Notes: generated by a model not told the origin, from the letters alone. A stretch of DNA of 64,000 nt from Euglena gracilis (GCA_039621445.1 CP154954.1:47223847-47287846); one strand, 5' to 3'; counted from the first letter of the stretch, positions 1 to 64,000 are shown. Program-made: numbers and translations.

Positions 1-2233
1 GTCGCCAGCAGCACCGCCAGCGCCAGGAAAAAAAAAAAACAAGGACAACAATAACAGACCCCCCCCGCCACCCGCCCCCTCCAACCACCCCGCGCCCCCC
101 CCCCCCAACCCCCCCACCCGACGCATGGCACAGGGGGCCACGGGCGGAGCGGGGAGGAGCTGGGCAAGCGGAAAAGGACACCCGTGCCAGCGATCTCGGT
201 CACTGCCGTCCCATACCGACCTCAGGGTGTGTGCGGTCAAAGCCCTCCCCAAACGGTCACACCGATGCTTTGAAAAGCAGGGTGGCCGGAAACTGGACGG
301 GGAAAACGTTGAAAGGGGGTGGGCCATTTTGGGGGGAGGGGGTCAAGACACAGGGCAGCAAACTTTGCCAAGGGGTCCGATCAGGCTGTTGCGGTGCCCA
401 GTTGGAAGACACCTTCCTCCCAGCTGGGGAAGGGATCAGACTTCCCCAGAGGGAGAGGGGGACCCAGCCCGGTGCAGGACACTGCTCCTCCTGGCGGCGG
501 GGGATCCCCAAAATCAGGCTGTGTGGAGGCATTTCTCAACACTGCGCTTCATGTGGAAACCCAACCCCCCCTCTGAGAGTTCCTACCCTTGATCCGCCCA
601 CCCCTCCCCGGGGTCTTCCGAATAATAAAAAAAAAGAGGCCTGAAAGGGATCAGGTTATCAGGATCAGGTTGGGGTAGCCAAGAAATAAAACAAAATTGG
701 GCCCAGAGAATCTGGGAAAGATAAAGAGAAAACAAGAATGCTCTCCCCAATGAAACCGCCCCGCGCATAATTGGTGGATGACTCCCCCAGAAAAAAAAAA
801 CGGTCGGAAAAAAGCGTGCCTCGGACAGCAGTAGATGACAAAGAAACCAAACAAACAATTGCCGCCTGTGTGGTGGAACTTTTTTTTTGGTGAAAACCTG
901 AACCCTCTCCTTTTCCACAGGAGGGAGTTGATGCCTCCTTCCATAGGGACAACGAGATAAAATGTGTGAAGTACCAAAACTTCTCATCCTGAAAATGCCA
1001 AAGAAAAAAGCATTTGGCACTTTTGGGCACTTTGTTTGGTTGACTGGGAAAAAAATTCCTCCGGTGCTGTACACAAGGCGGAAATAGGACTTTCAATTTG
1101 ATTTTTTGTGTGGCTGATTTTGTTGCAAAAAAAAACCACAAAAAAATGCCAGAAATGGGCATTTTCGGCAGGTTTTGGGGATGTTTCTGGCGCTTCGCAC
1201 CAGTCAGTGGGAAAATATTTTCCTAGCCCTGCTTGCACACCCCCTGGGGTCCACTAGGATTTCCACTAGCCAATTATGGACTAGCTGCAGTCCAGCCCCA
1301 CCAGGGGGGTACTCAAACCACACCGCAAACTGGGCCAGAAGCGATTTTAGCGCCGGGCATGAACAGACAAGAATCCTGAGTGCAACTAAGGGGCACTCAA
1401 ACCTTTAAGCAGAAGCCTGGAAGGGTGGAAGCAATCCAAAAAGTTGGAGTGAAAGGACAAAGAAATCTGCAGCAAGCAAAGCTTGCCAGCAGATGTTGCA
1501 AACCTGGGGCACCATTGCAAAACAGTGGGTTGCATTGCCCATTGATGGGAAGCACACGGCAGGGAGTTCTACATATGGGACACACGTTTGCGCGGCTGCA
1601 AATGGGCAGCGAGGCCTGGTCCATCCTTGACTCGCACTCCAGGTTCCCCCCCCCAAAGTTAACTGCATTATTTCAGAAACAACCAACGATGCTTTCCATT
1701 GTTCCTGAATTCAGAGAAGATTGATGCATGTTGATGGTAGCTTGAAGGGCAGCCGGACGTGGACCAATGAATGTCCTTGAAGGGGCAAAAATGGCGACAA
1801 TAGGGTGGGCCCAACTGGGCGACAATTGAGTGACCAAACAAGAGGGTGGAGAATGCTCAAAAAAACTTGCACCCATATGAAAGGCGGCCAACTTCACACA
1901 CTTGTTTCCATCACAACGTAGGATGTGGCATTGGAAAAAACAACTTCCTGAAGCAAAGAAGAAGTTGTGACTAATTCTTGATCACTTTGTGATGGGCTTC
2001 TGCTTAAATCACAGCCTGATGGTACGCTCACAAAAGCAGGTTCCCCTTGAGCTGGCCAAACAAAAACATGCACACAAAAAACACCATCTGAGTGGCAAAT
2101 GAAGAATCGAAATGGCAAAATTCCGCAAATGCAAACTTTCTGCCCCACAATGGCCACTGAGGCTGGGCCTCCCTGGTCAAAACACTATATTTGCAAGGGT
2201 TTGGTATGAGTGTACATCATGGTTTACCACGGG

Positions 2234-5200
2234 TTACCACGAGTCGCCAGCTCCACCACCACCAGTGAAGAGGCCGCCTGCAGCGCCAGAATAGCACCAT
2301 AACGATTGCATGTCGGCACACGCATATGCCCAATGTGCGAAAACAATATTGCATCCTGAAATGAAAATTAAATCCAAAAAGATACTTAGCATAAAGAGCA
2401 AGAGATCAGTTTACCCACAACAAATTTGTTGAAACCAAAATCCAAGGGCGGTGATAAAAATCAGCTGTGATTCTTGCTACCCTTTTCAAAACCTCAGAAG
2501 CTGCACACTGTGGTGCGGGGACGCCAAAGCCTATCTCAGACAACTTTGGGTCACCCTCATTAATCATCGTCGGGGCGGGGGAGGAGGGATGCACTGGCCT
2601 GGCCTCGGAAAAATATGTGCAAAAAGTGCAAAAAATGCGCATTTTTTTAAAACCTATTTTCCGGGCCCGACGTCTGTCTTGAAATTCTACTGACATTAAT
2701 TTCCAAGACATCGGAATCCGTTTAGGTCAGTCGATTCCCATTCAGGCGCCCGTATATGTCGGTCGATTTCCATTCAGGCGCCCGTTTTTATGTCAGTCAA
2801 TTGCCATTCAGGCGCCCGTTTTTATGTCAGTCAATTGCCATTCAGGCGCCCGTTTATGTCAGTCGATTTCCATTCAGGCGCCGTTTATGTCAGTCGATTT
2901 CCATTCAGGCGCCCGTTAATGGGCCAAAAACCACTTTTTGGGCAATATTTCCGTCCGGGCGGTTCGGTCGAATGAATTTCAAGACAGGGATCGGGCCCAG
3001 ACAAAATAAGTTTTAGAAAAATCGACCGACACTAACAGATTCAGCAGGGGCGCCGGGCGTGAGCGAGCGAAGCGAGCCGCCCGGCGCCCCTGCTGAATCT
3101 GTTAGTGTCGGTCGATTTTTGTATAGAAAAAAAAAGTGCAAAATCTGAAAGCAAAGGTGTGAAAATCATGCAAATACACAAGAATTATAAAAAGAACATG
3201 CAAAAACGGCAACAAAACTAACAAAAATCCATGGAATTATGAGGAAAATGCAAATAGCATAAAAGATTGCAAAAATGACAAAACAATTGGGTGATTCGCG
3301 GAAAAATGCGACAAAAAACAAAAATTGTGCTAAAATAAAAACGAAAAATGCGCGAAAAAATGTGCCTTTTTGGACCAAATTTGGGGGAAAAAAGCAAAAA
3401 AAAGCGAAATATAATCCCCCTGACATCGTGCAGGCGTCAGTGCCATCCTGCTTCACCTGCAGGAACCCAACTGAAACGCGTGCAGGAGCGGATCCCTCTG
3501 GCGTGGACCCCTCGCAACTGCCGTCGATCCAGCCACAAATGTAACTGTCACAACTGTCACAACTGTCTCAAAAAAATCAGCAGGGTTGGCTGTGAGCCCC
3601 CTGAGGCGGACGGAGAGGACAACAAACACGCAGCAGGTCGTTGCGTTGGCCCCCTGTTGTCGGTCTTTGCTCCGGCCCCACCGCCCTGCCGTCCTCCGGT
3701 GTTTCTGCGACGCCCACACGACGCCCAACGCGGGCAGCAGCAGTGCGCGCTACGCGAGAGAGGGCCGGCCGACGGCCAGCTGCAGGTCCCAGCTCTGGCT
3801 CACAGCGCCGGAAAAGGAGGGCGGGCACCCGGCTAGGGTGTGGCGGGGCGATCAGGGGTAGATGGGAAGCATCGGACCCCCCTGACATGGAGGGGGGGGG
3901 TCGGACCCCCCCCTCCTACATTGAAACTGAAGGGGGCCAGGAAAATTTTCGGTTTCATGGACCGGCAAAGGCCCGGATACCAAGCCAAAATTGGTTAAAA
4001 AAATCCCCAATTTTTTTGAAAGGAAATCAAAAATGCTTATTTTTTGAACACTTTTTATGTGAAAAACACCAAAACATCCCAGTGCAATTTGCTCAGAAAT
4101 GAGGGGAAAGGGTGTTTTTTGCTCATTTTTCAGCGCGCAGTGCAGGAATAAAAATTTTCGCTATTTTTGGAACTTGCCGAGGAGGGGGGTGGGGGATCCG
4201 GACACCCCCTTGCAACATCTGGGGGGGGATGGACCAGACCTCCCCCCCTACCACCTTAGCCCCCCCCCAAGAGGGGGGTCCGGACCCCCCTACAACCAAC
4301 CTCAAAGCTGAAGGGCTTTCCATCTATCGTGGGCCCCCCTCCCCCCCCCCTGAACGACACACCCACTTCCGGGGCAGGGCCTGCACGAGGCTGGGGGCGG
4401 GCGGCGGCGACGGCAGCGAGACGAGCCAGAAGTCGGGGGCAGTGGGCGCAGGCGAAGCGCGGGGGTCGCGGTGGGCCCCAAGCGAGAAATTGGTGATGGA
4501 GGTTTTGGTGGTCGCTAGCGACTGGTTGCTCGCTACCATGGTCGCTAGCGACCGGTCGATAGAAAGTGTTCGCTAGCGACCATTGGTGGTCGGGCCGACT
4601 AGTCGCTAGCGACCACCAATAAAAAGTCCACCCCCCTCTTAAATAAAACTTTTTAAGCCCCCCCTTCCCAAAAAAAACCCAGGGAGGAGGGGGTCCGGAG
4701 TGCCTTGAGGCAGGCACTAACCCCCCCCCCCCCCGAGGGGGTCGGATTTTGGCCTGTGCCCAGGAACTTTCCTCAGAAAATAGGCCATTTTCCTTGAAAA
4801 TAGGCCTTTTTTGAGCCTTCTGGCGCCCTCGGCGCCGGAGTGCCTGCCAGGCACTTTTGGCCGAGTGCCCTGCCCCCCCTGGGGGGGGGGTCGGATTTTT
4901 GTACCTTGAAGTGCCTGTCCAGGCAGCCCCCCCCCTCCCCGGGGTGGGGTCGGTACCCGGCTAAAATACGGCCTGATCCGGGGGAGGCCATAGGCTGACT
5001 AAATTCATTATGGAGCGCGATTCGGTCATCCATGCTTTGCACACACAGGGGGATTTTGTTATTGGAGGGCGGGGGGGTCTGGGGGGGGGCAGCTTGCACA
5101 GGCACCTTCAGCAGAACAGCCCCAAAAAGAACTCATTACCCTGAATTTTTCACAAATTGACCCCGAATGGAGGTTTTTAAAGGCATTTGGGTGGGTTTCG

Positions 5201-8200
5201 AGTCATTTCCCTTCATATTTAAATGAGTTTTTTTGGGGAGGGGGGACTTTAAACTTTTCTCGGAGGGGGGGGTGGACTTATTATTGGTGGCCCCACCACA
5301 AATGGTCAGTAAGCCATCACCAACAGTTGCTAGCGACTAGTCGCTAGCGACCACAAAAAAAAATACATTCCCAGTTTCCCGCAATGAGGCGTCGCGGTGG
5401 GTTGGGCTGCTTTATTGGGCGGGAAGGCAACGTGAGGATGGGTCATGCGCACAGCCCTCCCCCTTGATCACAGTGAGGATGAAGCAATGAGATTTCGCAG
5501 ACGCGCTCTGCCGCTTCTTTCATTCCACCAAATTAAAAATTAATTAGTCAATTCAATAATAAAGCAGTCCACCCTCCTTGACCGATGGCTTCATGTTCAA
5601 GATATTTGTCGTTTGTTGCAAGCCTTGCTCTCCTCCCATATTCTGAAACTGGCATTCTTTTGGAAAAAAATGTTTAATGAAAATATTAAGTTTACCACTC
5701 ACGGCGAGGAACATCTGATGATGTAGTTTTCAACAAATCGAACAACATAATCTCCCACTGCAAGGTCATCAGAAAAATGACCTGAAAAGAAGGCTCGGGT
5801 CTTGTCAAGGGGGACATTTCATTGCAGACATGCTGGAGGTTTGGTTGGGCTGCCGGACTCTGTTGCTGGGGTTTCCGAGGAAGCCACTGGATGTCCCACA
5901 TGTACCAGTCTGTGGCACGGTTCAGGAAGAGACGATCGATGTCCGTTCGAAGCACCGTTGCCGGTCGTTGTAGCATGGGGAATGTTCTGAACCTCCAATG
6001 GTGTTACTCAATATTCGGTTATCACAAGTGTCAAAAACGTTCATGTTACTTCTTTGAATGGGACAGCTTCCAAAGCAGCATTGAACACCACTTATCTTGC
6101 CTGAGAATTCTGGATGGGACATTTCTTATGAAAAATGGGCTTCAATTCAAATTGTTTTCAGTGTTTGTTGCGTTTTCTAATCACTCCTGGCCTTTCAACG
6201 AAAAGCACCAAACAAGGCAAAGAAACACAAAAAAACACTCCAACCATGCCCCAGGCGCTGGTACGTTGCAGATCGGGCATGGAAGTGCGCCATGTAATAC
6301 TGCAACCTGCAGAGGGAAGGGGGAGGGAGCCTTAACTCCAATGGTCATTTCCAACGATTGCCACTCCGTCCCAACCCTCCCTGCCAACCAGGAGTGTTTG
6401 TCGCAGAGCAGACAATTGGGGGCCACCCCCTCTCCTTGTGGTGACAAGGAGTAGCCCCCCCCCCCCCAAGGGTGGACCGCCAAAGGAGGTGCATGGGGAT
6501 AGAGTGGACACCATGGCTGGGAGAAACAGATTCTGAACACACCGTGCCTTGTACAAGCGGTCCTCTTCCGGGAAGTCACCCCCTTCGTCTTGCATGGCGT
6601 GCACGTCAATGACCTCGCGGCACATTGGGCATGTTGGGGACTCACCTTTCCCCATCCACTCCTAGCATCTGGATCGCACTTTGAATTGAACAAACGCCTT
6701 GGGATAGACATGCTTGCTGCGTTCAAACAAAGCATTTTCAGAAGCCATTATCAAATTTATTATTTTTACTATTATTAGAATTATTACAAGCACGGTGGGC
6801 CTGTGCTGACACACAGGCCGGATACGCGGTTCCAAGGGCTACATTTATAGGCCAGGCATGGGCTCCAGCTCGTCTGGATGGGGCGCTTTCTCCCCCTACG
6901 GTCACCTTCGCTCGGCAAATCGCGCGGTCACGGATTCGCAGTGTTACAGGGCTCCGGTTATAACGTAGGGAGATTATTGCTGCTGCTGCTGCTGCTGTTG
7001 TTGTTGTTGTTGTTGTCATTTTTTCTATTATGACTGTTGTTGTTGTTGTTGTTGTTGTTAAATCACTATTGTTATTAAATTAATTTATTATTGCGGTTTT
7101 TATTACAGCATAAAAATATACACCGCATGCATCTATTTTATACAATTTCATTTTGCTGCTATTTCGCTGATAAAACCCCCCCCACAAAAACAAAAAAATG
7201 CCAAAGACAAATAGACTCCTCGCCACTTGAAAGAGAAGAGTTTTTGGGGCCGAATTTATCCAAATCAACCAGAAAATGTCCCAAAAAATAAAGACCAATC
7301 TTGTTTCAGGCAAGCGCCAACCAAAGTGGATGCACTGCCGATGGAATCGATGCCCGCACCCAAGGCGTGTTACTGGTGGTGCACAGCAGATGAACAGGTG
7401 GGCGGCGAAGACGTCGGTGGGGAAATCAGCAATAGCACACTCCACCTTGCAGGCCAGGCCCGGGGAACCCGACACTTCCCTTTTCTGGTGAATGTGAAAG
7501 AAGGCAGACCCTTCACAGCCGGCAGCCCGCCGCACCGCCGCAACGCACACCCGTCCGCCAGTCCTGCCGAGGGGCCGGGGTGGCTGGCGGAGGGGAGCCG
7601 GGGGCCTCCAACAGTGGGGCGGCCTCCTGCGCCGTCTTCCCCGCCACGGCCGCGGGGTCCAGGGAGAGCGGGGACCCGGTGCCCGGGGGCGACGCTGGCG
7701 GTGGAGGGTGGGGTGGGCTGTGGGCGGCGGGGAGGCTGGCGGGCACGCCGCGGCCGGGCCGGCACTGCGTGCCACTGTCCAACGCGCAGCACTTCTTGTG
7801 CCCCTGTGTCGTTTATTATTATCGTGTTTGCCCTGCCAAACGGACGAGGAAAACGTACGTATGTCCGTGGTGTTGCTGGGGGGATCTGGTGGCAGTCGCA
7901 GGATGCGGGGTGATTGTGTGTGTTCACGCATGTGGATGTGTTTTGCGTGCATGACTGGCAATCGCCACAGAGTTTCAAAAGTCACCAAAATCCACACCCG
8001 CACGCGCATTGCATTTTCATCAGTTCTGTCCCAACAGGGTTCCGCTGTCCCCAGGGCTCCGAATTCCTCCAGGCAGATGGAGCACATCTGCTGCTCCAAA
8101 GCATTGCATCCATCAATGGGACAGCATGCAATGAGAAATGCCACACAAAAATACATTGGTATAATGGGGAAAAGAGAAAAACAAAACAATTATTGCTGCA

Positions 8201-9721
8201 AAACTTTTGGAATGGGGGGAATTTTGTATCAAAAAAAAAAGCGAAACGAGGACGCAGTGGCCATACTCTTTCTCCTTTGACATGCCTTCCACTTCTCGCT
8301 GAATGCGCCGTAGTCGCTCTGACGAGATGCAATGCCTGTTCCATCATGCCCCTAAAGGTCCATCATATCATTTGGCGGGGGAGGGGGGAATGCACGGAAA
8401 CTCTTCAAGCAAAAACTGAAAACCTGTTGGAAAAAAAACAAAAAAAAAACACGAAAAAACCACATTTTTTTGCGGAAATTCAAAAATGCCAAAAAAAAGT
8501 GTTTGTGTTCCCCCCCTGCATCACAAGGGTGAATAGTAGAGTAGCAGAATCTGGGTTACCGGGGTGAACCGTAAACAGATTTGTATAAAAAACAAAATGT
8601 CTTGATAGATGATGAAAAAGGGTTGACCCATTTTCTGGGTCTTTGGGGATTCAACCCAACCAACCCAGGAGATGGACGAGCATCACCAGAAACAAATGGG
8701 CTTGGGACAAGCACCGCTGACATCCTGAAAAGCCTAATACATGAATCCAGCTCAAAGGATGGAATTTTTTGTTTGACAGAAAAGGTTGCTGCTCCGACAT
8801 GGCCTGTGACAAAATTTGGAAATAATCCCAGAAATGATGCAAATAATGAAAAAAAACAAACAAACTCAAAAATAACTCTGGGGAATCAAAAATTGGCACT
8901 TAAATTTCCCCAGGTCCCCTTGTCACGATGCCTTCCATCTTCGTTACATAGAGAGGAAATTTTTTAGGTGGCTGGGTGTTAATCCATAACTTGTCTAAAT
9001 GGATCGAAAGTTGGAGTTCAGCTCAATTTGATGAAGGTCAAACCAAACGGTGCAGGGAAAGAAAAAACTGCACGCCACCGTAAAATTGGCATTACCTTGT
9101 GGCTTGTGAGATAAAGTTGAAATGCTGGTCAAAATATTTCATCCAGAGGAGTCATAGGTTTCGGGTCGTCATGGGCCTGATGGATGGCCTGATGGATCAT
9201 TTGGTCACAACCTGGGGGGACGATCCGAAATGCCCTTTTTGCTGGGCGATTCCTGTGCTGCCCATCTGGCCCACTTTCCGATGATCAGCCATCGATGTCT
9301 AACAATTGCTGAGGGTCAGAATGATCTAACTACATTCGTACCTGCAAATACAAACACAATTACAAATGCGTGCACACACATGTGTGTGGAGCTGTTTACA
9401 CGATTGTTTTTGTTTTCTGAGTGTAATGTTGCCTTGTCCAGATGCATGCTAAGCGACCCCCTGCTTTTCCATCCTCTTGCTATAGCAGGGCATCCTGTGT
9501 GCACAAAGGTGGAACTTGAGATCTGTGCTGAGCTGCCGCACTGGCTTGTGACCCTCCCCAAGGTGAGGCGAGACAGGTTGGGTTCCATGCCGCATAACTC
9601 CCCATGGAAAACAAGCATGCACCCGCAAACACCCCGCACACCCCACAAAACACTCCCACACACCCACACACCCACACCCAAACAATGCACACAGCACACA
9701 CAAAGCACACACAGACACGCA

Positions 9722-9753
<32 letters not shown>

Positions 9754-9802
9754 ACAACACACCCGCACAACCCACCCGCACACACACACACACACACACA
9801 CA

Positions 9803-9870
<68 letters not shown>

Positions 9871-10298
9871 ACGGTCTTCATCTGCCGGGGCAGCGGGCGG
9901 GCTGAACTGCGGCTCGGGTTGCACTCGGCACCACGCAGCGCACCGGCGCACGCCATCCACCACCAGCACAACGGGGTAGGCCAGCAGGGTGTAGATGCAA
10001 ACTGTTGCCACGGCCGTCCCACTACCTTGATCCAACCAGGTATTATTTTAAAGCAAAAATTTCAAAAAATAAGGGTTTTTGAGGCAATTGTTCTTTTATT
10101 TTCCAAGGGCTGTTCAAGGGCCTTCCGGGCATCGAAGCGGTCGAAAATCAAATCAAAAAAAATCGAAAACACCATTTTTGAGTTTGAGGTGGATGGAAGA
10201 ATTCACTTCCAGGGACCCTGGGAGGGACGTCCCTGGCCGCCAGGCACCAGAGCCACGGCCGGTGGCAGGGTACGTGTCTGTCTGTGTGCGTGTGTGTG

Positions 10299-10335
<37 letters not shown>

Positions 10336-13300
10336 GTGTTGTGTCGTTTTGTGTTGTGTTGTGTCGTGTTGTGTCGTGTTGTGTTGTGTATACATATGTG
10401 TGTCTCCAGTATGGCCCTCTGGTTTGGTAGCAGGACTTTCACCCTGACCAGAGGCAGAAGACGAGGAGGGCCAGCAGGGCGAGCCATGCGTAGGGGAAGG
10501 GGGGTTGCAGGCAGGCAGCGGAGATCCACAATTTGTCATTCACAAAGGGATGCAGGAAGGGGGGGGATGCTCTTGGTTGGGGTAGTCAGGGTGCGGGGGT
10601 GGAATTCAAACCTGGTGTGGACTCTCCGCAACTTTCCATGGTGCTCTGGCCACCATCTGCTGAGTTCTGCAGCAGGCAGAAACTCAATTCCACTGCCTTG
10701 CTGAATCACTGTGCCACTCAAGGCATCCCGGATCAGGAGTAAGCCGCCCACGGCACCTGTGGCAGGCGACATAAGCTGTAAAATTACAAAGTTGCAGCGC
10801 AAGAAGGGAACGTTGATGGTGTCCACCCTAAATGATTCCTTCTGTGGGAGAGGGTAGACCACAAGGTCATCAAAAATGCAATGAGCACCAAATAATATAC
10901 TATTTGGTAAAAATTGGGGGTAACCTTCATTATGAAGACCTCCAAGACAATGGGTAAACGCGGAGGTAGTTTGAATTGTCCACACCAGACAAGGACAAGG
11001 GGCACAAGCTGCCAAGTTGCGGGGAAAGCAGGAGGATGCAGTTCCAAAAAAAGTGTCCCCTCCTTGCGCCAATTGTCCCACCAGTGTGTCTCAAGAGGCT
11101 GTCATGCCCCGGGATCAGCGCTGTTGAACCACGGTGTGGGACGCAGGGGTGGGTCGGCGCCCACCTGAATCGTACTGCCCCTGTTTGAATGCGTCCCTCA
11201 TCCGGGCCACGATGACGGCCGCCACGTCGTCCAGCAGCGCGGCCTGAGCCCCGCCGGCGGTGCGCAGGTGTCAATACGGTGGGGCTCCCTATCCCCACCC
11301 TCCAATCCCGTATGCCAGCTGGCTCCCCCAAACACACGACACAACACACCACACACACAACACACACACACACACACACAGTGCGCACACAGCACACACC
11401 ACATAACACACACATGCTCAAAACAAGACACACACACACACACACAAACACCCACTCACACACACACACACACACACAAACACACAAAACAAGCCCCACG
11501 GTAGCCAAACAACGCGGTCGCTGGCGGACACCAGCAAAATGATGCCGTCATTGCAGGTACCGTGGCTGACGCCCCAGCGAGCCCCGACTACTGTGGCGAA
11601 CGCTTTGCCCTGGGCGATGCTGTCGACAGCGAAGGGTCGACCCAGCATTGAGGTGCGCCACACCAACCAATGCACCCCCCTTTGTCTAACCACCAGACAC
11701 CGTCCCAGCACACTGCTGTCCATCTCTTTGCGACCAAAAACCCTTCATTTTCATCAAAATCCACCTATGGTTGCAGCAACATTCTGTTTTCGACTGGAAC
11801 GTCGCATTTCTTTTGCTGCTTTTGTTACGTGTCAGAGGAAAGGGTACTTCCGAGAAAGTTGTTTTTGAAAAGAATGCAATGGACGGGTGGTTGGTGCTGA
11901 GAAGAACACCAATGGTAGACAGGGCAGGGGTGCAGGACCCCCAAGCAGGGTTCAATTCAAGGGCATGTGGGTGGAAGCCAAGGGGGGTGGGGTGGAGAGG
12001 AACACCCCCAGGAACACCCCCCACCAAAATAGTGGCACACCAAAATGAAGTGTTTCTGTTTCTGACAGGGCGAAGCTACGAGCCAGAGGTCTATTTGGGG
12101 GGTGCCTGTCTGACTGCGCTCCCCTTCAAAATGTAGTCCATTTGCAAGGTACAAACTCAATTGGATGTTGGGGCTGGCAGGGGAAGAAAAACGACCCAAT
12201 AATTCCACTGTAATGGCACGTACTGCTGATAATACATTGTGATTTTTTTTGCCCCTTTCTCTTGGTGCAAGCCCAAAGCATCACTTCTTTTTGCAACACA
12301 ACAACTTGCTTTGGAATGATAATTTTTTGTTAATTTTTCATATTTTGGGCAATCAATTTTTATCGTTTTCTGCAAGCAATTTAATGTGCAGCAAAACTAT
12401 CATAGTTTTCCTCCAATGCGTTATTTGGTGTATCCTCCCCACCCAGCCTTGATGTGCTGGCCAGTGGATCTTCTCCTGTCCGAGAATTCCAGACCTTTGC
12501 TCCTCCAAAACGATTTGTGGGCATGCTCTTGCAATACCATAAAGGAATTTGCCGAGTATCAGAATTCAATATCAAATTACCTATTATCCCTGGGGGAAAA
12601 AAATGCATGCCAGACTCGACCCCAGCAAAGTGTAGGATGGAATTTTCTTTCAGCATTGATGAGCTCTTCAGGTGTATCCATCCAGAGGTCCTCATCAGGC
12701 TCGCCTCTGGGCGACACTCGGAGTGGTGTAGGTGACGTTGGCGTCCATCCTTTGCAGCACCGCCAGCCCTACCTGTAAAAGGATAAAAGCAAAGAACTGG
12801 TGCTTCCTCTGGCTCTGTTCTTATGCCAAAAAACTTCTTGGATGTCGCAGAACCGGTGGCAATTCAACTGGGGGTCACCCACCACTGACTTGTGGTCTGG
12901 GGGACAACTCACAACACCCTCACACCGTTGGTACCATAAATTTGCTGAGTGACCTCCTGGGGGACTTTTCCCTGGGTCCAAAGCCACCCCACCCACCCTT
13001 TTTTAAAAAACCCACCCACTCACCCCCTCCCCCCGACACCGACCCACCCACCCAAAACCTAGCCAAAAGTGGCCAAAAACCCTTGAAGAAAATTTCTGGC
13101 CCGGCCTTTGGCAGGGCCGGACCAACCCATGGCACACCCCGCCCCTGGGAGGAGGGGGCCCAGCAGCCAAACCCACCCACTGTCCACTGTCGAAAATCCA
13201 TCCACCCCCCAAGGGGTCACACAAGTGTTAAATGAATTTATGGTTGGGACCCTGCAAGTCAATCCAATCGGGTAGAAGCCAGGACCATACAATTTTTTAC

Positions 13301-15221
13301 CGACCCCCCCCGGGGGGGTCACTCCCTTTTCAAAAAAACCAGTCAGTCACTTTTTTGGGAAACCAGTCAGTCACTACCCCCCCCCCCGGGGGGGGGAGGT
13401 AGGCCACTCTGGAATCCAAAGGAATTCTGACCAAAAACATGAAAAAAGGCCAAAAAAAATTCCGGCACCTTTGGCGCCGGGTCAATTTAGTGGTTTTTTG
13501 CCGACCCCCCAGGGGTGGGGGGGAGAGGGTTCGGGCCAAAAACCAGTCAGTCACTCTGAAAAACCCAGTCACCCCCGGGGGGGGGGGGGTCTGGCAAAGT
13601 GATTGTATGGCCAGGACAGATTTCCGACCCACCCATGGACCAATTGGTACCGAAAGCTGGTCAGCACCTGATACCCGACGCGCTGTCCCTGGCAGTCGTG
13701 CTGGCACTGTATGGCGATGGCTTCGATCACTGCCTCACTCTGGTTGCGCGCCGCCTCGGAAAGAATGGCATCAGGGTCGGGGTGGAGGGGAATGCCACCA
13801 AGGATATGGGATTCATGGCGTGTTCATGACATACCTCCGCCATTCATCATGGTTTGGTTGACCATATTTCAGTGTGGTGATGGGCTGATAAAGAAATAAT
13901 AACATCATTTACCCAAATATTTTACCCCAAATATTACCGTGGTTTTGTAACTTAACTAACTTTCTAGATGGGGTTGGCAAAAGTGATCGCTTGAGGTTTG
14001 AGTCCAGCAATCCTCGTGACATCGAGATAAGACATGTGAGGGGCAAAACACAGGCATGTGATGCATTCTCTCCAGCGCAAACCAGTCCGGCCTGTGATAA
14101 TGAAGGACAAATGAAAACCAAAAGCCATCAAACAGGCACAGACAACATGGTCGTGTTTTTCATGTGCCAACAACAGAGGGGGGAGGAAACAGCAAGACTC
14201 CTTGACGTATGCAATGCAAAATTGCACAAAAGTGCAACGAAACTGCAAGCAGTAATTCGTGAAATTAGCAAGCATGTAAAATCCTTTTCAACCTCCTCAG
14301 GATGAAGACTTATCTCTGTTGGAGAGGACTTCAAAAATATCACCTCTGCTGGGGAAAGTTTTTCATGATGGACAATTTTTCATAAAATATAATATTTATT
14401 TTTCATTATGCACCAGAGAATATATATTGAAGAAACATTCACGCGGTTTTCAACAAAAAAAACCACAGAAGCACGAGCAAAATAACTCTTGTACCCCAAA
14501 AAATTCGAGCAAATCAAAAAAAAAACAGCAAAATGACAAAATAAAAAGTTGATTGCCCAAATGCACACACTTCAGCATCAAGCAGCTTGAAAATGGTCAA
14601 TATCTGAGTACGCCGCACACCGAGCCCTGGGGGGGGGTCCTGGGGGGTGCTGTGTGGTGCTGGGGGTCGTTGGGTCAATACAAAGAGCCCAGAAAGGGAC
14701 CCAAAAATAAAACTCTAACATATGATGATGTTATTTTTAAGTCTGGGGTCCAGGGGGTGGGAGCCCCCCCCCCCAGTGGTTGCCGAAGGAGCCTGGAAAT
14801 CCACAGTGAGTGAGCCTTGGGTCCTGGAGGGGGGAAACTGGGCATGACTCCTGGGTTCTTTGGTACAAGAGCAATTTCCGTGCACAATTGCCACACAAAA
14901 ATTGTGAAAATTGGGAGGTCAAAATATGCAAAAAAATGCACATTTTCCCCAAGATTTTCAGAATGCAAAAAATGCAGATCATACAACTTGCACATTCCCC
15001 CCCAGGAAAACAGCAACAGGACACCCCTCAAGAAAAATCGTGCTCTGATTCCACGATGAAAACCCTAACCAACACCTCGATGAACACATTGGGTTGAGGC
15101 ATCGCACCTGCCTCCTGCCACACTTCGCAACGTCCACCATAGGGTTGGGGAAATCCTCGGCCTTCCAGGTGGATGCGCGGCCGAGGAGGAAGACGACCAG
15201 GAGGATGGCAGCAAACGCCAT
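2234..15221 (-). CDS. Multi-exon gene: signal peptide + TPM (MOLO-1-like) domain + transmembrane segments + RING-H2 finger + Gly-rich C-terminus
   Basis: Phase-consistent exons in transcript order: 15221-15108 (MAFAAILLVV..WKAEDFPNPMVDVAKCGRRQ), 14626-14615 (GSVC), 13778-13668 (DPDAILS..GYQ), 12772-12713 (VGLAVLQRM..), 11624-11507 (..FATVVGARWGV..CNDGIILLVSASDRVV), 11269-11165 (YLRTAGGA..MRDAFKQGQYDSG), 10756-10700, 10506-10443 (TM), 10021-9873 (TM), 9540-9516, 8351-8336, 8090-~8035 (CSICLEEF), ~7694-7551, 7372-7328 (LGCGHRFHRQCI), 6663-6543 (EW..CPMCRE), 6306-~6260, ~5975-5826, less certain exons near 4490-4365, 3840-3640 and 3535-3457, and last exon 2277-2234 (GGLFTGGGGAGDSW*). Motifs match TPM/MOLO-1 and C3H2C3 RING consensus. 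Exons between 3500 and 6300 are approximate. Confidence 0.8.
2726..2916. repeat. Tandem repeat, ~6 x 31-33 bp (gtcagtcgatttccattcaggcgcccgtttat)
   Basis: Directly visible; copies are adjacent with no unique spacers. Confidence 0.9.
3017..3120. repeat. Perfect 43-bp inverted repeat with 18-nt loop
   Basis: Arms 3017-3059 and 3078-3120 are exact reverse complements; the loop is tgagcgagcgaagcgagc. Confidence 0.95.
4487..5360. mobile_element. Non-autonomous element(s) with gtcgctagcgac/gactagtc palindromic subterminal repeats
   Basis: Clusters of gtcgctagcgac at 4510-4615 and 5328-5352, with inverted aagtccacc/ggtggactt segments. No TSD established. Confidence 0.45.
9630..9870. repeat. (CA)n microsatellite in TPM-RING intron (related tracts at 10275-10400 and 11330-11490)
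   Basis: Directly visible. Confidence 0.95.
11270..11506 (-). other. Nonconventional intron in TPM-RING gene
   Basis: T|GGCTACCGTGGGGCT...AGCCCCACCGTATTGAC|A, with 11 of 12 pairs from +4 in the +n/-(n+2) register. Removal gives DRVVYLRTAG. An in-frame TGA excludes the nearby AG acceptors. Confidence 0.75.
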
Positions 15222-15253
15222 CGGTCGTGATGCCAGTAGGCACACAAATATAT

Positions 15254-15296
15254 CTGGAGTGGTCGAAGAAAGAAGAGGGGAACAGGAGACTTCTGT
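15254..15296 (-). promoter_or_regulatory. Candidate spliced-leader trans-splice acceptor (polypyrimidine tract + CAG)
   Basis: Minus strand ..CCCCTCTTCTTTCTTCGACCACTCCAG| lies 32 nt before the TPM gene ATG (15221). Euglenozoa add a spliced leader by trans-splicing. It could also be a 5'UTR intron acceptor. Confidence 0.4.
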
Positions 15297-16022
15297 CTGG
15301 CAGGAGAGTGAGGCAGTCGGCCAGCCTTCCTAGCACATTGGCCCCATAAAGGCCCCCGGAGTCCATTTTGTGAAAAAAAATAATAATAAAAGGAAGGCAA
15401 AAAAAAAACTCAAAAATCAAATTCTCCAAAATTTTCATTTTGGAATTTTAGCACTTGCAAATTAATCAAAAAATTGGATAGTGCAAAAATATTTATGCAA
15501 TTTTCATCTGCAGGTCCCATGGGTGGGTCCCATGGGCAGGTGCCGTGGCAGGCAGGTGGGGGGGTTTGGGGTGGGCAATGCTATAGCATCCCCCCCCGGT
15601 GCCGAAGGCCTCCATTGCACAAGGCACCCCCCTCCAGGGTTGGCAAAAAGGAACCTGATCCGCACCCCCCCCCCCCAATAGCTTTGTCCCTTTCAAAATT
15701 GTCTAACCGATGTTTTTGGCCCTGCCCCCACAAAGTTATTTGGGCAGTGCTCAAAACCATTCGGGACTGCTTTAAAATTTCAAATGCTGTTTTTGAAGGG
15801 GTTTAGGCAGGGCAGGGGGGGTACAGGACACCCCATCCAAACGCTGAACGTCACCTTTGGGGGGTGAGTCCACAACGACCAAAAGCCATCCTGATCTGCC
15901 CACAGAGACTGGCTTGTCGGGAACAGTGAGGGGAAAAAGTTTGCGCTCCTTCCTCAAGCCCCCGCCTCCACTTACAGCCCACAATGAAACCACACACATC
16001 CCACATGCAGAGGGGTGCTGGG

Positions 16023-16289
16023 CAGGCTTCTTTTTAAGACCCCCGGGGGGGAGGGGGGGGTCCCCCCCGGCGCGGGACCCCCCCCCCCCGGGGGGGGGGG
16101 GCCGGGACCCCCCCCCAAAAATCGGGCCCGCTAAAGGCGATTTCCAAAAATTTTCGGCGCGAATTAGCACAAAAAGTATGGGATTAGCACAAAAAGTAAG
16201 AAGTTGTGGGTGGGGGGTCCGGCCCGGACCCACCCACCCACCCCCCCTCCCCCCGGGGGGGGGGGTCTGCTGACTTAAAAAGAAGCCTG
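16023..16289. mobile_element. hAT-type MITE
   Basis: TIR caggcttctttttaag/cttaaaaagaagcctg; 8-bp TSD GTGCTGGG. Confidence 0.9.
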
Positions 16290-16891
16290 GTGCTGGGATG
16301 TGCACACCAAACGGTAATTATCATTTTGCGTTTTCTGCCATCATCTGAAAAAAAAATGAGTTCTACAAAGACTACACCAACACCGCAAATTCACGTCGTC
16401 TGTTCATTGTTGGAAATTCACACTGTGCTGGCACAAAAAAAATTCGTCCTCAGATTAATCAGCATTGGGGAAGTCAGGAGAAAGATAATTGAAAGGAACC
16501 TTTCAATGCGAAATAACTATGCAGAACATTAAAAAATTTGTCACTGGTTTGTGCGCGGGGGCCGAGGTGCCTTCTGTAGTTTGACTTTTGTGCAGTATCA
16601 AATGGCAACGCCCATCGGCTTCAAACAATTTATTTTTTGAAAGTAACACACTTTTGAGATAACTGGCACTTTTTTCTAAAATAAAAAGTTGCGCTTTGTT
16701 GAAAATGCTTAACGCTTAACAACAGGACAGCTAAGGGAACCGAACAGGGCCATTCGAGTTTCTTTGTCCAGGTCCGGCAACAAGGCCCATCACGCAAAAA
16801 TTGATTTGGAAATGAAATTGATAGCAAACAGGGCAAGCCAGTGTTAAACTGCTGTGACCCTCTGGACTGTTCAGGTGTCTTGTGGAAAAGT

Positions 16892-19800
16892 TCATGTGGC
16901 AGCAGCCAGCCGGTCCACCGTGGCCTGCAGGATTCGTTTCTGCAGCACGCGGAATCGCACACACGTCCGCACGTTGGGCGACAGCTGCGGGTCCTCCAGC
17001 AGCGCGAGGTCCTCGGCGACGGTGGTGGGGTAGGCGGCGAGCAGCTGCCGGCAGCGGGCCAGGACGACCGCCTCGGGGAAGCCCCGGCTGTGGTCCAGGC
17101 TGTGGAGGGCCCGGGTGCTGGCATGGCGCCGCCTGCAACCCGGCCCGGCAATCCGGCCCGGCAACCCGGCCCGGCAAGCCGGCCCGGCAACCCGGCCCGG
17201 CAACCCGGCCCGGCAACCCGGCCCGCCCAAAGAAAAGGGACCTCTGCCCTCCCGGAACTCCCAGCCCATCCCCAGTGATGCGGCCTGGAGGCATCCGCCA
17301 GGGGGCACCTGGAAGTTGAAAGGGGGGGGGCTCTCCAAAGAGGCGATGGGCATCCTGAAAATGCATTTGGTTGCTGCTGAGAGATGTTGCATGAGTATCG
17401 ACTTTTGTGCGAGCTGCTGACAAACGAAGGTGGTATGAACCATTTTGACTCCCAGAAACCACCCCTCCCAAATGCAGCCCCACCCACCCCTGGGTCTTTC
17501 ATTCTGGCTGCGAGATGTAGACTCCCAAGAAAATGCCGACGGGTGAAGCTTGGAAGTCGGAAGGCATCAGACGCGAAAATTCTCATTTTGCTTCGCTGGT
17601 TACTAAAACTTTCTGTGAAGAAAACAACCTTCAGTGATTGAAAGCTCACTATGAAAAGTTGCATGAGAAATAATGATGATAATAATAATAATAATGCCTT
17701 TTGGATTGCAGAAATGAAAATGGAAATGGGAAAAAAATAGAAATGAAGAATGGAAAATTTGCTTGAAAACGTATCCATAGTGAATCTGAGACCCAGAAAA
17801 ATGTCCGATTGTTCTGCAAAACGAAAGAATGGCATATTTTTAGAGGAGAGAATTTGTGTCTCTCTTTTGGAACTGTCAAAGATAATTTACTGGAACTGAA
17901 CCCGCCCATCAGGTGTCGCTTTTTTGCCTTTCCACGGTTTTGCCCACAACAAGATTGATCTGAACTGGAAATAAATGCTGGTCATGAGGGAAATATAAAA
18001 AACATTAGGTTGAAAGAAGCTGGAATGCAATTCCAAATGCTGCGCTTAAAAATTTCCTGGGAAATAATCTATCTGCAAGTCCCAAAAGACGCAAGACAGG
18101 CGTCCGGGGGAGGTAACAAGGAAAATAATGATGCCAAGTCAAAGTGGTGACCTCTGATTTTGCTTCCTGTCGCATTTGCACATACTGTCAAGCAAGGAAC
18201 GAATGGCTGCCTGAAACCTCAAGAGGCACCATGGATGAGGCGCCCATCCACCATTGAGGCTGCAACAAATAACCGGCAAGGCTCTGAGTCAAAGCCAATC
18301 CTGACTTGATCTGGGTCTTGTGTAAATAAAAAGGCGCACACTCACGCACTACCTCGGGCCTGCACGAGTGTCCGAGTGAACTGCTCCAAAGCTAAAAATT
18401 TTGGTTGGCTTTGGTGGGGAAAAAAAACGGAGTGGGGGGGGGGGGGGTGGGGGGGTAGACAGGGGTAACTTCCCTCTGAGTGATCCCTGTCTGGAACCCC
18501 AGGGGTTTTTGTGACAAACTTGTCGCTTCCACGTCAAGGGTCAGACTCAGAGCCTCTGCTTGTTCAAGCTCGGGCTACAAACGGCAGAAATGCCCCCCAG
18601 GCTGTACTTGGAGGTGTTGGAGTTGTGTTGGAGTTGTACTTGGAGGGTTGACTCTGGACAGGGGCTAAATTGTGCTTGAGCTTCCGCTGTAGGTCCTTGG
18701 CCGAGACCCAGCGCCACCTGTGAGTGGGTGGGTGATGGCACTGGGGATGGGGCAAGCCAGAGGTTGAGAAAGCGAGGCACAACGGGCTTCAAGCCAAAAG
18801 GCCAAAAGGCTGATGAAGGAAAGGCGGGCGATGGCGGGGTCATGGACCTGCTGGCCAAGAATGTGGAGCAGAACTCGGCAAGGTCCCGGACCCGCTCGAA
18901 CACGACCACGTTATCGTACGGGTTGTGGTCCAACACAAATCCGTAGGAGAGGTAGAGTACCCGGTTGGGAAACTTGCCATATTGGACAGTGACCTCCTGG
19001 CTGCAGGGCACCCATCATGACTACGCAAAAGCTAACATGGATATTGCATGAATGTGCATATTATTCTAAAGAAAAATATATACATACATTCATATTCAAA
19101 GTAAACACTTATATGGGAGGGTGACATTTGCCCCCCAAGGTCCTGGGCTAATTGAAAGAATGGGGTTGGGGTCGCTTAGCTCTTGTCTCTTCAGAGGAAG
19201 AGCGAAGCTGGCCACTGGGGAAAAAGGGGGGGGGTAGAACACCCCTACCTGACTCATCTACCGAGGGGCTGGGGGGGGTAGAACCCCCCCCCCTGGTAGG
19301 TGATGAAAACTGCAGATCATCATCAAGACCCCAGTCCCGTCCCCTGGACTGTTTCCGGATCACCTCCATTTGAACCAAACTCCCTGCCAGGCCCAAGCCA
19401 TTCACCCGTGAAGGGGTCCAAACTGGGTAGGATTCACCAAATCCGACTCTGTCATTTCGCAGGGGTGAGATTCGGTCAAAGAATCGATTTTTCGAAAATA
19501 TCTCGAGAAAACGTACATTATCTAATATTATTATTATTATTATCGTGTCGGCAAGACGAAATGTGCCCCTGGAGGCCCTCTATCGCTCCCCATTCGCCAT
19601 TTTGGCCGCCGACACGCCTGGCCTGTGTTCCAACGCGCTTTTTGGCAAAACAGCCATTTTGGGGTGATTTTTGGGCCGTTATTTTTTTGGTAAAAAAACC
19701 CTGATTTTTTCAAATTCAATTTTCTCGACAATGAAGCAAAATCAAAGGAAATGTTTAGAGACCAAAAATGAAGCCCTTTGAATAGCCTATCCAACCATGC

Positions 19801-20665
19801 TTCAGGTTTCTCCCAATTCTTCGTGTAGCTTGAGCTGCGGCCATTATTTTGGCTAATTTCTGCCCATTTCATTTTTGGACTCTTTTTGGGGACAAAAAAA
19901 TCGCTGTTTCCATTATATCTCGGAAATGAAGCAAAATAAAAGAAAATGTCCAGAGACTGAAATTGAAGCCCTTTGAACGCCCTATCTAATGGTATATTGG
20001 TTTCCCTGTAACTCCCCGCAAAGCCCGAGATATAGCCGATTTTAAGGCCCAAAAAAAGCTTTTGTTTTTGACATTTCGGGCCAAAAAAAGGAAACAATCA
20101 AAATTTTTGCTCAAATCGATGTCTCTTGGCCTCCCGGACCCAGAAAACCTGTTTTCGAGCCGAAAATGAGCGTTTTTTGACCCCTCATCCTGTTTTCGGC
20201 CCAAAACCCATGGCCCGGGGGGGGGGGGGCCAGCCGGCGGCCCGGGCCGGGGAAGCCCAAAGAGACGGCTTTGGGTAATTTTTTCCGATTTTTTCGACAT
20301 TTTTGACCTGGAAATGACCCCAAATGCAAACCAAGGGCTGGGCCGGGCCGGGTCGGGTCCCCCTGGCTGCCACAAGCCTCAAACATGTAAAGAGCTCAGC
20401 ACTACACAAAACCTGGTTAGGCGTAACGTTAAGCATAACTCCTTTGCCCTAACTAAAATAGATGCATGCATGCATGCATGGGAAAAAACCAACAAATGAC
20501 ACCAGAAAGTGTCGAAATACAATGTGTTCTGTTTGTTTTCACCAAATGGAGTGCTCTGCTAGGCCCCTTTGTACACCCGCGCTCCCGGTCACCAACTGGA
20601 CGGCAGGCTTGTCTGAGGAATCGAATTTCAAGACAGCGTTGGCGGCGAAACTGTGGTTGGCAAAT
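16892..20665 (-). CDS. SET-domain lysine methyltransferase, Rubisco LSMT/SETD3-like (3' part only; N-terminal exons not found)
   Basis: Exons: ~20665-20562 (FANHSFAANAVLKFD..VQRG; SET NH motif), 18998-18848 (QEVTVQYGKFPNRVLYLSYGFVLDHNPYD), 18717-~18653, probable small exons ~18391-18353 and ~18259-18229 (VDGRLIH), and 17132-16892 (LLAAYPTTVAEDLALL..FRVLQKRILQ*, LSMT substrate-binding signature). Confidence 0.8.
17136..17225. repeat. 13-bp tandem repeat (caacccggcccgg) x ~7
   Basis: Directly visible, next to the acceptor of the last SET exon. Confidence 0.9.
18999..20561 (-). other. Nonconventional intron in SET gene
   Basis: C|TAGCAGAGCAC...GTGCCCTGCAGCC|A, with CAG at +4..6, CTG at -8..-6 and paired ends. 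Removal gives VQRGQEVTVQYG. Confidence 0.85.
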
Positions 20666-20863
20666 TCACGCAGCAGGATGGCAAACGGAACTTACGCTCC
20701 GTAGGGGGACCCGTGGGACCTCCGTCACTTTGCATGGAGCTGCATCAGACTGCCAGAAGGGGTGGGGTAATTTTCTCAAAAGATCCAGAAATTTTGCAAA
20801 TGGCATTGGTTTTTTTGGGGGAAAGGAACACCTCAAAAAAAGACAACGATGGCAAAGAACATA

Positions 20864-21694
20864 CAGTGACAGAAATTTTGGCAAAATACCCAAATTTTGC
20901 CGTAATTTCTTTTCTCGTAATTTTCTCACTCCGTCGGTTTCTGACGCCCTCTTGGGAAGCCGCAAGCACAATGCTGGGACGGTCATGCTTTGACTTCTCA
21001 GAGTCAATGAGGACGCACTGTGTCTTAGTGGTCCGCAAAACAACCGTCACACACAAACTCGTCACAGCGAACGCACTTATGGGCTGTTTGTGTGCTACAT
21101 TCACAAGGATGTGTGGGCTCAGCACGAAGGGATGCTTTGAGGCAGGGCGGTTCAAAAGCAAATAAAAAAAACTCCGCTGTCACAGCACATTCAATGAAAA
21201 ATCCATAGAGAAACATCTTGCACCTCAGCCATTTCGGAATCTGTCAGAATACGCTTGCGGCCACGTTTTTCATGCCGTAATATGAACCATTGTCCTTCCA
21301 AAATTTCAAGCAGCGATTAACTGTACTCCAAGGAAGAATAATCTCTTTGAACTCACTCTTGGCATGGCGATCAATAGCTCCTCGAATCCCATGTTGGCGT
21401 GCCCAATCTGTGACGGTTTTTGTGTAACCGTCTGTCCAAACATGAGGTTTTGCCTTGGAAGATGCAACCTCATCCAGCACAACACGTGGGACGGCATGTG
21501 AATTCATGGCTAAATTGGAGAAAATGAGAAACTGAAACTTACTTCTTTTAATAAGCAGAGGGAAGAAAGAAATTTTTTAGGAAAAAACCAGATTTTGCCA
21601 AAATTTATTTTGCCAAAATAAAAAATTTGCCAAAAATTTTTTCTCGTATTTTTTTTGCCGTAATTTTTGTTTTCCGTAATTTTTAGCCACACTG
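20864..21694 (-). mobile_element. Degenerate Tc1/mariner/pogo-like DNA transposon relic
   Basis: TA|CAGTG...CACTG|TA ends with related AT-rich subterminal motifs. Minus ORF 21244-21507 resembles an N-terminal transposase HTH (inference). Confidence 0.5.
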
Positions 21695-22631
21695 TAAACG
21701 AAAAAATACATATTCTCGAGGGTGATGGTATAAAACCCCCAAAAATACCAAAAAAATCCTAAAAATCACAGGAATTGTTTCCCCCTTATTCTGGGGGCAT
21801 CTCTGCCCAAAAAAAACTCTGTCTGTCCAAAAAAAAATCAAAATTACTCACTCCCCAAAATGGGACAATGAGAAAACAACTCAAATACTTCAAACCCGGG
21901 TTCTTCTTAAGGACTGCTGGGGGGGGATGGAAAAAGGTTATGGTTGGAAAAAAGGTGCTGGCTGGACCTTCTCTGGGGGTGGGTTTGGGGGGGGGGGGGC
22001 AGCCAGTTGGCAGCTGGACATGCCTGGGACCCGAAAACAGGCAAAAAAAATCCAAATCCAGCTTGGCCGGATTTTAGCCAAAATTCTGAGGCAAGAACCC
22101 AAAACCCCTCAAAAATACCATCCTTGACCCCCCTTTTCAAAAATTTAGTGTTTTGTGCCGAAACTTCCAGCGCTGCTCCGCCAGGCTGGTAACAACTTTC
22201 AGTGGACCCCAGGGTGGATCCACAGCCTGGCTGGGAGCTGCTGGATGGGTAAAACATTGCTGGCTGGCTGGATCCCCCTCTCCTGGATCGCCCCCCTCCG
22301 GTTGTATCCCCCTCTCCTGGATCGCCCCTGCTTCGGACACAGACCGAGACAAAAACGTTTGACAGAAGAGAAGAAATAATAGAATTTCGAGAAGAGCAGG
22401 AAGTTATACAGGGAGATGGCAAAAGAGAGGGAGAAGCGCACATTCTGCAAAATTAAAAAAACACAAAAAGTAATTAATTATCTCTGATGACCTTTAGCCA
22501 GCCATGCTCAGAAATAAAGGTGTCCAAGACATTGGATTTCAGGTATTTGCAAGGGATAAAAACAAAATCCTTGCCAAAGATCTGTCAAGTGCAATGCCGA
22601 AGTGGCTTTGTTCCAACTGGCTTGCTCACAG

Positions 22632-25600
22632 GACTGATTGTTCCCGTTTTGTCTGATTACCTGATCGACGTGGGCCCGTCTGCCGTGGACGTCATGCTCT
22701 TCATTCGCGAGATTCTGCTTCGACAGCCTCAACTTCGAGATGAGGTATTCCGTTTATCAAAATTGCGTCTTTGTACCCCATTTCCCTTGCTTGTGAGGAA
22801 CGTTTGGTGTTCTTTGTCGTTCTTCGTGTTTACCTTTTTCGCCCTCCTTAGCCCCCAGAGTTTTAAGTTGGTTTTGTTCAGGGGGAGGTGAGGGGGTCCA
22901 GACCCCCCCAGGGCCAGACCCCCCCGTAGAACCATAAGTTTTTGTTCCCCGGCGCTTTGCGCTGGCAGACTTATACCCCCTACCCCATGTATAAACCTCC
23001 TGGAGTTCAAGTGATCTGATTTGGTTGTTCAGCCAAAGGGGGGGGCATAAGTTGGGGGTTCAAAATTCAAGGAATGAAAATTTTAGTTGGTGAAAATCCA
23101 ACTCCCCCAAATGACCCCCAAACCCCCCAAGTTGGCAATTTTCGGCAAATTTGGTCAAAAATGGCATTTTTGATAATGGTGAGTGAAAAAACAATTGCCA
23201 AAAAATCAGCTTTTTGGGTGATTTGCGGCCGAAACAATCATCCCCGGAGGTCTTCATCTTTCTGACTGGGGGGGGGTTTGGGGGTTTGGTTGGTTGGCCC
23301 GAGGGGGTTTATGCTTTTATCACCTGTTTTCGACAATTTGGTGAGAAAAAAATCCTGAAAATGCTATTTTGGGCTTTTTGAAGTCCCACAAAAACTTCCC
23401 TCTGGGCGCTTTAGGCCGTTTTTTTTTTTACCTGGGGGGTCGACCCCCCCCCCCGGGGAGGGGGTCTGTAACCACCCCATCCCCCATCCCCCCTAAATTT
23501 AATACCCAGCTAGCGCACAAAGACTCCTCTGGGTGACCACAAAGATGTCCAATCACTTTGGAACAAAGAGAGTTGTTGCAGAAAAGGTGTTGGAAATGTG
23601 GGGTGAGAATTTCGAGGTCCTGCAAAATGTTATGTCGACACACAAATATTTAGGGCAGTTAAAAGTTATTTGGGGGTTCACATCTTCGTGAGAGTGATCA
23701 ACAGGGCCGTTGCAGGGGAAAAGTCGTAAAAGGTCCAAATAATTTTGCACCCAGGTGTCACGTGAAAAAAATCATGCATCTTTCTGGGAAATTACGAGGT
23801 GGTAAACAAAAAAGTCATTTGAAATGCCATAATCTTGAGTTCAAGCATCATGTTTTTAGGCGAATGTTTTCGAAATTTTCAATGTTTCCAATGCTTTTTA
23901 AAAAGGTTTTTTTAAGGTTTTTTTGAAGTCATTTTAAAAATTTCAAAAATTGTCAAGGGTCCTTTTTCCAAGGGCGGTTAAATAGCTATCCAGGCATCGA
24001 ACCATCGTCGGTCCAGGTTGATAAAACGTTACAGGCAGATGGACAGTGCTCCATCAATGGCACAAAGCATTTTTCTCCCCTTGGTGTTGGCTTGTTTTTG
24101 CCAAGATTTTGTGACCTCTTCTTTGTTTGGAATTTGTTCTGGAAAGTTTTTCTACAATTTAAATATTTTTTCATATACTATACTATACTATACTATACTA
24201 TACTATACTATACTATACTATACTATACTATACTATACTATACTATACTATAATATAATATAATATTAAATATAGTTTTTTGGGGGGGTTTAAGGGTTTT
24301 TTCAGGTTTTTTTGGGCATTTTGGCAAAAAAAATAAGATTTTTTGCAAGTTTTTTTAAATTTTTTTAAAGTGCCTTAAAAGTGATACCTGGTTTTGTTGT
24401 CCAATGAACAGAAGCATTGAAGAAATGAAAATTATCGGCAAAAAACAACATTTGATGCAAATTAATTTCAGGGAAAGTGGAAAATCAATTCCATTATTGT
24501 TTTTTTGGGGAGGGTCAGCCATATAGTTAGTTAAAACCCTGGGGTGGGAAGGATTATTTGGATTTTGGTAAAACCAAAGGGGTTATTATTCAGGGGGGCT
24601 TTAAATCCGAACCCTGTTGCCCCCTTCCAAGCAATTTTGCCTCCCTGCAAAGTTAGGGGACGGATTTTTTTTTTTGCCTCTGCCCTACAGAGTTAGCCAT
24701 ATGGGGGCCAGTGTTCAGGGGGGAATGGGGTCCAGGCTTGTGCTTAGTCGGGTACCTACCCCACGGGGGGGGGGGGCCTGCTAGGGGCAGGCACTCTAGA
24801 GCACCCACCCAGTCAGTAAGCACAAGCATGATGGGGTCAATGCCCCACCCTCGTGCCATCTGTGCAGATATTGGCCAAGCTGATTGATGTCTTTGGCAGT
24901 ATTTCTTCGCCTAGGGTGCTTCGGATCTTGCTGTGGGTTCTGGGCACCTACTGCAAGTCTGCAGATGAGGTTTGTCCCATGTGTGCGTGTGTGCGTGGCT
25001 GCGTGCACGTGCGCACGTGCGCGCGTGTGTGTGTGCCTCGGAGCACACAACCCCCCCCCCCCCCTTTGGTCCGGACCGACAGGTGACTTGTGGGTGGCCA
25101 TGTCTTTTTTTAAAAAATGTTTGTGACCATTTTTTGTGTCAACGTTTCTGTTACAGTTCAGCAGAATTTCACCAAATGAAAGAAATCTGAGAGAATTTGA
25201 AGCAGCCGGAGTTTTTCTCCCAACCAAGCACCTCCCCCAGTGTCGAATCCCCCCAAATTAACACCAAATCTTTTATTCCAGAGGGTTATTGTTTCCTTTT
25301 CTGCTTGCACTGCCGAAAAATTCTGTGAAGCATGGGAAACGTGCGTCAAAGCAATTTATCATGTCTCGAAAGATCAACTGAGGTTTTCCCTCACCTGAAC
25401 TCGGTTATATATGAATATTTTTGTGGGTTTTTCTGGCAGCATTTCATGCGCCTAACCATGAAGCATGACCATTTTGTTAATGCTTGTTGGATCTCTGCAA
25501 GGCCTCCAGCAAAAAAAAACCCAACTGCTGGTTCCCAAAAGCCCCCAGACAATTTTTTTTTTGCATCATTGTGTAACTGCCCCTTTTTCGACCTCTCTGG

Positions 25601-28600
25601 TGCACAAACATGACCCCCCCAAACTCTACTGATTGGGGGGGGTGCGCATGCTATTCATAAAGGCAATCCCAATCATAAGGCTGTGTGTCCAGCTGTTTCC
25701 TCTGCCACAGGTGATGTCCGCCATGAGTGCTATCAAGGCGGCTATTGGCTCTTTTCCATTGGTTCCCATTGAAAAGGTTCGTTTTGCTGTTGATGTCAGA
25801 TGCCACATGCAGTCATGGGGTGATGGGTTCTTATCTTTCCAACGTCATTTGTTTGTATTGAGAGCAGGGTGTCGCTTAAGCTGAAGGGCATCACATCCCC
25901 GGGGGGGGGGGGTCCAGCCAGCCAGCAGCTTTTTTTCCAGGCAGCGGCTTTTTTTCCTGCCCAGGAGCAGGGTTTTCTCAAGCCGGAGGGGACCCTGCCC
26001 CCGGTGGGGGGATCTAGCCAGGCATCACTTTTTTCCAGCCAGCAGCTCCCAGCCGTGCTGCAGACCCCTCCCGGGGGGGGGTCAGCTGAAATAAACTTGG
26101 GTCCAGCCCGGCTTTGCCGGGCTGGACCGAAACTTTTTTTCAGCGCAAAGTGTCAAAATTTTTGAAAAGTGGGGGCAAAAATGGCCAACCATGGCATTTT
26201 TGAATAGTTTTTGGTTTTCACCGCAAATTTTTGGCTGAAAAATGCCAGCCAGGCTGGATTCGGGCTTTTTTTTGGCCTGTTTTTGGCCGGGTCCAGCTGC
26301 CAGCCGACCGGCCGGCCCCCCCTGGACCCCCAGAGTATTGAGCGGTGGTTTTGCGAAGGGGGGTTGAGGGGGGGGGGCAGACTCCCTCCTCCTCCCCCTT
26401 CGTACCGAGGGGGTCTGGGACCTGGAAACCCAAAACAATTGATGAAAAATAAAAGGATTTGGTGTGTTTTGACCGATTTTTCATAAAAAAATGCGCGAAA
26501 ACGCATTTTTTGGGCATTTTAAGGCCCCAAAATTTTTTCAGGGCAAATTTTTTATCAGCCCTTTGCGCCGGAAATTTTTTGCACAGGGGGAGGGGGGTCC
26601 AGACCCCCCTGGTCATTTAATACCCTGTGGATCCCCATCCCCCCAGGGGGGGTCCAGCCAGCACTTTTTTCCAGCTGACCCGTGGGACCCTTCCTCCCCT
26701 GGGGTCCTTGAGAAAACCTCTGCCCCAGACCCGGTGCAAAATGGGCAAAAATGAACTCAGTTTGAGCTGTCAGGACAAGTATAAGGTCAAAAAAATTTGA
26801 TTTTTTTTGCATAATTGGCAGTTGTTGTGGCATTTTTTTGCAGTTTGGATTTTTTTTTGGGTGCCTGGTTCGACCCCGGGCCCAGTTCCAGCCGGGGGAC
26901 CCCTATGGGGGGAGTAGCCCAAACTTCCCAGCCTCTGAGCTGGACCCCCCCCCCAGGAGTTGGGGGCGCCTTGGAGGGACGCCCTAGCTGGGAGGTGCCA
27001 TTTTATATTTCCCCCTAAAGTGAAAAATGGCACCTCTCAACCTCGGGCGTTTTTTGAAGCTGCGTTCAGTTTTCAGAAGCCTCATCTGAAACTCAATCTT
27101 TTTAACCGTTTTTTTCTTGCTTCCCAGGCAGCTGGTGAGGACACCACCAACCGACAGAGGAAGGGAGCAGAGGCCACCGATGCCACTGGAGATGTCGCTA
27201 GGATGGTGTGCAAGTTCGACGAGTCATTTCTGTGCATAAATAAATTTAATCCCCAGTCCGATTAGTTTAATAACTTTAATTGGTTTATGCGTCTCTATGC
27301 ACGCTGCATGTACATTCAGGATGTGCAACAAGAGTGGCTGGTGTCTTCTCCTGGTCCCTGGCCTCTCCCGAACCTGATGACTGCTTATTGCTTTCACAGA
27401 CAAACACAACTATCAGCAAGGATGGCACGTATGTCACGACCGTCACAGAGTCTGCACCCATCGCCACAGACAGTGGAGAATTGCCATTGAGGTATGTTGC
27501 ATTACCTCGCTCCCACGTTGGTTTTTTTTCCAGGTGTTTCACATAATAGCCCCCCAAAATAAGGCCCGGGTCTTATTTTTGGTCGACCCTCCCCCCACCA
27601 GGGAATTTCTTAAGCCGGAGGGTACCCTACCCCCGGGGGGGGGTCCAGCCAGCCAGCAGCTCAAATCCAGCCAGCAGCCCAAATTCGGGCTGGGAGCCCC
27701 CCCCCCCGGGGGTCAAGTGAAATAAAGTCGGGTCCAGCCCGGCCGGAGGCCGGGCCAGCCGGCCGAAGGCCGGCCGGCCAATTGTGCTACCCAGCTCATC
27801 TGTCCCTTCATTTTTTCCCCTCATCGCAGCTTCCTCCATCACGGCCCCCCAGCCTTGACCTAGCTCCACCCATCAAAATGTCGAAAATGTGTTAGAAAAT
27901 TTTGTTTTTCGTCGACCCAGCCCAGCCCAGCCCCCTCCAGCCCCGGACCCCCCCTCCCCCCCACCCCCCGGGGGGGGGGGGGTCCAGCCAGCAGCTCAAA
28001 TCCAGCCAGCAGCCTTTTTGCCAGCCGGAGGCTGGACCCCCCGGGGGGTCCTTAAGAAATTCCCTGCCCCCCACCACCTCTTCCCGTTTTTCTGATGGCA
28101 CCAGTTTTGGACCCCAAATTTTTTTCTGGTGCCTTCGGCGCCGGGTGTATTTTGGACCCATTTTGGGACCCATTTGGGAGGTCCAAAACCCATGATTTTT
28201 TGATGGTTTTCCCATTTTCCCCCCCAAAAAAATCCCAAAAATTTCAGGTTGGAAAACTGGTAGTCTTTAGGAGGGGGGTGAAAAAAACAAAGATCAAAAA
28301 AAATTGGACCAAATTTTGGCACAACCAAATTTTACTGACATTTTTTTTTATCTTGGAAATTTTCTGGATTTTCAATGGCATTTTTTTTTGCTTCAAAAAC
28401 CTCTCAAAATCAAAATTTTGAGAAAATGTTGAATTTTTGGAAAGAGTGAAAAAATGGTGTATTTTTGGGTTCATTTTTCAAAAAAAATTTAAGAAAATTC
28501 GCCGGCCAAAATCCCCGTTTTCCCAAAATTGATGAAAATGCTGTGGTGGGTGGGGGGTGTCGACCCCCCCCCCCCACCTCCCGGGTGGGGGGGTTGACCA

Positions 28601-29876
28601 CCTGCCCCCACCAGGCCTTCCCGTTCTGCGCTGGCAGGGGGGGGGGTGTTATTTTTGGGGGGTCTTGTTTTTGGATTTTTTCTTGACCAACCCGGGCCCC
28701 AAAAAGCATCATTTCTCATGCCCAAGAACATTTACTTCGGCGCTCAAATTGGTGTAAGTTGATATTTACCATGTTTTTTGCACTTCAAAAACCCGAAAAA
28801 TTTTAAAATTTCATCATTTTTGTGTCTGAAATTCATCATTTTTGTGTTTTTTGGTAATTTTTTAGGGAAAATTTTCGCCGTCAGGGGGGGTCTTATTTTT
28901 GGCAGGGGTCTTATTTTTGGATCTTTTGGTTGAACGGCCGGGGGGGGGGCTTATTTTTTGGGGGGTGTTATTTTTGGTGGGTTTATGGCATCAAGTGGAG
29001 TCCCCCAGAGTCGAGCGTGGGGTACTGTGGGGGCAGGTGTGGGGGGAGTGTGGGGGTGTGGTGTGGGGGGGCAAGTGTGGGGGTGACAGTGCGGCGGAGT
29101 GTGGGGGGGCGGCGGCATTTTCCCATTTTTGCATTTTTTAAAGCTTTTGATTTTCTGTGAAAATGATATTTTCCTCATGTTTCTATATGATTTCTTCCAA
29201 TTTGGAGCCGGTTTTTTTGCCTTTTTTTAAGGTAAGTTCTTATGCCCTTCCTCTCGGATTGTGCATGCTTTTTGTGCATTTTGCCCCCAAGATGCATTTT
29301 TTTTTATTAAAGAGATGCGACTCTTATTCAATGCTGGGTGGGGGGAATTCACCTGCAATTTCCGTAATTTTCCGCAATTTTCCGCAATTTTCCGCAATTT
29401 CCCGCAATTTTCCCGCAGTTTCCGCAGTTTTCCCGCAATTTTTTTCCCTTTTCGCAATTCTTCTGCATGAACCTGAACAGAAGTTGAGATGAGTTTTGGC
29501 CAGTTCTCGAACATTTCACAAGGGCGTTTTTTTTGTTCCTTGTTACAAATTTCCAAAATTTTGTCAAATTTTACAAAATTTGACAAAATTTGGCAATTTC
29601 TGGGACTTTATTTAGGTTTTCCCTCATTCTGCTGGGAAATAATTTTGATTTAGAGAAATTCTGCATTGAACCAGATTTTTTCTTGAGACCAAAGTTTTCG
29701 GCGATTTTCCCCCCATATTTCCAGAATGAGTTCAGCATGGTGGCAAATTAGAAAAAGCAGTGCGGGGTGGTTTGTTTTTTTTTTTGTTTTTTTTTTTGTT
29801 TTTTTTTTTTTTTTTTTCCAGCCTGTTTTCAAAATTAGAAAAATCAGTTGTTGTTCTTTTTTTTTAGTTTTTTGGG

Positions 29877-29916
<40 letters not shown>

Positions 29917-32900
29917 GTTTTTTTTTTTTTTTTTTTTGGACCTTTTTTTGGAAACGTGAATACCAGCTCAAAGCTGCATTTGCAATATTTGCAACATCTA
30001 TGTTGCAAAATGACCAAATTTGTGAATATTTTCTAAGCCCCTCCAGCAGAAATGTGCACATTCTCCATATCAATTTTCCGCGATTTTCCACAATTTTCCC
30101 GTATTTTCCCACAATTTTTCCTAAGTCGTTCGATATCAATCCCCCCCTGCATATGCCTCAGAATTTCCGCTTTGTGAGCACTTCTGCACACATGCTGTCT
30201 TCGGCCAATTGCCACTAATTCATTCTTTGTGTTCCCGAGGAAAGGGGTGTTGTTATGCCCCCCCCCCCGACGAGGCTGAAGGCTGAAAAAATCAAAAAAA
30301 ATGGCATTTGAACACTTGGCCACATGTTGGAATTTGGCAATTTCAGTTGCAACAAAAGGGGCGTTGTCTCGAGCAAAAGTGTGAGGGGAGTGTGGGGTGA
30401 CAGCTGGGGGGGGGGGGGGGGGGGAAAGTGTGGGGTTACAATCTGGGGTGACAGTGGGGGGGGGGGCGGGAGTGTGGAGTGACAGTGTGGTGGGGTGCAG
30501 GGCAGAACGGGAATCGGCCAAACAGCCAGGGTGGTGAGAGGGGGGTCGACCCCCCCCTCCCCACCCCATTGGCAGCCGTCTGATACCATTCCTGATATTT
30601 TACGCCGCACAGACATGGCCAACCGTTTTTTGCCTCCGAATGACGACACAGGCTTGCATTCCATCAGGACGTTGTTGGCAACGGGGGACTTCTTCCTGGC
30701 CAGCGCCTTGTGCAACACACTGGTGAAGTTTGTGTTGCTGATGCAGGGGGACGAGCGGCAGCACGTCAAGACAGAATTGAAGGTGCGCCATTGCAGGGGG
30801 GGGAGGAAAGGCAAACGCGCTTTTTTTTGTGCTCTTTTTGCATTTTTTTTAATTTTGGCGAAATTCGCGTTTTGCGCTTTTTTTTGTGTTTTTTTTTGTG
30901 TTTTTTTTCCCCAGCATTTTCATTTTGGGAATTTTTCTTTGACTCTGAAAAATTCCTCGTTTTGCCCTGATTTCCCCGCAAGAGCAAAAATTTTGTCACT
31001 TTTTTTGCACTTTTTTTGGTCAAATGCTTATTTTTTATTTCTTTTGGAAATTTTTTTTGAAAAAAATAAAATATTTCCCCCGGCAGAGCTGAAAGTATTT
31101 CAAGTCCTCTCCAGCAGAAAGTGTCCTTCCCAGGGGAGCTCCTGAAGGATTTTGCTTGCACGCACGTTTTTTTTTTTAGGCATTTATTTGCATTTATTTG
31201 TTTTTTTTTGCGTCGTCTTTTTAATGGCCGATGTAGCCCCCCCCCCCCCCGGCCAGTGGTCCTGTGAGCGTCTGCAATGGGCTGACCTGGGTGTTGCACA
31301 GTCTACCACACCTCATTTTGGGTTCAGAAAATAGCAGTACTATTTCAAAGGATGGGAAATCCACTAGTTTGAGCTCCAATTTCGCTTGTGTGTGGCCGAC
31401 AGATGGATGCAATGGAGATCGTCAACGAGCTCCTGCGCCTTGGGTCCCATTCCAAGCCCCCGATCGACAACGACTCCCATGAGCGGATCGTCTTGTGTCT
31501 GGCGCTGCTGCAGAATGCCAACACCGTTCCGGCCAAGGTCGAGAATTTATGCTTGGACACCATTTGTGAGCGTTCTTGTCCAGACCATAGAATCATTTAG
31601 CACCTGTGTGGCCCCTCCCCCGGGGGCAGGGCAGAACGGGAATCGACCGAACATCCAGGGTGGTGGGTGGGGGGGGGTCGACCACCCCCCACCCCCTGCA
31701 TGGTGGGTGGGTGGGGGGGGGGTCGACCCCCCCACCACCTCTTCCCGTATTTCCGGGAGCACCAATTTTTGGGCCCGAAAAATTTTTTCCGGCGCCTTCG
31801 GCACCGGGTGTTTTTTTGACCCATTTTGGGACCCATATAGGGGGTCCCCCAAGAACCCCTGAAATGAACCTACTGAAATTGAATTGAAAGTCCAATAATT
31901 TTCAACGAGAAAAAAATATCAGTAAAATTCGACTGTGCCAAAATTTTGTCCACTTTTTTTGACGTTCTTTTTTTTCACCCCCCTCCTAAATATTACCAAT
32001 TTTTAACCCTGAAATTTTTGAGATTTTTTTTGTGAAAAAATGTCATTTTCCATCAAAAAATCATGTGTTTGGGGTTCATTTTTCAAAAAAAAATTCAAAA
32101 AATTTCCGGCCAATATCCCCATTTTCCTGAAATCGGTGTAAATGCTGTGTCGACCCACCCCACCTCCCGGGTGGGGGGGGGTCGACCCCCCCCCACCAGG
32201 CTTTCCCGTTCTGCCCTGCCCGGGGGGGGGGTGGGTGGGTGGTTGGGGCACCGGGACCAGGCTTCTGCTTAGTCGGGTGCCTACCCCACGGGGGTGGGGG
32301 AGGGTGCTAGGGGCAGGCACCCTATAGCACCCGATCCGACCCCCCCGGGGGGGGGGGTAGGGTTTTGGCGGGTGCCTGCCCATGGCAGGCACCCCCCCTC
32401 CGACCCCGGAAAAGGCCATTTTCAATGAAAAATTTCGGGGTCCCCCCCCCTGCTAGGGGCAGGCGCCCTATAGCACTCACCCCCCCTCCCCCCCGGTCAG
32501 TGAGCACAAGCCTGAACGGGACCCTCCGTGGGGGGGGGTGCACCATGAGTCAATGAGTCAGGTTTTTGCCCGGCCGAAGCCCAGGCCGGAAATATTCTTT
32601 CAGTGTTTTGGGCCAATGTTGGCTGGAGTTTGTGTGGGTGGGCGGGTGGTTGGCCCCCCGGGGCGGTCGTGGGTGGGTGGGGTTTCGAAAAAAGTGGGTG
32701 GGTGGTTTCAAAAAAAGTGGGTGGGTGGATTTGGGCCCAGGAAAAAGTTCCCCCCGGGGCAGGGGTTTTTTTTTAATCGTGGACCCCCGGGGGGGAGGGG
32801 GGGTTGGGTGGTTGGGTCCGGCCGACCCCCCCCCCCCCGGGGGGGTCCCCCGGAGGGGGGTGGGATATACTTTTCGGCGCCGAAAAAGTGCTATTTTTAG

Positions 32901-35900
32901 CACTTTTCGCGATTTTTCGGCTTTTTTTTGTGGGTCCCCCGGGACCCCCCCCCCCGGGGCCCCCCAGGGGGTGGGTGGGTGGGGTCCCCCCCGGTCTTAA
33001 AAAAACCCCTGCCCCGGGGGGTCACTAAGTAAATCTATGATCCAGACTCAAGGCCCTCAGCTGTGATGAACTCCAGCAATACTGCTTAATCAGGGACAGC
33101 TTTTTCTCCCTCCGTGTGCTGAAGGATGTAAAGTGTTGATTTCTTTTTTTCCTTCAAACCCAAAATGTTCAATGGCCCAAACTGTCAGTTCCAGGGCGGT
33201 CCATAAGGGACAGTATTTTTTTTTTTTAGTTAAGGACTGCCCCTTAAGGACCGCCCCCCCCCCCAGGGCAGTTTTGGACCCGAAAAAATTTTCCAGCGGC
33301 GCCGGGTGTTTTTTTTTGACCCATTTTGGGACCCACATGCAGGCACCCATAGCTAAAATGGCCTAAAATGCCTAAAATGGCCATAAATGGCCTAAATTGG
33401 CCTAAATTGGCCTAAAATGGGGAAATTTTGGGGCTTGACCATGGGTGCTTGCCAAGGTTGACTGCTTGTTTTTTTGAAACAAAAAAACCAGGTGTTTTTT
33501 TAAAAAATGTGTTTTTTTTTAAAAAAAAAGCATGCTTTTTTTAAAATTTTTTTTGAAAAAACCCACAACAAAAAAGCGTTATTTTTTGATGACCAAAAAT
33601 GACTTCAGAACTTTTTGCTCAAAAAATGGCCATTTCGCAAGGAAAACTCCTTCAAAACCCCATTTTTCACACCTTCCAAAAAATCAACATTTTCTCAAAA
33701 TGTTGATTTTGAGAGGTTTTGAAGCAAAAAAATGCTATTGAAAATCCAAAAAATTTGACAGAGAAAAAATGTCAGTACAATTTGACTGTGCCAAAATTTG
33801 GTCTACTTTTTTGGACCTTCGTTATTTTCCACCCCCTCCTAAAACTACCAAATTTAACCCTGAAATCTTTGAGATTTTTCTGTGAAAAAATGTGGGTTTC
33901 CATCAAAAAATCACCATTTTTTTCGGCTTCCAATTTTGTCGGTTCTAATTTTATCTAGCCCCAATTCCCCCCCCCGGTATTTTGGGTTCATTTTTCAAAA
34001 AATTTTAATTTTTTTTCAGCCCAAATCCCTCGTTTTCCCGAAATTGGTGAAAATGCTGCCCAAAATGTTGCCCAAAAACCCCCCAAACCCCATTTTTTTC
34101 ACACCTTCTAAAATTTCAACATTTCTCAAAGTTTTGATTTGAGAGATTTTGGAAGCAAAAAAATGCCACTGAAAATCCAAATTTCCAAGAAAAAAATGTC
34201 CGTAAAATTTGAATATTCCAAAATTTGGTCCCATTTTTTTTGACCTGCATTTTTTTTGACCACCCTCCTAAAAACGAACAATTTTCAACCCTAAAAACTT
34301 GGAGATTTTTTGGGAAAAAATGTGATTTTTTCATCAAAAAACCATGTATTTTGGGTTCATTTTTCAAAAAAATTTTCAAAAAAATTTTCGCTGGCCAAAA
34401 TCCCCTTTGCCTTATTTTTTGGTTGAAGTGTATGGGGACAGGACTTTTTTTTTGCTTAAGGACCGCCCTGGTCAGTTCCATCACCCCCCCCCCCCCTTCA
34501 GGGAAATCAAAGAATCTCCTGGGGTGGCAGGAGGAGCATTGGATTCTTGTGCACCGCGTTTGTTTTCTTTTAGCTTTGCAACCCCCTTTCCCTGTGGTGG
34601 GTTTGGGGGAAGAATTGTTGGTATTGTAGTTCAACTGTCACTGGTGTTGTGAGGTTACAAGGTTGGACGGTTTGGGAGAGTGCAACTGCTGCGCAGCACT
34701 TTTGAACTTCACTGAAAATCAGTCACCCAGGTGCAGGGATGTGTGGGAAGCCTGCGGTGCTGAGGTAGGTGTTAGGAGGAGGGTCCAGACCCCTATCTTG
34801 CATTTTACCGTATCGACACCTTATATTGGGTAAGGTGGTGGGTCCGGACCGCCCTCCAGATGTTGGAAGGGGGTGTTTGGACCCACCCCCACTGCCTTTG
34901 GCAGTTCCAAAAAATAGCGAAAAATTTTTCTTCCAGCACATACGCCAGAAAATGCAACAAAAAGGTCCCTTTCCTCATTTTCAAGCGTATTGCACATTTT
35001 TTGATGCTTTGGTGTTTTCCACATAAAAAATGAAAACAAGTTCAAAGAATATTTTTGTTCTTGGATATTTTTTGAAGAAGGATCAGAGATTTTTTTTCAA
35101 CATATTTTGCCTGGTATTGGGTCCTTGACCAAAACCAAACAATTCCCCTGCCCTTTACGGTTTCGAAGTAGGAGGGAGGGTCCGAACCCCCCAGGGCTTC
35201 CCATACATCCCTGCCCAAGTGTGAAGGAAAACAAAATTGTGTTTCTTGCAACTTTTTTTGTTGTTCGTTTCTTTTTTTTGCATTTTGTTTTCTTCTCCCT
35301 ATTGATTTTCTGTTCTGTTTCTTCTTTGGATAGTATCAACCCAGTAATTTGGTAAAAGGCGACCTTTGATTTTTGCCAGACGCCTGCTTCGGTTTGGAGT
35401 TGCTGCCAACCCTCCTGCTGCCCCATCAGGGCTTGAGAAGGGCAGGCATCAGGGTGCGGCCCTCCTGGCTCAGTCCCCAGAAACAATTTCGCACAAACAC
35501 GTTTATGCGCCATCTGTGCCTTTGTATTAGTTTTGTGTAGCCTTGTTTTTGGGCCCTCAATTTTGTGCGATCTTTCACCATACGCATACATCACCACACG
35601 CAAAGTCCATCATCAACGTCTTGCACATTCCCAAAATCAGATTCAAACCCAATGATCTCACGCCTGGAAGTTTTTTTTGCCTTGAATACCGCCTAAAAAA
35701 ATTGCCGTTTCAAAAAAAGGGTCATCAAAACAGGCAATATCATGGAGTGCGACTCCATGATATTTCCCCTTCCCACCACGGCTTCGCATCCCTGGCCGGA
35801 GCCAACTGCCAAAAGCGGAGCGGCCAAGGGGCCTCCCCCCCCCCCCCGCCCTAGGCGTTGGTGGAGGGCTCCGTCAAGGCGTTCGCGGACATGCTGCAGG

Positions 35901-38900
35901 AGACGGCCACCACGGTGGTGGACGCCGGCACCGCCGCCCCGGCCGCCGCCAGCGTGCCCGTCGACTCCACCATCAAGTTCTCCCAGTTCTCCAAGGGTGT
36001 GCCGGGGGAGGGGGGGGTCGACACGGGGCGGTGGGACGGTGCCGGCAATGGCACCGGCTGTACGGTGTTACTGCTCTGTACTGCACTGCACCCCCGCACG
36101 ACAATGACGAAGGGGTCCCGGTTCTGGGCATTTTGGGATTATTTTTTTTGGATTTCAATGCCATCCAAGGTCCAGCCATCCTGCACAAGGAGAAAACCAA
36201 ATTTGCACAATATTATAAATACCTTTTTTTCGGAAGGGCGCTTCCATTTGGAACACTTTGATTTTTGGAATTCCATTTAAATCATGTATTTCAGGGACAG
36301 GGGGCTCTGAATTTCATCTGGGGGGGATGGGGTTCGGGTGATGCACCAGCGCTTATTGCTGTTGTTTTTTTTCGCAGTTTCTATTTTATGAGGTTTTTTT
36401 CATTTTTTTCTTCCAGTGCTCCTCAAAGAAAAACATGACATATTGTCTCCGTCAAATATTTTTTATGCTTTTTGCAAAATGTTTTCAGTGAAGTTTTTTT
36501 TTTGAAAAGAAGTTACGCATATCCAAGTCCCCTCTCAAAAAAAAAGAGCCAAGGGACAGAATTTGTTAGGGGGAGTCCCAATCAGGGGGTTTTTTTTTTT
36601 TAAGGGGAGGGGGGAGGGGGGGGGGGGGGGGGGGGGGGTCTGGCCGAGCCCTCCTCCCCCCAGAGGGGGGTGGGATATTTTTCGGCACCGAAAGCGCCAA
36701 TTTTTTTAAAAAAGGTGCAATTTTTAGCATTTTTCACGATTTTTTGGCCTTTTCGGGGGAAAAGTGGGTTGGGTCCGCTGGTTTTCGGGGAAAAGTGGGT
36801 TGGCCAGAAATTAGTCCACCATGACGCGCACCTGACTTAGGTGAGGGGGGGGTTGTCCACTCACCCACCCCAACCCCCGCCGGGAACGAAGGGGGGGGGG
36901 GGCCGGAGCACACCACCCCCCACGGGCCGGAGAGCGGAGACCCGGGCTCACGGAGGGGGGGGGGGGGGGGGCGACCCGGCCGGCCACCCAGGCGAAAAAC
37001 CCGCAACCAAGACGGGGGGGTTTTCTATTTTTCTGTTTTATGTTTTTTTTTTTTTTTTTTTATTTGTTATTTAATCACAGTGGGGGGGTCTAAACCAACC
37101 CCGGAGGATTCCCCAAAAGTCAATTTTTTTCTTCCAGACCCCCAAAATGCCCAAAATGGCATTTTGAGTCTTTGCCCCTTCGAAATCAAAAAAGTGGCTG
37201 ACTGGTTTTCCAAAGTGGAGAGTGATCCGTACCGCTAAAGCATCACAGGGTCCACGCGTCCGTTCCATGTGGTCGGGGACCCAACTCCAACCAGCAACCC
37301 CACCTCTGGATTTGCTTTTGCCACCGCTGGCTTCCTTTCCCTGTGTGCTGCAGACAAACACAATCGACTGGAAGAGGAAGATGAGACGGAGGATCCGAGT
37401 GCCGCAATGCTTTCCAGGGCAAGCCCAGAAGCCCGGATCGGTATTGGGAAGGCATGCAGGGCCCCACAGGATTTGCTGCAATCCAGCTTCGTGTGCGGAT
37501 ATCGCTGAGCATGGCCCTGGCCTGGCGAGACGTTTCACAGCTCAGGGGCCCCTGGGGTCTATCTGGGGGCGGTCCTATATTTGGGAGGGGTAAATTTGGA
37601 GTTTGTTGCCCTCCTGCTGCAGGCTTCTGCTTAAGGGTTCACAGTACCCCCTGGGCTGCAGCTCGTCCAATTTTGGCTAGTGGAAATCCCAGTGGACCCC
37701 CCTTGGGGGGATCTGCTAGCACTAGTAGTAGCAGGACTATCTAGGTGGAAAAATTTTCTAGTGACCAGTGCGAAGTGCCGATTTTTTTTTGGACCCCCAA
37801 ACTGGCCAAAAAAAATCCCATTCTGGTCAGTTTTGGTTTTTTTGCAAACTAAATCAGCCAAAAAACCATCAAAAACCTGGTTTCCACCTCGGCTCAGCGC
37901 TGGAGGAATTTTTTTTCCTGTCGGGACCCCCCCAGGGGGTCTAGCAAGTCTATTTTTTTTCCAGTGTCTGGCAAAATGGCCACCCAGTGGACCCCATTAG
38001 CCTTGCGGCAGCAGCACAGACCAGCCTTGCTGGAGCAAAGGGAAAGAAGAGCGCCTTCATTTCCCGTCTGGACAGGTGTTCTGTTGCCTCCGTTCGCACG
38101 CCTGCCAGGCAAGGCAAGGCGCCGTGCTGCAACGATTCTGCATACGCCGGACTCTTGCCACTGCAAGTCAGTCCTGGCAGCACCCCCTCTGTGTGCCGGG
38201 CCGCAGGGTCATCCAGCTGACGGGCTTCTCCGACCCGGTGTATGCGGAGGCCATGGTCACCGTCAACCAGTTCGACATCTCCCTGGACATCCTCGTCGTC
38301 AACCAGTCCTCCCACCCAAGGCATTGCTCAAAGGATATGCAAAGAAGTTGGAAATGCAAGAAGTTGTGAAAAATTTATTTCTTGTTTCTCTTGCTCTTTT
38401 GGATACCTTGAATCGAGGGGGTGGGTCTGACTGTGAGGCTGAAGCGTGGTGCTCTACATCCAAGTGGAAAAGCACTCATGTTGCATGTGCTTTTCCGTGG
38501 ATTCGTTGTCAGTTTTGATAATTCTGGACTTCCGCATGTTGTCTGCACATCTACACCCACAACTTGCTGGACTGGCTGGAGGCGAAGCAAAGACGTACCC
38601 ACAAGGAAAATTTTGAGACCCCCCGGGCGGGGAGGGGGTCCAACCCCTTCAGCGAAAAAGGTGCTGGTGCCCCCACAAAAGATCCTTGGGCAGACTGTGC
38701 TGTAACTGTGCATTCTTTGGTAAAAAAAAAATAAGAATAGAAACACCGAGCGCATTTCTTCCAGTTTCCAGGTCGCTGTTTTTCTGGGGGTTGGACATTT
38801 CGACATAAAGGAATTTTTTTCTTCACGCAGTGGTATGATGGGGGAGGGGGTCACCCCCCCCCCCCCCCCAAAGCTTTCCCGACAGCTTTGGGGGTCCAGC

Positions 38901-41900
38901 TGACTGATGGGCTGGGCCCAAAGGCAAAGAAGCAAATCCAGCTGAGAATTTCCGTAGGAGAAAAAATGCCCCGAAACACACCCCTCCCATGCCCTTTATT
39001 AACCCTTCACATTTCTGCCGGAAACGTCTGGGCCTTGGCTAGAGCCAGCGAGCTGCAACTTGGACCTGCACCTTTGTTTTCATTCATGAAAATAAGTCCA
39101 AAGGTGTTCCTCGTTGGTTGTTCTCATCAAAATCCAATACTTTGTTAAGCGTCATAGCGCAATCTGCTACACAATGGTGCGCATGGGAGATTTGCTGCAA
39201 GAGTGGGTGCTCCATTGGGAGGTTTGCAACTATGCGCTGAATCGTGTTAGTGGGGTGTACGGGGGTATCCCAACGTGGGGTGTACGGGGGGTGTCCCCTA
39301 GGTCTTCCGCATCATTGTCCATGGGTTGAACGGTACCTGCGTTTGCGGGCACCATGCAACGAATTTCTGGATGTCAGGGCAATGTGGGAAAGGACCCAGT
39401 ATCAGGTATTGCTGGCAACTGTCCGTAAGGACTTGGAGGGGGAGCGCAGGGGGGAACACCCTTCCCTCGGCTGGTGGAAAAAGACGCTGGTTTCCTGGAT
39501 TCCCCTGGGTGGGGGGGGGGGCAGTGTCCGTTTCACTCCCTCACAGTTTTAACATTTTTTTTGTTTTCCTGGATTTTTGTTTGCATTTGTGCAGTTTTTA
39601 TTTTATTATTTTTGAAAACCGATATTTCATGCTTGCACATTTTTTTCCGATTTTTATCAATTTTTCTGTCTTGGCTCCGTATTTGCATTTTTTTTTTTTA
39701 TGAAAAAAGGGTAACCCCCCCCCCCCCTCTGCGCAACGTGGGTCAACAATTGGGCGGGGCTAAACTGGTGAAGCAATCCAGAGAATTCTCGTAGGAAACA
39801 AATGCTTGCAAGCTTGGTTTGCTGGGGGTACCGGAGCTTGCTGTGAGGCATGAAAAATGTCCAAGGTTGTTGCATGGTTGTTCCCTTTTTGTGTGCACTG
39901 GACAGCGGGAGTTTCTGGGGTGATGTCAAGGCAGTCAGCAAAGCTGGGAGGTTTCCACATTGGGGGGGGGGGCACCATGTGTGGGGGGGCACTGCGATGG
40001 GGGGGGGCTGTTGCAACGCAGTGTCGGTGGTTTCACTGCACGATTTTTCGTAAGGAGTGTGCACTTGTTCCTTCATGTGCAGTTTTTTGAAACCGAATGC
40101 ACCTCATGTTTCATGTGCACTCATTTTTTCTTCGATTTTTATCAATTTTTTTCTCCGTATTTGCATTTTTTTGCATCTTTTCTTTCACATGCTTTTCAGG
40201 TCATCTCGAAAAAAAGAAAAAAGGGTCTAAATGTGGCGGAGTTGCAGCACAGATCCACATGCCTTCTTCATTCCTTCCCTCTGTTCGAATGGGAGGCGGT
40301 CTTATTACACATTTGATTCTCGTTGCAATTGGTGGGCTTTTGGCCACCTGAGGAAGAGTGCCTTGGGATCATTTGCTGCAAAGCCTCACGGTGGAGCTGG
40401 CGACCCAAGGGGACCTGAAGCTTTGTGAGCGGCCGGAGACATACACGCTGGCCCCCAAGGAGCAGGTCAACATGCGGGTCAACATCAAAGTTTCGTCGAC
40501 CGACACAGGTGTGATACGTATGAGGAACGTTTTAGAAACTCGAAAGAAAATTTTGCCCTTGACATTGGGGGGGGGGCATTCTAACTTGCCAGCGTTGTCT
40601 GAGGCACAGTTTGAAACACCTAATGGTAGAGGATGAAGGTTGGACGTCGTCCGCTTTTTGCAAGGCAAAGAGCAAATGGCAACCCAATGAGGTCACTCTC
40701 CATCTGCCCAAGGTGTGTTGTTTTTTTTCTTTTGGCGGCGCAACCTCAACGATGCGTGATTCTTGAAGTTAATACAGAGCTCAAATGAAAAAAGTCTTGG
40801 CCGACCCCACCCCCTCCCTCCGCCCCTTCTGGAGACATTTGGTCCATTGCCATGGCCAGGTTGTGGTTGACCAACACTGGGAATTTGAACCCCCCCCCCC
40901 TCCTGGTCAGGCACCCCTCCCCCAGGGGGATGAACCAAATTTTGGCTTCTTTTCTGGGCTTCTGGCGCCCTTTGGTGCTGAAGTGCCCACCATGTCTTCA
41001 ACCGCCGTTCCGGTGAAAGTTGTTTGTCCCGTCCAGTCTGGTGATGCGAATCCGGTGCGGCAGGGCACAATGCGACGGTTCAATCAAATTGCTGTTTCTG
41101 TTTCTGTTTGCCCAAGGGATTTTGACACACACACACAAGCAAGAGTCTTCCGCTGTCCCAGGAATCATCTTCGGCAACATTGTGTACGACGGCCCCGGTG
41201 CAGCTGCGGAGAGGCAGTGCGTCATCCTCAACGACATCCACATCGACATCATGGATTACATCAGGTGTCTGTGATATTGTGGGATCGCACCAGGGGGCCC
41301 ATGGTGCCGTGCTGGGAATCGGTTTTGTGTGAGGGTTTGGCATACGAAGCAAACAGACCAGGCTTTTGCTTAAGGGGTTGCAGTACCCCCCGGGGGGGGG
41401 GGGGGCTGGACTGCAGCTAGTCCAAATTTGGCTAGTGGGTTTTCTAGCAGACCCCCCCTGGGGGGGTCTGCTAGCAGGGCTAGCTAGTGGAATTTTTTTT
41501 TCCAGTGACCGACGCGAAGTGCCGAAATTTTTTTTGTGATCCCCAAAAATGGCCAAAAATGCCCGGTTTTGGCCATTTTTGGGAATTTTTGGAACAAAAT
41601 CAGCCAAAAACCTGTTAAAACCCTCATTTTTCCAGTCCGGGGGACCCCCGGACCCCCCCCCCCCCCCCGGTCTAGCTAGTCCACGTTTTCCAGTGTCTAG
41701 CCGATTGGCTAGCCAGTTTCCCCCCCCCCCCGGGTCCTTAAGCAAAAGCCTGAAACAGACAGTGTGAAAGGAAAAAGGGTGAACGGGATTTCCTTGGTAC
41801 CCCCTCCCCCCTCTTTGTCGGATCCAGTTTAGTTTTGAAAAAAATGAAGGATACCCCCTGCAATCCTGTTGTGGAGTAAAACAACATTTGCTCTAAGGTG

Positions 41901-44900
41901 TGTTTTTTTTTGAGCTTTGCCAGTTTCACAAACAAGCGTACCAGAAACACTTTAGAGGACCGAAAGGATCACCACCTGACGGGATGCGACGCAACTGCTG
42001 GCTGGCTCCTTCTCCTCTGATGGAAAGGTGGCTCCGGAACAATTGACAGAAATTTTTTTTTGGTGTGAGGAGAGTTTCTCGTGGATCCCCCCTGATGGGT
42101 TGCTTCCCTAGCTTCGCAATTGTGCAGCCCGGCAACCTGTGCCCCGACTGCCTTCCGGTCGATGTGGGCTGAGTTCGAGTGGGAGAACAAGGTGGTGGTG
42201 AACACCGACATCAAGTCTTTGCGGGAATTCCTGGACCACATCATGCAGAACACAAATATGCGGTTTGCATGATGCTCTGCCCCAGGCCGTCCCAACGTGG
42301 GGGAATTTTTTCGTGTTTTGCACATTTTTAGTGCATTTTCCCCGCATTTTTTTTGCACATTTTTTGATTTTTTTCCGGCGCATTTTTGGGGCATTTTTTT
42401 GTGATTCCAGTTTTTCGCATTTTTTTTCCACCATTTTTGCAAATTCTTACCTCTGATTTTTGAAACTGATATTTTCCTCTTGATTCCATACAATTCTTGT
42501 AAATTTGGTACCCCTTTCGCATATTTTTTTGGGCATTTTTTTCCTATTTGTGATTTTTGCGCCTTTTCTCTCAAACTTTCGCATCCCCCCCCAACAATGC
42601 TCCTTTTTTGCTCATTTTTTTGTGCCTTTTTTCAAGGCCGGAGTAGCGCATTCCCCCCTGTCAACCTGAAGGGGATTCCATCCCAGTCCAGTCCAGCCAG
42701 CATCCTTTTCCCGCCAGCAGCCTTCTTCCAGCAGCCAAAGGGCGGCTGGACGGCAACAATTTTTCCGCTTTTGGAGGTGCAAAAAAATATGGGGCAAAAA
42801 TGGGCAAAGAATGGGAAAAGGGCTGTCCCGCTCAAATTTTGGGTCAAAGAATCAATGTGTTGCCCAATTTGCAGCTTTTTTTTGAAATCATTTCTGCAGT
42901 TTCAAGTTCCTGTTACCCGGTTCGACTCTGTGTCAAGCTAACTTCAGCTGGTGGAGTGGGGTGGTCAGCCAGCAACCATTTTTCCAGCCGACACTATACT
43001 CCAACTCTGAGGTGCCCCCTTGTCAGCTCTGCCAGAGGTGATATCAGGGGTTGGAGGAAAATGCAAGTTGCATAATTTGCATTTTTTGTGCAATCCTAAC
43101 TCCTGAAAACTTGATTTTTTTGCATAATTTGCTTTTTTGTGTATAATGAAAAAATTTGTGAAAAGTCGCATTTTTTTGCATTTTTTTTGCATATTTTGCC
43201 TTTGCGTTTTTTTGGGGGCATTTGTGCAGCACCTCAAGTTGCATGTAAATTTCTTTAGGAGCTCCCAGGGCTGTACGCTTTTCTGCTGGAGAGGACTTAG
43301 AAGAAATTCAACTGCCCCAAAATGCAACACCAAAGGAAAATGTGGTGCAAACTTGCAAAATGATGTGCTTGGTTCACCAAGTTGCATCCACTTATATTTA
43401 ATTGAACAACTACTGCTGGAAATGTGAAATTGGTCCAAAAACATTTTTTTTTGCATTTTTTTTGCATTGCATTTTTTGAGGAGCCTTGTGTCACATTCCC
43501 CCCTTGTGATGTACAAACATATGGGCATGAAAAATTAAAAAAAATCACGTGGAGAATGTGGAATACGCAGTTTTGGTTATTTTACATCTTCAAGTATTGT
43601 GTGTATTTTATTTTCCACCGTGTTCTATATTTCTATCGTCTTTTTTATATTTTTTTTTTGGATTTTGCATATTATTTTCTCAAATTGCAGCCCCCAAATG
43701 GACTCTGTTGTTTGAGTCCTCCAGATCCCGGTGCTCATTCGGCCCTTGCTCCAGGTTTCCCATCATTGTTACCTTCCATCCTGCTGGACCCTTGGAATCG
43801 CTTTGGGCAGTGACAATGGGTTTGATGGAATTGTGGTTGCGCATGTGGATGTTTTTTTGTTTCCTCCCCCCTCCCTCCCCGATATGGAGTAAGTTCAATG
43901 CTTTGGGCTCAGGGCTGCATGGAAATCCCCAAATTGGGATTTCTGGGATTTTTGGGGGGGGTCGACTCCCCACCCCAATCCTGGTGGGTGGGGTCTGACG
44001 CCCCCCCCCCCCCACCAGGCTTTCTTGTGTTTTCTGGGGCACTGCTTTTTAGGCAGGAAATTGGACCTTGCTTGGGGACACAACAATAATCCAGAACAGG
44101 ATGTCCCAGAACAGGTCCCCCAGCTGGAACTTGGCCCGACCTGGGGTTGATCTGGGTACCAAAAAATCGAAACTCCAAAAAATGCCCAAAAACTGCCAAT
44201 TATGCAAAACATTTTTTGACCCAAAATTTGAGCTGGCCCAAATCTGACCCTTTTTTGGCCATTTTTGGCCCATTTTTGCACCTCCAAAAGCGAAAAATCT
44301 GTCACTGTCCAGGTGCCCTTCGGGCGGCTGCAAAGTAATTAAAACTTGTCTATGGGGGTCCGAGGCTGGAAAAGGCTGCTGGCTGCCCTCCCCCGGGGGG
44401 GGGGGGGAGGGGTTCATTTTGACTTAAGCGGCGACCTGACACAGCCCCCCAAAGCCCAGGCAGGGCTGCACAGGAAGGCCTGTACGGCATGTGCGGGAAG
44501 GCAGGGGTGGGGTCGACCCCCACCCAGGGCAGAACGGGAATCGGCCAAACAGCCAGGGTGGTGGGTGGGGGCTGACCACCCCCCCACCTCTTCCCGTTGT
44601 TCTGGTGGCACCATTTTTTTGGACCCCCAAATTTTTTCCCGCGCCTTCGGCGCCGGGCGTATTTTTGACGCATATAGGAGGTCCCCCCCAAAACCCCCCA
44701 AAACCCCATTTTCAAACCCCGTTTTTTTCACACACCTTCCAAAAATTCAACATTTCCTCAAGATTTTGATTTTGAGGTTTTCGAAGCAAAAATTGCTATT
44801 GAAAATCCAAAAAAGCCAAGGGAAAAAATTTCAGTTAAATTTGATTGTGCCAAATTTGGTCCAAATTTTTTGATTTCTTTTTTTTTCACCCCCCTCCTAA

Positions 44901-47900
44901 AGATTACCAATTTTCAAACCTGAAAATTTTGAGGTTTGTTTTGTGTTTTTTTTGTGTAATTTTCTATCAAAAAATCATGTATTTTGGGATCATTTTTCAA
45001 AAAAAATTTCAAAAATTCCCCCGGCAATCCCCCAATTTCCCAAAATTGGTGAAAATGCTGTGGTGGGTGGGGGGGGGTGGATCCCCCCAGGCCTTCCCGT
45101 TCTGCCCTGCCCCCACCTCATCCACCACAGCACCCCGCAAGGAAAAATTCCTTCAATGCCGAAGGAAAATTTTGGCCTGTTTCTTGTTGTGGTTTCTGGT
45201 TGATTCGCTGCTGGGGTGGGGTAACAGTCTGGCTGCCACAAGGGGCTCCCCGCCTCCTTTTCTGTGCAGGTCTCTCACGTCAGACAACTTCATCCAAGGA
45301 GATTGCGATTTCCTGTCGGCCAACCTCTACGCAAAGAGCTCTTTTGGGGAAGATGCCCTGGCCAATGTCAGGTGGGACCTTTTTGCCACACCCTCTGTGC
45401 CTTACCTTCCGTGTCCCCCCTCCAAGTATGGAACCCCAATGGTGGGAGGGCACCGAACCCAATCATTTTTGATGTGGATGAAAGTGTGTTGTTCGTGGAC
45501 TGCAAGACTGTATGTGGGTTCAGGCTGGCAGGTGGGACATTGCCAGGGGAAGACGACCCTGCCACAGTGCCATCCCTCATCCTTGATTGCTGTGGCACAG
45601 ACCGTTAAACAGTGCTGTGCAACCCTCTGGGTTTGAGGTGGGGGTAGGGGTTGTCCCCCCCCTCCCCCCGGGGTAAGGTGGCAGGGGGGTTCGGATTCCC
45701 CCCCTAGATGTTGGGAGGGAGCCTAGATCCCCACCCCCCGTCCTCGGCAGGTTCCAAAAATAGCAAAAATTTTCTTCCGGTGCTGCGCCGGAAAATGAGC
45801 AAAAAAAATGCCCCGTTTCCCTCATTTTAGAGCATATTGCACATGTTTTGTTGTTTTTGATGTTTCCACAAAAAAATTCTCAGTCGCAAGCGACTGGATC
45901 CCCAACCCCCCGCCCGGCCAGATTTATTCAACTGACAAGGGTTGGATCACTGGAGGATTAGCCACCCCCCCAGTTACGACTCTGCCATTTTGCGGGGTGA
46001 GATTTTTGGTCAAAAGAATTGATTTTTCAAAAATCTCGAGAAAATGTCCATTATGTCCAAAAGTGTCCGCCAAACGAAATGTACCCCCCGGAGACCGGCT
46101 AGCTAGTGGAAATTTTTTTTTCCAGTGACCGGCGCGAAGCGCCGAAAATTTTTTTTGCGACCCCCAAAAATGGCCAAAAATGCCCGTTTTTGGCCATTTT
46201 TGGGAATTTTTGGAACAAAATCAGCCAAAAACCAGTTAAAAACCTCGGGTCTACTAGAAAACCCACTGGCCAAATTTGGACTAGCTGCAGTCGAGCTCCC
46301 CCCCCCCCCGGGGGTACTGCAATCCCTTAAGCAAAAGCCTGCCCCAGGGAAAATTGGTTCTACGTTTCTCCACACTGAAGGGGGGGGGCACTGGCCTTCC
46401 TTGAAGGGTGCTGGCTGCAGGTGCCCCAAAATTGTATCTGGGCATTTTTGTGTCCCCACATTGCCTTGTTTGGGTCTCATTTTCCAGCCCCCCCCCCCCC
46501 CGGCAGGGATAGATGGGAAGCCTTGAGGGGGGGGGGTCAGACTCCCTCCCAACACGGGGGCGGTCGGATCAGGCTATGTATGGAGCTGAGCTCTTTACCT
46601 CTCTGATGGTGAAAAGCAACCTGGCCCGGCCCGGCCCGGCCGGCGGCCCAGCCCAGCCTGGCCCAGCAGGCAGCCTGGTGGCCCAGCCAGCGGCCCAGCG
46701 GCCCGGCCCAACCCGGCCGGTGGCCTGGCGCCTGGCCCTGCCCAGCTGGCAGCCCGGCGGCCCGGCCAGGCCCGGCGGCACGGAACGGGCGCGTAGCTGG
46801 CCCTGGAGTTATATGCGGGGTGATAGAGGGTCCTCAAAGATTTATTTAAGGTCTCCAGTTGTTTCTTTCTATATACCTCATCATTTTGGAGAAATTCTGA
46901 AGTTTTCGATTTTTTGATCCCAAAATGGCCCTAAAATCGTCAAAACGGCTGTATTTGTGACCTTGGGGGCCAAAACAGGGTTTTAGAGGGCCGCTGAGGC
47001 ATTATTTTAGGTCCCCAGTGGTTTCCTTTTGATTGGCCACCATTTTGGAAATATTTTGAAGTTTCGATTTTTTGACCCAGATGTGCGGAGCAAAACGCCC
47101 TTAAATTGACAATCACTTATGAAGAAATAAAAATGCGTAAAATAAAATAAAATACATAAATGACCATTAGATAGGGCGTTTCAAGAGCTTTATTTTAGGT
47201 CTCCAGACATTTCCTTTGATTTTGCTTCATTTCCGAGATATTTTGGAAACATCGTTTTTTGGACCTCAAAACAGCCCCAGAAATGGGCCAAAATGGGTCG
47301 AAAAATGGCCATAACTCGGGCCACACAAAGAAGTTGGGGGGAAAAAGTAACCCATGGTCGGATTGGGCATTCCAAGGGCTTCATTTTTGGTCTCCAGGAA
47401 ATTCCTTTGATTTTTGCTTCATTGTCCAGATATCTTGAAAAAATCGATTCTTCGACCAAAAAAACAGGGCAGGGCTGTTTTGGGCCGCAAAAGTGCGCCG
47501 GAACACAGTGTCGGCGGCCAAAACGGCGAATGGGGGGCTTTTTTACCCACTTGTACAACTTTGGCCGCTCTTGGCCACTTTTGGCCACTTTTGGCTACTT
47601 TGCCCAAATTCACTCACCTTTGGCCGCAAGCTCCCCTGATTTATTTGGCCAATCCAGCATCTGCATCCACCGCTAACCCATTTTTCCTCCGGCGCTGTGC
47701 GCCGGAGGAAAATTTTTTTTCCAGGACCCCCGGACCCCCCCCCCCCCCGGGGGGAGGCGGGGGTCTAGTTAGTCCACTTTTTCCAGTGTCTAGCCGATTG
47801 GCTAGCCAGTACCCCCCCCCCCCCCCCCGGGGGTCCTTAAGCAAAAGCCTGCCCCGGGGGCAGAGGGGTCCACTGAACAATGAAAGCCTGTTGGGGCCAG

Positions 47901-49297
47901 GGCATCATTGAATAAGAGTCCTGGAAACGACCCCATCGTGGTGGATGGGAATCTACCCCCTCTTCCCAGCTTGCAAAGGCGCTGATTTTTTCGGCCAGAA
48001 TTCTCTTTGCAAAAATGCCATTCGGTGGGTATCCCCAGGGTTTTTCACCGGTTCGTGCCACGAACAATCACGAACAATCACGAACCAGCACGAACTTGGG
48101 ACTTTGGCAAAATCACGAACAATCACGAACAATCACGAACAATCACGAACAATCACCAACCGGACTTTTTTTGTCACCCTTGCAGTAATGTCTTCTTCTG
48201 AGAACTTGGTGTCAGTTTGAAGAATGTCATTGCGTTTGTGTCTGACTCAGTAGCTGTGTTAAAGAAAGCTTATGAAGTAGTCCTCCACTGTGTCGAAAGC
48301 ACAATTCTGTGTTCTTTGGACTTGGGGGGGGGGCAATGGAATTTCGACCTCTGGGAACCGTCTTGTGTGTCGTCATGGAGATTTGTCCTCCATTTTTGTA
48401 TTTGCCATATTGTCAGCAAGATGTTTATTGGGGGTAGACAATTGCATGGTCTTGTCACCTCTGCCGGTGTGGAACGGCCGTTCAGCCTCGCCGGTTTCGT
48501 CGATGCCAAGAATCGTCAAAATATGGGGAAAACCAAAATTTAGCTCATGGTGGTTGCCAAAACAGCTGATTTTTCTTTGCTTTGCAGTGCATCTTTCAAA
48601 CCTCATTTGCTTTGCCCATTTACCTGAATATTTAGCTTAAAAGAGGCACAAGAAGCCAAAGTACAAGAGGAATCACCTATTTCGCCAAGGAAAACAGAAA
48701 ACCGGGCGGTTTTTTGGAAGCACGAACAATCACGAACAATCACGAACAATCACGAACAATCACGAACAATCACGAACCGTATTTCAGGCTTCCTAGCACG
48801 AACCGGTGGTAAACCCTGGTATCCCCATTTCTCCTCGGGGGGGGGGGGGGGCAAAAAGGTGCTGGGGACGAAGCAAAAAGCTGGGGAAAAAAGCAAACAA
48901 AAAAAGTGTGTTGTCCGATTAGGAAGGTCTCCATAGGACACAGAGAAATTGCAGAAATTTCTCTCTCTCTCTCTCTCTCTCTCATTGTCCCTCCCCCATC
49001 TGTCTGTGTGCATTTGTGTCGTTGCGTGCATGTGTGTGCATGTGTGTGCTTGCATCATCAGACAAATGGACACAGCAAACTGTGCCAGTTACCCAGTTTG
49101 TGTTCAGATTGCAAAAGTTGTTTGGCCTTGCCACTGCCTTGGATTTGTTGGCGAGGTGTATTTCCTCTCTTCTTCTCTGCCTCAGCATCGAACGCCACCC
49201 TGATGGACGCATCGAAGGGTTGGTGCGCATCCGGTCCAAGACCCAGGGGATTGCCTTGGGCCTTGGGGACAAGATCACTTTGAAGCAGCGAGGCTGA
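22632..49297 (+). CDS. COPB1: Coatomer subunit beta (beta-COP), C-terminal ~half; N-terminal ~400 aa not found in window
   Basis: Phase-consistent exons: 22632-22744, 24868-24969 ([11 protein letters not shown]), 25711-25776, 27128-27205, 27400-27491 (DGTYVT), 30668-30782 ([15 protein letters not shown]), 31403-31537 (IDNDSHERI), 35855-35996, 37354-~37398/37418, ~38012/38020-38075, 38207-38313 ([15 protein letters not shown]), 40371-40508 ([10 protein letters not shown]), 41162-41264 ([20 protein letters not shown]), 42128-42262 ([14 protein letters not shown]), 45270-45371 ([23 protein letters not shown]), 49186-49297 ([22 protein letters not shown]). These are diagnostic beta-COP motifs. 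Confidence 0.95.
24174..24251. repeat. (TATAC)n microsatellite
   Basis: Directly visible. Confidence 0.95.
27599..28066. mobile_element. hAT-type MITE nested in another MITE
   Basis: TIR cagggaatttcttaag/cttaagaaattccctg; 8-bp TSD CCCCCCAC. A related copy lies at ~25968-26722. Confidence 0.9.
31627..32218. mobile_element. hAT-type MITE (cagggcagaacgg family)
   Basis: TIR cagggcagaacggga/tcccgttctgccctg; 8-bp TSD CCCGGGGG. Confidence 0.9.
32258..32514. mobile_element. hAT-type MITE
   Basis: TIR caggcttctgct/agcacaagcctg; TSD ACCGGGAC/AACGGGAC (7/8). A partial copy lies near 24733-24830. Confidence 0.8.
32760..33011. mobile_element. hAT-type MITE
   Basis: TIR caggggttttttt/aaaaaaacccctg; 8-bp TSD CCCCGGGG. 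Same family as 49317-49994. Confidence 0.9.
38314..40370 (+). other. Nonconventional (non GT-AG) euglenid-type intron in COPB1
   Basis: Junctions C|ACCCAAGGCA...TGCCTTGGGATC|A. There is a 9-bp perfect terminal inverted repeat, and +4..6 CAA pairs with -8..-6 TTG. Removal gives [14 protein letters not shown], collinear with beta-COP. Confidence 0.85.
41359..41752. mobile_element. hAT-type MITE (ctagc-rich family)
   Basis: 17-bp TIR caggcttttgcttaagg/ccttaagcaaaagcctg; 8-bp TSD AAACAGAC. Partial copies near 1000-1419, 37620-37970, 46090-46341 and 47690-47851. Confidence 0.95.
44525..45109. mobile_element. hAT-type MITE (cagggcagaacgg family)
   Basis: Same TIR as 31627-32218; 8-bp TSD CCCCCACC. 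Confidence 0.9.
48036..48818 (+). mobile_element. Internally deleted hAT transposon with transposase C-terminal remnant
   Basis: TIR cagggtttttcaccggttcgtg/cacgaaccggtggtaaaccctg, subterminal (cacgaacaat)n arrays and a flanking direct repeat GTATCCC. ~48450-48530 encodes [24 protein letters not shown], the hAT dimerisation motif. Confidence 0.8.
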
Positions 49298-49316
49298 TCA
49301 GGTTTCTCACCCCTGC

Positions 49317-49994
49317 CAGGGGTTTTTTTAGTCGTGGACCCCCGGGGGGGGGGAGGGGGGGTAACCCCCCCCCCTAATAAGTGCGCAGTGCCCTAATTGT
49401 GTGCAGTGCCCTAATAAGTGCGCACCCCCCAAGGGTCCGAAACTACCTCCCTAAAAAGTGCGCACCCCCCCAAAGGAGAAATCATTGTCATATCTCAGGT
49501 CGGAAAGCACGCACAATTCTCAGAACTGTCCTTCTCAGACCAAACATTTCTATTGTCCAATCCCAAGTTTGACACATTTGACACATAATCACTTGACTCA
49601 TAGCTTGAAATCACAAAATTGGGGGAAAATTGAAAAAGAGTGGGGGAAATGTCAGTATTTTTGGCTTTGCCCTAAAAAGTGCGCACTGCCCCAATAAGTG
49701 CGCACCCCTTGGGGTCCGAAACTACGTCCTTAAAATGCGCGCACCCGTGCACTTATTGGGGGGGGTTAGGGTGGCTGGGTCCGGCCGAGCCCCCCCCCCC
49801 CCTGGGGGGTCCCCCCGGAGGGGGGTGGGATATACTTTTCGGCGCCAAAGGCGCCGAAAAAGTGCTATTTTTAGCACTTTTCGCGATTTTTCGGCCATTT
49901 TTTTTTTGTGGGTCCCCCAGGACCCCCCCCCCCCGGCCGGGGGGGCCAGGGGGTGGGTGGGTGGGGGGTCCCCCCGGTCTTAAAAAAACCCCTG
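49317..49994. mobile_element. hAT MITE 20 bp after the COPB1 stop, with a nested TA-flanked MITE (49364-49766)
   Basis: Outer TIR caggggttttttta with TSD ACCCCTGC. Inner TIR acccc..aataagtgc/gcacttattgggg..t with TA duplication. An empty-site homolog lies at 32760-33011. Confidence 0.9.
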
Positions 49995-50730
49995 ACCCCT
50001 GCTGTCTTGTTTGCCGGCAGCTCTGGGTTGCTCAACCCTGGGTAAAAGTCTTTTTTTTTGGTCTTTTGCAAAAAAATCTTAAGGGGTCGAGTTCTTTTTT
50101 GGATTTTGAAATTTTTGGCCAAAAAACAACTTTTTTGTGGTCCAAAAACGCAAAATCGCTCAAAACAAGCATAACTTTTTCGCAACAAAATAGAATTGTC
50201 TCAAAAAAAGCCAATTTTAGCACATGAAAAATGGTTTAAAATTGAAGAATTTTTAAAAAAGTGCACCCCTCCAGTCTATTTTTTATTTTTTTATTTTGCT
50301 GAAAATGGGCTGGGGGTCCATTTCTGGGGGGCTTACTTCTGAGGGGGGGGATAAAATATGCAAGTTGCTCATGCAATGTGCAATATGCAATATTGATATA
50401 TGAAATTTGCTTGATTTTATTTTGGCATATCCAGAACCTTGAAAATGAGCATTTTTTGCACATTTTTTTACACATTTTGTTTTTCCAATTTTTGCAAACT
50501 TTTTTCGGAGTTGCTTTTCTGCCAGTCTGGAAGTTGCGAACTGCATAGTGGAATAGAAGTGTGTGCAACTGGGCAAGCCATGCCGTTTTGCAAGTTTGCA
50601 CCGCGCTTTGTGGTGGGCATTTTTCCGTTGGGTTTTGTTTTTTGACGAAAAGTTTTGAAAAAGATGTCCAAGACACTGGTTGCCCATGTGTGTTTCCACC
50701 CCCCACCATTTTGCATCTGTTTTTGTGTTT

Positions 50731-50753
50731 TATATATATATATATACATATAT

Positions 50754-50828
<75 letters not shown>
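50731..50828. repeat. (TA)n microsatellite
   Basis: Directly visible. Confidence 0.95.
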
Positions 50829-50832
<4 letters not shown>

Positions 50833-51439
50833 TTTAGCTGGCTCAAGGAATGGGGAGTTGGGTTCTGGAACCAGGTTTGTGGGCTCTGGGGAATTGTGTG
50901 CATTCAGCACCCAGAACAAGTGCAACCTTGGAACCTTGGAAAAAGGCTTGATATCAACTGTTTTTTATGGGTTCCCCACCCTCCGGTCAAGGAGGTCTGA
51001 CCCCCACCCCACAGGTTACATAATTTATTTATGTAATGAATAAATTATTTACATATGTGTTAAACAAACAACCTGTATTGCATGTGCCCTGTGTCACGAC
51101 GAAACCCCAAGGAGCCATTTCCAATCTCTTCAGGATGCGTTGGTCGGATGTGTTCAATAGTCAACCTTGGCAACCTCGGTTCAATCTGGCTCGTGGTGAT
51201 GTATTCTTTTTCCACACACAACCAATTTTGGGACTTGGAGGCGAATTGACTTGCTCATTTCAAGGAAGGTGTTGCCACCCCGCAGAGGAAAACCAAGCGA
51301 TTTCTGAATTAATTTTTTGCATATTTTTTGGGTGAAAGAAAAACCCCTTCCTCTAATGAGTCTTTCGGGTGATGTGGAAAGCATTTTTTCAAGCTTCAAA
51401 CCTCTGACCCCCCCCCCCCCCGACCAGGCTTCGATGCAA

Positions 51440-52870
51440 GGAGGGTGTGCAGGGATTAGGTGGGGGGTCGCTGAGCTCTTATCCCTTTATGGGTAAGAGC
51501 GAAGCTTACCCCAGGCGAAACCCCCCCCCCCCCTCGACCCCCCCAGGTCGGGGCCACCTGGAGAACGGACAGATTATCACCATGATCCCGACCCCGTTCC
51601 CGAAATTTTTTTTTCAGTCGCAAGTTGACGAATCACCTGGGTTTGACTCCCAACTCCCCGCCAGGCCCGAGTTATTCACGCGCGAAGGGGTCCAAACTGG
51701 GTAGGATCGGCCCGCCCCCCCCTGGATAAGCCCCCCCCCCCGGACCCTGCCATTTCGGCCAAAAAAATGTCAATTTTCAAAATGTCCCCAAAATGAAGCC
51801 AAATCAAAGGAAATGTCCGGAGATCAAATTTGAAGCTTGCAACATCCTATCTGCCGGCATTTTGATTGGCATTTTGGTATTTTGAAGTCCCTGTCTTCTG
51901 GGTGTCAAAGGGCAAATTAGGAATTAGCCAACTCCGGCGAGAAAAGGCATTGAGCGGGACCTCCTAACCCTACGCACCCAAACAATCCAAACAACACCGC
52001 CGGCGAGCAAGGCATGGCCTCACAAGGTCTTTGTGCTTCGCCCTCGGCGTCCCTTCCTCCCTGGTCGTTCCCCCCCGAGGGAGTACGAAACTCCCCTCCT
52101 AGCCCGAGATATGGCCGGTTTGTACACTTTCCCCACGGTCCGACTTAGCCGTTTTCGGGGGGTGGGGGGTCAAAAAATCAAGGCTATCAAAATTTCTCGA
52201 AAATGATGCAAAATCAAGGGAAATGTCCGGAGACCTAATTTGAAGCCCTTGGAACGCTCTATCTACTGGGATTTTGGTTTCCCCGCAGCTCACCGCCTAG
52301 CCCGAGATACGGCCGTATTTCGACCAATTTAGGCCACTGTAGGGCATTCTGTGCACTTTTTCTACTGTTCGACTTAGCCGTTTTCGGCCGAAAAAGTCGA
52401 AAATCGGAAATTTTTTTTTCCCGAAACGATGTTTTATTTTGGGCCTCCCGAAAAACTGGTTTTGAGCCGAAAATGAGCGTTTTCGACCCGCCAGCGCCCC
52501 GTTTTGGGCCGCCAACCCATTGACTTTGGGTCAAAACCGGGTCAAAAAAGTCGGGCAAAATCGATCCCCCAGCGCCCCGTTTTGGCCGCCAACCCATGAC
52601 TTTGGGTCTAAACCGGGTCAAAAAGTCGAAAAAAACCGAGAATTTTTTTTTGGCCCGAAACGATGTTCGGACTCGGAAAAGGTGTTTTCTTGAGCCGAAA
52701 ATGAACGTTTTTCGGCCCCCGGGTGCCCCGTTTCGGGCACAAAACCCTTGCATTTCAGTCAAAAGAGCTCCATGGAGTGGGCCGTTGTATATGTGGGGGT
52801 CAATGAAGGGGTGGGTGCGCGCTTATCAAGAGCTCAGCACTATTCAAAACCTGGTCCGCGCCAACCCCCA
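51440..52870. mobile_element. Interspersed repeat family shared with ~19200-20420 (fragments at ~45900-46090 and ~47190-47560)
   Basis: Shared blocks include gaaggggtccaaactgggtaggat, aatcaaaggaaatgt..gaga, gcccgagata and aagagctcagcacta..caaaacctgg. Class not determined. Confidence 0.6.
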
Positions 52871-55048
52871 ACAGGTGTGGGGGGGGGGACCCCCACTTAA
52901 AAGATCGTCCAGGTCAAGCACCTCTGTTGATGCTTGGCGACTCTGGGCGATGCTGGGCGATGGTGGCATTTTTTTTTAACATGTTGAATGATTAACTCAC
53001 TTTTAGGTAATTTCCCTACAAGTCTCCAATATTGATTTCAACTAGGCTATTTTGGATTGATTGTTTGCTAGTTTGGGGGCTATTTTGCATTGCCTTGGGA
53101 AAATATTGACCAATGTCGGTTTGCATGTGGGTATGGCAATTATGCCATTGGGTGTTTTGGTTATTATTATTTTTTTTATAAAAAAACTCATCTGGACATT
53201 GGTGGCGTTTTTTGGGCTATTTTTTTGGTTTCTTCAAGCCCTTTCAGGCCTTTTTTTTGCTTTTCGAACTCCTCCTCGGAAACGGACCACCTGGGGCTCC
53301 GCACTTTGCCCTTTCAGCGCCCTTTCATGCCTCCCTCGCTGGCGGTCTGCTGGTTGAATGTGACGAGCTGGGCTAGGAGGCCCCGCGCAGTGCCCTTTCC
53401 CCCGCGGCTGGCTGACACCAAAATTCCCCTGCGGCACCCGCACTTTGCCCTTGCGAGGCCATGCCTTGCTCGCCGGCGGTCTGTTGTGTGATTGTGAGGC
53501 GCTGGGCTCGGAGTCTCTGCTTAGTGCCGACCACGCACTGCGAGATGGTGAGGCCCTGCTTTCCTTGCCGGCTGCTCTGCTCTGGTGTGTGGATGGTGTG
53601 CTTCTTACTTCTTTTTGTTGCCGGAGTTGGTTGAGGCCTAAATCTGCCATTCGACCTCAAGGGGAAAGAATTTCAACCCAACGAGTTCAAAAACGTTCAC
53701 CACCATCAAGCAATCAATTCAGGAGTGGAGAGGAATTCGTAAGATAAAGAAATCGGAAGAACAATTTTTGATTTACATGAAACATGCAACAACCCAATTA
53801 CCCAGCTACCAAGAGGAGCAACAAGGAACCCCAGCGAAGGCAGCAGAAGCTGGAGAAGATGGAGCACCAGCAAGCTCCGAAGGAAATTGAAGAACGACCC
53901 CAGAAGCGGAGAAGAGTGTAGGAGCAGCAGGCGCTGGAGAACCCGGCGGAGCGGGTGCAGAGCGCCAGTCCGTGGCCGTCGCAACCCCCCCACCCTCCAA
54001 TGACCCAGAAAAGTCTCAGTTCCAACAGTTCAACGACGGCTATGAACCCTGAACAGTGGTTGCCAGAAATTCGAGGAGACAAAGAAGGCAGCAGTCCACA
54101 GCCTGTGGGCTCTTTGTTTTACGGCTCGTGTTCGATGCCCCACGTGGGGACGGTGCCTCTCACCGTCCCGAACCGGACGCCAATTTCCGACCCGGGAATC
54201 GAACCCACGACCTCCCGGTTCCTCGGCTAGCGTCATGGGACAAAGAGACAAAGGAGGTCCTCACCTGGCGGTTCACCGGTCTCCCGCCAGGCAGCCTCCT
54301 GAGTCCCCAGTGCCGCTCCGGGATATCCCATAGTCGTGGACCAACTCACGGCGACCTCCACAAGCCCAAGTGGAGAAGTCGCCAGCTGGAAATGGGAAAA
54401 CAGGTCTGGCAGACAACACCCCCTTTTACATCCCCGCCACCCGCCAAGGGGGAAAGTCCAAAGGCAACATGGACTGCATCAGGGACACGGAAGCCCTTTT
54501 CAGCAAGGCTATGGCAGCCATCATTCAACAGGGCATGCAGCCCACCTTCAAGGCTATGGAAGCCAGACTCTCAACCTGGGAAACTGCCATTGGGGAAAGG
54601 CATGTCCATTTTTCCCCACAACTCCCTCAAGCAAAAAGCCCTCAGGAGCCGCTCATCAATACAGCACGCAGTCACCCCATCGCGGAATTTGGGCCCAGCA
54701 GGATCATCCAACTCAAAGGAGAGAGGGAGGAAAGAAGGCCAGTGGAGGCCATTATAATCAAAATCAGGAGGCCAGTGAAGGCCAGGGGAAGGTTCAAGAT
54801 CTCAGGGCCAGTGGACGCCATTTCACTCAAGATCAGGACGCCAATGGATGCCAGTGGAGTTTTCAAGTTCTGGAGGCCAGTTGAGGCCGTTTTATTCAAA
54901 CTCTGCAGCATCACAACAGCCCTTGGGGGGGGAGGCCCAAGATTGGCTCAGACAGGCCCCCCCCCCCCGGGGTTCCGAGGAAAAGCCTCAAACAAATTGT
55001 TTAACCACCCTTTGCTACCCGTCCATTTTCTTTTCTGGCTCTAGGCGT

Positions 55049-56172
55049 TAGACTGGGGGGGAGGGTCCTGGGTGGTCGGCCGACTAGTCGGCCGACCACC
55101 CAACTGGTCGGCCGACTAGGCCTGGTCGGCAGCTAGTCGGCGAGACGGGGGGGGGGGTAGTGGGTGGTCGGTGGATTAGTCGGCCGACCACCCACTCTAA
55201 TGCAGTTACGGGCCAGTCTCGCCAACTTTTTATGAAGAAAATTGTATGCAAACTAGTCGGTGGCTAGTCGGTGGTCATAAAAATGGTCTGTGGCCGGTCC
55301 GAACCACCCGGAAATGGTCCGGATGCGTCGAAATAAGTGCCTTACACCAACAGGAACACCCTTAGATGGAAATCTTTGGTCGGTGGGGGGTCGGTGGGCC
55401 CTTGATGGGGTCCGGAGGGTGAAAAACCAATGACGAAACAGGGGTTACATGAAGATCCTTTAGAAATGCAAGCATTCTGCATCACGACAGGATGAAAACT
55501 CCCCCCTCCACCCCCATCCGAGCAGCAGATAACAAAATCCCTTTTGTGTTGGCATCATACTCGGGGGATAAGTCGTTTTGTGGCTCACATTGGCATAGGC
55601 GGGGGGGGGCTCCGCCCGCCCCGCAACCCGCACTTAAATAACAAAATCCTTCTATGTTGGTAACATACTCCGGGGTTAAGTCGTTTTTGTGGCTCACTTT
55701 GGCATAGGCGGGGGGGGGGATCCGCCCCCCCGCACCCCGCCCTCAAATAACAAAGTCCCTTCTATGTTGCCAATATACTTGGAGGGCTAAGTCCTTTTTG
55801 TGCAAATTTTGACTTATATTGACTTATATACAACGGGGAGAGGTTTTCTTTTGCCAAAAGCAGCCCAAAATGGACATTTTGCAATTTTTTTGCACATTCA
55901 CCCCCGATTGGGGGGTTCTGGAGCCATTTGGGTGGGTTTTGACTGGAGTTGAGGTCATTTGGACAAAATTTTTTCTCAGGGGGGGCTTAAAAGTCGTCGA
56001 AACCGGCCCGTATCTACATTAGAGTGGGTGGTCGGCCGACTAATCCGCCGACCAGCCACTACCCCCCCCCCCGTCTCGCCGACTACCTGCCGACCAGGCC
56101 TAGTCGGACGACCAATTGGGTGGTCGGCCGACTGGTCGGCCGACCAACCACTACCCCCCCCCCCCCAGTCTA
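55049..56172. mobile_element. Foldback/MITE-like element with ~155-bp imperfect inverted repeats of gtcggccgac palindromes
   Basis: tagactggggg...cccccagtcta ends; 55049-55205 is inverted relative to 56016-56172. Confidence 0.7.
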
Positions 56173-56428
56173 CCGTCTGGCACTCCCCTCCCCCCCAAAG
56201 CTAAGGATCAGCCCTTCCCCTTCTGTTTTATGTGCACCACCCCACTGTAGACTTTCCCCCTCAACATTTCACAGTCAAAGGGAAAGCCTGGCTCTGGGCA
56301 GCCCTCCATCTGGACCCCGGTGAAGGGGCAGCCAGGGGGAGAGGCCTCAGTGCTGGGCCTGCGGATCCCCGGACACATTACACCCGGGGGTTCCCCCTTA
56401 CAGGGTCCTGCAGGCCAGCATCCCCCAT

Positions 56429-56820
56429 TTGGTCAAGGCAGGAGCCAGCAGAGAGGTATTAAACCTGGTAAGGGAGGGAGTTGTGGCAGATCTTCTCATC
56501 CACTCCCAAATGTCCTTAAAATTTCCTTTCAAATCCCCCCAAGATATTATGACAGCCAAAAAGATGAGGGAATACGAATGTGCAGGGGAAACCAGGCAAA
56601 TCCCCCAAGAGGAGGCAAATATTTTGTCCCTTATTTCATCATTTCCAAAACAGAGGAGGAAAAGACAAAGAAATTCCTAATTTAAGACTGTCAACAATTA
56701 AACCTCCAGTTCACCCACCAGAAATTCAGATTGGAACACATGAGAAACGTTTTCTAATATTTAAGAAAAGGCTGGTTTTGTAGAAAAATCGACCTCAAAG
56801 ATGCTGATTTCATTTAAAGT
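56429..56820 (+). pseudogene. Degenerate DIRS-type (tyrosine-recombinase retrotransposon) reverse transcriptase fragment
   Basis: Frameshifted and stop-containing ..KFRLEHMRNVF*YLRKGWFCRKIDLKDADFHLK, matching the DIRS1 RT motif KF(K/R)ME..IDLKDAYFH. Confidence 0.7.
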
Positions 56821-57647
56821 TGCACAACAGCATGGAAAAATTTGTTTGCATGTATGTGGGGGGGGAACCTGTGAGGGCTTTTAGTTTTACGGATTGTGTT
56901 CGATGCCCGAGGAGGGCCGATGCCTCTCGCCGTCCCGAGCCGGACGTCAATTGCCGACACGGGAATCGAACCCACGACCTCGGCTAGCGTCTTCCTCCAG
57001 ACTACCGGTGGGAACAAAGGAGGTCCTCACCTGGCGCAAGGTTGGGTTTTGTTTTTGTATTTTTGGGGGGGTCCCAAAATCGGCCCAAAAATTTTGGGGG
57101 GGTACCCAAAAAGCAAATTTTTGGGTCTCCATTGACGATGAGAGAAAACCATGGGAAAACAATGGTCGACATCCGCAAAGTCACGAAGGGGCTGTCGCTC
57201 AGAGTTGTCCTGAACACACCCCGCCTGCTTGAAACACTTTCTGGCGTTTTTTTTTCCAGTAGTTTCAGACCATCCCCCACCCAGTTAGTCCAGTTAGTTT
57301 AGTTAGTACAATTCTGGATCCTGAAATTTTTTGGGGGCACAAGGCCTTTCAAAATGCCCCAAAATGCAATTTTCTGTTCGAGACATGTAAAACCCCCCAA
57401 ATAATAATAATAATACCCCCCGGGGTAATATTTTTTCGCCCGAAGTCCCGGCCCGAGGGGGGGGGGTATTATTTCCCAAAAATTTTCGAAAATTTTTGAA
57501 GTTCCGTAGGAGCAAAAATAGTGCCAAAACCCCCCTTTGGGATCATTTTTTTTTTGCACTTCCTCATGAAATTTAGCATTTCTTGGAGGCCAGATAATCC
57601 AGAAAAATCGATTTTTCCGTAATTTATTGACAGAGATTGTGATTTTT

Positions 57648-57956
57648 AGTGTACGTCTGATTCCCAATTCCCCTTTCCCAATTCCCAAAAGCCTTCGCTT
57701 TCGCCTTGGTGCACCTACTTGGGAACTGAAAATCAGAGTAACAGTAAAAACCCTTTTCCCACTTCCCAAGAAGCAAAGCACGGAGCAATGCAGGGAGGAC
57801 GGACTGGATAACCAAGTCCGGTCCGGAGAAAAGGAAAGACAAAACAGAATACCACCTGTGGAGAAAGAAGGGGCACCCATTAGGAAATCCTAATAGGATC
57901 TGCTTCCATCCTAACTTCCTCAACGGAAGGGGACAGAAGCATACGCCTGGTACACA
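57648..57956 (-). mobile_element. 3' LTR of minus-strand LTR retrotransposon B
   Basis: 309 bp, TGTGTAC...GTACACT on the minus strand, immediately preceded by polypurine tract GGGAGGGGGA (57966-57957). About 3 differences from 58339-58646. Confidence 0.85.
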
Positions 57957-58338
57957 TCCCCCTCCCAGGGCTATGCCCGATTTCCCCTTTGGACCAGGCA
58001 TTCTGGCCACAGGGATTTCGGACACAGACCTGGTCTGTGGGAGGTGCACCCTGGCGCATCCACAGGGGCCCTTTCCGTCGCACAGGGGTCCACTCAGAGG
58101 GGGGGGGGCGGAAAGGAGGGGACCCAAAAAGCCCAAAACGCGCAAAATGGTTTCACCTATTTTGCGGTGGCTTATGGGTGTATAGTATATTATAGCGCAT
58201 TGGGGAAAATGGGGCTGGCAGGTTTCCTTGCCAAGCAAACCCATCCACCCAGTTTCGGTGTGCCCAAGGCACTTGGGGTTGGGTCCATGGGCATTCCAGG
58301 AAAACCCATGGGGAGGGTGTGGAAGGAGGGGGCCTCTG

Positions 58339-58646
58339 TGTGTACCAGGCGTATGCTTCTGTCCCCTTCCGTTGAGGAAGTTAGGATGGAAGCAGATCCT
58401 ATTAGGATTTCCTAATGGGTGCCCCTTCTCTCTCCACAGGTGGTATTCTGTTTGTCTTTCCTTTTCTCCGGACCGGACTTGGTTATCCAGTCCGTCCTCC
58501 CTGCATTGCTCCGTGCTTTGCTTCTTGGGAAGTGGGAAAAGGGTTTTTACTGTTACTCTGATTTTCAGTTCCCAAGTAGGTGCGCCAAGGCGAAAGCGAA
58601 GGCTTTTGGGAATTGGGAAAGGGGAATTGGGAATCAGACGTACACT
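58339..58646 (+). mobile_element. 5' LTR of plus-strand LTR retrotransposon A
   Basis: 308 bp, TGTGTAC...GTACACT, followed directly by PBS-like TGGTAGCAGA and a long gag-like ORF. Confidence 0.85.
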
Positions 58647-58739
58647 TGGTAGCAGATAAGGTCACGATCCTACACATACAGCCCATACAGAAAGAAAACG
58701 CTATCAAGTATTACACTTGGTAGCAGATTGGTTCGATCC
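58647..58739 (+). promoter_or_regulatory. Two tRNA-iMet-like primer binding sites (58647 and 58718)
   Basis: TGGTAGCAGAT..CGATCC occurs twice. It resembles the complement of the eukaryotic initiator tRNA 3' end, including its GGATCG T-loop. Confidence 0.65.
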
Positions 58740-58931
58740 TACGCTGACTGGCAGCGGAGAGCCCCTGCACCGTTATTACACGGTCGCAGCGTCAGCTCCC
58801 GGCTTCTAGTCAACGTCTAAGCAGACGAGCAGGCTCCGGAAGGCTCTGTACGGTATTACCCGTTACAGCCCCTCTGGTGCCAGCACAACTGCTTAGTTTT
58901 GTGGGTTTTTGCTGTTTTTGTCATCAAAAAG

Positions 58932-61900
58932 ATGCAAAGCACAGGCCCCAACCATCAATTCAATTATGCCTTATTACAGGCATCATTGCAGGACATTGAC
59001 CAAGAAAATGGGGATTGGAAGCTTTTATGTGAAAGTGCTTCCAGTTCCCACGCCGATGAGGCACAATTGATTCAATTGTCACAATTGCAACATTTGTCAT
59101 CATTGACAGTGGTCGGCGATGAGCCCTCCACATCATTGGCTTCAGAGGCTAATGCGGCCTCTTCCGCACTCACCTTGCCACAACGGGGGTATTCGCCTCT
59201 GTCTGCGGTAATGGTGCAGCTGTGCACACCGGAGAGACCCGTGGTGATTCCGCCACCGGGCTTCTCTGGTGATGGTGGGCTAGAAACCCCGTGTTTCTTT
59301 CAACCCCCACTGGCTCTTCCACCGGCAAGCCCTTACGGAGCTTTGCCACCACCACCCGATCTTGGGTGTTATCCCGCACTACCTTGGCCACCGGAGACTC
59401 GCCTAGTGGTACCGGAATTCTCCGGTACGTCCCAACCCATGGATGGCTATGGGAAGGGCACTGGTGAGCTCCTCACTGCTGAGGATGTGCAGGATATTGT
59501 TGCTCGGCTTCCAGGGGATCACCCCCTTGTGAGGCAGTTCAACCATGTGCAACAATGCGTTGCAGAGTGTGCAACCGCATTGAACAAAGTGCTTCAGTTT
59601 GATGAGGACAACCAGAAACATGTCTTCACCAAGCTGGAACACTGCTGGAATTACTTGCAGGAAGTTGGCAGATATTGCCAGAGGAATTTCGAAAGTGCGG
59701 GTATTGACCTTGCAAACTTTCGGGAAACCTTTGACAGAATACGCCAACAGCTCCCGCAAAACTTCCGGCAAATTAGTGAATGCATGCATGAAGCGGAAAC
59801 GCGGAATGACTCCAAGTTTCTGCACTTGCATGGATCACTACAACAGTTATGGGGACAAATGGAGTCCTGTTCATCTGCGTTGTTGCATTTGCAACAACAG
59901 TTGCATGCACGAGATTCCTCGTCTGCAACATCCAGCAGTGGTGGATTTGTGTCTATGGACCATTTCACCACATCGTCTGCAACTTTCCATGAATCGCAAC
60001 ACCGCATTATGCAGTTGTGCGATGAAACGGAAAAGTTTCGGCACTTCCGGTCACAAGCCAACGAGAATTTTGCTCCCCACACGTATGTGCGGCAGTTGGA
60101 GGAGCGACTTTCCCGTTTGGAGCAGAAAACCTGCTATTGTGACGCGAATCGGGTTGGATTATCCAATCTGAGCGCGAAAGTCGCGGAAATGGCACAATGG
60201 CAGGATTCCCTGCAGTTGCAGTTGCAATCCGACATTGGCGGGATTAACTCGGCCATTGCGGGTTTGCAACAAAGCTATTCCGCACTTTCCCACCGAGTTC
60301 CGGACATTAGCGGTATTCAGACTGCTATTGGGGAACTCCAGACCCGGTATGCATCGGTGTCTACCAAAGTAACGGAAATGCAGTCTCTACCTGCAGGTTC
60401 CAGTTCTCGAATTACCGAGAACCCTGATTTCAAGGCATTTTATGACAAAATGCTCACTAACAATCAGGAAACCTTGCAAGATTTCTGCAACAGCCTATTA
60501 CGGCTTGAGGAATCGGTGAATCGGAATGCCCGATCCACGCAAAGTGATATTACCAGGTAGGATGGGCGAATTTCCGCGTTGTTGGATAGGCCACAACCCG
60601 GAAATTTGCCCGTGGGTACCACAACCGCGTTCTCGGATAACCCTGCACCGGTTGCACCCACCACCACACTAACCAAGGTGACATCACCTTTGCAGATTCT
60701 CTCAAATGCTGTAAAAGCATTAATGGGACAACTCCAATTATTGGATAAGTCTCACGGGAAACTTGTCCAAGATGTAACCGGAATTTCCGAAAGGATTCCG
60801 CACTTGGATGACTTTTCCCGTTACCGCAAGCGTATTCGCGCTTTGGAGGATGAAGTTGACCGTATTTGCGGCCAACTCCAACTCGTTGAGCATTTGGAGC
60901 AAAGTGTGCATGACTTGTCTGTGGGTTTGGATAATGTGTCCAACCAACAGCGGGTTTCACACCGCAATTCGGCAGTATGCATTGCCGAAGATGCGCCAAA
61001 TGTTCCAGAGTCGCGTTTTCATAACCCGGCTCTGGGTGCACATGCACCACCACCACCCGTGTCCCGAGTGTCACAATCCGCGATTCCGCGAATTGTGCCA
61101 CCATTGGCCTTGTCCACCACCCAAACCCAGTTTTTGGATGAATCTCCCATTACGGGAACCGAATTCGCGGAAAACACGGCGCTTCCGCCACGTCTCCACC
61201 AAGAAATCCATCATTCCATGCTTGTGCGTGGAATGAGCCAAACCCGTACACCGGGAGTGGGTCACATGTTGCATGCGCGACATACCCCCACACCGGAGAG
61301 TCTCCCTATTACGGGTGACCAACAGGGTTTGCGACCGGATTTCCGGTACCAAGAGTCACCTTCACCAGAAATTTCGCGATTCCGACAAGAATCCGGAAAG
61401 GATACGCTTGGTGCTCGAGCGTACCCGGGCCCGAATCCACGGAATACCACCGAGGGCCAACGGGTTTTTCAGAAAGACTTCAAGGGCACCATCGCAATCG
61501 CGAATAAGGTGAAACCCCAGTGGGATGGTGATCCAACCACATGGAGACAGTTTTTCCGGAACTGGGAGTACTACTGGGCATTGAAAGGGCCAACCCAGGA
61601 CACAAACCCGGAGGTGATCAAGATGGAATTCATCGATTGCCTCCCTATGGATGAGAAGGAGCGCGCGCGACAACTCGTCATTCGCTACCGCGTTTCCTTT
61701 GATGACCTGGTGGAGCAATACGCTTCCACCAGTTCAAGTTTGGTCGCTAGGATTACCCTGGAGACCAAGTGGCGGCAATGCGCCCCACCCGATCGGAAGT
61801 GGAAGTCCATTGACCTTTGGTATGCCAAATGGGTAGGACTTGCCGCTGAAGTGGATGAACTCAGTGAAAAGCAAATGCGCGAACAGTTTGACGCTGTTCT

Positions 61901-62029
61901 CATGCATTTCACGCCTAGCCTCATCAAGGATATCCATCGTGAGGAGTTGGCGGGTAATGCACTGACTCTTGACCAACGCTGGAATTATGTTTCCAAGCAA
62001 CTGAAGCTATCACAGCTTCTTGGTCAGAT
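58932..62029 (+). CDS. Long gag-like ORF of element A (coiled-coil N-terminal region + capsid-like motif), with one in-frame TAG, truncated by LTR C
   Basis: ORFs 58899-60560 and 60579-62078 share one frame, separated by TAG at 60558-60560. PQWDGDPTTWRQFFRNWEYYW..KMEFIDCLP resembles retrotransposon gag. Intronless. Confidence 0.7.
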
Positions 62030-62456
62030 AGTGTACGTCCAAAGCTTTCCCTTTTCCCCTTTTTGGAACTTTCTGTAAAAGCCTTTCGCTTTCGCCTTGG
62101 TGCGCAGCCTACTTATGGTAGGGAAAAGTCTTTGGAGTAACGAAAAGTGGTTTTCCCCTTTTCTTCCCAATTCCCCAAGAAGCAAAGCACAAAGCAAAGA
62201 TTAAGAAGTTTCTTCTGAGATCAAAGTCGATTGTTCTGAGGGTTTTTCCCTCTGACAAAACCAATGGTGAAACTTGGAAGTGATGACAGTAAAGAATACC
62301 AAGTGTGGGGGAAGGAGAGAAAAGTGCTGACGTGTACAGGGGCAGATCCCAGAAGGGTCTGCCACGATCTTACCAGCTGTGGGTTTCCACAGTGGTGCGA
62401 CCGTCACAGAACTCACTCTGCAGATATCCTACAGAGCTGGGGCGTGCTGGTACACA
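62030..62456 (-). mobile_element. 3' LTR of diverged minus-strand element C, inserted in the gag of A
   Basis: 427 bp with the same TGTGTAC/GTACACT ends and the same PPT. Internal 62457-62810 is homologous to 57957-58330. Confidence 0.8.
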
Positions 62457-63344
62457 TCCCCCTCCCAGGGCTACGCCCGATTTCTTTCATGGACCAGGGT
62501 TTCCCAGTCCAGTCAGGATATCTGACGCCGCCCCAGGTGGGGTTCACTTCTCCATTCGGTGTCTCTCCTTTCCGCACAGTGGCATCCACCCAAAGCCCAA
62601 AAACGCGCAAAAGGTTAGCCGCGTTTCGCGGTTACCTATTAGCCGTTTCGGCTTAGGTGGGGTATGAAAAAGCCCACTGTGGGAAACGGGGCTTGGCAGG
62701 TTTCCTGACAAAGTGTCCCATCCACCCACTTTGGGTGTGCCAAAGGCATGCGGGGCTGGTCAAGCGATTCGCTGAAAACCCGAGGGGAGAGGTGTGGAAG
62801 GGGGGGCAGGCTCTTATCCTGGTCATACCCGGATAAGGCTCCTAGGCGGTCATATCCGCACTAGGAAACAAAAGCCTACTTACAAAACCGACTGCCGGCG
62901 ACAGCTTTGCGGGGGTGGGGGGAAAGTAGGGAGGAGAGGGGGGCTGGCTTAGGCCAGAACAGAATTTTTGCTGTCTGGCAGCCTTAAGGGCCTTAGGGCG
63001 GAAAAGTGACAAGTTGGCCTATTATTACGGCGTGCGCGCTGTGTGCTGTGCGTCACTTAGCGGTTTGCCAGGTTTCCCGGCTGCCAAGGTCTTCAAAGCA
63101 GTAGCTCCTTCACGACGCAATAAGAGGCGATTACCTCCCGCAGACGGTTTCCGTCCGCATGGTCACTGGTATAATGGGTTGACAGGGGGGGGGCTCTTGG
63201 ATGCTTCCATCCAGAGCGTTGAGGGACACAGACCCAGGTTCATCCCAGGGCTGTTTAGCGATTTCCGCTTCCAGTGTATATATATAGTGTATGAGCTCCA
63301 TGAAGGCGCTTACCTTACATGGGCTTGGTAATGCCGTTTCGGCA

Positions 63345-64000
63345 TTACATCCGCTCCAGCCGCCAATAGTCATGGCGGGAGTCCAAGGGATCTTCCACAA
63401 GGACCATCTGGAATTGTGGTGGCTGTGGCCTGTCGACGAGCCAGGTTTCTGGCGAGTCGTAGTCGAAATCAGGTGCGATCCAGTCCCGAACCCATCCTTC
63501 GGGTACTGTCTGCTTGGTGGCACTCGCTCTTTTCGCGAGAAACCACTGCAGCTTCTCCCAGAATTTCCTGGGCAAAGTCGCTGGCCAGATGAAGTAGTTT
63601 CTCCGAGGGTGATTGGCTGACACCTGCGGGGCATTCCCCGGGTGGAAGTCGATGGGAACGTGATAGGCGCATTCCGCCCGGACTGTATGGGGTCGCAATA
63701 CGGCCCCTAGCCAGTCCTTCCAGGTCATCCCGTGTTTTTCGGGTGGCCATTGTGGTAGGCACCAGCGACCGTTTCGGTCCTGGGTTGTGAATAGGCGGAA
63801 AAGTTTCTTTTCCCTGTCCGCTGTCTCCCAGAGGTAAGGTAATCTTACCCCTGCTTCCTCAGCAGCGAGGCGTATCGCCCCACTGTCGATCTGCCACCCA
63901 CGGGCCATTCCCGTGTGGCGGTAGTCGTCGAGCTTGAGGTTGGCATATTTGAAGAAGTCCTTGAACTTTTTGTTCAAGGAGGAGTATTCCTCCAGTGGCT
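63345..64000 (-). CDS. Unknown intronless ORF in the 3' internal region of element C (open to window edge)
   Basis: At least 217 codons, Trp/Pro-rich, sense to element C. No recognised motif. Confidence 0.45.
   Translation of the reverse strand, partial: PLEEYSSLNKKFKDFFKYANLKLDDYRHTGMARGWQIDSGAIRLAAEEAGVRLPYLWETADREKKLFRLFTTQDRNGRWCLPQWPPEKHGMTWKDWLGAVLRPHTVRAECAYHVPIDFHPGNAPQVSANHPRRNYFIWPATLPRKFWEKLQWFLAKRASATKQTVPEGWVRDWIAPDFDYDSPETWLVDRPQPPQFQMVLVEDPLDSRHDYWRLERM

What the first reader, a model, noticed from the sequence alone, without database searches (positions are those of the whole stretch)
11625..49994. hAT-MITE 'introner' arithmetic: nonconventional intron offsets (3 + 5 nt) equal the 8-bp hAT TSD
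Seen: eight MITEs here (16023, 27599, 31627, 32258, 32760, 41359, 44525, 49317) start CAGG, end CCTG and have 8-bp TSDs (one is 7/8), and a hAT transposase remnant is at ~48450. Seen: the nonconventional introns pair +4..6 with -8..-6 (CAG/CTG at 18999-20561). Inference: in abcdefgh-CAG...CTG-abcdefgh, cutting 3 nt before CAG and 5 nt after CTG removes the element plus exactly one TSD and restores the exon seamlessly. Such a MITE in an exon would therefore be a ready-made nonconventional intron. The predicted TSD relic (last 5 exon + first 3 intron nt vs last 5 intron + first 3 exon nt) matches 6/8 at 11625-12712, 5/8 at 10507-10699 and 4/8 at 18999-20561, but only 2-3/8 at the others, so support is partial. 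A MITE origin for these introns has been suggested in general terms; I cannot verify whether this exact geometry is published.
Basis: partly seen in the sequence, partly recalled or inferred. Interest (0 to 1): 0.85.

Follow-up and report, generated by a model that had tools for sequence, protein, structure and literature searches.

The report
hAT MITEs beside Euglena nonconventional introns
This stretch of Euglena nuclear DNA carries many small hAT-type jumping elements whose ends and 8-base target duplications fit the 3+5-base rule by which Euglena cuts out its unusual introns, but none of the unusual introns here shows any trace of having been such an element.

Summary
The MITEs are real. 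All 8 listed elements, plus 3 more, start CAGG, end CCTG and carry 8-bp target-site duplications (10 hits; 0 in 30 shuffles). The 3+5=8 arithmetic is correct. It matches the published Euglena code 5'-N3CDG..CH'GN5-6|R (PMC12501133) and the published E. gracilis consensus CCAGG at +3..+7 and CCTG at -9..-6 (PMC11170887).

I mapped 12 nonconventional (NC) introns: 2 by RNA reads, 9 by near-identical transcript-derived proteins, 1 by reading frame. All 12 have a stem starting at +4/-6 and a purine at the next exon's first base.

The in-window support for a MITE origin fails:
- Over the 12 introns the predicted 8-mers match at 30 of 96 positions, against 2.59 of 8 per intron in mismatched pairs (permutation p 0.66).
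- No NC intron is a MITE copy.
- All 9 elements inside the coatomer gene lie in conventional GT-AG introns.

The hAT transposase remnant is only a weak lead.

A MITE origin with TSD-like repeats is already published in general terms. Eight literature searches found no link to hAT or an 8-bp TSD. The idea stays plausible, untested and readily testable genome-wide.

The parts
16023..16289 (.). MITE, 267 bp, TIR CAGGCTTCTTTTTAAG 16/16, TSD GTGCTGGG 8/8. Intergenic, 802 bp upstream of the TPM-RING start codon.
27599..28066 (.). MITE, 468 bp, TIR 16/16, TSD CCCCCCAC 8/8. Inside coatomer GT-AG intron 27492-30667.
31627..32218 (.). MITE, 592 bp, TIR CAGGGCAGAACGGGAA 16/16, TSD CCCGGGGG 8/8. Same family as 44525. 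Inside GT-AG intron 31538-35854.
32258..32514 (.). MITE, 257 bp, TIR 13/16, TSD ACCGGGAC/AACGGGAC 7/8. Same GT-AG intron.
32760..33011 (.). MITE, 252 bp, TSD CCCCGGGG 8/8. A short relative of 49317-49994 (86% identity over 236 nt). Same GT-AG intron.
33192..34470 (.). Non-autonomous element, 1279 bp, TIR CAGGGCGGTCC.. 15/16, TSD GTCAGTTC 8/8. Same GT-AG intron.
34734..35213 (.). MITE, 480 bp, TIR CAGGGATGTGTGGG 15/16, TSD CCCAGGTG/CCCAAGTG 7/8. Same GT-AG intron.
41359..41752 (.). MITE, 394 bp, TIR CAGGCTTTTGCTTAAG 16/16, TSD AAACAGAC 8/8. Inside GT-AG intron 41265-42127. The RNA fold has a terminal stem from CAG to CTG.
44525..45109 (.). MITE, 585 bp, TIR 16/16, TSD CCCCCACC 8/8. Inside GT-AG intron 42263-45269. 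41 DNA-run contigs diverge just before 44524.
48036..48818 (.). Non-autonomous element, 783 bp, CAGGGTTTTTCACC..CCCTG ends (14/16), subterminal CACGAACAAT repeats, flanks GGTATCCC/GTATCCCC. Inside GT-AG intron 45372-49185.
48202..48540 (+). ORF P0005 inside that element. Possible remnant of a hAT C-terminal dimerisation region.
   Evidence: Lead only. No hit.
49317..49994 (.). MITE, 678 bp, TSD ACCCCTGC 8/8. Starts 20 nt after the coatomer stop codon (49295-49297).
18999..20561 (-). NC intron of the SET / Rubisco-LSMT-like gene, canonical TAG-CAG..CTG-CAGCC|A. Relic 4/8.
   Evidence: Frame continuity only, no RNA.
11625..12724 (-). NC intron of the TPM-RING gene, 1100 nt. Relic 1/8.
11270..11506 (-). 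NC intron, GGC-TACCGTGGGG..CCCCACCGTA-TTGAC|A. Relic 2/8.
10507..10702 (-). NC intron, 196 nt, with 5 protein-equivalent placements (10504-10703). The placement given is the N3/N5 register. Relic 4/8.
10261..10449 (-). NC intron, canonical GGT-CAGGGT..ACCCTG-CCACC|G. The interior is mostly a CA-rich microsatellite. Relic 5/8, the best in the window.
10004..10238 (-). NC intron, GGC-CAGGGA..CCGTG-GCAAC|A. Relic 2/8.
8097..8262 (-). NC intron, GGC-CAC..GTA(TG)-CTTTG|G. Relic 2/8.
7750..8036 (-). NC intron. Relic 3/8.
6664..7327 (-). NC intron. Relic 2/8.
2282..3453 (-). NC intron, canonical AAG-CAGGAT..ATTCTG-GCGCT|G. Relic 1/8.
37397..38015 (+). NC intron of the coatomer beta gene, seen as RNA joint 37395|38015. 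GAG-TGCCGCAA..TTGCGGCA-GCAGC|A. Holds a degenerate copy of the 41359 family at 37620-37988. Relic 2/8.
38314..40370 (+). NC intron of the coatomer beta gene, seen as RNA joint 38312|40370. ACC-CAAGGCA..TGCCTTG-GGATC|A. Relic 2/8.
22625..49297 (+). Coatomer beta gene, codons 398-945 only. 15 introns: 13 GT-AG and 2 NC.
2237..15221 (-). TPM-domain + RING-finger gene (P0010, 528 aa). 4 GT-AG introns, 9 NC introns, 4 unresolved.

Best explanation
The window is Euglena nuclear DNA. Its transcript-derived relatives are labelled by their sources eukprot GGOE01019192.1.p1 and EG_transcript_7233.

Shown: it holds at least 11 non-autonomous elements of hAT type, with CAGG..CCTG inverted ends, 8-bp target-site duplications and very high copy number. 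They are lodged in GT-AG introns and in intergenic or 3'-flanking DNA.

Shown: it also holds 12 NC introns. All obey one geometry: 3 unpaired nt, a stem that starts at +4 and closes at -6, 5 unpaired nt, then a purine.

Inferred: the NC excision machinery measures 3 and 5 nt outward from the terminal stem. A hAT-type insertion in an exon would therefore be removed from the RNA together with exactly one TSD copy, which restores the exon. On this view the canonical CAGG..CCTG class of NC introns arose from such insertions, and older introns kept the pairing but lost the end sequence, the TSD identity and the interior homology.

Not shown here: that any intron in this window began as a MITE.
For: The elements:
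- They are far above chance: 10 hits against 0 in 30 shuffles.
- All 11 of 11 start CAGG and end CCTG.
- DNA-run word depth over MITE bins is 10^4-10^5, against about 100-300 in unique bins. The tool warns that this is not a copy number.

The geometry:
- 12 of 12 NC introns have >=7 of 10 positions paired from +4/-6. In the 16 GT-AG controls, 0-2 of the first 3 positions pair.
- The next exon starts with a purine in 12 of 12.
- Both RNA-verified NC joints are seen in 3 RNA data sets and in 0 contigs of the DNA run X20.

Published work:
- The spacers are 3 and 5 nt; a 1-bp change on the 5' side abolishes splicing, and +1 on the 3' side is tolerated (PMC12501133).
- The E. gracilis consensus is CCAGG at +3..+7 and CCTG at -9..-6 (PMC11170887).
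- NC introns are frequently gained at new positions, and a MITE origin has been proposed (PMC3935182).
- CAG/CTG have been read as TIRs with TSD-like junction repeats (PMC11282704).

The fit:
- The MITE RNA fold has a terminal stem exactly from CAG to CTG, with z = -9.3.
- Four of 12 NC introns here begin their stem with CAG, three of them CAGG.
Against: - The predicted 8-mers match at 30/96 positions. Mismatched 5'/3' pairs give 2.59 per intron against 2.5 observed. Permutation p is 0.66, and shifts of -10..+10 give 24-32.
- The only per-position excess is at -1 (7/12). The shared pyrimidine|purine cut-site preference explains it.
- 0 of 12 NC introns has ends that coincide with a copy of any of the 11 element families.
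- 8 of 12 NC stems do not start with CAG.
- All 9 elements inside the coatomer gene lie in GT-AG introns.
- No joint across the MITE just 3' of the coatomer stop codon was among the 15 joints shown (1685 were not shown). RNA depth falls to about 0.24 beyond 49944.
- In intron 10507-10702 the visible CAG..CTG pair spans exactly the intron length of 196 nt, so the spacer sum there is 0, not 8.
- Published direct repeats are abundant at conventional introns too.
- The hAT assignment rests on TSD length and the end motif. No transposase homology reached significance.
Confidence: 0.45

Rival explanations
1. Coincidence of numbers. The 3/5-nt geometry is a property of the excision enzyme, a ruler measuring from any terminal stem with a pyrimidine|purine cut preference. 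It has nothing to do with hAT. The MITEs share CAG ends because hAT ends usually look like that, and they are ordinary intronic passengers.
For: - There is no TSD relic: 30/96 against about 31/96 in controls.
- 8 of 12 stems do not begin with CAG, yet all 12 keep the +4/-6 register.
- A pyrimidine precedes 11/12 of the 5' cuts and 11/12 of the 3' cuts, and a purine follows 10/12 and 12/12.
- Every genic MITE sits in a GT-AG intron.
- Published direct repeats also flank conventional introns.
Against: - The published genome-wide consensus CCAGG/CCTG, at exactly +4 and -6, equals the element ends.
- The spacer sum equals the TSD length of the very superfamily that has those ends.
- NC introns are gained at new sites, which needs a mobile source.
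Confidence: 0.35
2. Host filter rather than origin. The NC system predates these elements. hAT-type MITEs with CAG..CTG ends and 8-bp TSDs have multiplied in this genome because insertions into transcribed DNA are neutralised by that system. Some NC introns would then be MITE-derived, but the geometry was not shaped by them.
For: - The elements are very abundant and sit within genes (depths; 9 elements in one gene).
- NC stems are highly diverse.
- PMC12501133 suggests in its discussion that the machinery mitigates insertions.
Against: - It does not explain why a pre-existing geometry should sum to 8.
- This window shows no exonic MITE being spliced.
Confidence: 0.15
3. The elements belong to another superfamily with 8-bp TSDs (for example P, Merlin or a Mutator-like group), so the hAT label is wrong although the arithmetic still holds.
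For: No significant transposase homology was found in the window.
Against: - The ends are CAGGG.., which I recall as the hAT consensus YARNG.
- The TSD is exactly 8 bp in 10 of 11 elements.
- The language-model lead points to hAT dimerisation clusters.
Confidence: 0.05

Closest known systems
Euglenid nonconventional introns and their splicing code 5'-N3CDG..CH'GN5-6|R (Nomura et al. 2025, PMC12501133; Milanowski et al. 2014, PMC3935182; Gao et al. 2024, PMC11170887)
   Same: All 12 NC introns mapped here show the stem from +4/-6, the 3 and 5 nt spacers and a purine at the next exon's first base. Four have CAG at +4..+6.
   Different: Of these three papers, only the 2025 one was term-searched for hAT, TSD or duplication; its main text has none of them. 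The 2014 paper has no 'duplication' and states that no transposable elements had yet been identified in euglenids (hAT and TSD were not among its search terms). The 2024 paper has no MITE, direct-repeat or duplication term (hAT and TSD not searched there). Here, intact elements with the matching ends and an 8-bp TSD are seen beside the introns.
MITE / TSD reading of euglenid NC introns in the review 'Transposon-derived introns...' (Mob DNA 2024, PMC11282704)
   Same: It reads CAG/CTG at +4-6 and -8..-6 as TIRs and the junction repeats as TSD-like, and it proposes a MITE origin (passages read).
   Different: The word hAT does not occur in its main text (0 occurrences), and no TSD length for the euglenid introns or statement that 3+5 equals a TSD length appears in the seven passages I read. 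I could not see its Fig. 3D. The figure may display the same geometry implicitly.
Introner elements of Micromonas and Aureococcus (Huff, Zilberman & Roy 2016, cited; not read)
   Same: A DNA transposon with TIRs and a TSD becomes an intron because one cut site falls in the TSD, so splicing removes the element plus one TSD copy.
   Different: Those are spliceosomal, with a 3-nt TSD in Micromonas, and they form large families of near-identical introns. Here the removal is nonconventional and no intron family homologous to the MITEs was found (0 of 12).
hAT-superfamily MITEs and Ds-type elements acting as introns (Mar in Drosophila, PMC3517528, search listing only; Giroux et al. 1994, seen only in the reference list)
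   Same: 8-bp TSD, short TIRs starting CAGG/CAGGG, non-coding, multi-copy.
   Different: No autonomous partner or significant transposase homology was found in this window. The TIRs share an inner CTTAAG at positions 11-16 in several families.

Membership tests
hAT-superfamily non-autonomous element (MITE) | 8-bp target-site duplication | tested here: met
   8/8 in 8 elements, 7/8 in 2, and a 7-mer offset by 1 nt in 1. 0 such hits in 30 shuffles.
hAT-superfamily non-autonomous element (MITE) | Short terminal inverted repeats with the end motif YARNG (motif recalled, not from a call) | tested here: met
   11 of 11 start CAGG. The TIRs match 13-16 of 16.
hAT-superfamily non-autonomous element (MITE) | Multi-copy, small, non-coding | tested here: met
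   252-1279 bp. Family copies and fragments occur within the window. DNA-run depth is 10^4-10^5 over MITE bins against about 10^2 elsewhere (not a copy number). No Pfam family was found in their ORFs.
hAT-superfamily non-autonomous element (MITE) | Relationship to a hAT transposase (BED / RNase-H-like / hAT dimerisation domain) | tested here: inconclusive
   ORF 48202-48540 has no hit in Pfam, PDB or the representative library. There is only a sub-threshold language-model lead (0.76-0.79) to hAT dimerisation clusters.
Euglenid nonconventional intron | No placement with GT/GC-AG borders | tested here: met
   None of the 2-5 equivalent placements of the 12 introns gives GT..AG. One RNA joint is reported as CG..AG.
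Euglenid nonconventional intron | Stem pairing +4..+6 with -8..-6, with 3 and 5 nt spacers and a purine at the next exon's first base | tested here: met
   12 of 12 have >=2 of the first 3 positions paired, >=7 of 10 positions paired, and a purine at exon +1. The 16 GT-AG controls have 0-2 of 3 paired. For the 10 not verified by RNA, the register was chosen among equivalent placements by the pairing itself.
Euglenid nonconventional intron | Removal at the RNA level | tested here: met
   Two introns (37397-38015 and 38314-40370) are seen as joints in X1, X21 (45 and 64 reads) and X24 (16 and 11 reads), and in 0 contigs of the DNA run X20. Nine more are absent from the near-identical transcript-derived protein P0010. 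One rests on frame only.
Introner (intron family derived from a transposable element) | Intron interior homologous to a multi-copy element, with coinciding ends | tested here: not met
   0 of 12. The only overlap is a roughly 70%-identical copy of the 41359 family nested 223 nt inside intron 37397-38015.
Introner (intron family derived from a transposable element) | Target-site duplication straddling the two junctions | tested here: not met
   30/96 matches at the predicted 5+3 split, against 2.59 per intron in mismatched pairs. p = 0.66. Power is low, with 12 probably old introns.

The most novel reading that the evidence does not exclude
Euglenid nonconventional splicing is the RNA-level counterpart of precise hAT excision. 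The machinery reads the element's terminal inverted repeat as a stem and cuts 3 and 5 nt outside it, which is exactly one 8-bp hAT target-site duplication. Every hAT-MITE insertion into an exon (with pyrimidine|purine at TSD positions 5|6) is then an instant, seamless intron. On this reading the hundreds of thousands of NC introns in Euglena are a non-spliceosomal 'introner' system seeded by one transposon superfamily. The identical pyrimidine|purine consensus at both junctions arises because both cuts fall at the same TSD position.
Probability: 0.4. Interest if true: 0.85.

Novelty: new variant of a known kind. Interest (0 to 1): 0.55.

Why it matters
The origin and the odd 3/5-nt asymmetry of euglenid nonconventional introns are open questions. 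These introns make up 71.8% of introns in E. agilis (PMC12501133 abstract), and the removal machinery is unknown.

Tying the geometry to the 8-bp TSD of hAT elements would:
- name the transposon superfamily that seeded them;
- explain why the spacers are 3 and 5 nt;
- explain why both junctions share one consensus;
- predict which insertions are tolerated.

It can be tested at once with existing genomes, RNA-seq data and the published knock-in assay. This window supplies the first half of the argument: intact elements with the right ends and TSD, in a genome full of such introns. It does not supply the second half: an intron that is visibly such an element.

Tried and rejected
- Whole genome: none is held for this window, so the genome-wide test could not be run.
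- Sequencing runs: no RNA holder was listed by the index. I laid raw RNA runs instead.
- Read laying covered only 30601-50600 (one call allowed). No joint across MITE 49317-49994 was among the 15 shown (1685 were not shown).
- SET-gene transcript protein: no hit. Only one of its introns was placed, by frame.
- hAT remnant: Pfam on 149 + 24 + 2 ORFs or pieces, PDB sequences and the 1.84-billion-protein library gave nothing significant. The library's 4 hits were all bacterial Ig-like repeat proteins, judged spurious.
- Metagenome scan with the 17-nt end of MITE 41359: 71 loci, each with a single match, and 0 of 71 with MITE body homology beyond the seed. These are chance matches, so no extra copies were gained.
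- Earlier findings of this scan: nothing by place, words or sequence.
- Paper reading closed. The supplementary junction tables of PMC4770533 and PMC3935182 and the docx of PMC11170887 were not seen. They may hold junction lists that bear directly on the 8-mer test. The PNAS SI appendix is a PDF and unreadable here. Its Fig. 1B (sliding-distance distribution) could not be seen either.
- Four TPM-RING inter-exon intervals could not be resolved at protein level (aa 19-62, 327-374, 432-477 and 477-508; best matches 39/44, 41/48, 23/46 and 19/32). They were dropped before the counts. One coatomer GT-AG intron (35996-37352) was left out of the 16 controls.
- Structure prediction, fold search and complex prediction were not used, because no claim here depends on them.
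Full report
**What the window is.** The window is 64 kb at about 50% G+C with no N. Pfam on 149 open frames found only cellular genes: a Rubisco-LSMT substrate-binding domain on the minus strand at 16.9-17.6 kb, coatomer beta domains on the plus strand at 38.0, 45.3 and 49.2 kb, and a weak RING match at 7-8 kb.

A word-based protein search returned a 945-aa coatomer beta, labelled by its source eukprot GGOE01019192.1.p1 (P0001). A second search returned a 528-aa TPM-domain + RING protein labelled eukprot EG_transcript_7233 (P0010). Both match the window at 93-100% identity within exons. The DNA is therefore nuclear DNA of a Euglena species. Reading the labels as Euglena transcriptomes is my recollection.

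P0001 codons 398-945 map to plus strand 22625-49294. Codons 1-397 are not in the window. P0010 maps to minus strand 15221-2237 in 18 exon blocks.

**The MITEs.** A scan for CAG..CTG pairs 60-4000 bp apart found 53 pairs with at least 12 of 14 terminal bases inverted-complementary. Ten of these have flanking 8-mers matching at 7/8 or better. Thirty first-order shuffles gave a mean of 11.9 such pairs and none with a TSD.

An eleventh element, 48036-48818, has the same ends, subterminal 10-bp repeats, and flanks sharing a 7-mer offset by one base. All 11 start CAGG and end CCTG. The TSD is exactly 8/8 in eight of them.

Family copies and fragments recur in the window. In the DNA-like run X20 the summed word depth over MITE-bearing bins is 10^4-10^5, against about 10^2 in unique bins. 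At 44524, 41 contigs diverge, which marks an element boundary. The tool warns that this depth is not a copy number. These are genuine, recently mobile, very abundant non-autonomous DNA elements.

An 8-bp TSD with CAGGG ends is what I recall as the hAT signature. No transposase homology reached significance. Its only support is a sub-threshold language-model lead to hAT dimerisation clusters.

**Where the MITEs sit.** I laid one RNA-contig run, one DNA-contig run and two raw RNA runs on 30601-50600. Ten spliced joints of the coatomer gene appeared. Each was seen in X1, in X21 (45-130 reads) and in X24 (8-23 reads), and in no X20 contig. Eight are GT..AG and two are not.

Protein mapping of the upstream part adds five more introns with a GT..AG placement. 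That makes 13 GT-AG and 2 NC introns in this gene.

Nine of the eleven elements lie inside five of the GT-AG introns. One lies 20 nt past the stop codon and one is intergenic. Beyond 49944 RNA depth drops to about 0.24. No joint across the 3'-flanking MITE was among the 15 shown (1685 were not shown), so that natural test of 'MITE as intron' was uninformative.

**The nonconventional introns.** The two RNA-defined NC introns are 37397-38015 and 38314-40370, each placed within the 1-2 nt ambiguity the tool reports. Mapping P0010 gave 4 GT-AG introns, 9 NC introns and 4 unresolved intervals in the TPM-RING gene.

All 12 NC introns share one geometry:
- at least 7 of the 10 positions from +4/-6 inward are paired;
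- the first base of the next exon is a purine in 12/12;
- the last exon base is a pyrimidine in 11/12.

Sixteen GT-AG introns used as controls pair at only 0-2 of the first three positions. For the ten introns without reads I chose among 2-5 protein-equivalent placements by the pairing itself, so the register is partly circular for those.

Four stems start with CAG. Three of these are CAGG, and two of those CAGG stems close with CCCTG. The fourth stem, CAGAGC, also closes with CCCTG.

This reproduces the published code: spacers of 3 and 5 nt, a strict 5' side, and +1 tolerated on the 3' side (PMC12501133; abstract and sections 5 and 8 read). It also matches the published E. gracilis consensus CCAGG at +3..+7 and CCTG at -9..-6 (PMC11170887, section 10 read).

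It is correct. Cutting 3 nt before CAG and 5 nt after CTG in TSD-CAG..CTG-TSD removes the element and one TSD. MITE 41359-41752, folded as RNA with its flanks, forms a terminal stem that begins at the C of CAG and ends at the G of CTG, and the TSDs stay unpaired (z = -9.3). It therefore presents the NC substrate shape.

The published requirement for a purine after the 3' cut corresponds to TSD position 6. The model also predicts that both cuts fall at the same TSD position (5|6). That would explain why both junctions share a pyrimidine|purine consensus (noted in PMC11282704; seen here). An enzyme preference explains the shared consensus equally well.

P0010 reads ..NVTYT|DSIAQ.., which puts the 5' end of the first intron at 12724/12725, not 12712. 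This placement matches 29 of 30 residues, and the relic becomes 1/8. The second intron is 196 nt, not 193, and in register its relic is 4/8. In that intron the visible CAG..CTG pair spans exactly the intron length, so there the spacer sum is 0 rather than 8.

Over all 12 NC introns the predicted 8-mers match at 30 of 96 positions. Pairing each 5' junction with other introns' 3' junctions gives 2.59 matches per intron, against 2.5 observed. The permutation p is 0.66. Sliding both windows by -10..+10 gives 24-32. The only position above background is -1 (7/12), which is the shared pyrimidine. The best single case is 10261-10449 (GGT-CAGGGT..ACCCTG-CCACC|G) at 5/8.

No NC intron's ends coincide with a copy of any element family. 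The one overlap is a roughly 70%-identical copy nested 223 nt inside 37397-38015.

The window therefore gives no positive evidence that its NC introns were MITEs. Twelve probably old introns have little power to show it either way.

**Literature.** I ran eight full-text searches.

The MITE origin was proposed in 2014 (PMC3935182, passages), which then stated that no transposable element had been identified in euglenids. The 2024 review calls CAG/CTG at +4-6 and -8..-6 TIRs and calls the junction repeats TSD-like (PMC11282704, passages). The 2025 PNAS paper repeats the MITE suggestion and says the origin is unclear. The words hAT, TSD and duplication are absent from its main text.

No paper combined Euglena or nonconventional introns with hAT or an 8-bp TSD:
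- One search returned 1 paper, which is about tunicates (title and abstract start seen only).
- One search returned 0 papers.
- One search returned 1 paper, on Merlin elements.
- One search returned only the PNAS paper, which I did not re-read after that search; by recollection its '8 bp' is a motif position and its 'target site' a genome-editing term.

Subscription papers, figures, PDFs and the supplements I could not open (paper reading closed) are not covered. The geometry may be implicit in Fig. 3D of the review.

**Verdict.** It fits published experiments and consensus motifs. The support claimed from this window dissolves under transcript-based junctions and controls.

I put the hAT-MITE origin of the canonical NC class at about 0.4-0.45, a numerical coincidence at about 0.35, and a host-filter scenario at about 0.15. 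The value of the finding is a sharp, cheap, genome-wide test of a long-standing question.

Noticed in passing
window 22625-49297 (+): The coatomer beta locus encodes only residues 398-945 of the 945-aa protein. The first 397 codons are nowhere in the window, and a minus-strand SET gene lies directly upstream. This could be a very long upstream intron, an assembly join or a partial gene copy. The locus is transcribed and spliced: the RNA contig carries about 510 nt upstream of 30666.
   Followed up: partly
window 57648-57956 and 58339-58646: A large inverted repeat. The arms total about 310 nt (196 + 115 nt pieces), are 99% complementary and are separated by 382 nt. There is no Pfam hit in the overlapping ORFs.
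   Followed up: partly
window 36955-36973 and 47812-47833: Hundreds of RNA reads join these two places on opposite strands or run off into long G or C homopolymers (535+617 reads in X21). These are G/C tracts of MITE-like repeats, so the cause is probably repeat-driven or a library artefact.
   Followed up: no
window 31627-35213: Five elements are packed into 3.6 kb of one GT-AG intron. Several TSDs are C/G runs (CCCGGGGG, CCCCGGGG, CCCCCCAC, CCCCCACC). This suggests a preference for, or nesting into, the G/C tracts that the elements themselves carry.
   Followed up: no
MITE ends, e.g. 16023, 27599, 33192, 41359: Different families share not only CAGG at positions 1-4 but also (C)TTAAG at positions 11-16 of the TIR. 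This hints at one transposase binding site across families.
   Followed up: no
window 33260|34445: An RNA-run contig joins 33260 to 34445, skipping 1184 nt inside the 1279-bp element. This suggests that a short deletion-derivative MITE of this element exists elsewhere in the genome and is transcribed.
   Followed up: no
window 9700-10400 and 11300-11480: CA-rich microsatellites fill the interiors of several short NC introns of the TPM-RING gene (for example 10261-10449 and 11270-11506).
   Followed up: no
window 40504: A C>T difference in a coatomer exon is seen in the DNA-run contig and in 16 of 22 RNA reads of X21. This is probably a strain or allele difference between the assembly and those runs.
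   Followed up: no
window 58821-62075 (+): Two long open frames (579 and 505 aa) have no credible Pfam family. They may be a large-exon gene or a degenerate mobile element.
   Followed up: no
window 10239-10260 (-): A 22-nt micro-exon lies between two NC introns of the TPM-RING gene. At least one further micro-exon (aa 39-43 of P0010) could not be located.
   Followed up: partly
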